Shown: in pieces, positions 1 to 64,000 of the stretch
Layout of the letters: each line of letters opens with the position of its first letter
Position numbering within the stretch: position 1 is the stretch's first letter
NCBI RefSeq assembly: GCF_036588685.1
Contig: NC_086379.1
Span: 53,630,001-53,694,000, forward strand
Source of the DNA: Mytilus trossulus
Taxonomy: Eukaryota
Reading direction: 5' to 3'
Length of the DNA: 64,000 nt
Made by a program: the position numbers and the translations under genes
Notes under the pieces: generated by a model
What the model saw: only the letters and a program-made list of their open reading frames with translations
What the model was told of the DNA's origin: nothing
The model's database searches: none

Positions 1-34
1 TAATTGGATGAAAATGTTACTCAAAGTCTCCTAG

Positions 35-129
35 TCTGTTTGTCCTCTTATTTTTTAGTCATGGCGTTGTCAGTTTATTGTCGAGCTATTCGTTTGACTG
101 TCCCTCTGGTATCTTTCGACCCTTCTTTT
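35..129 (+). repeat. Solo 3' end of the Penelope-like element
   Basis: catggcgttgtcagttt...tttgactgtccctctggtatctttcg matches 29575-29646. Confidence 0.85.
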
Positions 130-2066
130 AATTGTAAAAGTAGTGGAGTTTGCTTTGACTTTTGGGTGTTTTACCTTGATGTACGTGTCAGTAGTCAACT
201 TCCAAAATCTGCACCTTACTAAAGAACAATATTCGTTACGCTGACAAAAAATCATGTTCATGTAGAATAACATGAAAGAGTTGAAAGTCGGGATTAATGT
301 TTGAACTTCCGGTTGATTTACTTTTGAAAAATTCTGATCCTAGATTAAAATAAATGTAAACTTTACTTGTTGGAACCTGTTTTTGCTTTGATATATCTGT
401 CTCTATTTTTTGTATGTTTATAATTATAACTTACTAGTATTCAGTTTGCTTGCTAAAACTGTTTCTTTAATTTTTAACGGAATCACGAGTCTTGTTTAAA
501 CATTTTCCACTGCATGTATGCACGTATGCATGTTTATTTGATAGTGAAGCAAGTTTTAATTGGTAAGTGTCATACGGAGTTTGCTTTTTGTTAATGTCAC
601 CTTAATACTCTTAGCGAAACACCAGTCTTTGCATTGCAACTTCAATGTCATTAACATAAATATAATTATAGTCTTCAAGTGCAATCAATCCAATGATATT
701 AACTTGTTCTAAATATATGACACACAGGTTATTCAACTATTTAGAATTCTACTGTCATTAAGTAAGGGAATAATAATATTCCAATTATTAAACACGTAGT
801 TATTGTCGGAATCAGTTGTTTCATTTTATATGTCTTGTACTTTACAATGATATGAAATGCTTTTAAAAGCTTTTTTTTTTATTCTCGAATAGGGTATTAG
901 ACTTTGGCAAGCTTTTCAAATACACCCAATTAACATAATTATATATCAAAATATTCCTATCTTTGACACATTTACCGTCTCCATTCTCAATTGTCTTTAT
1001 TTGTATTTAATAAGTCACATTGCGGTCTTCAAATACTGGAATTAATCAATTAAAAAACGTTGATGAATGTTTATTTTGTCCATTCTTTGGCGTGTATTTC
1101 CCGACTCGTTTGCTGTGCCCATGCAGGAGTGCCTTAGATAAAACAAATTACTGAAAATATTCTTTGTGAAATAAAACATTCTCAAGTCAGGGATTTACAA
1201 GTTTCTCGGTACATTTACTTAATTATTTCATAGGGAAAAAAATCATAATATTTTCTTTTAATTTAAGATACGGCCATTTTAAGCTTATGTAACGAGGAAA
1301 AAATAATTCTTAATGGTTGACTTCGTCAATTCACCATTCTAATATGATCTTTGAATATTGTTTTTTTATCGGAAATACCCTTATTTTTTCAAAATAAAAC
1401 AAGAAGCTGTGGTAGTATAATAAGTTATTACATAACCAAATAAATAAATACGTACTGTTATGGAGGTATTAACACTTGCAGTTTTGCACACTGTAGATAT
1501 TTTTATATTGGCATTGCAAGTGGTCCTGATCTTCTCAGACTGTTTATGACGTCCTTACTAAATCTGTCGGAGGTGTACTTGTTGACATTTTAGTCTAAAA
1601 GAACGTGGTTTAATGAATAATCGTACTTTGACTTTCAATAGCAGCAAGTACTGTTAGAAAAGTAACTTTGTGTATTTTGTCTTTTTTCCTATGGTGTTTG
1701 TTTTAAAACCCATTGTGCTAGGTTAAGGAGAGTGCTCCCAAATGTATTTAACTCGACTGCATCTTTTACACACCTTGCCAAACCAGGAACTTTTAATTTA
1801 GTGATTGTCAATGATTGCTTTCTTTGTGGTGTTGTTATTTCACTGTCCGTGCTTAGGAGTGGGTAATCATTCACAGACATTAAAACACCGACATAAAAAA
1901 AATCTTTTTATGATTCTTCACGTACCCTGAATACAGATATTTAATTTTTGTAGCCGTGCCAAGGCAAGAGCCTACACTCTATTGAGTATCGTTGGTTGAA
2001 TTCAGCTATATTTGTTCATTGTAATAGTATGAATTCATCTCGTTGGTTTATTTTTTTTTTGTAAAC

Positions 2067-2225
2067 GGGCCTTTAATAGCCCTCCAGAGGGTATAGATTT
2101 TACCAACTGCTGAAGGCCGCATGTTGACATGTAATTGCTCACAACTTTATTATTTTGGTCTATGCCCCATAATATAATGGATAGTTGTCTCATTGGCAAT
2201 CATTCCAACTGTCTTTATTTTTATA
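2067..2225 (+). repeat. Dispersed SINE-like 3' tail family (gttgtctcattggcaatcataccacatcttc)
   Basis: Related copies at ~19516-19552 and ~43735-43765 (same strand) and ~12796-12830, ~20930-21078 and ~45660-45740 (opposite strand). Confidence 0.7.
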
Positions 2226-2648
2226 TTAGAAGTATTAAATGGAACATTAGTATTGCAATCATTTCAAGGCAAATGGCTTTTTCAATAAGATAATATATCG
2301 CAAGACATGATTTTCGAGAGATCATTGCCAAACTAGCCCGTAAGAAAACTAGATAATTTAACTACAAAGAATATCGAATAACGATAAAATCAATCCAGGT
2401 TAATTGGCGATGAGAAATTTACATTATATGATGTTTGAATTATATGAGTTGAAAGGATTTGAAAATAATCAAATCAAGAGCCTCGTTATATTTATCTTGC
2501 TCTACACTAGTTAACCATACTGTTTAGAGAATATTATTAAGTTCCATCAATGCTACAACTGTAAAAGAAAAACATAAAAACTGTCAATAAATTATAAGCA
2601 AAGTACTGAAGTACTGAACATCGGATGACTGCAAGTTCTTGTGTATGG

Positions 2649-2752
2649 TCACAAGCACTTGTCTCAGAAATGATAATCACATCTGTATACCTGAACGTGA
2701 GATTGATGAACAGATATGGTTTTTTTTCTGAGACAAATTCGTGCTTGGGTGA
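2649..2752. repeat. Small palindromic element
   Basis: tcacaagcac-ttgtctcagaaa...atctgt pairs with acagat...tttctgagacaa-gtgcttgggtga. Confidence 0.6.
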
Positions 2753-2794
2753 TAAATAAATGAAAGTGAATTCAACCTCATCGTATTACTTGAT

Positions 2795-3043
2795 TTATTT
2801 CACTTGACTAGGCGGAGTTAAAACGGCTCGCTCATCATTGACCAGTCCATGTACTGATATGTGTTTGGGGATAAACTCATCAATGAAGTGTCCAGTTATG
2901 GTCATTGTAAATTCGTTTGGTGACACTGATAAGTGATAAGAAATCAATGAGAATTAACGGAAATCACCCTTATCACACACATCTTCAAATAGACTGTCCT
3001 TATGCAAATTAAAACGTCAGCTCCGCCTGATCAGTTGAAATAA
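2795..3043. mobile_element. ~250-bp MITE with 25-bp imperfect TIRs
   Basis: ttatttcacttgactaggcggagtt versus agctccgcctgatcagttgaaataa (reverse complement ttatttcaactgatcaggcggagct). Confidence 0.65.
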
Positions 3044-3059
3044 CATTGGTAATAATTAT

Positions 3060-3319
3060 AGATTATCGTTGGTTATCTCAACGAGATTGATTTTCTCGCT
3101 TGTGCCGGTCACGGCGAAAGCGAGAAATGCAATCGAGTTGAGATGACCAATGATAATCTGTTTATCGCTATTTTACCTATGACGACGTTGTAAATTTCAT
3201 GTCAATTTCATTAGCAATGGTCACGTGGCTCTTTAGTTTCTAGCAATAATTTTACATCTCAAGCGAGTAGCATGATATCACAAAAAAAGATCAAAGGAAA
3301 TACCACAAAATAGCGATAA
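3060..3319. repeat. Long-hairpin element A
   Basis: ~100-nt hairpin at 3060-3159 (agattatcgttggttatctcaac.../...gttgagatgaccaatgataatct), plus a 13-bp inverted pair ttatcgctatttt (3162)/aaaatagcgataa (3307). Confidence 0.8.
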
Positions 3320-3387
3320 TAACTATTATATTGTGGTGATACAAATCTACTGAAGCCGGTTATTGACATAGTAGAGTTTTATTTTTA

Positions 3388-4210
3388 AGTCGTTGTAACG
3401 ACTTAGCTAACTTGTTTAAACGACTTAGCTAAGTTGTTATAACGACTTAGCATATTTATCTTGTTATAACAACTTAGCTTACTTATTTAACGACTTAGCT
3501 AACTTGTTTAAACAACTTAGCTAAGTTGTTATAACGACTTAGCATATTTATCTTGTTATAACAACTTAGCTTACTTATTTAACGACTTAGCTAACTTGTT
3601 TAAACAACTTAGCTAAGTTGTTATAACGACTTAGCATATTTATCTTTTTATAAAAACTTAGTTAACTTGTTTATACATCTTAGCTTACTTGTTTAAACAA
3701 CTTATCTTACTCGTTGAAACAAGTTAGCTAACTCGTGAAAACGACTTAGCTAAATTGTTTAAACAACTTAGCTAACTTGTTATAACGACTTGGCTAATTA
3801 CACTCGTTGTAACAACTTAGCTTACTCGTTATAACGACGTAGCTAAGTCGTTTAAACAACTTAGCTATCTCGTTTAAACAAGTTAGCTAACTCGTTAAAA
3901 CGACTTAGTTAACTTGTTTAAACTACTTAGCTAACTTGTTATAACGACTAAGCTAATTAAACTCGTTATAACAACTTAGCTTACTCGTTATAACGACGTA
4001 GCTCAGTCGTTTAAACAACTTAGCTATCTCGTTTAAACAAGTTTTGCTAAGTTTTTTAAACGACTTAGCTAACTCGTTTAAACAACTTAGCTAACTTGTG
4101 AAAACAACTTAGCTAAGTCGTTATAACGAGTAAGCGTAGTTGTTATATTGAGTTAAATAAGCTTAGTCGCTACATGTATAACAAGTTTCCTAAGTTGTTT
4201 AAACAAGTAA
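3388..4210. repeat. 22-bp self-complementary minisatellite (aacgacttagctaacttgttta) with higher-order repeats
   Basis: About 35 degenerate units. The variant gcatatttatctt recurs at 3450, 3542 and 3634 (92-bp period), and a second block recurs at ~159 bp (3794/3953). Confidence 0.9.
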
Positions 4211-6334
4211 TCAGGTTAGTTCAACGTACCTAACCTGATGACATATATTTCACGGGATGCACTTCCGGGTATAAGACTTGCAGCAACTTTTAATAGACGG
4301 CATACGAAGATACTAACCAAATGGACTTGTATGAATACGAAAGACAATGACTTTTTTCACACATAATTTTAGTCTCATTGAGGATTTCCTCATATATTTT
4401 CATAAATTTTGGGTAAAATAAGTCAAAAATTTTAATTGGTTTCAGTCAATTTTCAATTGAAGCACTTACATTTTTTTAGCATTTATTATGAAGAAAAAAT
4501 CCTTGGTTTCTTTAAATCTTGAGTATTTCTTAGAACAATGAATTTAGATTAAAATTTCTGCGATATGATATAACAGATAGATATACATTTGTATATCTCA
4601 TTTACACGTTCAACACTGTAACGGTATTCTGTTATCAATGATATATTTTCCATGCTAATGTTTTTTTCACTGAAACTGATGAGCAAAAATCTATATATCG
4701 TACACACCTCAACAAATTGGTTCCAGTTGAAGTATATTACTGTCTTTCAGTATTAAACAAAAAGATCTTAACAGTATGGAATAATAGCGTGGAACAATTG
4801 AAATTTAATATGAGGCGATAATGGCACAAGATAGAAATATAGTACCTGCATAGTTCGCATCTAGATTCTGGCTTGGATCTTTTATGAGTTTTAAATGGAG
4901 CTTTTAATGACAATTCCAGCAACGAGCATTACCTTTGAAATTCCTGAATTCTAATGATACAATATATTACTTCGTTTATTTGAAAGCATCGTGAGTCCGT
5001 ATAACTGTTTCCTTAGACATACATGTAAGTGTTTGTGTCTTTAGTCTGCTATTGGCACGATTAAAAGATGTGATTACTAAAAATTAAACATACTGAAAAA
5101 AAATTCTTTTAGGATAAAATTGCCTAAAATATAAAAAGAATCACATCATTTTCCTTTCAAAATTAGATTGTTAAACAATTATCTTTCAGATTTTATAAAG
5201 ATTTCTAATGAATGTAACCGATAACAGGTGTAATACATTGTACCACCATTGATTTCCCCCTATTAGTCTTTTTTAAATTTGCACTTTTCAAAAAATTGTG
5301 CAGAATTTATCTTTGTTTCAAATAAAGAAATACTTGGCATGAGTAAAGTTTTATCCTGTCCAGTTCTAAAGAAAAAGTTTCACATAACATTTCATTGCAT
5401 ATAAGAAAGAAACCATCATTGGAAGTTAACCAATCAAATTTCTCCCCTTATTCTATCTGTGTACAAGGTTTAGTCACCATGGGTTTACTCCTGGTTTGCC
5501 CACTTTTAATTCTACCAATTATCTATTAGTAAAGAAAACAAAAAAGACAAAAGGTTTAATGAGCATACAATTGTATAGTCTGTTCCAACTTAGGTATGGT
5601 CAGCTATATAGGTTGTTTGAGTTTTCTACATATTCAGGTTGTTCTTTTGTATAGAAAAATTATTAAAAAAATCTTAATATTTTTTCCTCATTAATTTAAT
5701 ATAAATTCATTCAACAAACATACATGTACACAACGATAACAAAAAATGATGTTCAGTTACAAAAGTGTCTTTATCTGTTTATAGTTCATTAGTTTCTGAA
5801 TGATTTTCATGATAAAATTACAGTAATAAAAGATCTCTATTATTGCAAACATAATTTAATAAATCAATCAATTTTATAAATGCATTGCATAAGGAAATAT
5901 AGGTAAAATGAGGATAAATACAATCTTTTATAGTTACATCAAACGTCACAAAACATTATATTTACAAAGTGTTCACTTCATTGTCCAGTTCAAATGGAGA
6001 AGATGGGATCGATCATGGGCTGCAACAGTTTGTGATATTCGTGCTGCAATTTTAGTACATAAACTAGATTTGTCTTTATGTCCACTCGATTTCATTACAT
6101 GTACCGAATCAGGATTAGGTAAAAAAAGAAGTAAACTTTTCCCATATTTGAATGATTTAAAATATGTTGCTTATGATGATAGTATTGTTTAAGCTTCAAA
6201 AAAGGCAACACGAAATAATTTAATATAATACAATTTAATATTTTTTTTTAATTAATTTTATCTAATGATAGTTTAATAATGTATTAGTATTTCTAGTATT
6301 GAGTTTATGCCATATTTGTTTGTTTTTATGACGT

Positions 6335-6520
6335 TTTAGGACGATGTAACCTTTAGGACTTTCCTAAGACACCTAATTGTATATCCTAACTTTAGGATCA
6401 AATGTAGGACATATCTTATTTTAGGAGACTTTCGTTAATCCGACTTAGGACTAAGACGTGTCCTAAGACCATCCTAAGACATGTCTTAGTCCTAGGACAG
6501 CTTCGTTGACACGGCCCCTG
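6335..6520 (-). mobile_element. Terminal fragment of a MITE (end CAGGGGCCGTGTCAACGAAG) with cttagg/cctaag subterminal repeats
   Basis: Dense ttagga/cctaag motifs in both orientations ending in gacacggcccctg, directly abutting a TA in the MULE fragment. The other end was not found. Confidence 0.5.
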
Positions 6521-6988
6521 TATCGTAATCTTTTTGGTGGGCGGGCTCCTCCTGTTCCATACTATTACTGGATAATGTTGCATTCTGTTAGTGCCTGTGT
6601 CTTCTTCAGTAGCTCAATGATCTCGTAGATGTTTACATGTTTGAGTCTCTTAGTTTGTTGTGCCACCCTTCCAGATGATTTGTGGTGCGGGATCCTTCTG
6701 TGTAATAGTGATTCCATAGACAACAGTAGCTTTCAACCCAGAACTCTGTCATGTATTCTGTAAATGAAGTTGTAGCGGGTATGTTTCAGTTTCTCAAATG
6801 TCTTCTTTAGTGATTAGCCAAATTTCCCTAACACGGTGGGGTGGAACAAGAGGTAGCACTGCGGCTCCTCCTATAAGTTGGGTTATGCCTTAATTTTCTT
6901 TATAATAGGACTGTAGTCCATATTTTTGTGACTATTGCCAAATACACTGGGTGAAGTGGAAGAAGCAGCCTTTCACATTAACCCCTGG
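6521..6988 (-). pseudogene. Mutator/MULE-family DDE transposase fragment
   Basis: Manual minus-strand translation across stops and frameshifts: PGVNVKGCFFHFTQCIWQ*SQKYGLQSYYKEN*GITQLIGGAAVLPLVPPHRVREIW.../PATTSFTEYMTEFWVESYCCLWNHYYTEGSRTTNHLEGWHNKL/KHVNIYEIIELLKKTQ. The GCxFH (CxxH) and WN...RTTNxLEGWHNKL motifs are hallmarks of MULE transposases. Not present in the ORF track. Confidence 0.88.
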
Positions 6989-7064
6989 TGTTGTTAGCAA
7001 TCAAGATTATTAACTGAAAAATATTTTATCGTTGTTTTTTTTTTAAAGAAAATGCTAGCTTGAA

Positions 7065-7212
7065 TGCAGATTCAGATTCAATATTTTATTAAAGTCTCAC
7101 TACTTGCAATACATAAATATACAGTACATACAGAGTATATACACAATATAAAACAGACAATACACAAATATAAAATACTAATACCATTCTATTAAGAATT
7201 ATGAGAGACTGT
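7065..7212 (-). repeat. Possible LINE 3' end
   Basis: The minus strand reads ...gagactttAATAAAatattgaatctgaatctg, an AATAAA signal followed by a short-repeat tail as in CR1/L2/RTE 3' ends. No ORF remains. Confidence 0.35.
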
Positions 7213-8387
7213 AAAACAATTTCTATATAAAACTAGTTAAAATATATACGATTACAGATTACTGTTCAAACTGTGTCATATTTATAGCTTGAATACAGAA
7301 CAGTTGCATTTATATTCTAGTTGTTAGAATTAATTGGATATGTTTTATATTAAAGTTCAGAACAGTGTATTTTATTAAAATTAAAAAAAAATATATAAGT
7401 TAAATAAAGTCAAAGATATTCAATGAGATTTATTCTAGTAAATCTTTAGTTTCATTCTTTTACTTTTTATCTTTTTTCAGATTTGTTGATAGATTGGAAT
7501 ACTAATTCATTTCAAGTGTACATTTTTTTCTAGTTTTTGTATGAATAAAATACATTTTCCTGCAAAAAAATACATAAAATTTAGAAAAGTTTTGCACATT
7601 TTCCTTGATTTAATAGCAGAATATAATGGTCTTTTAAACATTTACAGGTAAAATAAAAGGTAAAAAATATGACTATAATTCAGAAATAAACTATAATTGC
7701 TAAAACAACAATTCCCTCTATGTTTACATATACATGTAATTAAAAGTGGGCAAACCAGGATGACACCGAAATCACCGTCACCATGTAACCTCAAGATTAC
7801 AAAACTTTCTATAGAAATCACAAATAACAAATAATGGTGTTTTGAAATACCCAAGACGTACTATGTTTATGACACAGAAATAGTTTTACTGCAATAAAAT
7901 GTAGGATTAATTACCTACAACGGTCAAATTAAAGGGAATATTTTTTTATACCTACTTTCGCATGCAACCGGATGTGACGTACCATGATTTGGTGGTATTA
8001 CACCTAACAGATTTTATTTCAATTTCAAAAGCATAATTTATAAAGGAAACAGTGCAAGTTTTCAAAATCCATGAACATGTACTGAATGATCTGATAAAAA
8101 CCAAGTCGGTAGGAATAAATAAGTTTAATGATATTATTACATGGTTGTTTTTTTTATATTACATCCCTTTTCAGTAAAATATGTGATAATGGGTCTGCCA
8201 CTAATTTTGCATGATTCTTAGGCAGACATGTACAGCTACTAAATAATTATACAAATGATTGTACGTGTATAGTATATTTTGGTACAGAAAACCAGTCTGC
8301 CAAATACCAAAAATTTGCTACGCATTTTATGACTAACTATGGATTCTTTTTGCACTGATATCAAATAGTTTTAGAATTTCATGCGAC

Positions 8388-8595
8388 TGTCATACAAGTG
8401 AGAGGTTTAGCTTACTATAAAAGCAGGTTTGATTTACCATTTTTACATCAGAAAATGCCTATACCAAGTCAGGAATATGACAGTTGTTATCCATTCGTTT
8501 GATGTGTTTTAACTTTTGATTTTGCCATTTTGTTAAGGACTTTCCGTTTATGATTTTCATTAGAGCTCTGTATTTTTTGTTAGTTTATTTTTTGC
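8388..8595 (+). repeat. Dispersed SINE-like family (ccaagtcaggaatatgacagttgttatccattcgttt)
   Basis: Reverse-complement copies at ~42672-42786 and ~51316-51495. Confidence 0.75.
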
Positions 8596-9134
8596 AACAC
8601 AGAAAATACTTCAACTTTATAGTTTTCGATTAGTAATAATCATTGTAAATTACATTGGAAATTTAGGTAAATGTTGCGTATAATTCGAAATTGCGTACAA
8701 TTGAATATATTTTACGCCTATCTTTCTCCAATTATTATATAACTTCGGTAGATCTTTTAATATAGAAATTCTATTTCAAACAGAATAAAGATATGCATCT
8801 TTCAGGTCGATAATCTCTGCAACGGACAAGGCCTTTTGTTAAATGATTTTCAACGGTTTGAAATTCCTCTTTTAGGAATCTGTTGACGTTTTGGAATGGT
8901 CCGATTTATTTAATCTTATCTACAAATTTTTGGGCAATTTGCATTATTTGGTATAATTCTTATGATCCGAGAATTTTTTCAATATATCTTACTGTATTAT
9001 TTTTTTTGAATCGTTAATTTCATCATGCAGTTTATTCAGTTGTGTCTGTAATTTTTCTAATAACCCCTTTCTGATAAATCCCGAGCATGCGCATAAACGC
9101 TTCCGTACAAAGACTGGTTGTATGGTCTTTCTGT

Positions 9135-9392
9135 GCAGACATGAATGATCATATATGGTAATATTTATAAATTAACTGTAAATGTTATAAACGTTTGATT
9201 TTTTTTAAATACTAAGTCTTTTCCACCTCAGGAAAAGAATGAATTACATGTAAGCTGTATTTGGTAAAACTTTAAGGAATTTTGGTCATCATGCTCTTCA
9301 ACTTCGTTCTTTTTTTGGCCTGTTTAAAACTTTTTTGGATTTGAGCGTCACTAATGAGTCAAAATTTAATCCTGGTATCTATGAGTTTATTT
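9135..9392 (+). mobile_element. Retrozyme-like repeat copy with the 3' half of the hammerhead deleted
   Basis: Colinear with 30830-31097. Has gagcgtca-CTAATGA-gtc, then jumps straight to aaaatttaatcctggtatctatgagtttatt. Confidence 0.65.
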
Positions 9393-9552
9393 GTTTGTGT
9401 CATTTTGGTTCTTCTGTATAGTTTCTGAAAGACAGATCGTTCAGGTTAAATATGTGAGTGCTATTAACTCAAATTATCCTACCAATCGGGAGACGATTTC
9501 ATAAAATTCTAACGACTAGGATTTTATCACAAGTCAAAATGACAATTCAGTA

Positions 9553-10012
9553 TCTATAATACTAAAATTACAAGGTCCAATTTGTCAGCCGTCATCAGGT
9601 AAAAACGACAAATCAAAGAATTCAACTTTAAATATAACTAATATAGGGCAATGGTGTAGATTAAAAATTACACCACTCCAGACCCTTTTGTTTTCCACAT
9701 AATTAATATTGCCAATAATTAACAAGTTCCGGGTCGAGTCCGATACCGATACCAATATTATATTCACCTGGCTGTTATACTATTACCTTATTTGTACGTT
9801 CCACATTTGACTGGCGCACCACCAAATGATGTATTAAGCAAACGGGTCATAATCACAGGGTTGACACTCCTAAATTCAATCATTGTCAAATTGTTCCCTA
9901 TTGTAATCAGTAAGACTTTCTAAGATAACAATACGAATACTAAAATAAGGCATACGCATTGTTATATACTTTAATTCAGTCACGGACCCGTGATATCACG
10001 GGTGTGGTCTAC
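9553..10012 (+). mobile_element. Non-autonomous Helitron (~460 bp)
   Basis: Starts a|TCTATAATACTAAA. Has a perfect subterminal palindrome acccgtgatatcacgggt (9986-10003) followed by CTAC|t, one mismatch from canonical CTAG|t. Inserted between A and T with no TSD. Confidence 0.7.
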
Positions 10013-10696
10013 TACTAACGATCAATCTTGGTCGTTAGATATTTTGTTCAAATGAATCCAGATCTGAGCCCCAACCATCTGGGTAGACAAGTTTCCTAAA
10101 AATCCCCGAGACAAAGATTATGAATGGTTCTCATAATATGCAAAAAGGCATCTGAAGAGGGTCAAGTTCTTAGTGATAGTTAGTTACCCATCCTTGATTT
10201 AAGCTGCCATTGACTGAACTCAATTTGTCGCTTGTAGACTGCATAACAAATAAGTAGTTAGGTTGTTAAACTTGTATTTAATCTCCTAAGGTAAATGATT
10301 ATCTGGTTCTCACGTACAAAAGATGAATGGTTCTTACATTTCACGCTACATTTCTACAGCATACAAAAATAAGGAAAATCTTGATATAAATGATACATTC
10401 GTAATAATGGATAAGATAAGGTATGGAGATGTGTCAAACAATAGATAGATGTCTAGAGAAAATGTCAAGCTCTTAATCGCCCCGAGTCTATAAAATTGAA
10501 TACAGTAAACCATAATTAATTTTAATAGAATTTGGGGTAAGATAAAACGCGTTAGATACATTGCTGTCATATTTTAATGAAGAATTATATAGACTTTGAC
10601 CATCATTTTCATGGTTAACTGACTGTCAAACAGCTGAGGGTTAACATGACCTTGGTAATATTTGATGGATAAGTGATAAGTTTTGGCTTTAATTAA

Positions 10697-13491
10697 GGGC
10701 ATACGATACAGTAGAAATCCCTCGTTGATTTTTTCTTGAAATTTTGATAGAAGGTCAATTTCAGTGTGTACTTTTCAAATATGGAAAGAAAAAGGTATCT
10801 TCATGACTTACTTTTTGAGATAATTTGGTTCGAAATTTGCATATTTGGAAGAAAAACCCTGAAATTTCATAAATAAGGACTTTTAGAGAAAGTAACAATA
10901 CTTTTGAACGAAAAGTCATAACTTAACCGGGTTTTTTGTAAAATGTTCCCTGGATCCATAGCATCAACTTTATAAAACAATTTGAAGATTAAACCGATTT
11001 ATAATTTTCCGGATTTAGATTGCAATATGAGAATTAAAGAATTTGACCATTTTTTAACGTCATTTCGGAAGTGCAGAAAAAATTTGATCGTTGATTTTTT
11101 CTAGAAAATTTGGCAGAGTGTTCATGAAACAGTACTTGATTGAAATAGGGGTCCATGTGCTTGTTTTTTCAATAAAAGCCATATACCTTAATATTTTACG
11201 AGGTCTGTCAGTATGGCGCTAAATTACGTTATGTTAAGTTTTAATCGCAAAGACGTCGTATAATCGTTCCCGCCGTACAAGACTGTACTCTCAATTATGA
11301 TTATATGCAGGTGTTCTCAAAAGCGTTGATACTTATCACAAAAACGCATATGATGGTTCCTTGTTAAATGGCAAAACATTTGTGCTAAACATTTACGAAA
11401 CTACATTTGGACAGATTAGTATTTATTGTAAAATTTAGAATAGGGAATGTGTAAAAGAGACAACGACACCACCAAAGAGCGAACATAATTAGAAAAGCCA
11501 ACACCCAGAGGCGGGCTTCAGATGGCCCTTAAATAGATGTGTACTACACATGTAGTTCAATGGAAATAGACGTCACACAAAACTCCAAAACTTGTCTACA
11601 TGTACACGTACAAATGTATAATGATCGTACGGTGAACTTGACTGTCCTTTTGGTAGGGTTTGTCTGAAATTGAACCTTTTTTCGTGTTTCATTGGTTAGT
11701 ACATAAATAGGTTCGATTCGCAGCTACCATCAACTATTTTGGGTATAAAGACTGATAGTAAGGTGTTTATGTCATTATTAATTTTCAAAGTTCATCATTT
11801 TTAATAGCTCATTTCTCATTGCAAAGTGTTTATTATTAAGTTATCTGAACAAAGGGCGGAAAATTTTGACAGCAACATTTCAAACGAAGTGTAGGCTGAA
11901 AAGGGACAACACAGTTGGACTGCCACTGGAAAAGAAAGGAAAGTCGAATAGCAGCAGAAGTTCTTCAATGTAACAGACCATCTACGGATCTGTTAAGAGA
12001 GTTTGAATACGGTTCTTCGACGTACAGGGAAAGTTTCACTCCTCTTACAAAAGGATTTCAGTTTTAACGTTAAATGTCCCATTCCGACAAAAAGAAACCA
12101 AGTAGAGTATAATTCAGGCTTATTTAAAATCATGTGTTTTATTTTTTAACGCTTGAATTTTGGCGATACGTTATTTGTAGAAAGCTAATTTTGTATGCTA
12201 CAATATATATCGTGTTTAACATGTTTTGCTTCTGACATCAGTCATAATATTTTTTTGTTTATCTTCTTAAATATGATTGATTCCCCTCTTCAATCTGTTA
12301 TCATCTATAATACTCCGTAATGATAATCAGAAAATAACAAAAAAAGAATGATTAGTTATGGGAACCTGCAAATTGTTGATAACATATATAAGGTACACCA
12401 TAGTAACAAACCACAAGCATATTCTCTACTGAACATTACCATGCATTAACACATAAGATACAGTTACAGGGTTACAGACTTTTGAAGATCGTATTTTTCA
12501 GTCGTTATCAGCATCTTATGAATGTCTGTAAAATATAATGTGTCTCGTAAAAATAAATGGATCGGTATTTCTCACCTTATCTGTTATTGTTATGTCAAAA
12601 ATACACCATACACATATTACTGATATTTTTAAACTCGGGCAATACTTTAAATCTTTTAACAGTTAGGGATATCATTAATTTAACTGACATAGTTCTTTCT
12701 TCTGTTAACAATTTTAAAGTGTTAACTGACCTTTCGTAAAATACTTCCAAATGTTTTCTGATTTGACTTCGTGAAACCTGTAAGATTTACAAAAAATAAG
12801 GAGATGTGGTATGATTGTTAATGACTATGCAATGCAAATATAAGCCTTTTCCCGTCATATTTTAATCATCAAATATCTCGAAAAGGAGGTCCATGACCTA
12901 TCAATATTTTTTGCGTATTTTGATTCTCAACCAATGCTCCTTTGACCTAAAGTATCAATTTAAAATTCTTAATTTTTTGAATTTCACAAACCCTCACCTA
13001 AGTACATCCTTGGAAAAGCGAGTTCATAGACCCCTCTTTTTTTAGAATGACATTTGGTTTGATTACGTTTGACGAATATTTGTACCAATTTTTATGAAAA
13101 CGTAAGTAGTTCAATTTTAAAAAAATGGATAAATGTACAGGAAAAAAATGACTTTTTTTTTCTACATTCATGAACATTTAAAAAATATGAGTTATTTGTA
13201 AAAATATAATTCATAAATTTATATGCCATTTATATGAAACCAGAAATTACAAATAATTTAGCAAAACACAGCTTTTTAGAATAAAAAATTTCGTATTTTT
13301 GTCAAAATGAAAAATACGGCCACAAATCCTAATTTTGAGTAAATATCCGAAATGTCGACCTCATTTTACTAAAAAAAAAAAGCACATGAAGATATATTTT
13401 TTATTACATATTTGATTTAAACAGGTAAAAAATAACCTGTATGGAAATGTTCATCAAAATTTAAACCGGATCAAAACTGTAGCCTATGCCC
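10697..13491. mobile_element. Kolobok-like DNA transposon (~2.8 kb, non-autonomous or decayed)
   Basis: TTAA|gggcatacgatacagt ... actgtagcctatgccc|TTAA: a 16-bp TIR with 2 mismatches, purine-purine start and TTAA TSD (piggyBac termini normally start CCC). Contains a nested SINE-like piece near 11430-11590. Confidence 0.75.
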
Positions 13492-16464
13492 TTAACAAAT
13501 GTTCCAACTTATGAAGGTAAAATAAATATGTAACATAGCAACAAACGACAGCAAAAACTAAAACAAAAAGCGGACGTGATTGGATACTTGTACATCAACA
13601 AAGATACATTGATTACTCAGTTAATGACATCTAGTTCAAAGCCAATAACAACTAAAACCCCAAAAAATCATGCATTCAATAATTTTCACAAAATATCTTT
13701 ATTGGCTTCGTGTCTGCTTTCATTGTAAATTAAAAGTATTGTTATCATAATAAAAACTATTCATGCAAGCGGATATGCAGTGAAGTTTTCAAATCCGTAC
13801 CGACACAATGTTTACTTTCAGATATTTTCAAATCATTTTTCTTCAATCTGCGCAACAAAAGTATTTGTTCTGATGATGCTGTATTAAAAAAAAATTCGAT
13901 GATTTTGGTAAACAGTTTGAGTAAAATTTAATGAGTCAGCAAATGTCTGATTTAACAAACTTTATCTTTTGTTTTTAAACAAGCAAAATTAATGTAATAT
14001 TTAAAAAAAAAGTACATTATTTAATGAGTTTCTTGCAAAATAAAGACATCCCCGGAGGCAAATTTTATTCCTTCAGCTTAGTTGAAGTACAAATTTTATC
14101 TTTAAAATAACAAAATATTAATGTTTTATAATGTCATCTTTCTAGGCACCTAGGGATTAAAATATTCAGCTTTGTGTCTTCGAAAGAAATCCTATTGAAA
14201 TAATTTATGAGAAATAGAAACATTATGCAAATAAAAGCTATCATGTTTAAGTCGTGTTGGAGCCCGTGTTCATCACACATTTTAAAAAACAAAATGCGTA
14301 TCGAGAGACATGCTAATTTGTATCTAACAAAATGATTAATTTTAGAAGACAAATAGAAATAATGGAATTAAACAACATACATAACAATCCACGGCACTTT
14401 ATAAATCTGTAAGAAACACAACGGAGCCTTTATTTACATCTAGAACATAAAGCATAGCGTTCACGAGTGCTGTGGTTGATACATTCCTGTTAAAATAATG
14501 GAAGAAAAACACAAGGAGCAATACGTTACCATTATGAATAAAACACATATAATACACAGAAACGTAAGGTACAGAAACGTAGTAAACGAAAGGTACAGAA
14601 ACGTAGTAAATACTTTTAAAAAAGTGTTAGAAAAATTCAAAGATTCATTGTAAACAGTTAATTTGATAGTGATGACCATATCAATGATATTCTTGTCAAC
14701 ATAAAGCTGTTGACTACTGGGTTGGTGAAACACTTGGAAAAGAAACCTCTACCAGCAGTGCATCTACTCTATAATTGTTGTAAACGAACTCATACTAAAT
14801 ATATACCAGAATTAACATTTTTTACCTCATATATACGCGCGTTTCGATTACAAAAGATCCATCAGTTATCATTTATTTAAAAGTAAATCGTAGATCTATA
14901 GGTACAAAAACTGTATCAGAATAACAGTCAAAATGTAAGCGTTTTTAATTCAAATGACGTCTATAAAATGCACCAAAAATAATCATAAAAAGAATATTCT
15001 TAGATAATTTTTTTTTATTTAGATTTATATTTTGTAATCTCGATTAATTTATTTTTTTCATATATTGGGGGAAAAAACTATGAATTTTGTACGTCCGATA
15101 TAGAATTTCGTTGTCATTGATTGATAAGTTAAAATTTTGCCTGATATCCACAATGCAGTTATTCAAGAAAGGAGTGGAAATCTTGCTTACACGATTTTGA
15201 CCGTTTATAACAGAGAAAAAATTACATATCTGTAGTCTTCCTGTATTAGTAACGAAACGTTATCTATCTTGATGCCTTGATGAAAGATTGCTGTTTACAT
15301 AAAATCATTCCAAATGGCAAAGTTTTTTATTCGAAAGATATAATACATCTGTGCATCAGCTTTTATGAATTTGTTCGATGATTCTATCCATATTTTATAA
15401 ATGAGCCACCTACTTGCATACGAGAGAGTATAAGGTAAATTAAAATTGAAAGTTTCTTGTAAGTTTGAAAGCAGATCTATTTTGAGAAAGAAGAACATAA
15501 GAAATTAGCAGACTGAGATTAGATAAGAACACACCGTTTTTAAAACGCTAGAATGACAAAAATGTCAGAATGACAAAAACGCATGCCAGATATGTCTTAA
15601 GATATAATAAAATTATAGCTTTCATCCCTTTTAATACTTATAATATTTGCAGCCTTCAGTACGCATTGATATCAAATGTTTTGTGGTAAATGAATTTGCA
15701 CATTTGATTATTGCAGAAATCTAATCGGATGTGTAATTCTGTCGAGTATATTCATTTAATCAGACAAATTGTTTCTTCTTTTTTGTGTTATCTGAGGACA
15801 TTCCCTCGTTATTTGAGTTTACGATATATACATGAAAAACTCTACATTGTATTAGATAACCAGAATACAAAATACCAGATCACATTCCTAAATATTTACA
15901 AAAACTGTTACATCGTTAAGAAGGCAACACATTCAAAATAATCGTGATAAGTGCATCTGATTAAATTTTAATTACACGGAACAGCTGCAAGGAAGGAAAA
16001 TAAAGACATTGTAAACATGCCGAGATATGTAATTAAATTTATTAGTTTCATGAAAATTAAAAGTATTTCAACAATCTTCATTCTTTTTTAATACCTTTAG
16101 GTTTAAAAGACCACACTTCAAACAAACTAGAATCAATGACTTCTTAAGTTAGTGTACATAATTAGAGTACTTCAGAAGCACTTTGTATATTGAGCATGAT
16201 TAACATCTTGTCATCTGTGTTTGAAATATACTTTTGCTGATCCTTACCGTACTAAAGTACATTCAATAAATGTGTATCCGACTTTAGATGCATCGGACCA
16301 GACGCAAGTGAACCACCAATGTTGTTCATATTTGTACATATACAGTATCATTCAGTAATAACTCAGTCTAACAAAATATAAGATGCCATAAACAGCACTC
16401 TGTGAGAAGGGTGATACCAGCCTATAGATCTCTGGTTGTTTTTCTGTCAATGTCGTAAACCGTT

Positions 16465-16660
16465 TTTTTTTAAATCGTAGGGATTCCGCCGAACCCTGTG
16501 TCTCGCCTACATTTGCTGTTAATCGTAGGCTCAACAAAAACGAAGAAAAAAATATAAAAAATATTCCTCTCTATACTATCTTTTGATTGTAAGAAGCTTC
16601 TGTCCAAGCTTGGTTTCTGTTCAAATTTGGTACAAATCAAGGATAGTTTAAGAAAGTTGC
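16465..16660 (-). mobile_element. Probable Helentron/HINE end fragment
   Basis: A T-run, a gggattccgccgaaccc hairpin and an adjacent gtctcgcct motif, followed by tccaagcttgg/tcaaatttgg core-repeat-like motifs. Confidence 0.35.
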
Positions 16661-17354
16661 ATTAGACCGTTGCCTTGTGATTTTGCCTTATTTTATACAC
16701 TTGGTGTTCATCTCTAGATTCGAGCTTTTCCAAACTCATTCTTATGTTATGTCGTTACACCTGATGAGTTTTCGGTGTAAAAGGGAGAATAAACAGTTCA
16801 TAAAACAATTGCCTGTTATATTGGCTTTCAATGTTTTTGCGCTATGTATCCATCCAAAGAGACAAATAATTGCTGTCAGTTTAAAACAAAGAGTTCATAA
16901 TTGTGTAAAAATAGCTTTACTATTTCAACTGTACGTCCATTTTTATTTTTGGTTTAATATGCATTCGTCCCCTAGATAAATTTACAATTGTTCTTTTGGC
17001 AAACAAAATGAACGATAGTTTCCTTTTTTTATTATTATTTCATCTCCTAACTTGACAGCAATACAAGTACACTATTACCTATTAAGTTGAATGCGCTCTA
17101 AAGCAAGTAGATCGACATGGATGTTTTTATTTATTTTGACGCACTTCCGCATATCATTTAGTCAACGCTTAAGCAAGCAAATTAAACCACGAGAGTTTGC
17201 AAATATCAAGCATTTATCTCTATGAAATCAATAGATTCTATTTATAAGTTTGTCTTTTTGTGGTACATAATTAATGTTACGACATTCCTGTCATGGAAAT
17301 TTGTTGGCATTAATTCGTGAAGAGAAATTAGTAATGATAAAAAAAATTCTTAAC

Positions 17355-17570
17355 AAAAGAGAGACGAAAAATACCAAAGGAACAATTATCAAAGTCATCA
17401 ATCGAAAATAAACTGACAAAGCCATGCCTTAAAACAAGACTAACAGACACACAGATAAACAACAGTATTAAAAACACAACATAGAAAACTAATAACTGAG
17501 CAACACGAATCAAAACACAAATTGGGGGTGATCTCATGTACTCCGGAAGGGTAAGCTTCACATGTGTCCC
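17355..17570 (-). repeat. Solo 3' end of the Penelope-like element (diverged)
   Basis: aaaagagagacgaaaaataccaaagg...ggggtgatctcatgtactccggaagggtaagc is the reverse complement of 29440-29646. Confidence 0.85.
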
Positions 17571-18324
17571 CAATGTTGTTTTTGATACATGACTATGACT
17601 AAAAGGAAATTTGGGGTAACGTTAATGAGAAAGCAAATTAACAAAAAAGAACAACCCACACGGCATATTTAGAGCACATAGTCTTCAGGAACCGACAGAT
17701 GTCCATTACAATATCCCAATCTCTAAATCTTGCACACTATATTACCAAGTTGTGATTTTTTTTGCAAAGAACCACCATAAACACCCAAATTCTGTTAATA
17801 ACGATATCATTAAGAAAGGACACAGGACAACCACTGACTATGAAAATTTATACTTATTTCAAAGTGGATTTATGTATATTTCGAAAATAATTATTATAGC
17901 TTGTTACAAAATAAATGATGATATTTTTATTTTATTGTACGTAGTAATCTTTATATCCTGTCATTTGATCTTAGAGCGTGTTTCTTTGTAAATTTAAATA
18001 GAATTTGCTGTAGTGAGACAAGTTTATTTTATGCTTATACGTGTTTGATATTATTGCCAATCAAATAGAGCTTGGCTTTTTCTGTTTAGTTGTGGTATTT
18101 ACGGACTGTTGATGTTAACATATTTTATTGTTCAAAATGACAAAACGATCAGACACAAGTTTTACAACTTAGTACCGTCTTCTCCAAAACAAAACGAAAT
18201 ATACACATTAATTAATGAACGCATCAAATATTTCATACTAACAAACAATTTAAGAATAAAGACATGAAAACAAAAGGAAACTGTTTGAAGCGAATAGATT
18301 TTAATCGAGTGCATCGGACCACAG

Positions 18325-18617
18325 ATGCATTATCACGTTGTGATTGGTTAAACGCCGTCACGTGGTGACCCCCTATGAGACCGTATGGGGTTAGTTAGTT
18401 TCATATGGGGTTCGTGACGCATTAATGGCGACGTCATCTATTAATGTTGTTGTGTTTCGTTGTTTATTTTTCAATAAATTCGTTATACGATTAACCACTG
18501 ACCCCCTACGGATCCATAGTGGGTGAATAAAATTCATAGGGGACTCGGCCTCCGGCCTCAACCCCTATGGATTTTACTAACCCTCTATGGATCCGTATGG
18601 GGTCAGTAGCGAACCAT
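18325..18617. repeat. Long-hairpin element B
   Basis: ~110-nt hairpin at 18497-18607 (actgaccccctacggatccatag.../...ctatggatccgtatggggtcagt), preceded by tgattggtt, gtcacgtg and a shortened copy of the stem. Confidence 0.8.
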
Positions 18618-18627
18618 ATAACTTATA

Positions 18628-19057
18628 ATGTTTTTCAATATTAGCGGAATAAAAATCCTGTCCAAATATCCACTGCTGTTCTTCCTCTTATTGTGTTTAC
18701 ACTGTATAATTCTGACCTTCACATAATTCAAGATTATTTGAACGGTGGAATCCGACATTGTTAATATCGGAAGTGTTGCCATGGAGTTCCACGTGCTCTC
18801 TATTTGTTTGTGTCTCTCGAAGCTTTTCCTAATCTTTGACGTAAAAAGCGCGGGAAATTGTATCATCAATGACAATGATATTACCAGAGAGTAACGAATG
18901 GTATGGAATAAGGGATCCTCAAAGAGACCAAGATGGCGGTTTTACAATGTAAATAATCTTGAAAAATGTGAAGGTCAGGATTATACAGTGCAAACACAAT
19001 AAAAGGTAGGACAGTAGTGGATAGGATAGGGTTTTATTTCCGCTTAATGAAAAACAT
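18628..19057. mobile_element. Fold-back MITE with ~110-bp TIRs
   Basis: 18628-18740 (..agcggaataaaa..ttattgtgtttacactgtataattctgaccttcacataattcaagattattt) is the reverse complement of 18952-19057. Confidence 0.8.
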
Positions 19058-22000
19058 CATCTTGAGTAAACGCGGCTGATATTTATTTTTTTTTGGACAA
19101 AAAACATGATGCCAATTTTACGTGACGGCGACTATAAAAACATTTCTTCTTGCTTTTACCAACACACACTGTTGTTGTTTTATACATTTTGCATGTTATC
19201 TTTTTTATTTAGATATATCATAAACCCTTTTAATTTGGCTTTCAAATCTTACTATTATTTATACAAACTGTTTTTGTTATTACGATACTGCAAAAGACAG
19301 ATGTTTGTTTGAAATTTAGCGAATTGAAAAGGAGTATTGAATTATGAAACACTGTTTGCAAAACTTACTGAAAAAATCTATAATGATTATATGCTCAATT
19401 TAAATTTAATAAGAAACTGATACATTTTTATACTCACATGACCATCTGTCAATATATTAAAATAGTTTGATAAAACAAATATTATAAATAGCCATTGTTT
19501 GTTCATAAAAAAGCTTCTCATTGGCAATCATACCTTATCTTCTTTTTTATATTAACCCATAATTGTTTGTCTCATCAAAAATTATTAAGACTTATTAACT
19601 TGCATATCTATAAATAGACAAGTCTAAATTGCAAACTACGTTAAAACCTATGATTGCGTTGAATAAAAACTGCATTTTTTAGACGGGCGCATGTAAACGA
19701 AATTTCGTTGTAGAAGGGTCTAAATACAGCACGAACAACATTTTCTAAAAGACCAAAAAAGTGAAAAGTATATTTTTACAAAACGCATTTGACTAACAGG
19801 AAAAACAACTGATGTTCTTTAAAAAAAAATCCTGTTGAGTGCCATTGACGATTGTCAATTAAATTGATCACAGGGTGTAAACAATGGATCTTTATATTGA
19901 TTTAATACCAAATAGAAATCAATAAACGTGCTGCAAAGAGTGTAAATCAATTTATATATCATATTGATTGATTGTCGTATGCTTAACGCTCAGTGGAAAG
20001 TGTTTCATTACATATATATCTAACTCTGCTCCATTCTATGGTTTATCTTGTCTATCCGTTCGTATTTTACGTTACAAATTACTAGGCTTCTGTGTAAAAA
20101 CAGGATTTGCCATTTGATTTCAAACCATGTAATGTAGAGATTTCTTTGTTTGTGAAATTTATATTTGATGGGCATTTACTTCCTGTTTGACAATACGATA
20201 AAATTTTATAACATCGCATCAGTATTGTAAAATATCTATATATGCGTAATAATGAGGATTGCACTTTACATGGCATCATTTAATTGTATATTTATTAAAT
20301 TAAAAAGTAATTGTCTTTCTTTTTCTTGGGATCCTTATATTCTGTTTTTCAGTATTGTTGCTGAATACAGTTATACATTTTCAATTTGACCTTTTCCTAT
20401 TTCAGTCTTCCTATATCTATCAGAGACTAATGTTTTTTTTTATTTATGTCTCTAGTCAGTAACATACTGTTGACAGATACTGTGACATAATTTGCATTCC
20501 AAAATGTCACAAGGACTTTAACAAGTTCTTTAATAAGGTAAAAGGTTTATCGCTTATGTAATTAAAAAAAACACGTGCTACAGTTTTTCATTGTCCTTTG
20601 TTTGTTTTTGTCAGAATAAAACATAATAGCGCGATCTGAGCATTTGTCTTTTGGATTAACCTAATCCGCTTTACAGAACCTACGATGTGATCTTAAGTTG
20701 AACCCGTATCATCCTTAATATGACTTTAATTGGCCGCTAGACGATACATTTTAATCAATCATTATAACTTTCCATGCTTAATTTTCATTTTCATTCACAT
20801 TTATTGTATGACAAGTACAAATCTTTCTCCTTGTATCCACATTCCGTGAAACTATGCATTTATCACACAGTCATCATATATGATACTCTTTGACAAATAC
20901 ATGATATAACTTTTAAGTTTAATAGAATCAGCAGATGTGGTATAACTGCCAGTGAGACAACCTTCATCCAAGTTACAATTTGTAAAAGTGTACCATTATA
21001 GGTCATAGTACGGTTTTCAGCACGGAGCCTTGGCTCACACCGAACAGCAAGCTATATAAAAGGGTCCAAACAATGACATATTGTATTTGCAAAAGTAGAA
21101 GTAAAAGGAATTGAACAAAATATTGACATCCTCTCCCTAGATAGATATAAACACATAGTACATTAGATAATGAAACTATAAAGAAATAAAGCAAAATACA
21201 ACTTTAAACTATTACAAAACCTTAATATGCTATCTCAAATAATATAGCTATATCAAAACAAAGAAAATGATTAGAAGGAAATTACTTGTCACGTCTCACA
21301 TTTTAAACATTCGAAAAACACAAGATCTGGCATATCATACGTAAATAAGACAGTAAGAACTAACCCGGTGATTAAAATAAATGCAAAAGGGTAACATATC
21401 GTCATTGATTTTTTGTTTTTTTTGTTGTCACAAATCTTTAACTCTACTTATATAGGAGATTTTGAAACACTTGGAATAAGTAGACGACATCGACTCGTAA
21501 AATTATACATTTGTGTATAGAGCAACAAAGGATCCATCATTGACATAAAATCAATACATGCACATAAACAAACACACAAAAGGCAAATTCACAGCATCAA
21601 GACGTAGAAAAGGTTCCCAAAACACTTAGCGCCGGTTTGAGGGGATGTGTTTTGACAAAATAACTCTGGTATACTTTTTTAGATGTAATATCACCCAAAA
21701 AGATATCACCTAGAAAGTAGAACATATTAAAACAAAAACAAAACAAAAAACAATAAGGCTGTGTGTTTACATCCATATGTTGAATGTTTTCCCGAAGTGA
21801 CATAAGTTTGGCAGTTTTTTTTTTTTCGCATGTTGTTTCGAGGAACAAAACAAATACGAAAGACAAAATTCAAAATATCATGGAGATGTGTATTCAAAAG
21901 ACGAGCACTTTGTTAACATCTGAATGGTTTTATATGAGATATCATAACAATACTTTTGATGTTCAATTCAAGACGACAAAAAAACTCTTTATCACTTATA

Positions 22001-22561
22001 CAGATCAAGGGGAGGATAGGGGAGACGACTGAGTGCTCATAAACATGTTTGAAACTGTCACAATCTTTGTGTGCGTGTTCCAAGTCAAATGCTTTTATTC
22101 GATAGTTGCTGTCGATCATATTATGTTACGCTTATTGTTAACATGTGAACAGCAAACGTTAAGTTAAAAGAATTTCAGACTCCAAAATTGACTCATGCAT
22201 AAACAGTTACTGTATGTTGATGGGTTAAATAATATTTTTGGGCGCTCGATCCTTCCCTAACTCGGAACAGTAGTGTTGTAGTACAATATGTACATAATAT
22301 AAAATCAGTTGTCGACTGTTAGCTGCTATGGGAAGGTCATGCAGTGTAATAATTTATTAATCATTGAAGACGAATTTATTGGTATTTTAATCTGATGTCC
22401 CTAATTTATAGTAAGTCGTCTTATTCTATGTGCGGAGAAAAAAGTTTGTTCTGTTCGTCAATGACTTCATCACAAAAGGCATCGTTTTAGTATTCATTGA
22501 AGAAAGTACATAAGATAGGAAATTTATGCAGACTCATGCTCTGTTATATTGTATCTGTCAT

Positions 22562-25410
22562 AAACATGTTAGTGTCTAGACAACAAAAAACTGGTGCTGG
22601 ACATTCTTATGATAATCATGATTTAGAGAACGTTTTTAGCGTTTAGCTAGGTTATTAACGGCAAAATAGCGAATTCAGTGTAGTAAAACAGTAATATTGG
22701 TAGTGATATAAGTATGTCGAGTTCTTAATTTTATCTTTTATCACTCAAGACGATTTTCTAAAATCTATTTTAACTGGTTAGCATATTCTTCATAATACTT
22801 AAATTGATTTTCTTTGTGGAAGGGCCAATATTTCATTGATGTACACCCCACACCTACTTTAATACATATACTGTTAGTTCAATGTTCTCCTGACTGGAAC
22901 AGAATCAACTAATTTGCGTACGTCATGTTTAAAAGAAACCCAAACATACAGTTTGCTGACAAACATGCCATTTAACGTAAATAAACGACACTATGTATTG
23001 TATATGAGATTAAAATGATAGCAATCAAGAATATTAAACTACATTTTAGATATGCCTATTCCAAGTCTGTAATTCATTGGTCGTTTGATGCCGTTTCTCA
23101 TATTTGGTTTTATTCTATTGGTTCGCACAAATTGTTAAAGTGCTGTGCTGTTCGATGTTAGGGCCTTATACCAGTGTAAATGTTAAACCCCGACACATTC
23201 TCTATTTACCTGTCCCAAGCTAGGTGCGTGTACATTTGTTGTTTATTTCGTTGCTGTATATCATATACTTTTTTTCGTTTAATTGGTTTCCAATTGTGAT
23301 TTTGGCGTCTTTCATAGAAGAGATGCGAAATATATAAGAGGGACAATCGAAATCATAGATATAAAATAAACTGACAACGCCATGGATAAAAATGAAAAAA
23401 AATAACAGACAAATACAAGTACACACGACACAATATAGAAAACTAAAGACATAGCAACACGATTTCCACACAAAACATGTAAGTGTCTAGAAAAAAAAAC
23501 ACCCCAAAAAAACTGGTGCTTAACATTCTTTAATATGGTAATCATGATTTAGAGAACGTTTGTAGCGTTTTGCTAGGTTATTAACGGCAAATTAGCGAAT
23601 TCAGTGTAGTAAAACAGAAAAATTGGTAGTGATATACGTATGTCGAGTTCTTATTTTAATCTTTTATCACTTAGGACGATTTCTGAAATCTATTTTAACT
23701 GGTTGGCATATTCCTCATAATACTTAAATTGATTTTCTTTGTGGAAGGGCCAATATTTCATTGATGTACACCCACACCTACTCCAATAAATATACTGTTA
23801 GTTCAATGTTCTCCTGACTGAAACAGAATCAACTACTTTGCGTAGGTCATGTTTAAAAGAAACCCAAACATACAATTTGTAATGCGGGGTTCACACATTG
23901 CCGATTATTGCTCCCGATTGAGATCAGACAGCAATACGACACGAAAAGTGAAAAGGTCGGATTAGTATCCTCAATTATCTGGAATGTCCTATCATTGTCT
24001 GAACGCATTCGTTTTAGTTCGTAACAGATTCCTACGGATCGGGAAGGGTCCGAATAGTTCGGCAAAGCATCCCGACAGTTAGGTGCGTCCCGTAACATTC
24101 GGGGCAACTCAGCCGATTTTGTCTAGTCGGATTACAATCGTGGCTATGTCGTGACAGATTCTGCTGTATCGGATCGAATTCCGAACAATGTCTTGTGTAT
24201 TCTGGACGGTGTCCTGTGGAACGGGAATGATCCGGAGTAATTTTTCATAGTTGTTTTTCTGCCGATTGAGTCCAGATTGCATCCAGATCTTGTCGATTGC
24301 GAACCGTTTTTTGCCGAAACCGTTCCGAAACAGTCCCGTTATTAATACGAAATTCGTCAATGATACCCACGTCAGAGTCCCGACAATTACAGAATACAAT
24401 ACGACTGAGACCAGACAAAGCCGTTTGCAATGCGATAAAGCGGACTATGATAGGATTACGTTCCGACAGTACTTGATCATCCCGAATATGCCGACAGTTT
24501 TCGAACGGATAACTTCCGTCAGCGTCGGTTCACTGTCCGGTCACTGTCTGATCTCAGTCGGATAAGATTCGGTAGAGTCGGGACGCAGTCGTGACAGACT
24601 CGGTCGAATTTTACCTGGCGAAAAATACAAATCGGATTAGAAGCGGATTCAGAACGGTATTATCGGGACTAATTCGCTTAGAAACGGTTGAATATCGGTG
24701 CTTCCTGAATACTATCTGATTGTTGTCGTGATCAAATTATTTTTTTTACAAATTTAAATTTAAGTTTGAATTTCCATCCACGATTCACAGGATCTTGATC
24801 AGACTTTTAATAAATTTTAATCGGGAATGGTCCTATCAAGAACGGTAGTAAAAATCGTGAATGTGTGACCCCAGCTTAAACAAACATGCCATTTAACGTA
24901 AATACACGACAATATATTGTATGTGGGATTAAAATGATAGCAATCAAGAATATTAAACTACATTCTAAATATATATGCCTATTCCAAGTCTGTAATTCAT
25001 TGGTTGTTTGATGCTGTTTCTCATTTTCATATTTGGTTTTCTTTTATTGGTTCGCACAATTTTTTATAGTGCTGTGCTGTTCGATGTTAGGGTCTTATAC
25101 CAGTGTAAATGTTGAACCACACCACATTCTCTATTTACCTCTCCCAAGCTATGTGCGTGTAAATTTGTGGTTTATTTCGTTGCTGTATATCATATAGTTT
25201 TGTCGATTTAATTGGTTTCAAATTGATATTTATTTGCCTTTCATAAACGAGATGCAAAATATATCAGAGGGACAATCGAAATCATAGATCGGAAATAAAC
25301 TGACAATGTCATGGCTAAAAATGAAAAAAAAAAAAAAAAACAGACAAAAAATAGTACACACGACACAACATAGAAAACTAAAGAATTAGCAACACGATCC
25401 CCAAACAAAA
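22562..25410. repeat. Older tandem duplication of a ~910-bp unit (22562-23472 and 23473-25410, second copy interrupted by a MITE)
   Basis: Colinear match from aaacatgt.agtgtctaga through to the Penelope-like tail, with many substitutions between the copies. Confidence 0.92.
23883..24876. mobile_element. PIF/Harbinger-like MITE (994 bp), TAA TSD
   Basis: TAA|tgcggggttcacacatt ... aatgtgtgaccccagct|TAA. The interior is CpG-rich with recurrent tccg/cgga motifs. It is absent from the paralogous duplicated unit at ~22945. Confidence 0.85.
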
Positions 25411-25605
25411 ATAGGGTGATTTCATGTACCCTGGAAGGGTAAGCAGATCCTTCAATATGTGATTTTTAGTTGCCTCTAGATACATGTGAAGCATGATCTG
25501 CTTACCCTTACAGAACAAAAGAAATCACCATGATTTGAGTGGCGTTTGTTTTACTTTGTCTTTGAATTTTTAAGTTAATATTTTTGTATCATTTTGATTG
25601 TCTTT

Positions 25606-26183
25606 AAAAGAGGGACGAAAGATACCAACGGGACAGTCAAACTCATAAATCTAAAACAAACTGACAACGCCATGGCTAAAAATAAAAAAGACAAACAGAA
25701 ATACAAGTACACATGACACAACATAGAAAACTAAAGAATACACAACACGAACCCCACCAAAAACTAGGGTTGATCTCAGGTGCTCCGGAAGGGTAAGCAG
25801 ATCCTGCTCTACATGCGGCATCCGTCGTGTTGCTTATGTGATTACAAATCCGGTAAATAGTCTAATTCGGTAGGTCAAATTCATGAAAGTGAAGGGGATT
25901 GTAGTTACGACGTAAGAAACATATTCGATATCATTTGTGAAACGGTGATTCCATAACGGTCAACCAACTCGTGATGGCGTCCGTAAAATTTACGAAGGGA
26001 TGATTTCAACTTCACCATTTGGAACTCTTGGTTTAATAGCTTCCTTGTGAGCAGTAACCCTCTATTAAGAAAATCTTGATAGGAAATGCAAGCATGGGAA
26101 TATCGTATCAATTGGGAGATATATACCCCGGATGCAGGTGCTGCTGGCATGTTGCTAATTAGAAATGGAAAGTTCACAATTGG
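25606..26183 (-). mobile_element. Second, shorter 5'-truncated copy of the same Penelope-like element (RT C-terminus plus 3' UTR)
   Basis: ORF 25905-26186 (PIVNFPFLISNMPAAPASGVYISQLIRYSHAC...KFYGRHHELVDRYGITVSQMISNMFLTS) and its UTR are a close inverted match to ~29070-29646. Confidence 0.92.
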
Positions 26184-28074
26184 CAATTTAAATTATATCG
26201 TTTTTCTTTTTCTTTTACTCTTACAGTATCAGTTTTAATTTTTCGACTAGTAAGTTTGAATGTCCTTTTCGTCTCTCTCTTTGATATCCTCTCATATTGT
26301 TTTAACTTTTAAAATGCAAATATAGCACATACAGCGTCAGGATTTTATCAAATAAATCATGAGATCAAAGTTTATTCTTTTCAACTACGTGTCTAGAAAC
26401 ACATGTTCCAGCAAAACTGACGGCTATAATTCAACAGCATTGAAGAAAGAAAAATTAGCTGTCAAAACCAAAAGACAGAAGATGTGTGGGTAAAATCAGA
26501 TGCACTTACATAAGTGCTTTGTAAATCATTGCACTGATTTTGGAACCAAAATAAAATCAGCAGGTATAATGATTGTTTATCACTTGTGAGAATACGAACT
26601 ATTACTTAAAATCACAAAAGCATACAAAATTGACAGCTAATAAATATATCAAAACTTTATTTGAAATTAGAGCGATAAATCTAACAAAGATTTTTCATAT
26701 TAAAAATCTTTTGTCTCTATATTCGTTTATCGTGAACATCTACTGAGCTAGTTATGATTAAAATCAACTCTTCCCTCGGTATAATTCAAATTTCACTGAA
26801 AATTATCAAAGGACGAAAAGTGATAAAAGTAATGAAATGGAAATTACTTTCAGAGATGCTGATAAAAATGACAGATGTTTGCCAAAGACAGACATTTTCT
26901 TTTCTTGTGACGCTGTTGGAAAGCAAACTAAAGATGTAAGCCATTGTGAATCGATGGCAGCTACAAATTCTTGATAATAGAAAGGTTTGAATGGTCAGCG
27001 ACCGCCTTATTTATAAGTGACAACAAATCATTTGTATAATGGAAGGTTAACTAATAACACTGAACAAATATTGTTTCTTTTTCCCTGGGAGAGATCAAAT
27101 TAACATTGATTCTTTCTTATAACAAACGACAGTCCATACTTGGCTAAGAAAATATATCCTGTTTGTCTCATGGGCTTTTAGTTTCTACATTAAATTCTTC
27201 TGTGTCCACTGCTGTCGTAATTCTGGAATATAATATTCGGGTTTAGCACTTGTTAAGAGAATAAATCTTTCAACGAATTATTCAAATTACCAAAAGATCT
27301 TTTTTTGTTTTAAACCATTACCATACAGTTCTCATAAACATAATAATTTTCTTTTCGATGCACATGTCGGTCTCAAAGGAGCTTGAGATAAATTAATAAA
27401 TTGTGTTCTCAAAGCAGTAAGAAAATAAACGACTTCTATATTTTCCTAAGAACTTGTTTTTCCGAAATATCATCCTTATTCATTTCATAGTCAACGTGTT
27501 ACAATGTTTCTGGAAACTATCATACGAGGTGGTCGGCGATTCGTTTAGAAAACAAGCATTCCCGTTGATACAGATTTTAAGTACACACTTGGAGTTGTTA
27601 ACTATTCAAAAATAGAAATAACAAAATACTAAACTCTACAGAAAAACAAATCGAAATGAGCGACCTATGAATTTATGCAACAATTAAAAGACCTTTTTGA
27701 AAATTGTTTTAGTTTATTCATTATAGTCGATGACCAACATTGCACCTATTCAGAGACTCAGTTCGATTTTATTATTTTACTTTCAAACACCTTAGGATAA
27801 CAGCTTGATATTTCAATATCCAATATTTGAAATGCATAAACAATATATATCTGCAGGTTCCCCTTAATTTCTAATTAGGATGTTCGATATTCTTCATTTG
27901 AATTTGGTTCATAGCAATGAATGCCAAATAAACTAATCATAGATACAAGCATTGACATTTTGTATTAGCGCCAGACGTGCATTTTGTCTTAAAAAAAATT
28001 AATACTGGGTTTGATAGTGAATTTAAAAAAATTTACATCTACATGTAGCAATTTGGCACCACTTGTACCCTTTA

Positions 28075-29646
28075 CATTTATTGCTTGATAAACGAATTAG
28101 GTATAGACAATTCACTTGGAAACTTAGCATATACCCTCACGACACTTACCAAAGAGGAAATCCTGGATAATCATAGGTCTGTTCTTTGTTCCTTTGGTAT
28201 TTCAACCAAAGATGAAGAACTGGATCTTCCATCACTGTATTGGATACCTAAACTACATAAGTGTCCTTACAAACAGCGGTATATTGCTGGGTCTTCCAAG
28301 TGCTCCACAAAACCTCTTTCTAAATTATTAACATTCATTTTATCAGCAATCAAGGACGGGCTTGAAACTGCCTATTCTAGAGGTGGCGTGAATCAGATGT
28401 GGATACTTAAAAATTCCAAAGATCTTTTAGAGTACATACAATCTAACTTTCTTTCATCTTGTAACAGTATTAAACATTTGACTTCTCTACTCTTTACACA
28501 AGTATTCCACATTCCAAACTTAAAGACAAATTAAAAGAGTTGGTATTACTTTGCTTCATAAAAAAGAATGGCCAACTTAGATACAAGTATCTTGTCTTAG
28601 GGAAGGATAAATCCTACTTTGTAAAGAATCACTCTGATTCAAACAAAAAATTCTCTGAAACCGATATTATATAGATGCTTGATTTCTTGATTGACAACAT
28701 ATTTGTTACGTTCGGAGGACGTGTTTTCAACAGACTGTCGGCATCCCAATGGGAACAAACTGTTCCCCTCTACTTGCTGACTTGTTTCATTATTATTATG
28801 AGGCTGACTTCATGCAGGAACTTCTTTGGAAGAAAGATAAGAAGTTAGCAATATCCTTTAACTCTACTTTCCGCTATATAGATGACGTTCTTTCACTAAA
28901 CAATTCAAAATTTGGTGACTATGTGGAACGCATCTATCCCATCGAATTGGAGATAAAGGATACTACAGATACAGTTAAGTCAGCTTCATATCTTGACTTA
29001 CATCTAGAAATTGACAATGAGGGTCGGTTGAAGACAAAACTTTACGACAAAAGAGATGATTTCAACTTTCCAATTGTGAACTTTCCATTTCTAAGTAGCA
29101 ACATTCCAGCAGCACCTGCATACGGGGTATATATCTCTTAATTGATACGATATTCCCGTGCTTGCATTTCCTATCATGATTTTTTTTATAGAGGGTTACT
29201 GCTCACAAGGAAGCTATTAAATCAAGAGTTCCAAATGGTGAAGTTGAAATCATCCCTTCGTAAATTTTACGGACGCCATCACGAGTTGGTTGACCGTTAT
29301 GGAATAACCATTTCACAAATGATATCGGATATGTTCCTTACGTCGTAACTACAATCCCCTTTCCTTTCATGAATTTGACCTACCGAATTAGACTATTTAC
29401 TAGATTTGTAATCACATTAGCAACACGACGGGTGCATGTGGAGCAGGATCTGCTTACCCTTCCGGAGCACCTGAGATCACCCCTAGTTTTTGGTGGGGTT
29501 CGTGTTGTTTATTCTTTAGTTCTCTATATTGTGTCATGTGTACTATTGTTTTTCTGTTTGTCTTCTTCATTTTTAGCCATGGCGTTGTCAGTTTGTTTTA
29601 GATTTATGAGTTTGACTGTCCCTTTGGTATCTTTCGTCCCTCTTTT
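28075..29646 (+). mobile_element. 5'-truncated Penelope-like retroelement (probably Naiad clade): disabled RT plus 3' UTR
   Basis: Stitched translation gives LPSLYWIPKLHKCPYKQRYIAGSSKCSTKPLS, motif A (TFDFSTLYTSIPH, after a frameshift), motif B (QQTVGIPMGTNCSPLLADLF), catalytic FRYIDD and a PLE-type C-terminus (LYDKRDDFNFPIVNFPFLSSNIPAAPAYGVYIS*LIRYSRAC...KFYGRHHELVDRY). The ORF stops after the RT with no C-terminal GIY-YIG. A ~300-bp 3' UTR follows and recurs throughout the window. Confidence 0.9.
28085..29348 (+). pseudogene. Penelope-like reverse transcriptase pseudogene
   Basis: The ORF-track pieces 28085-28534, 28749-29141 and 29142-29348 form one RT broken by frameshifts (~28472, ~28727), a TAG at ~28672 and a TAA at 29139. 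The paralogous copy near 26110 (-) has CAA (Gln) at the TAA position. Confidence 0.9.
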
Positions 29647-29892
29647 AATATGTCGAAAACAATCAAGAGATACAATACTGAGGCTTTTAATTTTGTTCGC
29701 CAGGCGCGCGTTTCGTTTTTAAAAGACTTTTCAGTGACATTTGAATAAAAACAGTTAAAATCTCATTGAAGTACGACGTTTAACTGCATTGGTATATGTA
29801 CGAACCACTCAAATCTATAATGGCAAATTCGTAATTAATGGTAAACATAACGCCACAGACGCTAAACAAATCATAAATATTTGGCAGTATTT

Positions 29893-30008
29893 ATTTTCTC
29901 CCAATCTATGACAGTTTTTTTTGTTTTCTCAAAATCTTTGACAGTTTTTTGTTTTCTCCAAATTTAAGACAGTTATTGTTTTCTCAAAATTAATGACATT
30001 TTTGTTTT
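29893..30008. repeat. Degenerate ~30-bp tandem repeat, about 4 copies
   Basis: tgacagtttt(t)ngttttctc(a/c)aaat recurs. Confidence 0.7.
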
Positions 30009-30754
30009 ATATTTAAACGTAATATATACATTTTGTAGAAGAACAATGAGGTTACCTGTATCCCCTCTGATAAACGAGCTATACCTCATTTAGTTAAAGT
30101 GATAATTAAGGTACTTTAAATTCTAAAGAAAGAATTACTTGTTCTTGTAAAGTACACATTATATTTATTTTCTTGCAGTAGACTTAAATGAGGCATCTTT
30201 TTCAACATGTTTGAAATTACTTATCACTTGTTTTACAAGTTCTTATAACTGCGTCATATTTAAGTCATTGCACACCATACAAAAGCATAAAAGTACAAGT
30301 TACTTGTTCGGTTGTCTGATTCAAAATGAAAGATTAAATCTAAAATTCAAATTTGAAGTTAATAAACGTCTGGAAAACTATATGCACAGTTTTGAGATTT
30401 TTTGTAAGCGCTTCAAGTTAATTTACCAGAACAAACTTTGAAAGCACAATAGAAGCATCAAGGTGCAATGCAGGTTATTATCAAATAAAACATCTAAAAT
30501 AAGACTTTATATTTTAAAAATTCAATAAAAAGGAGGTGTGGTAAGGGTCCAATTTGATATTAAAATTGAAGCATGAAGAGAATTCATAAGTATGATTTTG
30601 TAATCTTTAAACTGTATTGTCTATGAAATATGAATATGAACTGGAGTTTAACTGTGACAGACAGTCAGAAGATAGTGTACATACAAAATGTAGTTATTAA
30701 AATCCACGCATGAACAGGAAATATTTACAAATATTACAAGAATATCACAGTGAG

Positions 30755-31097
30755 AGATTGTGGTGAATAATGGCACTGCTGGTGGAAATTTGATTCACTG
30801 AGGGTATCACCATCCCAGCAGTCAGTACTTGTGTGCTGGCATGAATTATCATTGATATGGTAATATTTATAAATTAACCTTTTACCAAACATTTGAATTT
30901 ATGAAATACTAAGGCTTTTTTTTACCTCAGAATAGACAAACATTTTAAGAGACTTGGTCTTCAATGCTCTTCAACTTCATAATTTATTTAGCCTTTTAAC
31001 TTTTGGATTCGAGCGACTCTTATTAGTATTTTTTAGACGAAACGCGCGTCTTGTGTTAATACAAATTTTAATTCTGGTATCCATGTTGAGTTTATTT
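30755..31097 (+). mobile_element. ~340-bp retrozyme-like repeat monomer with decayed hammerhead (31011-31055)
   Basis: Homologous to 9135-9392 (+) and to fragments at 14783-14870, 27925-27990 and 29660-29790 (-). Retains gac-GAAA-cgcgcg-TC, but the CTGATGA core is mutated. Confidence 0.7.
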
Positions 31098-31662
31098 AAT
31101 TACTGTTTTAAATTAGTCTATATTTGAACGTCTCAGCCTGCGCAAGTTTACTGCATTTTCCATTACGTTGATGATAAAAGTATACATATTTTTGTCATTT
31201 GTAAAAGGAACATGAGTGGAAAATGTACATTAAAATTTTAGTTTCATCAAGCATATGAAAACCTTTTTACATCTTATTACACCAAATTCGATACTATTTT
31301 ACTATTAATTTGATAAAACGGGATTGGAAGCAAATTAAAAATCATTACAATTTTTTTTTGTCATATATAGCATTCATATTTGTCTGGTGATACACAGACT
31401 AGTAATATAACAGTCTACTATGATTATGGTTTTTTTTCTTTTCAATCAAAAAATGCTAATTAGTAACTTATTGAAACCACTTTTTTTTTTATAACAGTGA
31501 CATAATTGAAATAAATACATATTTAAAAACTATCATTCAGTTACAAAAATCACGATTTATATTGTCTAAGCTTCCCGGGCTAAGCGTATTATATTTCATG
31601 GTTTTTTTCGGTATGATAATTTAATTCCTCACGCCAAATATTAATTTAGTGACTATGCATTG

Positions 31663-31682
31663 GGGGGGGGGGGGGGGGGGGG
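31663..31682 (+). repeat. G20 homopolymer
   Basis: 20 consecutive G in AT-rich surroundings. Confidence 0.95.
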
Positions 31683-33510
31683 CGACGGCTGTATCTCATC
31701 TGCAAATTTAGAATAGAAATGTTTGAAGTTGAGCATGTTGTCAGTTTTTAATTTCATTGAACACTTCAAGCAAATAGGAAACACACATTTCAAATTCATA
31801 GTACTTAGAAGTAAAACAGGAAAGAGTATTGTACTAGAAATGAATGAAGAATATGTCAATGGATAGTTGGACTTACTTGTGACATTTGTATATAAGATAC
31901 CTTTTTTGCGGCCTAGATATCTTAAATTTCAAAAACTATAACAAAATATGTCAAATTCAACATTATATTATATATAAAATGCACATTCATTTTTTTCAAT
32001 TTGAAAAATACCTTGTTATATTTGCAAAAATTCAGAAATTTCCCCACTGATAACAAAACTGATAACTGTAGCAAAATTATTTTCTCTATTCTTTCAGGTA
32101 TTGAAATATAGTGCATCAGCATAAACCATTTAATAACACTGTGAGAAGTGCATCAAGGACAGGGTTTGTTTCTTGAATCATGTTACACTAATTAATATTC
32201 CGTTGTTACTAACACGTATTACATACCAATTAATAGATTATGAGGATAGTACCCTCGCGATGATATAAGTGAAAAGGTTAATATTACCTTGGTTCTTAGT
32301 ACAAATGCAGAAGAGTGTTCTATTCAAAGACAAACGATTATGTATCATCACGAACAGGAAAAATCACCTTATACAATTACCAGGCGTTAACTTGTTTTGA
32401 AAGAAGATACATAACATAAATCTATGCGTTAGAGGATAATATCAGGAGACAACGTACAAATATGATGCATTTTGAAAGCCAACAAAACATGTAACACAGC
32501 AATTGGGATTGCAAATTGAAAAAACAAATTTCCCCATTTCATAGCTTTATTTTTTTCTCCGCGATCGGTTGACATTGTTTGAGGATTAGCATTTTACTTA
32601 GTTTATCAATGTAAAAAATAAATTGTCTTTCTTCAATAATGCTACAGAACTTTTTTGGCTGCTCATGGAAATAAAAACGCAAAAAATCATTAGCAAAAAT
32701 AGATTCGACATTCCCAAGGTTAATCGAAGATCTACGTATGTATGACGTTCTATAGGGAAAAAGTATGTAAATTGATCAGACTACTGTTCCGTTGAGAGGA
32801 ATTTCTATATGAAAAAAAGTTGCTGAAATTTTAAATTTTTCGTATTCATATTATGGTAGAAAATTGAGTATTCAAAACTGGTTCAGCATAACACACACAA
32901 AAAAAGAAATCTGATAAAATTCAGATTAATTAATTTGCTCCATGAGATTTATTTTGTGTCTTTTAGTCCCAAATTTTAGAAAACTGTTTTGTAATCCAAT
33001 TAAATGTTTTACTCCTAAAAGTTTTGGTATTTTTACTAGTGTAAGTAAAAATTGTGAATTTGTAAGTCGCTTATCTTATTTTTGCTTGTCGTTTTTGATT
33101 TTCTGTGTCTTAGTTTTGTTATTTTGATTCATGCTTCACCTTATGTTCGCTTCTATTCGAATTATTGCTTCTTTGATTGTTGTATGTCTGACTTCTTGTT
33201 TACTGTTGTTTACGATCTTAATTGAATATATATTTCTCTCTTCCATTTTGTATCTCTTGGAATGAGATTTTGGGAAACTTTTTTTTCTCATGTTGTTTTA
33301 ATCTAGTTGTTTTCGTGTGACTTATTTATATGGTTAGATTTTATTTTGATAAACAAGTTTTCTTAAAATTCAGTTTCCGTCTATTACGTCCAGTTGTGAA
33401 TTATCGGCAAAAGACATCTGCCTTTATCTGAGTCTAAGTTTTTACTACTCATCTGAATGTCCTTTACATTTGGCAATGAATATTACGCAAATCATGGTAG
33501 AAGAGTAAGA

Positions 33511-33680
33511 AGGTCCTGCTCCGCATGTGTCCTCCATCTTGTCACACATGCATGTTAGTACAAACCCGACTATAAGTCTTTTTCGATAGGTCTTATTGGA
33601 GAGAAAGAAGAATTGTGGTAACAACGATTGGAACATAGGCATATCCATCTTTGAAACATAATTCACGACGGTCAACCGAA
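33511..33680 (-). repeat. Old diverged Penelope-like fragment spanning the RT stop and start of the 3' UTR
   Basis: Colinear but degenerate match to 25800-25965 (cctgctccgcatgtg...tacaaacccg...ttcgataggtc...tttgaaac...acggtcaacc). Confidence 0.6.
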
Positions 33681-34194
33681 AGAAGATCCTTGTGGTTGGT
33701 AACCATGGAAATAGATTTATCAAAAACACACCCTTGACATAAAACAAATTTTTGTCAATCAAAAATTCACTTCAGTAACAATACATTTTCGTTATTCTGG
33801 TTAAGTCTTGTACCTACTATCATTTCTGGCTATATTTTGTTTTGTATTACAGTGATAAACCAGTAATGTATTTTTTTTTAAATTAGTTTGGGTTCCACAC
33901 TTGGAAACTTAACTAATACTTGTCTGTTTACCTTGTTTCGATTAAACTCAACTAGCCGGTTAACTGTTTCGTTGAGTTTTAGTCATCGAGTGTGATTTTA
34001 ACACTATATATATATTTTTTTCATTTCTAAATCTTACTCTTCTTACTTTCTGTAATGGCAAAGATTATAGGGACTTTCTTAATCCCAGAACGTTCATCCC
34101 TGTTTTCTGTCCTATCCTGATTTTGTTCAATACCATTTCAAAAATTTTGAGGAAAGTTAATCTTGTTTCATTGTTATACTGCAGCTAGGAACAT

Positions 34195-34332
34195 TTTTTT
34201 ACTGTCTGTGTGTCCGTTCGTTCAATTTCCGTCCGTCCATGCCAAATTAGATTTTGGCCCCAATTGTACGGTCCACTAAACATATGATAGTGCGAGGGGG
34301 GCATAAGTGTACTATGGACACATTATTGTTTC
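34195..34332 (+). mobile_element. Degenerate Helentron/HINE remnant
   Basis: A (tccg/tctg)n microsatellite followed by gcgaggggggcat, a gtgt-actatgg-acac hairpin and ttgttt, the same end architecture as 54112-55954. Confidence 0.45.
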
Positions 34333-35476
34333 ATTTATTATGGCTTTTACTTTGTTTTTTACAGAGGTTTTTCTCCATTTATGACTCACTCGCTTCTAGT
34401 TTGGTCTCTTTATTTCCTTGAACTTTTTTCAAAGTTTGAAACTTTTTCTTCGTAATTTTCTTCATTTCGTTGCCTCTGCTTTTTATTTCAATGACAGCCA
34501 TGATAAATGTTAATCTGTTTTAGGTAAAACACATGACATCAGACTTGCTCTGTATTTCCTTCCTATCTTTGTCTTGTTTGCAATTTTTTAGTACTATTTT
34601 TCAAGGATCCAATTATCATATCTTAATGATGAGACTAAAACCTAATTGTTATTAAAGTTATGAGGCCTCCTTACTCCAGCATTATTTGTTAATTATTTTA
34701 AGAACGGTGCTTCTTTATCCTTGAGACATCTACTATCCATTTTTTTTTATATAGAAACAGGGATTTTCTATTCATATTGTACATATCGTACATATTGCTT
34801 CATGTGTTATAGCTATACATTAAAATAAGGCTTCTCTGTCGCAAAGTATAAACATTAATTTCTTATTGTGTCTAATGTTTGAATGACTATACATTAACAA
34901 TTATTATACATATTGAACATGGCTTCCCTATCTAACCTCATCTCTTCCTTATTTGCACAAGTCTGATGTTTTTAGCGTCAATTCCACTATTTTGTATAGC
35001 CATGATATGTTGTCTGAATTTGGTACGTCTTTCAAAAATAACATCCGCTTTGCTTGATTGACATAATCAAGTACTGTAAAAATCTACTTCTGGAATTATT
35101 GAACACATTATTAGGTAATTTCAACGGACGAAGATGATTTGGTCTCTCAACTTTCGATTTTTTTCAAAAGATCTAGAACATCTTCCTCATGTGTTGCTGT
35201 ACTCTATGTGTTATATTATATTCTCACTGTCGCGATTCACTTCTTTTGTGCCTAAACATTTGTTATCGGTTTATTTAATGTACAGTGTTTCTAGCAAGAC
35301 CCTTTCGTTTTTAATAGATTGTACACATGTGTGTACCCGTTAATAATCTCTGCAAGGTTGCATCTAATATTCAGATATTTGTTTTCTAGATCCGAGATTT
35401 AAGTGCCCAGGCTATTTTAATAAGCGGCCTATCATGAGTGCCTTTAAATATGTTTGGGAAAACATCTCCATCTGTT

Positions 35477-35931
35477 GATTTGTTAGTTAATGATATGAGT
35501 TGATATGAAATAAGAATTTGTTAGTTAATGATATGAGTTGATATGAAATAAGGATTTGTTAGTTAATGATATGAGTTGATATGAAATAAGGATTTGTTAG
35601 TTAATGATATGAGTTGATATGAAATAAGGATTTGTTAGTTAATGATATGAGTTGATATGAAATAAGGATTTGTTAGTTAATGATATGAGTTGATATGAAA
35701 TAAGAATTTGTTAGTTAATGATATGAGTTGATATGAAATAAGGATTTGTTAGTTAATGATATGAGTTGATATGAAATAAGGATTTGTTAGTTAATGATAT
35801 GAGTTGATATGTAATAAGGATTTGTTAGTTAATGATATGAGTTGATATGAAATAAGGATTTGTTAGTTAATGATATGAGTTGATATGAAATAAGGATTTG
35901 TTAATTAATTATATGAGTTGATATGAAATAA
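35477..35931. repeat. 38-bp minisatellite, 12 copies (gatttgttagttaatgatatgagttgatatgaaataag)
   Basis: Near-perfect head-to-tail units with no spacers. Confidence 0.97.
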
Positions 35932-38900
35932 AAGAGTAATACAATTGACAATTTCAGCCGGTAAACTATTATTCCTTGAACCTTTTTTGATTTTATTTAT
36001 AATTTTCTGAACGTTGTGTGGTGTTATTTTCTGAAAATTCAAATTGATGTTCTCGCCACTGTGAATTTTATTTCCACAATGCTAGTGTGAATATAACGTT
36101 TTTATACATACATCATTACCCTCATTGTAATGTCAACACTAGAAAAACAAACATAACATGTTCTAGTACTATTTTAGAATCATCTGTGGTATCCTGTTTT
36201 CAAGATCGACGACTATCAACCTGCGGTCAACATATTCACCAAACATAGAAGCAAATATTTATTTAGTAAGAGGTCACTCATAGGTTACCTGTCGGAAAGT
36301 TGATAAGTTTGATCCATCAGGAATGAGAACGTCTTGAAAACACGCTTTCAAAACATAGTATGTCGGCAATTAAAAAACAGCATACATTGTCATTATGTCA
36401 GTTTCATGGATGTTTTGAAATGATGCAAATGGTTTTTTTCTTCATCTTTTTTTTAAAATTTGTATGATTAATCCCTTGAACCATTCATTTAACCTGTCTT
36501 TTAGTTAGTTTAAAATGACACATACTTATGTTTAGGCAAACTGCGTTGTTTTTGTTATTGCAAAAGAGAAGGTTTAATTTAAATTGTATGTTACATTTTG
36601 AATTTGGATGTTTCACAGTAGTTCTGAAGTCATTGATGGTGATAAAACAGATGCTTATAATTTGAAAAAGGTCTACGTGGAGTATTTGACAGTGCCAGAA
36701 ATCTAACACGCTATGACACTTGTGTTATTTGGTATCGAGTAGAGTGATATTTTTTCTCATGATTAATTGTTGTTAGTCGTTTAGTTGCAAATATTTCATG
36801 CATAAGGGCTGGATTATATTACTAATTTATGAAAAAAGTACGTTCGTCAAGGTAGATAAATCGATATAAGACCTAACACAATTCAGGGTAACTACATATT
36901 CTAGTTCATGTTTTGTTCACTGTCTTGCATTGATTACAGGACACTTGGCAAATCAATGCATCATATCGCATCTTGTTGATGATTTAAATTGAAAATAATT
37001 GCCGGTCGATTTTCCTTTTGAAACAAAACTAGATAAGATGTTAAACAAATTAGAGTATAACATTTTATTTTAACATTAGCATAAATCTTCGAGTTATTAA
37101 AATGTTTTCATACTAGTCAACACTTTTCCGACCATTAAAACCTCTCCCTTTACATTTGATGAATGTCCCTGCAGTTATATAAACAATTTATCACACTTTT
37201 CAACCGGTACCAAAATCAAAGCTTCTTTAAACATCAAAAGATTCGAACCCATAACAGATACGAAAACTTAATAGTTCAGTTATGTAACGACATCTTTGAT
37301 TATAATTGATGATTGTCATCAAATACAATGAATTCAGTTTTTGCAAATAGAACCTGTGATGTCGCTTACTTGACGTAATACACACGTTATTTAAATTGGA
37401 GTTTTAAAGTAAGAACAGATGTTTGCTGAATTTGAATGATCGTAAAACAGTAGCCTTATTGTTATAACCTTAAATGTGTTTATCTCGTATTAAAATTTGT
37501 TCAGACCATAAAAGAAACTGTTTTTGTTTTCTCTAGTCTAACATCTATTTGAAAAAGAAAGAAATTAAATGAATTTAAACAATGATCAACATGGTATTGC
37601 GTTTATCTTTGACAGACATATCTCTGTTAAACACGTTTTACAAACTAATCTCAAGACTTAATTTTTAATTTTTGTTTGTGACCGTTATACACCAATTATT
37701 TGTGTCAAGGCATAGAATGTCATAATACATCACACGTAAAATACTTTAATTTGAAAAGAAAACTCATCAAAAATATATATTAGGCTTAAGCACAAAATGA
37801 ATACTATAAGAACAGAGTAAATGTCAAATGTTTGATGATGAGAAACACTACGGATATTGAATCCCAGGGTACTAAAATTCTTAACTTATTGTTGTGTAAT
37901 CTTAACATCTTGTATTTTTAATTTACAATAATGATTTTTGCTGTTATATATGAAGTCAGTTTGTAAAGTACACTGACCGTTTATGCAACGATAGAAGATC
38001 ATAGAAGGCAGTATTTCATTTTAAACAATTAATTTGTTTGATGTTGTTTTCAGTTAATGCGTCATATACCATGATTAGATAAGCTATTGTTGTTTTTATA
38101 TAAAGTAACTGATTTTGTCTTTTGTAATAACTACGACAGAGCTGGAAACTTCGTTGGTTTTATGTATCATATTGAATAATTTGTAGGTTCATCATAGAAA
38201 GAATTCGGTATTGATGGAAGCTCTTTAGTGGTCTTTGTCTTAGTATTTTTGGCTCTGGACTGTTTAGGATTTTGTATATTGTATGGACATCTGTCTGTTA
38301 TTGGTAATTGTGCATCTACATGGAATTTAGTGGACAATCAATTGGTATCAAGGCAATGAACCGTCATATTTTTCTATCAAAAGTTTCATACTTGCGTTAA
38401 ACTTATGTCTGCCAATTTTAATCAAAGGGACTCAAGCAATGATATCTCTTGATGTGACCTTATTCAAGCAAATATCAATGATCCCTGTATAATACTACAA
38501 TTAAAAAAGGTGCTCATCTTCTTTTTAGTTTCATGAGTACGGAAATTGAACTAGGAATGCGATAAAACGTACTATGATGAACGATACAGGATTCTCTTTG
38601 AAGTCATATGCGTGATTTTCAAACTTAAGCTGTTTTAAGATGAGAATTTCTATTCTATTTCCAAAATGGCTTATGTCTTGTTACTGCAATAATTAATGGT
38701 TTAGAAATTTGAGATGCAATTGTGAAATTGAGTAGCGTAATATAAATTGTTTTATCCAGCATTATTGGAACGGAAATGCTTAGTTTAATTGTTTGATTGT
38801 GATTTAAAAACAACACGTTGTATAAGAGGATATAAGGCCAATTTCCCTTGAAATTAATTCGAATGTAAACCAATTGCATTAGTTATTTCAATCATTTCTA

Positions 38901-39332
38901 CACAATATCGTATTATCTTCAATTCACACGTGTAGCTTTAATTTAAAATCGAACAATATATGTCCAAGTATCGAAGTATCCAAGTCAAATGATGTTTAAA
39001 AACTACACTTTTGATGTATTTTTCCTATTTTTGGTATAATAGATTAGAGTATACCAATACCATACTTCACATGGGAAATAAAGCCAGTGTTGTTGAAAAA
39101 ACAAAAACATACTAAAACTATATACCAGACATCTTTTTGTAAATAATCACAGTAATGCTTTCATTATTTTTATATATTAAGGGCAGTTGATACACAGAAA
39201 AAGACCGTAATAATAGTAGTTGATGTGGGCAAGTAAGAACGACTATGATAGCGATTCTATCAGGGACACAATGTTCATTAGCGGTAGCTCGACCCAGTTT
39301 GTTTTGTTCATCAAAGAAAAAAACATTTACTC

Positions 39333-39564
39333 AAAGAGGCACGAAATATACCAAAGGGACAGTCAAACTCATAAATCCAAAACAAACTGACAACGCCATG
39401 GCTAAAAATGAAAAAGACAAACAGAAAAACAATTGTACACATGACACAACTTAGAAAACTAAAGAATAAACAGCACGAACCCCACCAACACCTAGGGGTG
39501 ATCTCAGGTGCTCCGGAAGGGTAAGCAGATCCTGATCCACATGTGGCACCCGTCTTGTTGCTCA
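39333..39564 (-). repeat. Solo 3' end of the Penelope-like element (young)
   Basis: Close reverse complement of 29420-29646 (gggacagtcaaactcataaat...gatctcaggtgctccggaagggtaagcagatcctg). ORFs 39245-39454 and 39311-39565 are by-products of this UTR. Confidence 0.9.
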
Positions 39565-40488
39565 AATTATTTCAGTTTGCAAATACTTTTACTCAAACCG
39601 ATGCTAGATGCCGTCTTAAAGTTGCAGTAGGATGAGAGTTCTTTTGTTGTCACTTAATTTAATATGAATTGAGTAGTTAAGCGCTGTTTCTATATTTTTT
39701 TTGAATTTGAAGAGTTCGGTATTTTGTTATTTTACTTTAAACCGTATCCATGGTACTTAATGTGGACACAGAAGTGCTGATAACTGTGGACTGGTGTTAC
39801 TTTTTGAGACAAAAGTTTCACTTTCATAGGCATCTATCCAGTGGTTGAAAATACTCATCATATATACAAGGTTTATATTTTTATAATCAACGATGGTTAA
39901 AAGACTTAATGTTTCGGAAGATTTTTCGCATTCTCCTTGAGTAAATGTGCTGATTATGACCATATCAAAGAATAAATATTCATATTGCACTCGTTTTATT
40001 TGAGAAGTCAAAACACGTTGACTGTATATTTTTAGTCATTTACAGTCACTGACCCGATATCACTTTTCCTCATGAATATTTAAATAGGTTACCGAAATAA
40101 TATTTAATTATTTATGCGACATTTTCAAACTTTTCTTGTTTCCAATGTATACAACGATACTTGGAACGACTCAAACTTGTTTCTGTTATTTTTTTTTTCT
40201 CGAAAAAAACATATCTCAATTGTTAATAATTTTTGTTTGCAACCTATAAATCATTAGGTTTCATGCTTATTGTTGATATTTAAGTCCATATTCAAACGAA
40301 TTCGTTCACTATCGACTGCGGGTTTCAATAGGTAATGAACGTTTCATCGTGTTGTATATTTTTTTGCCTGCATGATATGAGGCCTTATTGAATGGGGATT
40401 TCCCCAGTATTTAATCACATTAAACAACAATTGAAAATGGTTTTTTTAGATTGCAATATAAAGACAAAAAAAAGTGGATTGACCTAAC

Positions 40489-40586
40489 ATATCAACGATA
40501 TAAGGATTCACCCGAAACGTGGCAAAAGCTTCGCAGAGCCTCGCATTTCCCTGTTTATCGGCCTCATCCTTATATTATTGAAATAT
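40489..40586. repeat. Degenerate long-hairpin element D
   Basis: atatcaacgatataaggat...ccga pairs with tcgg...atccttatattattgaaatat around a GC-rich centre, gcttcgcagagcctcgc. Confidence 0.55.
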
Positions 40587-43500
40587 ACAAATATCCAAGT
40601 TAGAACTCAATGTACATGAAGTCACAAATGAATGATTACACTATGCTTTCAATTATATAAAATACATGACAAGACATATAAATTGTTACAAAATAATGTT
40701 GTTTTGTAATTATCAGACAACATGGATTGTCTTAATTATTTGAAAATTACATTTGCAGTTATCAAAAGAATATGTCATAATTTTCCCGAGGAGAAATGAT
40801 TCGTACCAAGTAATCAATAAAAAGGTCAAACATTTGCCATAGAAAGTAAATTGTGTTTTACTGATGAAGAAGATATAGTCAATGCAATTTTTCTACTTAA
40901 TCATGTTTTCAGTTTAGTTTATTGTATTGTAATAAACTTCATGACCAGATAATGATTACTTTTAAAATTACATGATGTCTACATGCGTGCAAAAATGCAT
41001 TTGAAGTTAACAAGGCATTTTATAGTTAATCTAAAAGAAAAGTGTTTTGTTTGTCGCATTTTAAATTGCTAATTTATTGCAGTACTTCTTCTTTATGATT
41101 TGGTTTATTTTGACGCCAGCAGATCGGCTATTCATACAAAAATCTAAGTTTAAAATACCGAATCAACTCTCTGTACTCTATATGAGTGTTTATTTTAAAC
41201 GTTCACTTATAAATTAATAGTAGATTTATGCTCAATTTGTTATGTATTTTTATCACCGTTTTTATTGAATATGATTTGTTCACTATTTACATGTTTAAAG
41301 TGCATTTTTTTCCCCTGACATTTTGACATTGACTGTTGTTATACGTCACGCCAGAGGAGGTGGTATAAAAAGAGCGATTACCTGGGACCTAAAAATTAAT
41401 AGATAATATTAGGTTGCTTCAAAAAAAATATATAGAATTAAAATTTAATATTTTTTCTCAAACATTTCCGCATTTAAAATAGAGTAATAAAGTTACAAAA
41501 AGATAGAAATAAAGATATTAAAATGAAATTATGATAAAAACATGATATCAACAGACAGCAAAGCAAAATATAATAAATATTAATTCATTAGGTCGAAACT
41601 TATTAGATACTATGCCTATGATTTAAGTATGTCAAACACGCGTTTCAACTATCACAAATTGGGTGTTCGAAGCTTACAAGTAAACTTTTAATGTTTTCTT
41701 GGTAGGAAGGAATATAAAGATAGTTGATAAATAATTAATGAAAAAAAAAATCAAAATTGTGATTTTCTGAAAGACAATGAGTCTATGTTCGAATGTATTA
41801 TTCAAACCAGTCAATTATACAAATGGTACTTTGAGATCTGAAGTTAGTTCAATGATTTAATGTGAGAAAAACGGCATTTAAAATTCGATTTTCATTAAGT
41901 CTTAATGGATAATTTCTGATACCTAATTGAAAACTCTGAAAATGACTGTTTATAAAGGTAATAGACTGAGAATGTTTAAGAAATTTTATAATTAAATGAA
42001 AATTTGGTTTTCGAGAACGCTTTTGGCATCAAATGGCCAAGTTATCTGATGACACTAAAATGAAAAGCTATAGAAAAGTGCTTTTGTTCTTTTTATGTGA
42101 AAGTATCAGTAACCTTCAGCATTGATCATAATTTCAAACCTTTTCACACTATGTAATACAAAATGAGAAAAATCTTCAATACATACTATTGGCAACCCAT
42201 TTAATCGCTAAATACACCTTCAAATTGTTTAAGGATTATTAATGTATGTTGTAGCTCAATATAGCGGTTTGTCATTCTCCCCTTAAACACCTGTTTGGTA
42301 AATTTTGAAGGAAGGACCAACAATAGCACAATACGTATATGGTACATGTATATTGTCAAATATAAACCGCTCGACACAAGGTGAAAATCATTATCTGTTA
42401 ATGAACGAGCAAGCATAAGCCCTGCGCTCACTCGACAAAAGTTTACATTTTGTAAACATCAAAGTTGTGACTGATGGTTAACGACAGAAATGTGTAGAAA
42501 ACCCAACAATCTAAGATACCAACTTGCACCCTTTCACAGGTAAGATCTGCCTTAAACATCATACTATCTTATTTCGTGTCGGTTAGTTTTTACTATTCTA
42601 CAGGCACCTTTTACTTTACTGCAATTTCTTCTTGAGTGTACACAAGTCATTTCGTATTCGATACATTGAAAAAACTAAAATCACAAAAGTACTGAACTCC
42701 GAGGAAAATTGGAAAAGGAAAGTCCCTAATCAAATGTCTAAATTAATACTCGAACGAATGGATAACAACTGTCATATTCCTAGCTTTTTCTTATTGCAAT
42801 CATATACATGTATCATCTGATACTATTTAATGTAAAAAAAATAACAACATTTATTGCAACTTTCAAATATTTAACATTTATTTTCAAGTTATATTATTGC
42901 AATGAGTTTTAAAACATTTCGCATGAAATTCAATTGACATACAATGTACATAACTAAATACATCTTGTTAATAAATGATTTTATTATATAATATAACCGT
43001 CTCTGTTGTACCCGATGATCTCATATATCAGAGGTTAATTGTAAAGACATGTTCTTACATTTACATTAAATACAATGTATATAGAAAATTGCAACATCTT
43101 CCTCTCTTTCAGTATGCACAAAGTGAAAACATTCAAGTGTTAATTGTGTTTTACAAATTGCTTTAGTTTTAACAGATCGATCAAGATATTTGGCCTTGTT
43201 ATATTTTGTTTCAGACTTGATTTACGAAAATACTCGGTTAGTTCAAAGTGTTTTAAGTTAAAAGTTCAGGAAACTTACAGTTATTTTGTAAAATGAGACT
43301 TCCGCTTTTATTTCTATTTGTACCTTATTTGTCATTAGTTTTTGAGTGGTCAATGGTCTAGATAACTATTAATTCCCTATTTTCAGTACTTAAAAGCAAG
43401 AAAAACATGACATACATTAATGATCAATAATAGCATGATCAGTGAAAGAAAAACATCACGAATAATGTAAAAGGTTACGAACATAAAATGCTTGTCAAAG

Positions 43501-45994
43501 ACTAATGAAGCAAACATGACGAATTTATAATAATCTGCGAAGTTTTCTAGATCACTGTTGTTTGTTAACAAGGAATAATGTATAGCAATAGAAATATAAA
43601 AGAAAAAAATTGAAGTCACGTTATGCAAGTTATTATTTGTAATGTCTGTACTTAAAAAGAGCAAACTGAACAGGATAAAAAAAAAGATTTCCACGTTTTC
43701 ATGTCATTTTCAATTCAAAAACAATTATCAATAAAATAGTAATCATACCACATCTTCGTATTTTATGAATATAACAAACAGGTACAAAACAGACCTATAT
43801 GTATCAAGTCAGTCACCAACCACGTAGATCTGTTTTGGGATTCTTTTGTAGATTGTAGACATCCTTGAATTATTTGTTGAATTGTGGAAAGATCATTTGC
43901 AATTACAGTGTTCTCGTACTGTATATGTAAACTTTGTATAAACTATGCCATTGACAGTTTTCATCATTGTAACACAATTGTCATTGACCGTTATACTAGA
44001 GTCAAGGACAGCAGTGCTTCACACATAAGCCAATGTTTTTTCTTTTACTTTTTTATTCGATAAAAAGACCAATTGTTTTTATGTTGTTAACACACGAACA
44101 CAACAAATAAAAAAATGTTTATCGCCAGACTAAACCCACGTAGAATTTTTTAAGACTTATTATCTTATTTTTTACATTATTATAATTACGAGATTATATA
44201 AGAAATTAAAGAAAACCTTGAAGTACAAATGTATATTTTAGAAAAGCTCTCCCTTGATACTAGGGTCGTCCACCGTTCTGTCAAAAGCGGTGCGTCAACA
44301 AATATTATAACTCAGGAAACAGAGTTAAAATAAGACATGAAGTTGAAATAAGAATTATAATTACTTATCTCACAATTTTTTGCATTAAACGTTGTGATAT
44401 TAGATACCGTTTACACTGGCTAAAAGGATCGATCCTTCATGATATCTTCCAACGGACTATCGTCTCTTGCTAAAATACAGGATTTTAAGAACTATAAACA
44501 GTTAACAGGGTATAAACAGGAGGGGTGGAGATATTCATATAAACTTTGTTAGGTCTTTGTTTAATCAATTATTAACCTTTATTTTATTACACAAACGACT
44601 GTGAGTTTTGAAAGCGCTCATAGCACAAATTTAACCAGCAACTTTTATATAATGGATGCATTTACAGGTTTCAACCTAGTTTCACAAAAAGGGCTGATTT
44701 CGAAAAATTCATTGAAATATTTAAAAGCAATTTAGCCATTTCTATTATATACTTTTATTGAAAAGACCAATTAGATCGACCAATCGTCTGGAATCGAACG
44801 TCAAAAAGCATAACCAAAAATTCATTGCATAAAAAAATTACAGATTATTTTATGCAATGAATTGATTATCATTTATTAACACTAACAAGGCAATAACGTT
44901 TAAGAAATTGAGAGGAGTGCAACTCAAGTTAATTGTATCTCTTGACTGCTTATATATAGTTATATCATTGTCTCCATTGCTCAACTTTATGGATTCTTAA
45001 CCCAACTATGAATATTTTAGATTTTTATCACAAAATCGGTCAAAATTTGTAAATATGATACTAACTTTGTGCACTTACATACAAATATGTTTTAATATTT
45101 ATTACGCAATTCCTTTAAATGGAGAACAGGCTTGCTGATATTAAACACCCTTTCTTGTTTTGGAAGATTATCTTGAATAAACCACTCTGTACCGATGTCT
45201 CTAAAGATCATTTGATTATATATATGTTGTCATAAATTGAGCGTATTAAAGCTTCAATTTCGATAAATCCATATTTTCCACAAACAAAAGTAATAATTTC
45301 CTCAAGAAGTGTTTTTGCACGAAATTAAAGGTTATGTATTTTTTGTTAAAATTTCCTTTCAATAGTTACAGTACTTTTTTAGTATTTAGTTTGTGGTGTC
45401 TGAAACACTGTAAAATTAAACACATTTCTATAAACGTAAGTTTGTCTTTGAATAGGCAATTCAACATATTCTAGCCAGTCAAACATCATATAGTTTAATC
45501 CACAAGGGATGTGCGTTATCAGTAGCTTCTCTTTAAAATAATAAATCTCGTTAAAACTCGCTGTTTATCATCCTTTATCTTATTGTAATGCCGTAAATAG
45601 AACCAAGAAAAACGCATATATTTAAACTCATGTAAGTTCTTACATCTTCAATACCAAATATAAAAAAGAAGGTGTGGTATGATTGCCAATGAGACAACTA
45701 TCCACAAAAGACCAAAATTACACTAACATTAAAACTATAGACTAGGCTAATAATAACAATTCTAACTTATCCATTCAACTTATTTCTTTGTTCCGTTAAT
45801 CTGGCAATATAAAGTATACTAATATTTCATAACCACTGTACGTTTTTTTACTTAATATTTATTATAATAATTAGTGTTACCTGTATCATGTGCATATTGA
45901 AGACATTTGCTTTTGTTTTTGTGAGTCAGTAATCAATCAACAGTTACAGCTACAGTGTATATCACTTCTAACCTCCAATCAAATCTGTCAGCAT

Positions 45995-46275
45995 CTGTCA
46001 GGAGAACTGTTCTAGGGCAGTATGTAGAACTGTCATCCTGACACCTTTTAGAAAGTTCTAGATAGAGCAGTTCCAATCTAGAACTGATTTGGTCAGTTCT
46101 ACCTAGAACTGATTATGACAGTTCTACCTAAAACTTATCCTGATAGTTCTACCCGTGAACAGTGTAGACAGTTCTACGACAAGAACACTTCTAGATTAGA
46201 ACTGATGTGGTCAGTTCAACGGCTAGAAATAATTAAGTGTAGAAAGTTCTCCATAGAACAGTTTAATGAACTCCT
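45995..46275. repeat. Degenerate array of cagttct/agaactg motifs in alternating orientation (MITE-interior-like)
   Basis: More than ten occurrences of agaactg or (c)agttct within 280 bp. Confidence 0.6.
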
Positions 46276-46284
46276 TCTATTAAA

Positions 46285-46546
46285 TATGAATAATTTAATG
46301 GATGTAACGCGTCTTCTGATTGGCTGACGTTATTTGTTATAAGCCCATAGTCATAATTTAGTAATTCTTTTGGCTTATTTAAGGAATGACTAATATTTGT
46401 TTCTGTCTATTCGAAATAACATAAAAAATATGGTGCACACTGTTAAATAACCCTCTACGCGCGTTATTCAGTGTGCAACAATTTTTTTATGTTATTTCTT
46501 CATAGACAGAAAAATATTAGTCATTCCTTAAATAAGTCAAAAGAAT
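46285..46546. repeat. Long-hairpin element C
   Basis: ~183-nt hairpin at 46364-46546 (attcttttggcttatttaaggaatgactaatattt.../...aaatattagtcattccttaaataagtcaaaagaat), preceded by ctgattggctg. Confidence 0.85.
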
Positions 46547-46714
46547 ATAAAATACATTAAAAACTTCTCATCACAGAACTGTTTTCACATTTCACGTTAC
46601 GGAAAATGTCAATAACCGTTTCCTCGGTCACTTTGATAGGGAATTTTTTTTTACGATCGATGTCGATGGAGGAGAATGGCAACACAAATAATTTAATGAA
46701 ATATTTGTACTTAC

Positions 46715-46742
46715 AGGTAAAGAAAATACTAAACTTCATCAT
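46715..46742 (-). CDS. Candidate first coding exon (MMKFSIFFT-, signal-peptide-like start, phase-1 intron)
   Basis: atgatgaagtttagtattttctttacct|GTAAGT, a perfect donor downstream of the TATA/Inr pair. No downstream exon could be assigned. Confidence 0.3.
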
Positions 46743-46802
46743 TTAGAGTTTATAATTTACGTGTGGCTTTATCAAAGATAATAATAACACTGAATGGTGA
46801 CC

Positions 46803-46836
46803 ACTGAGGTGCCATAGAACTTTTTTTTTATTTATA
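46803..46836 (-). promoter_or_regulatory. Candidate Pol II core promoter (TATA at -31 plus TCAGT initiator)
   Basis: Minus-strand TATAAA starts at 46836 and TCAGT has its +1 A at 46805, which is canonical spacing. An ATG follows 63 nt downstream. Confidence 0.4.
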
Positions 46837-48863
46837 AGAATAGCAAATTATTCCACACTTCCGTGCCATATTCAAACATTGACCTAATAAAAATTGGTAT
46901 AGCGTTTCGAAACTGTTTCTATTTAGTCGATATTTAAGTTTACGAAACATTTCAGTATTTCTTTACACTTGTAATAATACTTTCAATAGGAACTTTCCAA
47001 TTTGCCTCACTAACGAAAATTAGTCTTTCTCCTTGTGTAAGAGGCACAAACCCTTGACAAACTACGTTCAAGAATCTAAATATTCATTAACCAATCAGAG
47101 TAACAGAATGTTACCTTTCCTTGTAAATACATACTAATCATAAAACAATAAAAACAGCAACAGGGAGCCTGTTTTGTTGGATTTTAAAAATCGTGAGGTT
47201 ATCAAATATTCGAGCCAATTCTGAACTTATTGACACCTGTATCTTAATTTCGACCGATTTATCACAGAATGTAGAACAAAAGCTTTAAAACCTAATGTCA
47301 TATTGATCAGCTTGTTAGACAAGATAGCCACGTTTAAACTGACATCGCACTAGAATAATCAATTGTCCAATTACATAAGCGTAAATTACTTTTCTTAAAT
47401 TTGGAAACTTTGACAAAACGGAAATTGAAAGTCGTTCCATTCAAATAGAAGGAAGTTTGTGTTTGCTTATTCAACTCGACCAAACCTTTGATTAATGAAG
47501 AACTCCATCGATACCAAACAGTCGGGTCGTAATTAAATTGGATTTAAATGATTTCATTAACAACTCCGAAAATTTTATGGTAGTGTTTAGAGTACGCGCT
47601 TTTGAAATTATTCTATACGATTGCAATCCTTTCTTGTAAACTGAAAAGAACAACCGTTATCAAAATGATTTCAGTCGAGATAAACTTTTCTAAACGACAA
47701 TAAAACTGTACGTAAAGTTAATGTGATCCTTAATTAAGGGCCATTGTCCAGATTACAAACAGCCATTGGTATATGAATGTTGTTTGATGCCGGCATTGAG
47801 AAATGGTTGATACTGACAAGCAGCTATAGTGCGTGGTGATGTTCGATATAACAAGTGCTTACTTTATTTAATTTGGTCCTTATAATGTAATAAATCACAA
47901 CGAATAATATTGCGTACAATGTGAACGTCCTAAGATAGATTAATATCGTAGTTGTAAAAATATTCAATTTGATTTTTTTTAATTATGTACAATTTGAATG
48001 AATTAGCAAATATTTAAACCATAAAAAAAGGTATGGAGAAATAGACATCACAAGGCGACGTAACATCATTATTAATTAAAAAAATAGACAAACAAAACGA
48101 ACGAAAAAAGCATAACACTTTAAAAAGACTAAAAGTATCGAGTAATCTCGGTTTGTAGTAGTGTGACACACTTGTTTTAATAAACATGATGAAGGTGTCA
48201 ACGAGGTAGATACACGATCAAAAATTCTGCAAGGGCTGAGGATTACTAATAAGAAAATAATCAAATGAAGGTAATGATATTGTTAGAAAAGATAACGACA
48301 TTGAACACCAAATGTCAAAGCAGAGCGATAGAGATAAACGTAGTGAACCAGATTGGAGAGAGAGTATACTGTACTACCTGCCTCATTTTTATTTATTCTT
48401 CCGACTGAAGATTGATTAAAATTGAAACTAGACCCATTCTTTTAATGAAGACATATTTTCAAAATCAGGACAGATATTCTGATTTAAAGAGTTTAATTTT
48501 ATTCTAGCTTGTTCTCCTCTTATAGTTGATGAGTTCCCCTCGGTTTTAGTTTGTTACCCAGTTTGTTTTCTCTCAATCGATTAACTTTTGAACAGCGGTA
48601 TACTAATGTTACCTTTATTGTGAACTGCTCTTCTCCGACATAAGGGTTGGCGAAAATTGACAGAGAATTCAGTCTCCTTTTTTGGCAAAACAAAGTGCAC
48701 TTTTGACAACAGCTTGTCAATTGTGTTTACCTACAGAGAGAACCGTTAGGTATAGATCAAACTGTAGCTGTTAATGTAGATATAACGATATGTTCCAATC
48801 AATTTTTAAAACTGGCGCATAGGTGCTAAAAAAACTGAATACAACACGTCTAATAATTTCAAC

Positions 48864-48905
48864 GCGTCCGAAGCTCTTTTCTGGATTTACCTTCATCATG
48901 AACGC
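48864..48905 (-). ncRNA. Near-intact minimal type I hammerhead ribozyme motif (probably inactive)
   Basis: The minus strand reads GCGUUC-AUGAUGA-AGGUAAAUCCA-GAAA-AGAGCU-UC-GGACGC. Stem I pairs fully (one G-U), stem II is GG/CC, followed by GAAA, a near-palindromic stem III and a UC cleavage site. The core C3 is replaced by A. It lies in a ~250-bp repeat (48823-49075) distantly similar to the 30755-31097 family. Confidence 0.65.
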
Positions 48906-50356
48906 TCAAAGTCAAACATTTGAAATCCAAGGACCGACACCGTTGATGAGCCATATGACAAAAATACCTAAAATTGATAGCCAAATTCATCCTAATGTCA
49001 AATTTACCTGAGGGAGTTGAAACCTTAGTTTCTTAATAATTTCAAAATGTATTAACAGTAATTTAAAATACAACATATAAAAGAAAATAGAACCAACTAG
49101 AGACGAATAAATAATAAAAAAAAGCAATCAAATAGGAATTGTAGAGATGGTAAGTTGTTGTATTTTAAAGACTATGAAAAACCAAAAGAAGCAATTTTGA
49201 TCTGCTTTAGTTATCTGGGATATACACAAAATAATATTTCTGAAAATTTGACATTATTCACAATTTAGAGTGATAGATTATTTCTACTAACAGTACTTGT
49301 TTTTGAAACTTATAATTGAAAAGAACGATTATTCCATAAGATAACAAATGACAAATAATGTTTACACCCAATTATATAAAATGAAATGTAATCAAGGATA
49401 TTTGATTTGGTCTTGTTATCTGTACATTGGTACATCAATAATGGAATATGTTTCGGCAAAATAATTTCATAATACCATTAATTTTACTAATCTTCATATC
49501 ATTTTTACTACTTGAACGTCATACTAGTATAATGCCGAATAGACATTTTGTAGTTTTTGCAACGCCTTCGAAAATGTATGCTCATATGGTTTATCGAAGC
49601 AATAGTTCATATATATTTTAACTATAGAATTGTTTGAAACAGTACAGAATTAAGTAATACACAGACAATACTGAAAGTATACAAAACCGCTTTAATAAAT
49701 AGTACATATATGTATATTTATTATAGTATACCTGTTATTATTATGACTATTTATGTTGAAATTTGATTTAGGGATAACTACGTTATAAAACAGTTTCTGA
49801 AAAAAGTTTGAAATCCTTGTGATGATCGTTAGTGATAACGTATTACCAATATATATCACATGACCCTTCCCAATATATAAAACACAACAAACAGGCATCT
49901 ATTTTTTGGGCAACATGTAGCATTAAACTGTCAATTTGATCAAAAGTGCGACATTTCTATATATGACACCGCATTCCACTATGGACTAGGCCTTTTAACA
50001 AAAGGCGTTTGTTAAAAATAGATTTTACAAGTAACTGTCGAACTTTATATAAGAACAAAACATGACCGTTACAATTGTAAATCAATGTTTCTACATGAAT
50101 TACGACGTATTGACTATTATATGCTAAAAGTTCAATGGGTAATTTTTCATGCAAATTCCAGACAAGAACAAATTTACAATAAATCAGCATTTCCTGTTTT
50201 TTTTATCAGAAATTGTATTTTTCTCATAAGCCGAGAAACCATGCCGAAAACTTAAGTGAGATAAAATAGGATCAATAATATAAGACGTAACGTAGTGTGA
50301 CATAGTCATATCATTAGAGATATCTTTTTTTCATTTGTTTTCAGCAAACTATATCA

Positions 50357-50590
50357 AAGGGATTTTCAAGCTCATAAGTCGTAAACTAACTGCCAATGCC
50401 TTGACAAAAAATATGTTTTTAATATATTATGTCCCCTCCAACTTTCTGTAGTACTTGAGATCACCCGATGTTTAGTTGGTTTCTTGTGGCTAAGACTTTA
50501 TTTGTCTATGTTGTGTTCACATACTGTTGTTTTTTCATTTTGTTTCATTTCTTGCTATAGCGTTTTAAGAGTATTTTTGACTTCTGAGTC
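50357..50590. repeat. Two degenerate Penelope-like 3' ends in opposite orientation
   Basis: 50357-50410 resembles the - strand tail (aaaggga..tcaagctcataagtcg..aactgccaatgcc). 50440-50590 resembles the + strand UTR (gtacttgagatcacccg...tctatgttgtgtt...gctatagcgtt). Confidence 0.5.
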
Positions 50591-51634
50591 GAGTTTACGT
50601 CATCCTAAACCTTTTTAATAGTTTGATTCAAATTTGTAAAGTATTATCCACGGTTTTCTTAACATTTTCTTTCTCAATGGGATATGGGAAAATATTTACG
50701 CTAATTTTAAACGAAAAACACCCTGAAACAATATCAACAAAGGATGTTGTCATTTTCCAACATTTTTTTACTTTGTATTTTTTTATTCTTGAGCATAGAA
50801 ACGTCAAATCATCAGTTAATGCTGTAGGGTATAAACAAAAGGAAAACATGTTTACGTGATCCTAATGAGTCAAGAACACATTCATAAAAAACTTTAATTG
50901 AAAGCACTTTTACGCTGATTAAAAAGATAAAGATAATGCATTACATTTATTTCTCAAAATAATTTTATCAATGTGTATCAAGTAGATAAAGGGTGTTTGT
51001 TTGAAACGCAGTCTGAAATTCCGACCTACCTACTCGAATCCTCTTGGAGGCTTTGTTCATTAAAAAAAAATGAGACAAAAATACAAAACAATACCATAAT
51101 TTAATGACGCATTTTTAACTTACTTTGTTTATCTGAAGTTTTTAGTATTTTTGTATTCAATAGATCATGTGACTTAGATCTTTGAATAATGGTAAAAATT
51201 GCAAAAGGACAGACATTCATTCTTGTATTAAATGAAGAAAGTGCTATTTACAGTTTTACAGAGGCGGCATTCACGAATTTCGTATAGTGTTTTTAGTTTG
51301 GATTCTAAATGACAAAAAGTAAATCACAAAAAATACTGAACTTAGAGGAAAATCAATTCGGAAAGTCCATAATCACATTGCAAAATCAAATAACAAAACG
51401 CATCAAAAACGAATGGACAAGAACTGACATATTCCTGACTTGGTACAGGCATTTTTAAATGTAGAAAATGCTAACCCTCTCACTTTAATGACAGTCTCAT
51501 CAAATTCCGTTATATTTACATTGATGCGTTAAATAAAACTAAATCATTGTTCAAATTATACCTTTGATAGCATTTAATTTGTCCTCCATGCATAACACTT
51601 CTCCATTCAGCTGATATTTGTTCAAACTAAGAAC

Positions 51635-53305
51635 TTTTTATAATATATGTTTTTTCGCATAAAATATATGTTTAGTGGTAAAAATTGTAGGAATCATGTG
51701 TAACAACACAAATCTGATCGTCAGCAAAGTACATACATGTATGTAATAAAAATGGTAGAGAACCAACCATGAATCGTCCTATTTTTTTATATAGATTAAC
51801 TTGATTTTTTTGATTTTTTTTTAAATTCAATCAAGACATTTGAATTTTTGACAGGCATTTATATAAAAAAAATGTTATGTACGACTGTTACACCGTTACC
51901 AACAAAGTATATCAATCTAAGCTCGTAAAAGCTCAAACATAGCAGTTTGTTTCGCGCGGGAGTTTGTAGTTAAACGGTTGAGTATGTTATACCCCATAAG
52001 GAGTATCCATACCATTAATATAACAATATCAGCGGATTCGTTATAAAATATGATCTTTTTCAATTATTTTGAAAAAACTGTTCAGCCTTATTTGGCATTC
52101 TGTTCTTATCGACATTTTGGTCTTATCTTCAACCATGCTCCAGTAATGATTGCCAAAACAGCATGATGTCGATTTCCGATCGCATCAAGTATGCTCTAGA
52201 CCAAACTATAATGTCGATTTCTAGATGTTAGTCATGATATGAAATAGACATAACTTTATTTGTGATATTTACTTGAAGTTCATAAATAAACTCGGAAACA
52301 AAAGAGATTTTTTAATTTTTTTAATTTTTGGAATCTTCATTTTTATTTAGCAGCGAATAAATGTAGATTATATCTGTCTGATATTCCTGACTATGTGTTT
52401 TCCTCAGTATTTAATTTTGGAAGGAATGATCCTTAAAATAAAGCTACCGAATCAAATATGCTACATGGTATTTTTATAATATATGTTTTTTCGCATAAAA
52501 TATATGTTTAGTGGTAAAAATTGTAGGAATCATGTGTAACAACACAATTCTGATCGTCAGCAAAGTACATACATGTATGTAATAAAAATGGTAGAGAACC
52601 AACCTTGAATCGTCCTAATTTTTTTTATATAGATTAACTTGATTTTTTTGATTTTTTTTTAAATTCAATCAAGACATTTGAATTTTTGACAGGCATTTAT
52701 ATAAAAAATGTTATGTACGACTGTTACACCGTTACCAACAAAGTATATCAATCTAAGCTCGGAAAAGCTCAAACATAGCAGTTTGTTTCGCGCGGGAGTT
52801 TGTAGTTAAACGGTTGAGTATGTTATACCCCATAAGGAGTATCCATACCATTAATATAACAATATCAGCGGATTCGTAATAAAATATGATCTTTTTCAAT
52901 TATTTTGAAAAACTGTTCAGCCTTATTTGGCATTCTGTTCTTATCGACATTTTGGTCTTATCTTCAACCATGCTCCAGTAATGATTGCCAAAACAGCATG
53001 ATGTCGATTTCCGATCGCATCAAGTATGCTCTAGACCAAACTATAATGTCGATTTCTAGATGTTAGTCATGATATGAAATAGACATAACTTTATTTGTGA
53101 TATTTACTTGAAGTTCATAAATAAACTCGGAAACAAAAGAGATTTTTTAATTTTTTTAATTTTTGGAATCTTCATTTTTATTTAGCAGCGAATAAATGTA
53201 GATTATATCTGTCTGATATTCCTGACTGTGTGTTTTCCTCAGTATTTAATTTTGGAAGGAATGATCCTTAAAATAAAGCTACCGAATCAAATATGCTACA
53301 TGGTA
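51635..53305. repeat. Recent head-to-tail duplication of an ~835-bp unit (51635-52470 and 52471-53305)
   Basis: The copies are identical apart from about 5-6 substitutions and homopolymer length differences. Confidence 0.97.
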
Positions 53306-53661
53306 AATTTAAAGCCATGTATTTGACCATTGTACAGACGCCATCATGACTTGAGTTACGGAAAGTACTCATAATGCTACGGCTGTGTTTAATTTGTTTT
53401 AGCCTGTCGATGAATCAGTTATCCCTTGTGGTGTTTTATTCTTTGGTCAACGCGACAGCTTGATTTTTCTTCCTTAAAGCTAACAAAAATCTTTAAAATT
53501 TGTGTCAATATAGAACTTCATCCTCTTGAGACAACAGAAAGTGCACCATCTGCAAACACAAACGTAGACACTTTGTATCCTTTTATAAATGTGTCGTAAA
53601 TTATAAGACAGAACTTGCGTTCTATGACGTGTTTAAATATAATATCTCAGTAATTGTCTTA

Positions 53662-56600
53662 AGCCTCGGTCACAGCTTATCGGATAGCACGAACGGATGT
53701 CTAGCGGATGAAATTAAAAGTTGTCCGTTTAAAAAATTTATATCAGTTGAGAGTCCGTTGATGTGCTGACCAAATATAACGGACGCGTAAAGGATGCATA
53801 ACGGACACAAACCGGGTATGCAACGTATGAGAAACGAAAACGTAACGTCTAACGGACATGAATGGATTGAAAAAAAAAGTTATCCGTTAGGCATCCGTTG
53901 GAACTATCCGTTAAAGGTGTGACCGAGGCTTAACGGTTATTTTTTTTTTCAATCCGTACATGTCCGTTCTTATTCGTTAGACGTCCGTCCATATCCGTTG
54001 CATGTCCTATTAGCATACGTTTTATCCGTCGACGTCCGTTCTGTCCGCTGGAAAGCTTCGGTAACACATAAACAGATAGCTCGAACGGATGCCTAACGGA
54101 TAACTTTTTTTAGCTCACCTGGCCTAAAAGGCCATGTGAGCTTTTCTCATCACTTGGCGTCTATCGTCGTCGTCGTCGTCGTTAACAATTTTTCAAACAT
54201 CTTCTCCTCTGAAACTACTGAATGGATTTAAATGAAACTTAGCATGATTGTTCCATAAATTATCCTGCATAAAGTGTGTGCTTCGATTTTTGATCCGTCA
54301 AAAAACATGGCCGCCGTTACTTAAAATAGAACATAGGGGTCAAATGCAGTTTTCGGCTTATATCTCAAAAACGAAAGCATTTAGAGCAAATCTGTCGAGA
54401 GGTCCAAATGTTCATTAGGTCAAGATCTATCAGCCCTGAAATTTTCAGATGAATCAAACAAACCATTGTTGGGTTGCTGCCACTTAATTAGTAATTTTAA
54501 GGAAATTTTGCAGTTTTTGGTCATTATCTTGAATATTATTATAGATAAAGATAAACTGTAAACAGCAAAAATGATCAGCAAAGTAAGATCGACAAATAAG
54601 TTTATATGACCAAAATTGTCAATTGACCCCTTAAGGGGTTATTGACCTTTAATGACAATTTTTCACCATTTGTTCATCATATTTTCTAACTTTAAAAAAT
54701 TTTCTCCTCTGAAACTACTGAATGGATTTGAATGAAACTTCGCACGATTGTTCCTTAGATTGTCTTGCAAAAAGTGTGTGCTTGGTTTTTTGATCCGTCA
54801 AAAATCATGGCCGCCGTTACTCAAAATAGAACATAGGGGTCAAATGCAGTTTTTGGCTTATATCTCAAAAACGAAAGCATTTAGAGCAAATCTGACATGG
54901 GGTTAACATGTTCATTAGGTCAAGATCTATCAGCCCTGAAATTTCAGATGAATCAAACAAACCATTGTTGGGTTGCTGCCACTTAATAAGTAATTTTAAG
55001 GAAATTTTGCAGTTTTTGGTCATTATCTTGAATATTATTATAGATACAGATAAACTATAAACAGCAAAAATTATCAGCAAAGTTAGATCTATAAATAAGT
55101 TTGTCAATTAAGGGGTTATTGACCTTTAATGACAATTTTTCACCATTTGTTCATCATATTTTCTAACTTTAAAAAATCTTCTCCTCTGAAACTACTGAAT
55201 GGATTTGGATGAAACTTAGCAAGATTGTTCCTTAGATTATCTTGCAAAAAGTGTGTGCTTGGTTTTTTGATCCGTCTAAAAACATGGCCGCCGTTACTTA
55301 AAATAGAACATAGGGGTCAAATGCAGTTTTTGCCTTATATCTCAAAAACGAAAGCATTAAGAGCAAATCTGACATGAGGTTAACATGTTCATTAGGTCAA
55401 GATCTATCAGCCCTGAAATTTTGAGATTAATCAAGCAACCCATTGTTGGGTTGCTGCCACTTAATTGGTAATTTTAAGGAAATTTTGCAGTTTTTGGTCA
55501 TTATCTTGAATATTATTATAGATACAGATGAACTGTTAAAAGCAAAAATGTTAAGCAAAGTAAGATCTACAAATAAGTCAATTTGACCAAAATTGTCAAT
55601 TGACCCGTTAAGGGGTTATTGAACTTTAATGTCAATTTTTCACCATTTGTTTATCATGTTGACTCACTTTAAAAAATCTTTTCCGTTGAAACTGCTGTAT
55701 CAATTTCAGCTAAACTTAGGCTAAATGAGTTTCAGAGTATCTAGTACAAATTTTATATTTCATTTCCTTGTATGTCAAGAAACAAAGCTCCTATGGCTAA
55801 AATAGAACATAGGAGAAAATCATTTGTTTTGCTTTTGAAGAAAATAGGACGATTCAAAGAACATTTAAATAAATTGAAAAGCCAAAATAATCATTGATGA
55901 GAGATTTAACCAAAAAAATTAAGGTGAGCGATTTAGGCTCTTGAGAGCCTCTTGTTTTTTAATCCGTTCATGTTCGTTAGACGTCCGTTCTTATCCGTAA
56001 GACGCCCGTCCATATCCGTTGCATGTCCGTTTAGCGAACGTTTAATCCATCAACGTCTGTTCTGTCCGGTGGAAAATTTTGAGCATGATCAAAACTTTTA
56101 ACGGACGTCCAACGGATGAAATGTCAGTTGAACGTCCGGTAGGCGTCCGTTTTGTACGATACTCGTCCGTTTCGTTTCCGTTTGTTTCCATTAATTGTCC
56201 GTCAAAATGCATGGGAGGTTTGGAAGGGTAGAGAAATTCACCAATGGACTTCAGACGGACGTCTAACGGATAAAACGAATGTTGAATGAATATGAAACGG
56301 ATTTCTTTCGGACGTATAACGGATAAAACGGACGATGAACGGATCTGAAACGGGTTAGTGCCAATTGAAAATATCGAGTCAGAAATACCAATTAGTTTTC
56401 TTAAGGTTCATGAATTCTTATTATTCATAATCAACCTAAGAGTAAGGGCACATCTTCACAATCAAGCAGCTCTTATTCAGGCCAGACTCTGCCCTTTGGC
56501 GGCATTTTTAAGAGAAAAAAAACAAAAACAGTTACCCAGAAACATTTTGAATATTAAGTCGATTTACATGTTTTATAATTGTCGTTTTTAATTTTTCCGT

Positions 56601-56882
56601 ACATCTTGTTAAACCGTTTTATCCGGTACGCTTCCGTTAGGTGTCCGTTTTATGCGGTACTCGTCCGTTGGATGTACGTTCGACATCCGTACTGTCCGGT
56701 ACGTTTACGTTCCTCGTTCGTTGCATATTCGGTGTGTGTCCGTTATGCATACGTTACGCGTCCGTTTTATTCGGTCAGTACATCAACGGACTCCCAACAA
56801 ATATCGATTTTGTCAACGGATAACTTTTATTTCCATCCGTTAGGCGTCCGTTCGTGCTATCCGGTAAGATGTGAACGAAGCT
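53662..56882. mobile_element. Composite Harbinger-like MITE cluster (aacgga/tccgtt-rich), flanked by TTA...TTA
   Basis: 53662-53930 is an internally deleted copy (agcctcggtcaca...tgtgaccgaggct). 53931-54053 is an inverted fragment. 54054-56882 is a longer copy in the opposite orientation (agcttcggtaacaca...tgtgaacgaagct) interrupted by a Helentron-type insert. 53662-53845 and 56700-56882 are ~185-bp inverted matches. Confidence 0.8.
54112..55954 (+). mobile_element. Non-autonomous Helentron/HINE-type element with internal tandem repeats
   Basis: Inserted in a T-run. Subterminal inverted repeat gctcacct (54113)/aggtgagc (55922); 5' hairpin gctcac-c-tggcct-aaa-aggcca-t-gtgagc; (cgt)n microsatellite at 54166-54183; ~3.3 central repeats of ~480-500 bp (starting ~54200, 54700, 55177, 55677); 3' hairpin aggctc-ttga-gagcct then cttgttt. 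Confidence 0.88.
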
Positions 56883-59800
56883 TTAACAGTTTAAAAACTA
56901 ATGAGGACGTATTTAGACATGCATATTTAGGGATGCATGTTTGGGTACGAAAAATATTATTCACTAATTTTTACTTTAATATTGGAAAATGTATTTGTGC
57001 TTCGTGTTTTCTGAAATAAAGCTTGCTGCTATCACTCCTTTAAAGAAATGTTTTTTATTTTTTATTTCATTTCAAGAAATGCAATCAGTAATAGAGACAC
57101 TTGATGTTACATAACACCGAAAGTCGATAATGTTGAGAATTAAAACTACATATTCGTCATTGAGAGAATGTTTACTTTTGTTTCCATCAAATAAATTGAA
57201 TTAGAAATAAGAATTTACATTATACAAAGTAAGGAAAACTGCAACTTTAAAGCCTTAAATGAATGAGTTATTTGAATTCAATGCCATGATAATTCCTATT
57301 TATTAGTCTTTGGTATCTTTACTTAATCTCGACTGCATGGTTTTAATATAAGTTTAATTAGTTTAAACACATTTGTAAATATACACCACAGTAGTGTAAT
57401 TAGTTCATGATGTCTTAAAAGTTTCTTCAAAAACCAGTGAAAACTATTCACTTTTCTGCACACGTTATCAATATAAACAAGTCGGGTTAGTATAAAAATA
57501 CATTTATTTCCTAATTTCAATAGCAATTTTCTTGTCAATTCAAACTCTTCTATCGAATAGAAGATTTGCACTTTAAACCCATTGTTAAAACGTAAATTCA
57601 ATTAAGATTCTAAATCATTTGAAAAAATTGTACGGCCCTTGATAAATGTTTGTTCAAAGTGAAATTCATTGACACTCGACACCATTAGAAAAAAAAGCAA
57701 TACCATTTTATGATTTTCTTTTCACGTTAAACTTGTCAATGAAACTAAATGATACAGTATTTATTAATTAGTTTTCCTGATAAATATTTTTTTAGTATTG
57801 ACACATACGTAACACACCCACTAAATGTTTGGAAAAGTATCTTAGATTTTATTGTTTTTCCTGTAATCATTTTGATTAATATTTTCTTTTTGAAATAGGA
57901 AATGACACGGCTGGAACGTGTAACATATACATGGTTTCACAAACACTTATTCTTCCGCACCGAATTAAATTGGAAGGTGCTTATTATAATAAAAAAAAAA
58001 TCAAGAATGTTAAGTGATCAATTCAATCTGCGTTGAAACATGTTGAGCAGTTCCTTCATATTTTTAAACAGTTTAAATTGACTTGTGAATGCAAATGAAA
58101 ATGCAAAGATGCAATAATTGAAATGTTCATTGGTTATATTACCATGATGAAACGGATAAGTTCAATCATTTGAGAATGGGCTCACGATAGTAACATACGA
58201 ATATTAATAACATCATGCATCAACGAAAATGGATGATGGCAATATTCTCTGACTTTCAATCAACTAATAGCAATAAGAAACCCTCTCCTGTAAATGAACA
58301 AGTCAACATTAATGTTCCAATTGTTTCTTATTTTTGATTTGTACACGTTTAATATCTCTAATGTAAAATCTTCTTTTGAACTCAATCTATCAAATAGTTA
58401 CAACAAACACCGCTTTATGAACAGCAAGCAAATTGAATGGGACATTTTGTTTGACAGTTTTTATAAAACACCACGACTGTCACAAGGATTAAACAAAGTC
58501 CATACAATCATGAACGAAGAGTATTTGTATATTACGGTTGGTACTGAAATTATTACGTACGAATGAATTTTTAAAAAAAAATACCATCGATTTTATATTG
58601 TTTTAACGAATTATAAAACTTCGTCATTGCACTTTGTGATTTTCGTATATCAACAGTTATCGGGGACTGTTAGACGTTATTATAATAGTCTAGGCTCTTA
58701 ACCATATATTAAGTGGTTTATCGAGTTTAAATGCAATACGGTTAATATGCCATTTGTTTTAGGAAAAACTCCCTTGATCGAAATATTGGCCCATTTATCG
58801 GTTAAAAAAGTGAAAAAAATACTGTCATAATTATCACAGGTTTATTCACGGATATTTTGGAGTAAACTGCATTTATCTGTTCCAATACGTCATAACGAAC
58901 ACTTCCTACATCCAAAACCATCCTATATGTATTGTTGAGAACAATATAGCAATTAAATATCATATTTTAAAGAACACATGTTTAACACCACAACTTTTAG
59001 AAGTATGCTAATTTATGTCTCATTTACAAGTATTGTGAAAAATAAAATCAGTAAGCAATGATAATTGAATATTGAAAACAACCGATTCAAATGGATTTCA
59101 AAAAAGGCATGTAGGAAATATCTTAGATTTACACCCATAAAAATTCAAATTAAATTTCCACAAAACTTCATATTAAAATAGATTTATTTTATAAGAATTA
59201 ACATTTTGTTATTTGATTTTCACATAATTCAGTTCTGATTTAGATTTCTTGTTGATCTTTGCCATCTTTTCTTTTTTATTTATCTGCTTGGTTCTTTCTT
59301 TATTGGCTTCGAACATCTTAATTAAGTTCTAAACAAAATTCAATGTCCTAGGCTTGACGCCTAATGAATCATGTGTTTACCGATAATTATGTTTCATTCT
59401 ATTTGAAGTAATTCTGTTACATAGTTGATCAAGTTTTACAGTCCTGCTTGCACTAGAAATTATTTTATTTCAAAGCATTAATAATTTTAGTTTTCTGCCG
59501 GAAGAAAATTCTAAGAATATAACAATTTGTTTGAAACTTCCTTCTCAAAATATATAAATTGTTACATTAGTTTGTTTTATTGTTTTGAACTATGGTTCAG
59601 TAAGCTTTGATCTAACATTTTGTACTATGAATGATTTATATTGACAAATAGGTTTTACGAAATTGTTACAACCAAAATGATGGAACGCTTAGCCACTTTG
59701 ACATAAATACTTTGACACAAGTTAATGATTCACCTGAATATGCACAGATTAACATACAGTCATTATTAAATAATCATATCATAGTTTAAGTACAACTTGA

Positions 59801-60744
59801 CATATTTTATTTCAAGTATAATATATATAATCTATAATGTGAACAAAATGGCATCATGCAACAAAAGTACATTGCACAGTTTTCATATTTAATCAAGCAA
59901 TCCTTTGAACAGTCTGATTGCAATATATTTGCTGCAAGCCATTTAAGTCCTTGTTCGATAATTAAACAGACACATATGCAAATATTGACTAGAACTACGA
60001 TGAAATGATGGAAGCAGTTTGCTTTTTCTGGCAGCATCTATCAGTATTTACGTTTCGGCGATTGTTTTTAGCGGCCAGTTGTGAGTAAATCTTGTTGCAA
60101 CAATTTTAGTCCTTATTGTATGAACTCACTTGTCACTTTATTGTTACGCATCACAGTGTATGACCAATCCCAATACTGATTCGTCTAAATAATCTTCTTA
60201 GTTAAGTGCGGTTCGTGTTGCACCAGTTAACTACATTTGTATGTTGTGTTTAGAAATCTATCATTTGGTCGTTTGGTATGGATTTATTAGTTGTCATCAA
60301 CATGCCCTATGGTATCTCTGCTTCTGTAGTCTAGATACACATCGAACTTTACCGTAACCGGTCATAATTCTGATATTCCTAAAATTCTAGTTTTCTGTTC
60401 CAATAGCATGATATGGAAAGGTTCAGTAATGTTATTAATATTGAAATACTTTCAGTGTAAACTTCGTGTGAAAACATGATTCAAGGCTGAAGAAATTAAT
60501 GTTGGATTAATGTCAGACAAATTACAATCGTCACTTGAACTGTCGTATTACTCCAATTCTCTCTTTGACAGGCTATACATTTTGATTTGGCAAAGACTGT
60601 TTAAAAAATGAGAAATTATAAGATTTAGAGCAGAACAATCATAAATCGTCAGCAGTTTGATTCTAAAATCGATGCATGAAATTCAAGGAAATAAATTTAA
60701 AAACAAAGTATTTAGAATTTCTGTTTACTCTATCATGGTGAAGT

Positions 60745-60925
60745 ATTGTATTGTTGTGAAAGTGTGCTTATCTCGTGCGATGGGTCGTTAGTTAAATCAA
60801 CAGCCGGGTTTAATCACAACTTGCTAATTAGGACTTGTTGCTACTCTGCTAAACACGCGACGCTAAGGAGTTAGGGCAAAGACTGGTTCGCTTTGATTTT
60901 GAATGATATGTTCTGATATGGTGAA
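60745..60925 (+). repeat. Decayed bivalve-type SINE
   Basis: ttgttgctactctgctaaacacgcgacgctaaggagttagggcaaagactggtt resembles the conserved central domain of bivalve tRNA-SINEs as I recall it; not verified by search. Confidence 0.45.
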
Positions 60926-61499
60926 AACAAACACGCTAATTAAACGTTGCTTTTAACATTCACTGATCGCGTAATACTTTGTATAAAACTGTGGGAATGA
61001 GTTTCCGTACAATTTAGCGAGAAAGTAAACTACAGGTTGGCCTACATGTATGTCCATGTCCTGCTACCAAGTCAAATTCTAAATGGTTGATTTCTACACA
61101 AAATATTTTTATTAAATAGTTTTATGACTTGTACTGTAAAAATACAACAATACATTTTAAGTTGTACTCGGCTCGAAAAAGGATATAAATAACTGGCAAA
61201 GTCTGGCATCAAACCAGTTTATTAAGCCTTCTACAAATAAGTTTTATATTTTGATGCCATGTCTAGTTAGATTTTTGAAGCACTGCCAGGATGTAGTCTT
61301 CCCGAGACCTAGGCAAATTCATTACTTAATTCCATGCATAATAATTCGTTAAAGATACGTGATTTTTCAAATTTTAATTATTTTATTAGTCATGCCCTGC
61401 TTGCAAAACATAAATTTGCATAGGTACACTATTCTTGATGATATATGCGATCTCACGGAAATCGACACGATAAGTACTATAATCACTGACGTCGAATTG

Positions 61500-61660
61500 T
61501 GCCTGGGTGCCCGAATGATCTAAGTATTGTATCTACTGTATACCTAGTCCGCTAATACTTAAGTTGATATTTCGAACTTCGCACGTGGTAGTTGCTTTCG
61601 ACTCTAATCTTCCTCTACCAATAAAACCTGACCGTGCAGATAACTGTGGCAGACTTTTTG
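61500..61660 (+). repeat. Decayed tRNA-derived SINE head
   Basis: A-box-like ggtgcccgaatgatctaag and B-box-like tttcgaacttc about 60 bp apart; no intact cloverleaf. Confidence 0.4.
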
Positions 61661-64000
61661 TACGAGTATTTTGATGTTATGTTCTATCCAGACTGGACGT
61701 GGCTCTTCGTGTAAATATCTGACTTATCGAACGACTACTCAGAAAGATGTTAATGCCTGCTAAGAGAAGTCCATGTGACTATATTTCTATTCCCAAGTCA
61801 ACCCTTTGAGGATTTTAGATTGCAACCTAATGGATTTGTCGGTTTAATATTAGTCTATATTTTTATTGCATCACAAAATAATGGTTAATTCATGTTTTAC
61901 ATATCATTTTATTTGTCCGAAAATCTATAAGTGGTTTTCTTGATAGTTGAGACACATTTGTTCATTTGAGTCTTACATTCAGGTGAACCTCTGCTGTTCA
62001 TCATTTTTGGATACATATTCCCCAACAGGGACAACAGAATAGCAAAACCTATCAATCAAAACAATTTACACAACAATAACATTATCTTGGGAAATTTAAG
62101 ATGAAACAACACAGAATAAAGATGTTGTTTCTTTATCTCTTCGTGCAAAATATGAATAAAGTTAGCTTTAATTTCATTAAGTATTCAAGACACTTACCCG
62201 AGAGAACAAAAACAAACAATGAAATATTATACTACGAAGAACTTGCATGAAATACAATAAATAAAACCACAACTTGTGCTCAACAACCTAATTTTACAAG
62301 TTATATCTTGCCGATCATACCCGTAAATCTAATTAGTCTGATACAGAGTGTATTTATCATTCAATTATATCATTCCGTATTAAAGTAACATTACATTAAA
62401 ATAATGTTTAATAGGACACAAAGTATTCGGCTATTCTTTGGTTGCTTGTCTGAACCAATGCGAGTGTGAATGTTTCTGATTACTTTGCAGTCTTTTTTTT
62501 TTAAATAGCTAGGTCTAACTGTCAAGGTAGGGTATTATACATGTACCTAACATATGCAGCTAGCAGGCAAGCTATTCAAATGTATTACCTTTACCTACAT
62601 ACCCTATGCATTTTACTGTTACAGCTATTCAAATTTTGTGTAGGTTTTGGATATTTTTTTATGTTGACCTCGAACATCAATGAAAAGAAATTTATTGTCA
62701 ATATGTGCATCTCGTGCAGTAAAGATGCATTAATGTATTTTATAACTAAATTAAAAAAATTGCATTTGGTTTATTATTGCAGCTCACTTATTTTAATATT
62801 ACCATAAAACAATATAGTTTCAACTGATAAGATTTCGTTAAAATGAAAATGATTTGAAAATATTCACTTAATTCATTTTATGACAGATAAGTCAGTATAT
62901 TCAAATTTGATTTACATTGAGTAAACAACGGATTTAGTTGTTTTTAATTCATTCATAAAATCAAACAAATGTCCAGTTTACTCTAATTCTATAATTGTAG
63001 ACACAAATTAAATAGTAAGTATAATAAGTCGAAGAGAATTTGTCAAAGAAAACAGACATGTATCCCAAATGCTGAAATTCATTGCTATAAGCTAATTATA
63101 TCAATACAGTTTATTTCAATTTATTTTCTTTAGACAAGGATATTATATTGAACAATGTAATAAACAGATACCATCTATATTCGGTCAGTGAGTTAAACCC
63201 GTGATGTCTATATATTTGATTACACTATCTAGACAATTCGTCGACAGTTACATTAAATGTGGTCCATTGTCTTCAGCAGACGGTCAAATAATATCTGAAT
63301 TATTACAAAATATTTTCTTCAATATATTTCGATGCAACAGTCTCTTACGAAAGTGTTTCACTGAATTTATTCAAGTTAGACGTTAGAGAAGGACTGAAAT
63401 GCATTAAAATTGACAGACCACTTTAATATAGGAACAACAACCTGATCAGTATCTATAGAAAAGGTAATCATTTGATATACTAAAAAGGAATCACTAAAGT
63501 ATTCGTCAAGATTCAATATTTAAACTTTGAAGTTTGAAATTCAAAATAAATTTTATTTTAATTCAAATTCCAATATTCAAAGTAGCCTCTCAAAAGAAGT
63601 ATGTTATGTTGTGAAGGTGAAAAGCCAGCAAAATGTCTTGGAACAGATTAAAATTAAATGAGATAAAATTTTATTACATGTGCAGTACAAAAATGAAAGT
63701 AAGGTCAGTGACCTTCTAACTTAATATAATAACAAGAGCTTACATGAAATCTTCATTTTAACGACTTTTTGGTTGTCTTTACAAAAAGCAATGGCGACTT
63801 GGAGCCTTGGAAACAGGAAAAAGTGCTCAAGCCTAATTTTCTAAATTTTGGCGTGATCAAATTATTTATCTACAACGAAACCACAGACAAATGACATGAC
63901 AGTGGTTTTATTCAATTGGACAAGAAGATGTGTACTGCAATTTTTCATAGAGACAATAGCTACGTTACATTATCTAATAAATATAAACAATCGTGTTATT

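Follow-up and report, generated by a model that had tools for sequence, protein, structure and literature searches.

Excess of TACATGTA and longer related words at TA in non-coding mollusc DNA: probable footprints of Tc1/mariner-type excision

The window and its exact sites

The window, by which we mean the entire 64,000-nt stretch of mollusc DNA analyzed here, has an A+T content of 68.6%, close to the value of about 68% estimated in an initial annotation of the same DNA, and no gene was detected within it. It contains a minisatellite, a non-coding inverted-repeat element, and 14 exact copies of the eight-letter word TACATGTA, which is both purely alternating and palindromic. All 14 had been located correctly by the initial annotation, and a scan of the whole window found no other exact copy. 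The words at 51734 and 52570 share a common origin and constitute one duplicated site, leaving 13 independent copies. The features, none of which is assigned to a strand, are as follows:

3386..4208, 22-bp quasi-palindromic minisatellite, the reference for 4171
4171..4178, TACATGTA at the end of the minisatellite, a +6 insertion by alignment (CATGTA after the TA of the array)
5020..5027, TACATGTA, ACA directly before it; no paralog
5227..8004, non-coding inverted-repeat element with ends GGTGTAATACCACCA
5721..5728, TACATGTA within element 5227-8004; no paralog
6096..6103, TACATGTA within element 5227-8004; no paralog
7731..7738, TACATGTA, directly next to the inner inverted repeat, with TACATA before it; the opposite arm has diverged at this point
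9245..9252, TACATGTA in an interspersed repeat; its sole paralog (30829-31027) shows a larger deletion here, making the comparison ambiguous
11597..11604, TACATGTA, 4 nt from TACAAATGTA (11609) and 52 nt from TACACATGTA (11545)
28040..28047, TACATGTA just upstream of a reverse-transcriptase repeat
42343..42350, TACATGTA; no paralog
42805..42812, TACATGTA, preceded by CATA; paralogs stop about 25 nt short
51730..51745, nested TACA-TACATGTA-TGTA (full form TACATACATGTATGTA, as initially annotated), with the exact word at 51734
52566..52581, copy of 51730-51745 in an 836-bp tandem duplication, with the exact word at 52570; not independent
61043..61050, TACATGTA, followed by TGTC; no paralog
62538..62545, TACATGTA; no paralog

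Across background models, between 2.3 and 3.5 copies of TACATGTA would be expected, compared with the 13 independent copies observed. In dinucleotide shuffles of the window, the mean was 2.41 and the maximum 6, with at least 14 copies in 0 of 100 shuffles. Masking removed the tandem arrays and, of the 836-bp duplication, the second copy, leaving 60,220 bases; for these, Markov simulations of order 2, 3, and 4 gave 2.53, 2.33, and 3.50 copies, respectively, and 13 copies were reached in 0 of 200 simulations at each order. The initial annotation anticipated two to three copies, and the excess it proposed stands after correction for CpG and dinucleotide content. Self-trained models of order 5 and 6 yield expectations of 5.8 and 9.6, but such models absorb TACATGTA itself. 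The exact sites are also clustered, with 7 of the 13 inside 7.4 kb (p ~0.01).

Several sources of bias could conceivably generate such a word. The first is decay of CpG in TACGCGTA or TACACGTA, or simply chance given the base composition. CA and TG do show a slight over-representation (1.19 and 1.16), but CpG observed/expected is 0.91, the precursor words are not in surplus (TACGCGTA 0 vs 0.2 and TACACGTA 2 vs 1.8), and the enrichment survives the order-2 to order-4 models. We consider this origin extremely improbable at large, and for this window it is refuted. A second candidate is slippage in purine-pyrimidine runs, or hairpin (quasi-palindrome) correction, in keeping with the alternating and palindromic character of TACATGTA and with the ACA or CATA that neighbors several sites. 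However, TACATGTA ranks first among the 136 alternating pyrimidine-purine 8-mers, whereas the remaining 135 are not enriched (223 vs 238.8 expected); it likewise ranks first among the 136 TA-N4-TA words. Purine-pyrimidine runs and a general palindrome bias fail, like CpG decay, to explain the excess of TACATGTA.

A family of longer forms

The signal extends beyond a single word. The forms TACA-N(1-3)-TGTA number 23 in the window, compared with 7.6-8.3 expected from simulation; about 8 of the 23 thus correspond to the chance expectation and are indistinguishable from the rest. They span 2554..62352, again without strand, and begin at the following positions:

First half: 2554, 4584, 5234, 5566, 11545, 11609, 15843, 18698, 18943, 20974, 22282, 23871
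Second half: 30027, 30682, 42444, 42940, 43071, 44224, 45951, 46964, 50070, 60232, 62342

Since these forms are in excess as well, what is enriched is a whole family of words, TA-CA-N(0-3)-TG-TA, which is new relative to the initial annotation. Together, the exact and longer words in excess amount to about 26 in 60 kb. The excess is specific to TACA...TGTA: when all 256 four-letter words are ranked, TACA comes first both for abutting inverted pairs and for those spaced by 1-3 nt, and no other four-letter stem exhibits a comparable excess. This is a further point against slippage or hairpin correction, although the reversed control TGTA-N(1-3)-TACA is mildly raised (14 vs ~8, p 0.03-0.04), as that explanation would have it, a result that also speaks against an excision origin. 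The 36 sites (13 exact plus 23 longer) are overdispersed along the window (p 0.008). The longer forms co-cluster only weakly with exact words: 9 of the 23 lie no more than 500 nt from one (p 0.02), and the p values are 0.14 at 1,000 nt and 0.11 at 2,000 nt. The longer forms, which the initial annotation overlooked, show an excess of roughly the same size as that of TACATGTA.

The same family bears upon a third possibility, namely that TACATGTA is a selected protein-binding site, either of Iroquois/Irx type or of MYB type as in Phytophthora, kept across non-coding DNA. Published work names TACATGTA as the preferred Irx site and as an abundant Phytophthora promoter motif (PMC3520976, PMC11134190), and ACAnnTGT, which would cover the forms with a 2-nt spacer, occurs in Irx papers. 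However, forms with 1-nt and 3-nt spacers are raised too, the summed one-mismatch neighbors of TACATGTA are not enriched (62 vs 55.6), unlike those of a degenerate binding site, and the window in which these words accumulate is one where no gene was detected. Furthermore, such sites are found in a minisatellite and a transposon end, where they arrive as insertions (see below), and we judge selection for binding to be improbable. One feature of the longer forms was considered and dropped: spacers of the type A(i)T(j), which might have signified untemplated A on both ends, account for 16 of the 17 A/T-only spacers, but 92% (2-nt) and 80% (3-nt) of the spacers between any CA and TG fit equally.

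Insertion at TA

Whether a site arose by insertion can be read directly where a second copy of the surrounding repeat is available. Paralogs within the window provide no such copy for 10 of the 13 exact sites. Among all 36 sites, insertion relative to an ancestral TA is found at 4171 and 5234 and contradicted at 18698; 9245 is ambiguous, the duplicate copies at 51734 and 52570 both carry the word, and 31 sites lack a spanning paralog. Besides 4171 and 9245, listed above, the following sites are informative:

5234..5242, TACATTGTA, a +7 insertion (5236-5242) interrupting the left terminus of element 5227-8004, by alignment of the two ends
18698..18706, TACACTGTA, gap-free against TGCACTGTA in the other inverted-repeat arm; a substitution, not an insertion

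At 4171, 24 alignments to inverted minisatellite units span the site, and the four with the best match leave a net 6-nt gap with one adjoining substitution, bearing out the break in the minisatellite register first described in the initial annotation. The ancestral unit here contains no CA or TG available for duplication, which is difficult to reconcile with slippage or hairpin correction, and we regard that mechanism as unlikely. At 5234-5242, the near variant that had been noted proves to be TACATTGTA, a 7-nt insertion in the left relative to the right element end. Both insertions duplicate an existing TA. Where comparison is possible, the evidence thus favors net insertion at TA, although at two sites only. 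The initial claim that the word interrupts older repeats is borne out at one exact site and one variant only. A gap-free fit, proposed as a refutation, does not occur at 4171 or 5234 and does occur at the 9-nt variant at 18698. The comparisons do not show a systematic source of 6-bp insertions: of the four distinct ones that separate repeat copies, this scar accounts for one.

Tc1/mariner-type excision as the probable source

Tc1/mariner elements insert at TA, and the TA is duplicated. The words described here consist of the letters expected at element ends, framed by TA on each side, and exceed background, and we consider it probable that TACATGTA-type words are Tc1/mariner-type excision footprints in which repair retained both 2-nt CA overhangs and joined them end to end. 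The step from TA insertions to Tc1/mariner excision is drawn from the shape of the word. The attribution to Tc1/mariner scars made in the initial annotation is partly supported: insertion at TA stands at two sites, and the excision origin is suggested by shape. Presumably, the source would be germline excision of a DNA transposon of this type with ends CA...TG. Excision would leave a 2-nt 3' overhang, CA, on each flank, as established for Tc1, and in this mollusc most ends may be rejoined with both overhangs retained and filled in, yielding TA-CA-TG-TA (+6). One to three further bases between the overhangs, possibly untemplated or the remnant of a deeper cut, would yield the +7 to +9 forms. 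Sites without a comparison copy may share this origin. Each scar would create a new TA, and the patchy, sometimes stacked sites would fit repeated visits. A flank bias was dropped as proof of transposase targeting: AYA precedes the TA in 8 of 26 half-sites versus 5.8% of all TA, but also in 9 of 56 cases at other alternating TA...TA words (p 0.15 for the difference).

The initial annotation proposed that the responsible element is not itself present, and this agrees with our searches. No element with TA|CA...TG|TA ends was found in the window, where candidate pairs were chance or parts of other repeats, and none of its 118 reading frames encodes a recognizable transposase family. Element 5227-8004, which carries an inner 23-bp inverted repeat (5489-5511 / 7738-7760), is a host of scars and not the parent, a role ruled out by its GG ends and its flanking 5-bp direct repeat TAACA (5222-5226, 8005-8009). 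When window repeats were compared with other collections, there were no matches in viral contigs (0 of 8 candidates confirmed) and none in genome contigs apart from 2 chance bacterial matches. Metagenome contigs gave 9 short loci (17 kb of related contigs, mostly the reverse-transcriptase repeat), none of which spans a site or contains TACATGTA, and 4.5 kb of young repeats likewise contained 0 copies; both results weigh against the excision reading. The nested 16-mer was found at 10 loci in viral contigs, but these showed no additional excess and did not resemble the window.

Comparison with known systems places these words near Tc1 of Caenorhabditis elegans, with which they share a TA duplicated around CA...TG. 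Tc1 leaves non-complementary 2-nt 3' overhangs (PMC4490562), and TACATGTA itself is a recorded footprint (Eide and Anderson 1988, as cited in PMC3520976), though a rare one, a point that the initial annotation missed. However, the typical somatic scar in the worm is +4 (78%; PMC13148408), whereas the mollusc window shows a surplus of +6 and of the +7 to +9 forms but none of +4 (TACATA 70 vs 79.4 expected, although a dozen extra would be hard to see). In the worm germline, breaks are repaired largely by copying or through polymerase theta, which leaves varied deletions. The putative mollusc scars are fixed in the genome, with roughly one every 2-3 kb. Sleeping Beauty and Frog Prince, with the footprint C(A/T)GTA, likewise target TA and leave a short, uniform, end-joined insertion derived from the element's ends (PMC3878927, PMC8151067), but theirs is +5 from 3-nt overhangs, and TACAGTA/TACTGTA is not enriched in the window (15 vs 11.9-15.4; 11.9 for TACAGTA). 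The absent +4 and +5 excess bars filing these scars as Tc1 or Sleeping Beauty footprints proper, but not as working like one. Most likely, the scar is of a known kind with an unusual spectrum and density, and its cause is only probable.

Another possibility, less probable but deserving consideration, is that these are true insertions at TA from another source, either a different TA-targeting element or an element-free repair process. An element-free process is not known to add CATGTA at TA. Candidate elements might end in CATG and have cohesive overhangs of 4 nt, as in a Minos-like element, or in CAT, with overhangs of 3 nt that anneal at AT. Such a source fits the two insertions, the missing +4 and +5 scars, and the lack of a parent element in the window. 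However, a CATG cohesive end accounts only for +6 and not for the excess of +7 to +9, and the CAT model predicts TACATATGTA, of which there are 0 in the window unless 51730 began as one. Footprint letters in Minos derive from its own ends and are not CATG. Minos does resemble our case as a Tc1-family element with a 6-bp footprint, adding six bases at TA (PMC10992017), but it lacks the series of longer palindromic forms seen in the mollusc window.

Genome surveys count only insertions and so barely register the excision of DNA transposons. If Tc1/mariner-type excision is indeed the origin here, a uniform scar, with roughly one in every 2-3 kb of non-coding DNA, would directly count past excisions, make the germline repair route visible, and explain part of the mollusc small-indel load. 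Were overhang-keeping germline repair true, excision rates and repair choice could be read from genomes alone. Should haplotypes exhibit no indels at these sites, what remains would be merely an unexplained word bias. We also offer, tentatively and as something that may well prove too broad, the proposal that the germline of this mollusc and other marine animals joins Tc1-type excision breaks with overhangs kept and 0-3 bases added, such that scars outnumber surviving elements, are re-targeted and stacked, and constitute both a countable fossil record and a leading class of small-insertion polymorphism.

A parallel exists in Phytophthora, where motif-1 is the same word, TACATGTA, in genome-wide excess in non-coding DNA; the excerpted account interprets it as a transcription-factor site and rejects a footprint origin, and describes no indel test (PMC3520976). 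If the excision reading is true, TACATGTA "motifs" from promoter scans can be mutational in origin. Tc1/mariner elements are abundant in bivalves generally, and in 21 of the surveyed species no other DDE superfamily is as rich (PMC10294476).

Enrichment of the exact word and its spaced relatives

In the window, enrichment of the exact 8-letter word TACATGTA (TA-CA-TG-TA) is real and specific. All 14 positions listed in the initial annotation were confirmed, and 13 of these are independent, as the copy at 52570 duplicates that at 51734 through an 836-bp duplication. Shuffled sequences contained a mean of 2.41 and a maximum of 6 copies versus the 14 observed, and order-2, -3 and -4 simulations, run with tandem arrays and the duplicate copy masked, expect 2.5, 2.3 and 3.5 and reached 13 in 0/200 cases, which upholds the over-representation first reported. 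The word ranks first of 136 among both TA-N4-TA words and alternating pyrimidine-purine 8-mers. The remaining 135 alternating 8-mers occur at expectation (223 vs 238.8), which argues against slippage or hairpin repair as its generator, a quite improbable source; that the word is a binding site seems similarly improbable.

CpG decay was rejected as the source of TACATGTA, because CpG is barely depleted (observed/expected 0.91) and neither candidate precursor is over-represented (TACGCGTA, 0 vs 0.2 expected; TACACGTA, 2 vs 1.8). The enrichment persists after this correction, and CpG decay or chance is hardly credible as its cause. Summed over 12 classes, one-mismatch neighbours of the word number 62 versus 55.6 expected, the most raised being TACTTGTA (8 vs 3.9). 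Window-wide, both TACTTGTA/TACAAGTA (8 vs 3.9) and TACAGGTA/TACCTGTA (4 vs 1.9) are slightly raised and may represent scars that have decayed, or else one-ended footprints of 4 nt.

The signal extends beyond the exact word to a TACA-N(0-3)-TGTA family, the longer forms of which the initial annotation had barely glimpsed. By rising distance, TACA...TGTA pairs number 14, 7, 9, 7, 8, 2, 4 and so on over a background of ~2.6, with the count of 8 at distance four being inflated by 4 from the nested site at 51730-51745 and its duplicate. TACA-N(1-3)-TGTA occurs 23 times versus 7.6-8.3 expected (0/200 simulations), such that about a third of the longer forms are expected by chance, and TACA is first of 256 four-letter stems for abutting and 1-3-spaced inverted pairs alike. 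The reversed control, TGTA-N(1-3)-TACA, is itself mildly raised (14 vs ~8), which weakens the contrast, although stacked sites may explain this. Over 60 kb, some 10 copies of the exact word and 15 of the longer forms are surplus to expectation, and the sites are patchily distributed.

Insertion or substitution at individual sites

We used BLAST to look for a spanning second copy of each of the 14 exact and 23 longer sites and found one for 5/37; 10/13 exact sites have no copy for comparison. At 4171, inverted minisatellite units read GTCG-T-TA-TAACAAG versus GTCG-C-TA-CATG-TA-TAACAAG, i.e. the TA of the unit has acquired six bases, next to a single substitution, in surroundings ~80% alike. This reading, which agrees with the extra six bases originally described there, rests on the best 4 of 24 alignments, the gaps sitting elsewhere in weaker ones. 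Both duplicate copies share the word at 51734 and 52570, and the sole paralog of 9245 has a longer deletion across the site, making it uninformative. At 18698, TACACTGTA pairs gap-free with TGCACTGTA, indicating substitution. Manual comparison added a sixth site, 5234, which lies in the left end of the following element.

5227-8004: non-coding element, 2.8 kb, with ends GGTGTAATACCACCA and 15-bp terminal inverted repeats starting GGTG

Here CATTGTA follows a TA and interrupts the inverted-repeat end, as had been proposed. Judged from these alignments, insertion at TA is seen twice, at 4171 and 5234, with one counter-example among the longer forms. The earlier claim that the words interrupt older repeats, with a gap in alignment, accordingly holds for the minisatellite and the element end and fails at 18698. 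Repeat copies in the window and 9 related loci differ from one another by 206 clean insertions; 7 rows are 6 nt long and reduce to 4 separate events, one of them a CATGTA-type scar.

The element is flanked outside its ends by a 5-bp direct repeat, TAACA, and has a perfect 23-bp inner inverted repeat ~250 nt from either end. It contains four TACA...TGTA words besides that in its end, and nested at 6340-6520 are short palindrome-rich TAGGAC/GTCCTA repeats ending in CGGCCCC, which resemble one terminus of a further small transposon.

A putative parent element

The words are probably excision scars of a Tc1/mariner-type element, the most likely cause, yet unproven. In the accessible portions of the cited sources, Tc1/mariner elements target and duplicate TA, and their 2- or 3-nt 3' overhangs are converted into footprints by end joining (PMC3878927, PMC8151067), Tc1 excision leaves two non-complementary nucleotides (PMC4490562), and a survey of molluscs places Tc1/mariner ahead of the other DDE groups in richness in 21 of its species (PMC10294476). 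Were both CA overhangs kept and filled in, TA-CA-TG-TA would result, and additional bases at the joint would give the longer forms, such that one element type could account for the entire TA-CA-N(0-3)-TG-TA family.

Known systems differ, as far as the portions available to us describe them. TACATGTA is recorded as a rare Tc1 footprint (PMC3520976), whereas here it is in excess; the usual somatic Tc1 footprint is +4 (PMC13148408) and that of Sleeping Beauty +5 (PMC3878927), whereas word counts show neither scar enriched in the window. Worm germline breaks undergo polymerase theta repair with varied deletions (PMC4490562), unlike the family seen here. The words work like a known kind of footprint, but cannot be filed as that of Tc1 or Sleeping Beauty proper, since the spectrum usual for those two is missing and no such element has been seen. 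Minos leaves a 6-bp footprint (PMC10992017), whereas the window has longer forms as well as +6. By analogy, an element with CATG at its termini and cohesive overhangs of 4 nt would neatly yield +6, but it leaves the longer forms unexplained, and a source of insertions at TA other than Tc1-type excision is on balance unlikely. The nearest published precedent is a same-word motif in Phytophthora, for which a footprint origin was raised and then set aside in the part of PMC3520976 available. Literature searches listed no paper describing a field of such scars across the genome of a mollusc, most subscription journals and Repbase reports aside.

The causal element had been described as not itself present, and indeed no inverted-repeat pair with TA|CA...TG|TA ends spaced within 6 kb stands out in the window, nor did its 118 frames match a transposase family in Pfam. 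Scans of sequence collections beyond the window yielded nothing useful on the parent, and element-end sequences were not found in the accessible text of a mollusc Tc1-like paper (10.1101/656579, supplements aside).

Sequence context and other repeats

The 64-kb window has 31.4% G+C and a high repeat content. Parts of 4250-12200 recur in public sequencing runs, among them some labelled mollusc metagenome or gill metagenome, which makes a bivalve the probable source. No genes were detected by comparing its 118 stop-to-stop frames of at least 62 residues with Pfam; 4 frames gave matches, all weak and under the curated threshold, and of these just one makes sense, a reverse transcriptase at 28695-29138. 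This lies in a broken repeat (28049-29650), which its motifs suggest is Penelope-like, with partial copies at 25604-26206, 39333-39574, 23315-23476, 17355-17556 and 35-131. Copies 92-96% identical occur in marine metagenome contigs (L002, L004, L006, L008, L009), three of them having 12 nt that the window copy lacks.

The minisatellite at 3386-4208 comprises 22-bp near-palindromic units; it also shows higher-order periodicity at 92-93 and 159 nt, and insertions of 5 nt recur in it. The 836-bp tandem duplication (51635-53311, ~98% identity) is younger than the nested TACATACATGTATGTA, and 22562-25461 contains a pair of tandem duplications that overlap, their periods being ~925 and ~1929 nt. A young 38-bp array lies at 35477-35931 (12 copies, 98% matches). 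Another element, 53659-56884, is bordered by TTAA-like sites, has inverted ends of 187 nt (53661-53847/56697-56883) and encloses a 477-bp tandem array (54191-55578) and TCCGTT-rich repeats. Lastly, imperfect palindromes of 100-190 nt at 3060-3159, 18482-18622 and 46364-46546 are possibly small fold-back elements.

Follow-up and report, generated by a model that had tools for sequence, protein, structure and literature searches.

A non-LTR retrozyme described from the mussel Mytilus galloprovincialis (Cervera and de la Pena 2020, PMC7229834) consists of AT-rich units of ~350-370 bp with a type I hammerhead, comprises two families of similar ribozyme sequence, is both dispersed and tandem, and is expressed; the portion of that paper available to us describes no fixed end, truncation or partner motif. 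Penelope-like elements (PLEs) have been suspected as partners because hammerheads are common to both, and a 2020 review, in its accessible sections, presents metazoan retrozymes as lacking a conserved motif that points to an autonomous element (PMC7761336). Non-LTR retrozymes of Xenopus have been described as non-autonomous dependants of PLEs with similarity to PLE pLTR regions (Li, Clavereau and Pollet 2026, bioRxiv 10.64898/2026.07.22.740005), whereas the repeat studied here shares with a ribozyme-free candidate partner one covarying stem-loop beside the insertion end; the available text of that preprint samples no mollusc and uses Naiad only as a clade name.

Naiad PLEs (Craig et al. 2021, PMC8557442) share with our repeat the 5' stem-loop and its register at the junction; in both, copies are truncated at the 5' end, keep a fixed 3' end, lie head to tail and have T|A-rich ends without a clear target-site duplication. 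The two differ in that the retrozyme has a hammerhead and no ORF, whereas Naiads have no hammerhead, and the retrozyme shares its partner's 5' end, whereas non-autonomous Chlamys elements share 3' ends (PMC8557442). The accessible text of PMC8557442 makes no mention of a stem-loop or hairpin for Naiad. Poseidon PAc of Anolis (Frangieh et al. 2024, PMC11167929) is alike in its internal reverse transcriptase (RT) start at a stem-loop, insertion ends on the start site and AT-rich targets, and unlike in being autonomous, of another clade and equipped with its own minimal, protein-assisted hammerhead; its two start sites give a tail, whereas no second end at tail length was seen in the retrozymes.

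Decayed retrozyme copies in the window

The 64-kb stretch of DNA analysed here (the window) contains seven dead copies of mussel non-LTR retrozymes, none of which is able to cut. The five pieces of one dispersed repeat listed in an earlier note read as described there, and their homology was confirmed by match to a profile built from 46 natural genomic units. Searching the window with this profile revealed two extra copies, at 39737-39850 (-) and 48893-49086 (-), while the reversed window, used as a control, gave no match at E 10. The features are as follows.

9127..9392, + strand: family-1 retrozyme copy, decayed and 5'-truncated, reaching the fixed 3' end (profile match 9127-9385, E 7e-46); hammerhead 5' half at 9343-9360 with G5 altered, then a ~34-nt deletion spanning the cleavage site.
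14628..14867, - strand: family-1 copy, decayed, crossing the unit junction (profile E 2e-22 and 9e-6); hammerhead remnant at 14867-14834 (A9 and stem II altered), the +1..+46 segment, then Naiad-type stem-loop and body remnants.
27926..28004, - strand: family-1 copy, short and 5'-truncated (profile match 27930-27996, E 8e-9); hammerhead 3' half (G12 and palindrome altered) through to the fixed 3' end.
28072..29646, + strand: Naiad Penelope-like element of a high-copy family, 5'-truncated and frameshifted (RT region and 3' UTR), 96.5% identical to full-length copy L133.
29693..29791, - strand: family-1 copy, decayed (profile E 3e-13); whole but altered hammerhead at 29740-29697 (G8, stem II and U16.1 changed).
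30770..31097, + strand: longest copy, family 1, nearly one unit (profile match 30770-31093, E 1.6e-73), in the transposition order stem-loop, body, hammerhead, fixed 3' end; cleavage site after 31050, 5' half of the catalytic core scrambled.
30770..30822, + strand: within the preceding copy, remnant of a stem-loop of the Naiad 5'-end type, outer 5' arm truncated (profile alignment; intact form known from genomic units).
39737..39880, - strand: sixth copy, family 1, old (profile match 39737-39850, E 6e-10); unit positions +14..+156, stem-loop decayed, no hammerhead.
48830..49086, - strand: seventh copy, family 4 (profile match 48893-49086, E 4e-13); a different hammerhead at ~48907-48864 (C3 and palindrome altered), stopping at the family-4 fixed 3' end.

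No window copy passed the hammerhead descriptor, all seven cores being broken, and the Rfam hammerhead models gave no match in the window at E<=10. The 19 Rfam matches obtained there were all below gathering scores, included no hammerhead and were treated as chance. No ORF of 120 aa falls inside any of the retrozyme copies, and no LTR layout was seen. The ~340 bp at 30755-31097, previously taken for a monomer, do belong to a dispersed retrozyme, but homology begins only at ~30763-30770 and the copy is a dead fossil, a 5'-truncated and internally deleted version of a 355-370 bp unit. With about 39,000 cores in the genome, finding five decayed copies is nothing unusual. The window Naiad, whose family is the proposed mobilising partner, has lost its 5' stem-loop by truncation. 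Its position between two retrozyme pieces was considered as physical linkage and treated as crowding; among the listed Naiad 3' ends at L102-L130, none adjoins a retrozyme.

Intact hammerheads and retrozyme families in the genome

Reconstruction of the ribozyme from broken copies, on which the earlier note relied, turned out to be unnecessary, since the exact 35-nt core stands intact at 2,204 places genome-wide (1,076 + 1,128), against 0 for the control. A looser core pattern gave 39,450 matches in the genome and 13 in the control, compared with ~5,000 motifs counted in an older M. galloprovincialis assembly (in the available text of PMC7229834). Intact copies matched the whole Rfam model RF00163 (Hammerhead_1) with 32.5-33 bits and E about 1e-4, just under its gathering score of 34, and agreed with the Rfam consensus in core, stem II and stem III, whereas the window copies were unmatched; loci of families 3 and 4 gave no match to RF00163 at E<=1. 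The elements CUGANGA, GAAA and UH occur in type I order, and the columns C, U, G, A, G, A, GAAA and UC are invariant. The type I core of the earlier consensus held, while the 3' arm of its stem I did not (UGGCGU in intact copies, not UGGCGC); stem II of intact copies has 4 bp.

Covariation supported the stems: 98.4% of alignment cells were paired and 8 of 14 pairs had changed on both sides (9 distinct rows; 1/500 shuffles), in an alignment that misaligned stem II of family 4. Since this covariation is strong although the family bodies have diverged to about 70% or less, the ribozyme is under selection in the retrozyme. The palindrome of stem III was likewise maintained by covariation, through five different 8-nt versions, which favours dimers; for family 1 the computed energies are +2.4 kcal/mol for the hairpin and -13.3 kcal/mol for the duplex. 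Two further attributes assigned earlier did not hold up. The hammerhead is of the classical animal type I and not minimal, because it has a second covarying stem III pair and a tetraloop; according to the parts of the sources available, 2 bp with a tetraloop is an ordinary invertebrate helix III (PMC7229834), and minimal PLE hammerheads are without helix III (PMC7761336). Nor is cleavage established to occur only as dimers, given that one mussel repeat cleaved itself in vitro as a monomer, at about 0.1/min (as stated in the accessible text of PMC7229834). An extended stem I in the minimum-energy folds of families 1 and 2 was rejected as no better than shuffles (z +0.8, -0.2) and is not taken as a sign of tertiary contacts.

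The repeat is dispersed and tandem, with an AT-rich unit of ~350-370 bp (60 units span 333-374 bp; GC 35-40%). It thereby matches metazoan non-LTR retrozymes, which consist of head-to-tail units of 150-450 bp having a GC content under 50% and a single type I hammerhead per unit. Tandem head-to-tail arrays, which the earlier note had proposed to look for, were found and contain 15-26 hammerheads each. Identity within arrays exceeds that between loci (98.7% vs 94.0% in family 2; up to 99.96% within arrays); such homogeneous arrays could also come from unequal crossover. Four families were distinguished, of which families 1 and 2 share the hammerhead core; before counting, L035, L028 and L077 were excluded for overlap with other loci, and one unit was moved out of family 2. 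Compared with the published description (PMC7229834, as available), the repeat is very probably the known mussel non-LTR retrozyme; a search of main texts for its motif gave no hit. Families 3 and 4 have other hammerheads and may not have been reported before.

Retrozyme reads were present in 4/4 RNA runs (3,108-7,097 per 7-13 million records), runs that may be from a sister species. One strand was in 2-11-fold excess over the stem-loop in three runs. Read ends did not pile up at the cleavage site. Reads crossed the +46/+47 junction with no pile-up of starts there, and unit-length go-back joints (339-356 nt) are as compatible with tandem read-through as with circles. As ligation at GUC^UGG restores the exact genomic sequence, the circular-junction test suggested earlier cannot work.

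Fixed 3' ends and a stem-loop shared with Naiad elements

Among 69 loci picked solely by an intact core, 59 ended at +42..+56 (mode +46), with 5' ends scattered over the unit. Copies are thus 5'-truncated, with a fixed 3' end 33-46 nt beyond the cleavage site. Terminal units stopped just before the stem-loop in 13/13 cases for family 2, 17/17 for family 3 and 14/14 for family 4. None of 30 copies picked by the +1..+35 segment started at the cleavage site, which argues that the cleaved linear monomer is not the template, and 5' ends showed no excess there (about 5/69). Target-site duplications were not detected (longest shared flank word 4.7 nt vs 4.5 nt in controls; 0/59 at >=8 nt).

Over the ~65 nt beyond its fixed 3' end, the retrozyme shares 82-87% identity with the 5' end of a Naiad in this genome that lacks a ribozyme. 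When one natural unit of each of the four families was compared with full-length Naiad, the only match was at the Naiad 5' end (63-71 nt, E 1e-14 to 1e-18); retrozyme body and ribozyme had no match in Naiad units. Two Naiad families were examined. Both have the DKA motif; Naiad features included an N-terminal GIY-YIG endonuclease and ~1000-aa ORFs (read by eye), and one Naiad is, by eye, near-identical to the published Naiad_Mgal. A search with the Naiad endonuclease returned the same single family among the 150 candidates scored out of 3,106. The second family (55% aa identity) also carries the stem-loop, and the hammerhead descriptor found nothing on either strand of both Naiad units. In three of four long Naiad copies examined, the stem-loop directly follows the 3' end of the upstream copy; L131 gave no match.

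The four retrozyme families and the two Naiad families have a common stem-loop fold, in register with the Naiad 3'|5' junction, and the stem-loop is the best-conserved part between retrozyme families. In its alignment 98.3% of cells were paired, vs 35-56% for slid controls, and 5 of 22 pairs had changed on both sides, a count that is not beyond shuffles (58/500; 253/500) and comes from few independent lineages. Folding z scores were -3.8 and -4.1 in Naiads and weaker in retrozyme families 3 and 4 (-0.8 and -2.0). Retrozymes also retain the surrounding sequence as far as the Naiad start codon. Two mini-arrays, of 131 and 140 bp and without a ribozyme, consist of the Naiad 3' tip and the stem-loop alone and end at the Naiad 3' end. 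The fixed 3' end precedes the stem-loop by ~5-9 nt throughout, in the four retrozyme families, both Naiads and both mini-arrays. A fifth hammerhead type lacked the stem-loop in 3/3 loci. A GGTA word 14-20 nt before the 3' ends of the Naiads and of retrozyme families 1-3 is suggestive; being short and absent in family 4, it was not used as evidence.

A link between Naiads and retrozymes was not found in the open-access literature searched; the words retrozyme, Naiad and hammerhead are absent from PMC10294476. The fixed 3' end, the 5' truncation and the Naiad-shared stem-loop appear to be new.

Candidate routes of retrozyme copying

The dependence on a retroelement RT proposed earlier is supported, with Naiad as the candidate partner through the shared 5' stem-loop. 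The most likely mechanism is binding of the stem-loop by a Naiad RT and internal priming, with either a circle or an uncut multimer as template. Our best explanation, to which we assign a probability of about 0.6, is that hammerhead-cut, circularised retrozyme RNA is copied by Naiad RT from an internal start at the stem-loop. The transcript of a head-to-tail array would be cut at each type I hammerhead, probably with the help of two palindromic stems III that pair with each other; a host ligase would then circularise the ~350-370 nt unit, as is in print for the mussel element. On this RNA, the ~65-nt stem-loop with its homology to the 5' end of ribozyme-free Naiads would be bound by the Naiad RT-endonuclease, which would nick AT-rich DNA and begin cDNA synthesis at an internal position, some 6-7 nt upstream of the stem-loop and 33-46 nt downstream of the cleavage site. 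Synthesis would proceed through the ligated site and on around the unit until the enzyme falls off. Fixed 3' ends, scattered 5' ends and occasional long arrays would be the outcome. Copy number, hammerhead covariation, polarity, the shared stem-loop with its register, and expression were observed here; protein binding, the priming site, the circle template and dimer cleavage are inferred. Poseidon RT, which primes internally at a stem-loop on AT-rich targets, provides a precedent; on the other hand, the one PLE tested in vitro mainly used uncut RNA and did not need its hammerhead (both from the available text of PMC11167929).

The latter result lends weight to an account that we regard as unlikely yet serious, in which the partner and stem-loop are the same, the template is the uncut array transcript, circles arise as a by-product and transposition does not depend on the hammerhead, which is a passenger. 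Hammerhead mutants were without effect on insertion by the Poseidon protein (PMC11167929, accessible text), ribozyme-free mini-arrays with the stem-loop exist, and reads across the cleavage site together with 0/30 starts there fit uncut RNA equally well. Against a mere passenger stand the maintenance of the hammerhead with strong covariation across diverged families and, in mussels, the predominance of circles among RNA forms (PMC7229834, as available).

It is improbable that the repeat is a solo pseudo-LTR or satellite of a hammerhead-bearing autonomous Penelope-like element yet to be found, its Naiad likeness reflecting a common ancestor. Xenopus retrozymes do match PLE pLTRs (10.64898/2026.07.22.740005), non-Naiad PLE clades carry hammerheads (PMC8557442; both sources in their accessible parts), and the PLE comparison in this genome was confined to Naiad. 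However, among 67 upstream flanks no pair has common sequence where the element begins, the one flank running into RT-like sequence belongs to a locus with RT pieces on both sides, and both Naiad units lack a hammerhead and any match to retrozyme body and ribozyme. Even less probable is a Naiad-derived internal promoter or relic driving transcription for another RT (LINE or other PLE), since, despite the internal promoters of Penelope and Chlamys at the pLTR/body boundary (PMC8557442, available text), the retained start-codon context and strand-specific reads strongest over the shared stretch, the compensatory changes point to a folded structure, the 3' ends fixed just before the stem-loop are unexplained by a promoter, and reads cross +46/+47 without a start pile-up.

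There is also a broader proposal, on which we are evenly divided: mussel retrozymes would be chimeric RNA parasites that combine a classical hammerhead with an RT-recruiting Naiad stem-loop, the circle giving a single unit both the junction of 3' end and stem-loop and an endless template on which Naiad RT primes internally and rolls. The ~65-nt stem-loop would be a so far undescribed Naiad cis signal, enough, with about 20 upstream bases, to mobilise any small RNA. The sequence evidence names a hammerhead-free clade as candidate partner, delimits a putative cis element and places the predicted priming site within a few bases, so that two open questions, which RT moves animal retrozymes and whether the RNA circle is a retrotransposition template, become testable in one assay. 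If true, this would be the first RNA signal for Naiads, which are dominant in bivalve genomes.

Hammerhead repeats in the window and in the genome

An earlier note, made by a model from the sequence, had read five repeat pieces as one minimal type I hammerhead ribozyme that cleaves as a dimer. All five pieces were present as written when the sequence was re-read, and all were matched (E 1.6e-73 to 9e-6) by a profile made from 46 of 48 natural units of family 1, one of four families of ~350-370 bp hammerhead-bearing repeats (retrozymes); the reversed window gave no match to this profile. The same profile detected two copies in the window that the note had missed, 39737-39850 and 48893-49086; the second belongs to a different family and includes a hammerhead:

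48830-49086, minus strand: near-complete hammerhead, retrozyme family 4

Every window copy is broken, as the note had said of its five, and none passed the hammerhead descriptor or Rfam. The note's consensus was almost right, with errors in the 3' arm of stem I, which is UGGCGU, and in stem II, which has four pairs. The type I assignment holds, since three intact genomic copies match RF00163 along the whole model (32.5-33 bits; gathering score 34). The label "minimal" does not, because stem III, with two pairs and a tetraloop, is what PMC7229834 treats as the ordinary helix III of invertebrates.

In the whole genome, the exact 35-nt hammerhead core was found intact in 2,204 copies (control 0), and a looser pattern gave 39,450 matches (control 13). 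Families 1 and 2 have one common core; the family-3 pattern had 3,849 matches, and 684 exact family-4 cores were counted. A fifth hammerhead type was seen in three loci:

L192, 1472-2219: fifth type, other stem III palindromes
L188, 2915-3035: the same type
L125, 3360-3420: the same type

None of these three loci had a Naiad-type stem-loop near the hammerhead, which may belong to another element. Two fifth-type hammerheads lie 578 bp apart in L192.

When the hammerhead versions were aligned, 98.4% of cells were paired and 8 of 14 pairs showed both-sided changes (nine distinct rows), a two-sided count equalled by 1 of 500 shuffles. The eight bases of stem III are palindromic in five different versions, and family-1 stem III was calculated at +2.4 kcal/mol as a hairpin versus -13.3 kcal/mol as a two-molecule duplex. 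These palindromes and modelled energies favour cleavage as dimers, but in PMC7229834 a monomeric mussel repeat self-cleaved at about 0.1/min.

Complete units (n=60) measure 333-374 bp with 35-40% GC, and arrays carry up to 26 hammerheads within the stretches examined. By the listed motif positions, a family-2 array at G000:C1:269562-287974 runs to ~50 units, its period being 355 bp. The retrozyme class and its mussel member are already published, and because size, layout and the presence of two similar ribozyme families agree with PMC7229834, the repeat is very probably the same retrozyme, likened by its description.

At 35364-36045, 3340-4206, 54131-55784 and 51635-53191 the window holds unrelated repeats: a tandem array of 38 bp, a 22-bp array whose halves are inverted, tandem units of ~490 bp and a duplication of 836 bp. 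Inverted repeats of 187 nt (84%; 53661-53847 and 56697-56883), ~2.8 kb apart, flank short tandem repeats and are possibly a non-autonomous DNA transposon.

The fixed 3' end of retrozyme copies

Among 69 loci selected by intact core alone, 59 end at +42 to +56 past the cleavage site (at +46 in 28 loci), while their 5' ends are scattered over the unit; the remaining ten are copies, of family 2 or divergent, untracked by the reference beyond the site, or arrays cut at the stretch edge. Terminal units stop at the equivalent point in family 2 (13/13), family 3 (17/17, about +33) and family 4 (14/14, about +40), as do four long arrays, and read depth falls about threefold there in an unstranded RNA run. 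No target-site duplications of retrozymes were found. A fixed end with scattered 5' ends is the trace that target-primed reverse transcription would leave if it always began at one point.

A stem-loop common to retrozymes and Naiads

The window also holds a reverse transcriptase (RT) element:

28072-29646: 5'-truncated Naiad; genome family of 35,247 first-look candidates

In long copies of this family, the ORF of ~1000 aa (intact in L132 and L133, for example) carries a GIY-YIG domain at its N terminus and the DKA motif, by which Naiads, ribozyme-free Penelope-like elements (PLEs), are defined in PMC8557442. One Naiad of the genome is, by eye, near-identical to the published Naiad_Mgal, which makes the host a Mytilus mussel. 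In three of four long copies examined, the body opens, directly after the 3' end of an upstream copy, with a retrozyme-like stretch whose counterpart lies just past the retrozyme fixed end. Comparison of one unit per family 1-4 with the Naiad gave a match at this stretch only, 63-71 nt long (82-87%, E 1e-14 to 1e-18). The ~65-nt stem-loop stretch is also the best kept between retrozyme families (80-88%; the other parts reach about 70% or do not match, the close pair of families 1 and 2 left aside). The motif also occurs, with an extra inserted hairpin, in a second Naiad family (55% aa identity), and it is visible by eye in published bivalve Naiads. Acropora, too, has retrozymes as well as Naiads. 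Neither of the two Naiads contains a hammerhead.

All retrozyme and Naiad versions fold alike, with 98.3% of aligned cells paired (slid controls, 35-56%) and both-sided changes in 5 of 22 pairs, a count from few lineages that is not beyond shuffles (58/500); families 3 and 4 have weak folding scores. Across the genome, the motif core was counted 13,760 times (control 0). It also forms part of two ribozyme-free arrays of the Naiad_Mgal-like family, whose units join the Naiad 3' tip to the stem-loop and nothing else, and which end at the Naiad 3' end:

L141, 740-1656: 131 bp units, 7 units
L142, 520-940: 140 bp units

These could be minimal non-autonomous Naiads. Judged from sequence, Naiad is very likely the partner of the mussel retrozymes.

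Other 3' pieces, truncated at their 5' side and belonging to the window's Naiad family or its relatives (77-95% identity), lie at 25601-26206 (-), 39333-39562 (-), 25257-25451, 17346-17556, 23318-23476 and 35-131, and pieces akin to the second, Naiad_Mgal-like family at 8374-8593 (+), 51314-51542 (-) and 42670-42781 (-).

Retrozyme RNA and a proposed copying cycle

A family-1 unit drew 4,438, 5,559, 7,097 and 3,108 reads from four RNA runs of 8.7, 8.3, 7.3 and 12.7 million records, respectively (86% likeness; possibly a sister species). In three runs, one strand is in 2-11-fold excess across the stem-loop; with libraries of the usual stranded type, this would be the ribozyme strand. Since the letters of loose read ends over the stem-loop are mostly those of family 2 and the family-1-specific stretch is strand-symmetrical, family 2 appears to make a specific RNA and family 1 to be mostly passively transcribed. 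No read-end pile-up was found at the cleavage site in the four runs, and go-back joints are compatible with circles and arrays alike.

We propose that arrays are transcribed, that the RNA self-cleaves at its hammerheads and that the cleaved unit is ligated to a circle, as published for the mussel element (PMC7229834). Naiad protein would then bind the stem-loop of the circular RNA, and its RT would prime internally, about 6-7 nt upstream of the stem-loop, and copy cDNA round the unit. We place this whole chain at a probability of roughly 0.6. Points that count against it are the lack of target-site duplications, the weak folding scores of families 3 and 4, the missing stem-loop at the fifth hammerhead type and a comparison confined to two Naiad families. 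Of 30 loci selected by the +1 to +35 segment, 29 retain at least 24 bases upstream of the cleavage site and none starts at the site itself; the template was thus a circle or an uncut transcript and not the cleaved linear monomer. Copying by the same Naiad partner from an uncut head-to-tail transcript, with the hammerhead a passenger, is the less likely of these two. Internal priming at a stem-loop has a precedent in a Poseidon RT (PMC11167929), but the main substrate there was uncut RNA, which lends support to the uncut template. It is improbable that the repeat derives, as a solo pLTR, from some unfound PLE with a ribozyme, because among 67 upstream flanks no pair is alike at the boundary. 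Least probable is that the shared stretch acts as a promoter only, which leaves the register of ends unexplained.

A general PLE link for retrozymes was proposed in PMC7229834, and a 2026 preprint (10.64898/2026.07.22.740005) links Xenopus retrozymes to PLEs through pLTR similarity but, in its available portion, includes neither a mollusc nor a Naiad partner. PMC7761336 reports no partner motif in retrozymes, and we found no paper joining retrozyme to Naiad in the open-access literature searched. The repeat in the earlier note is thus real and, as framed there, ordinary, but it has a specific, testable partner.
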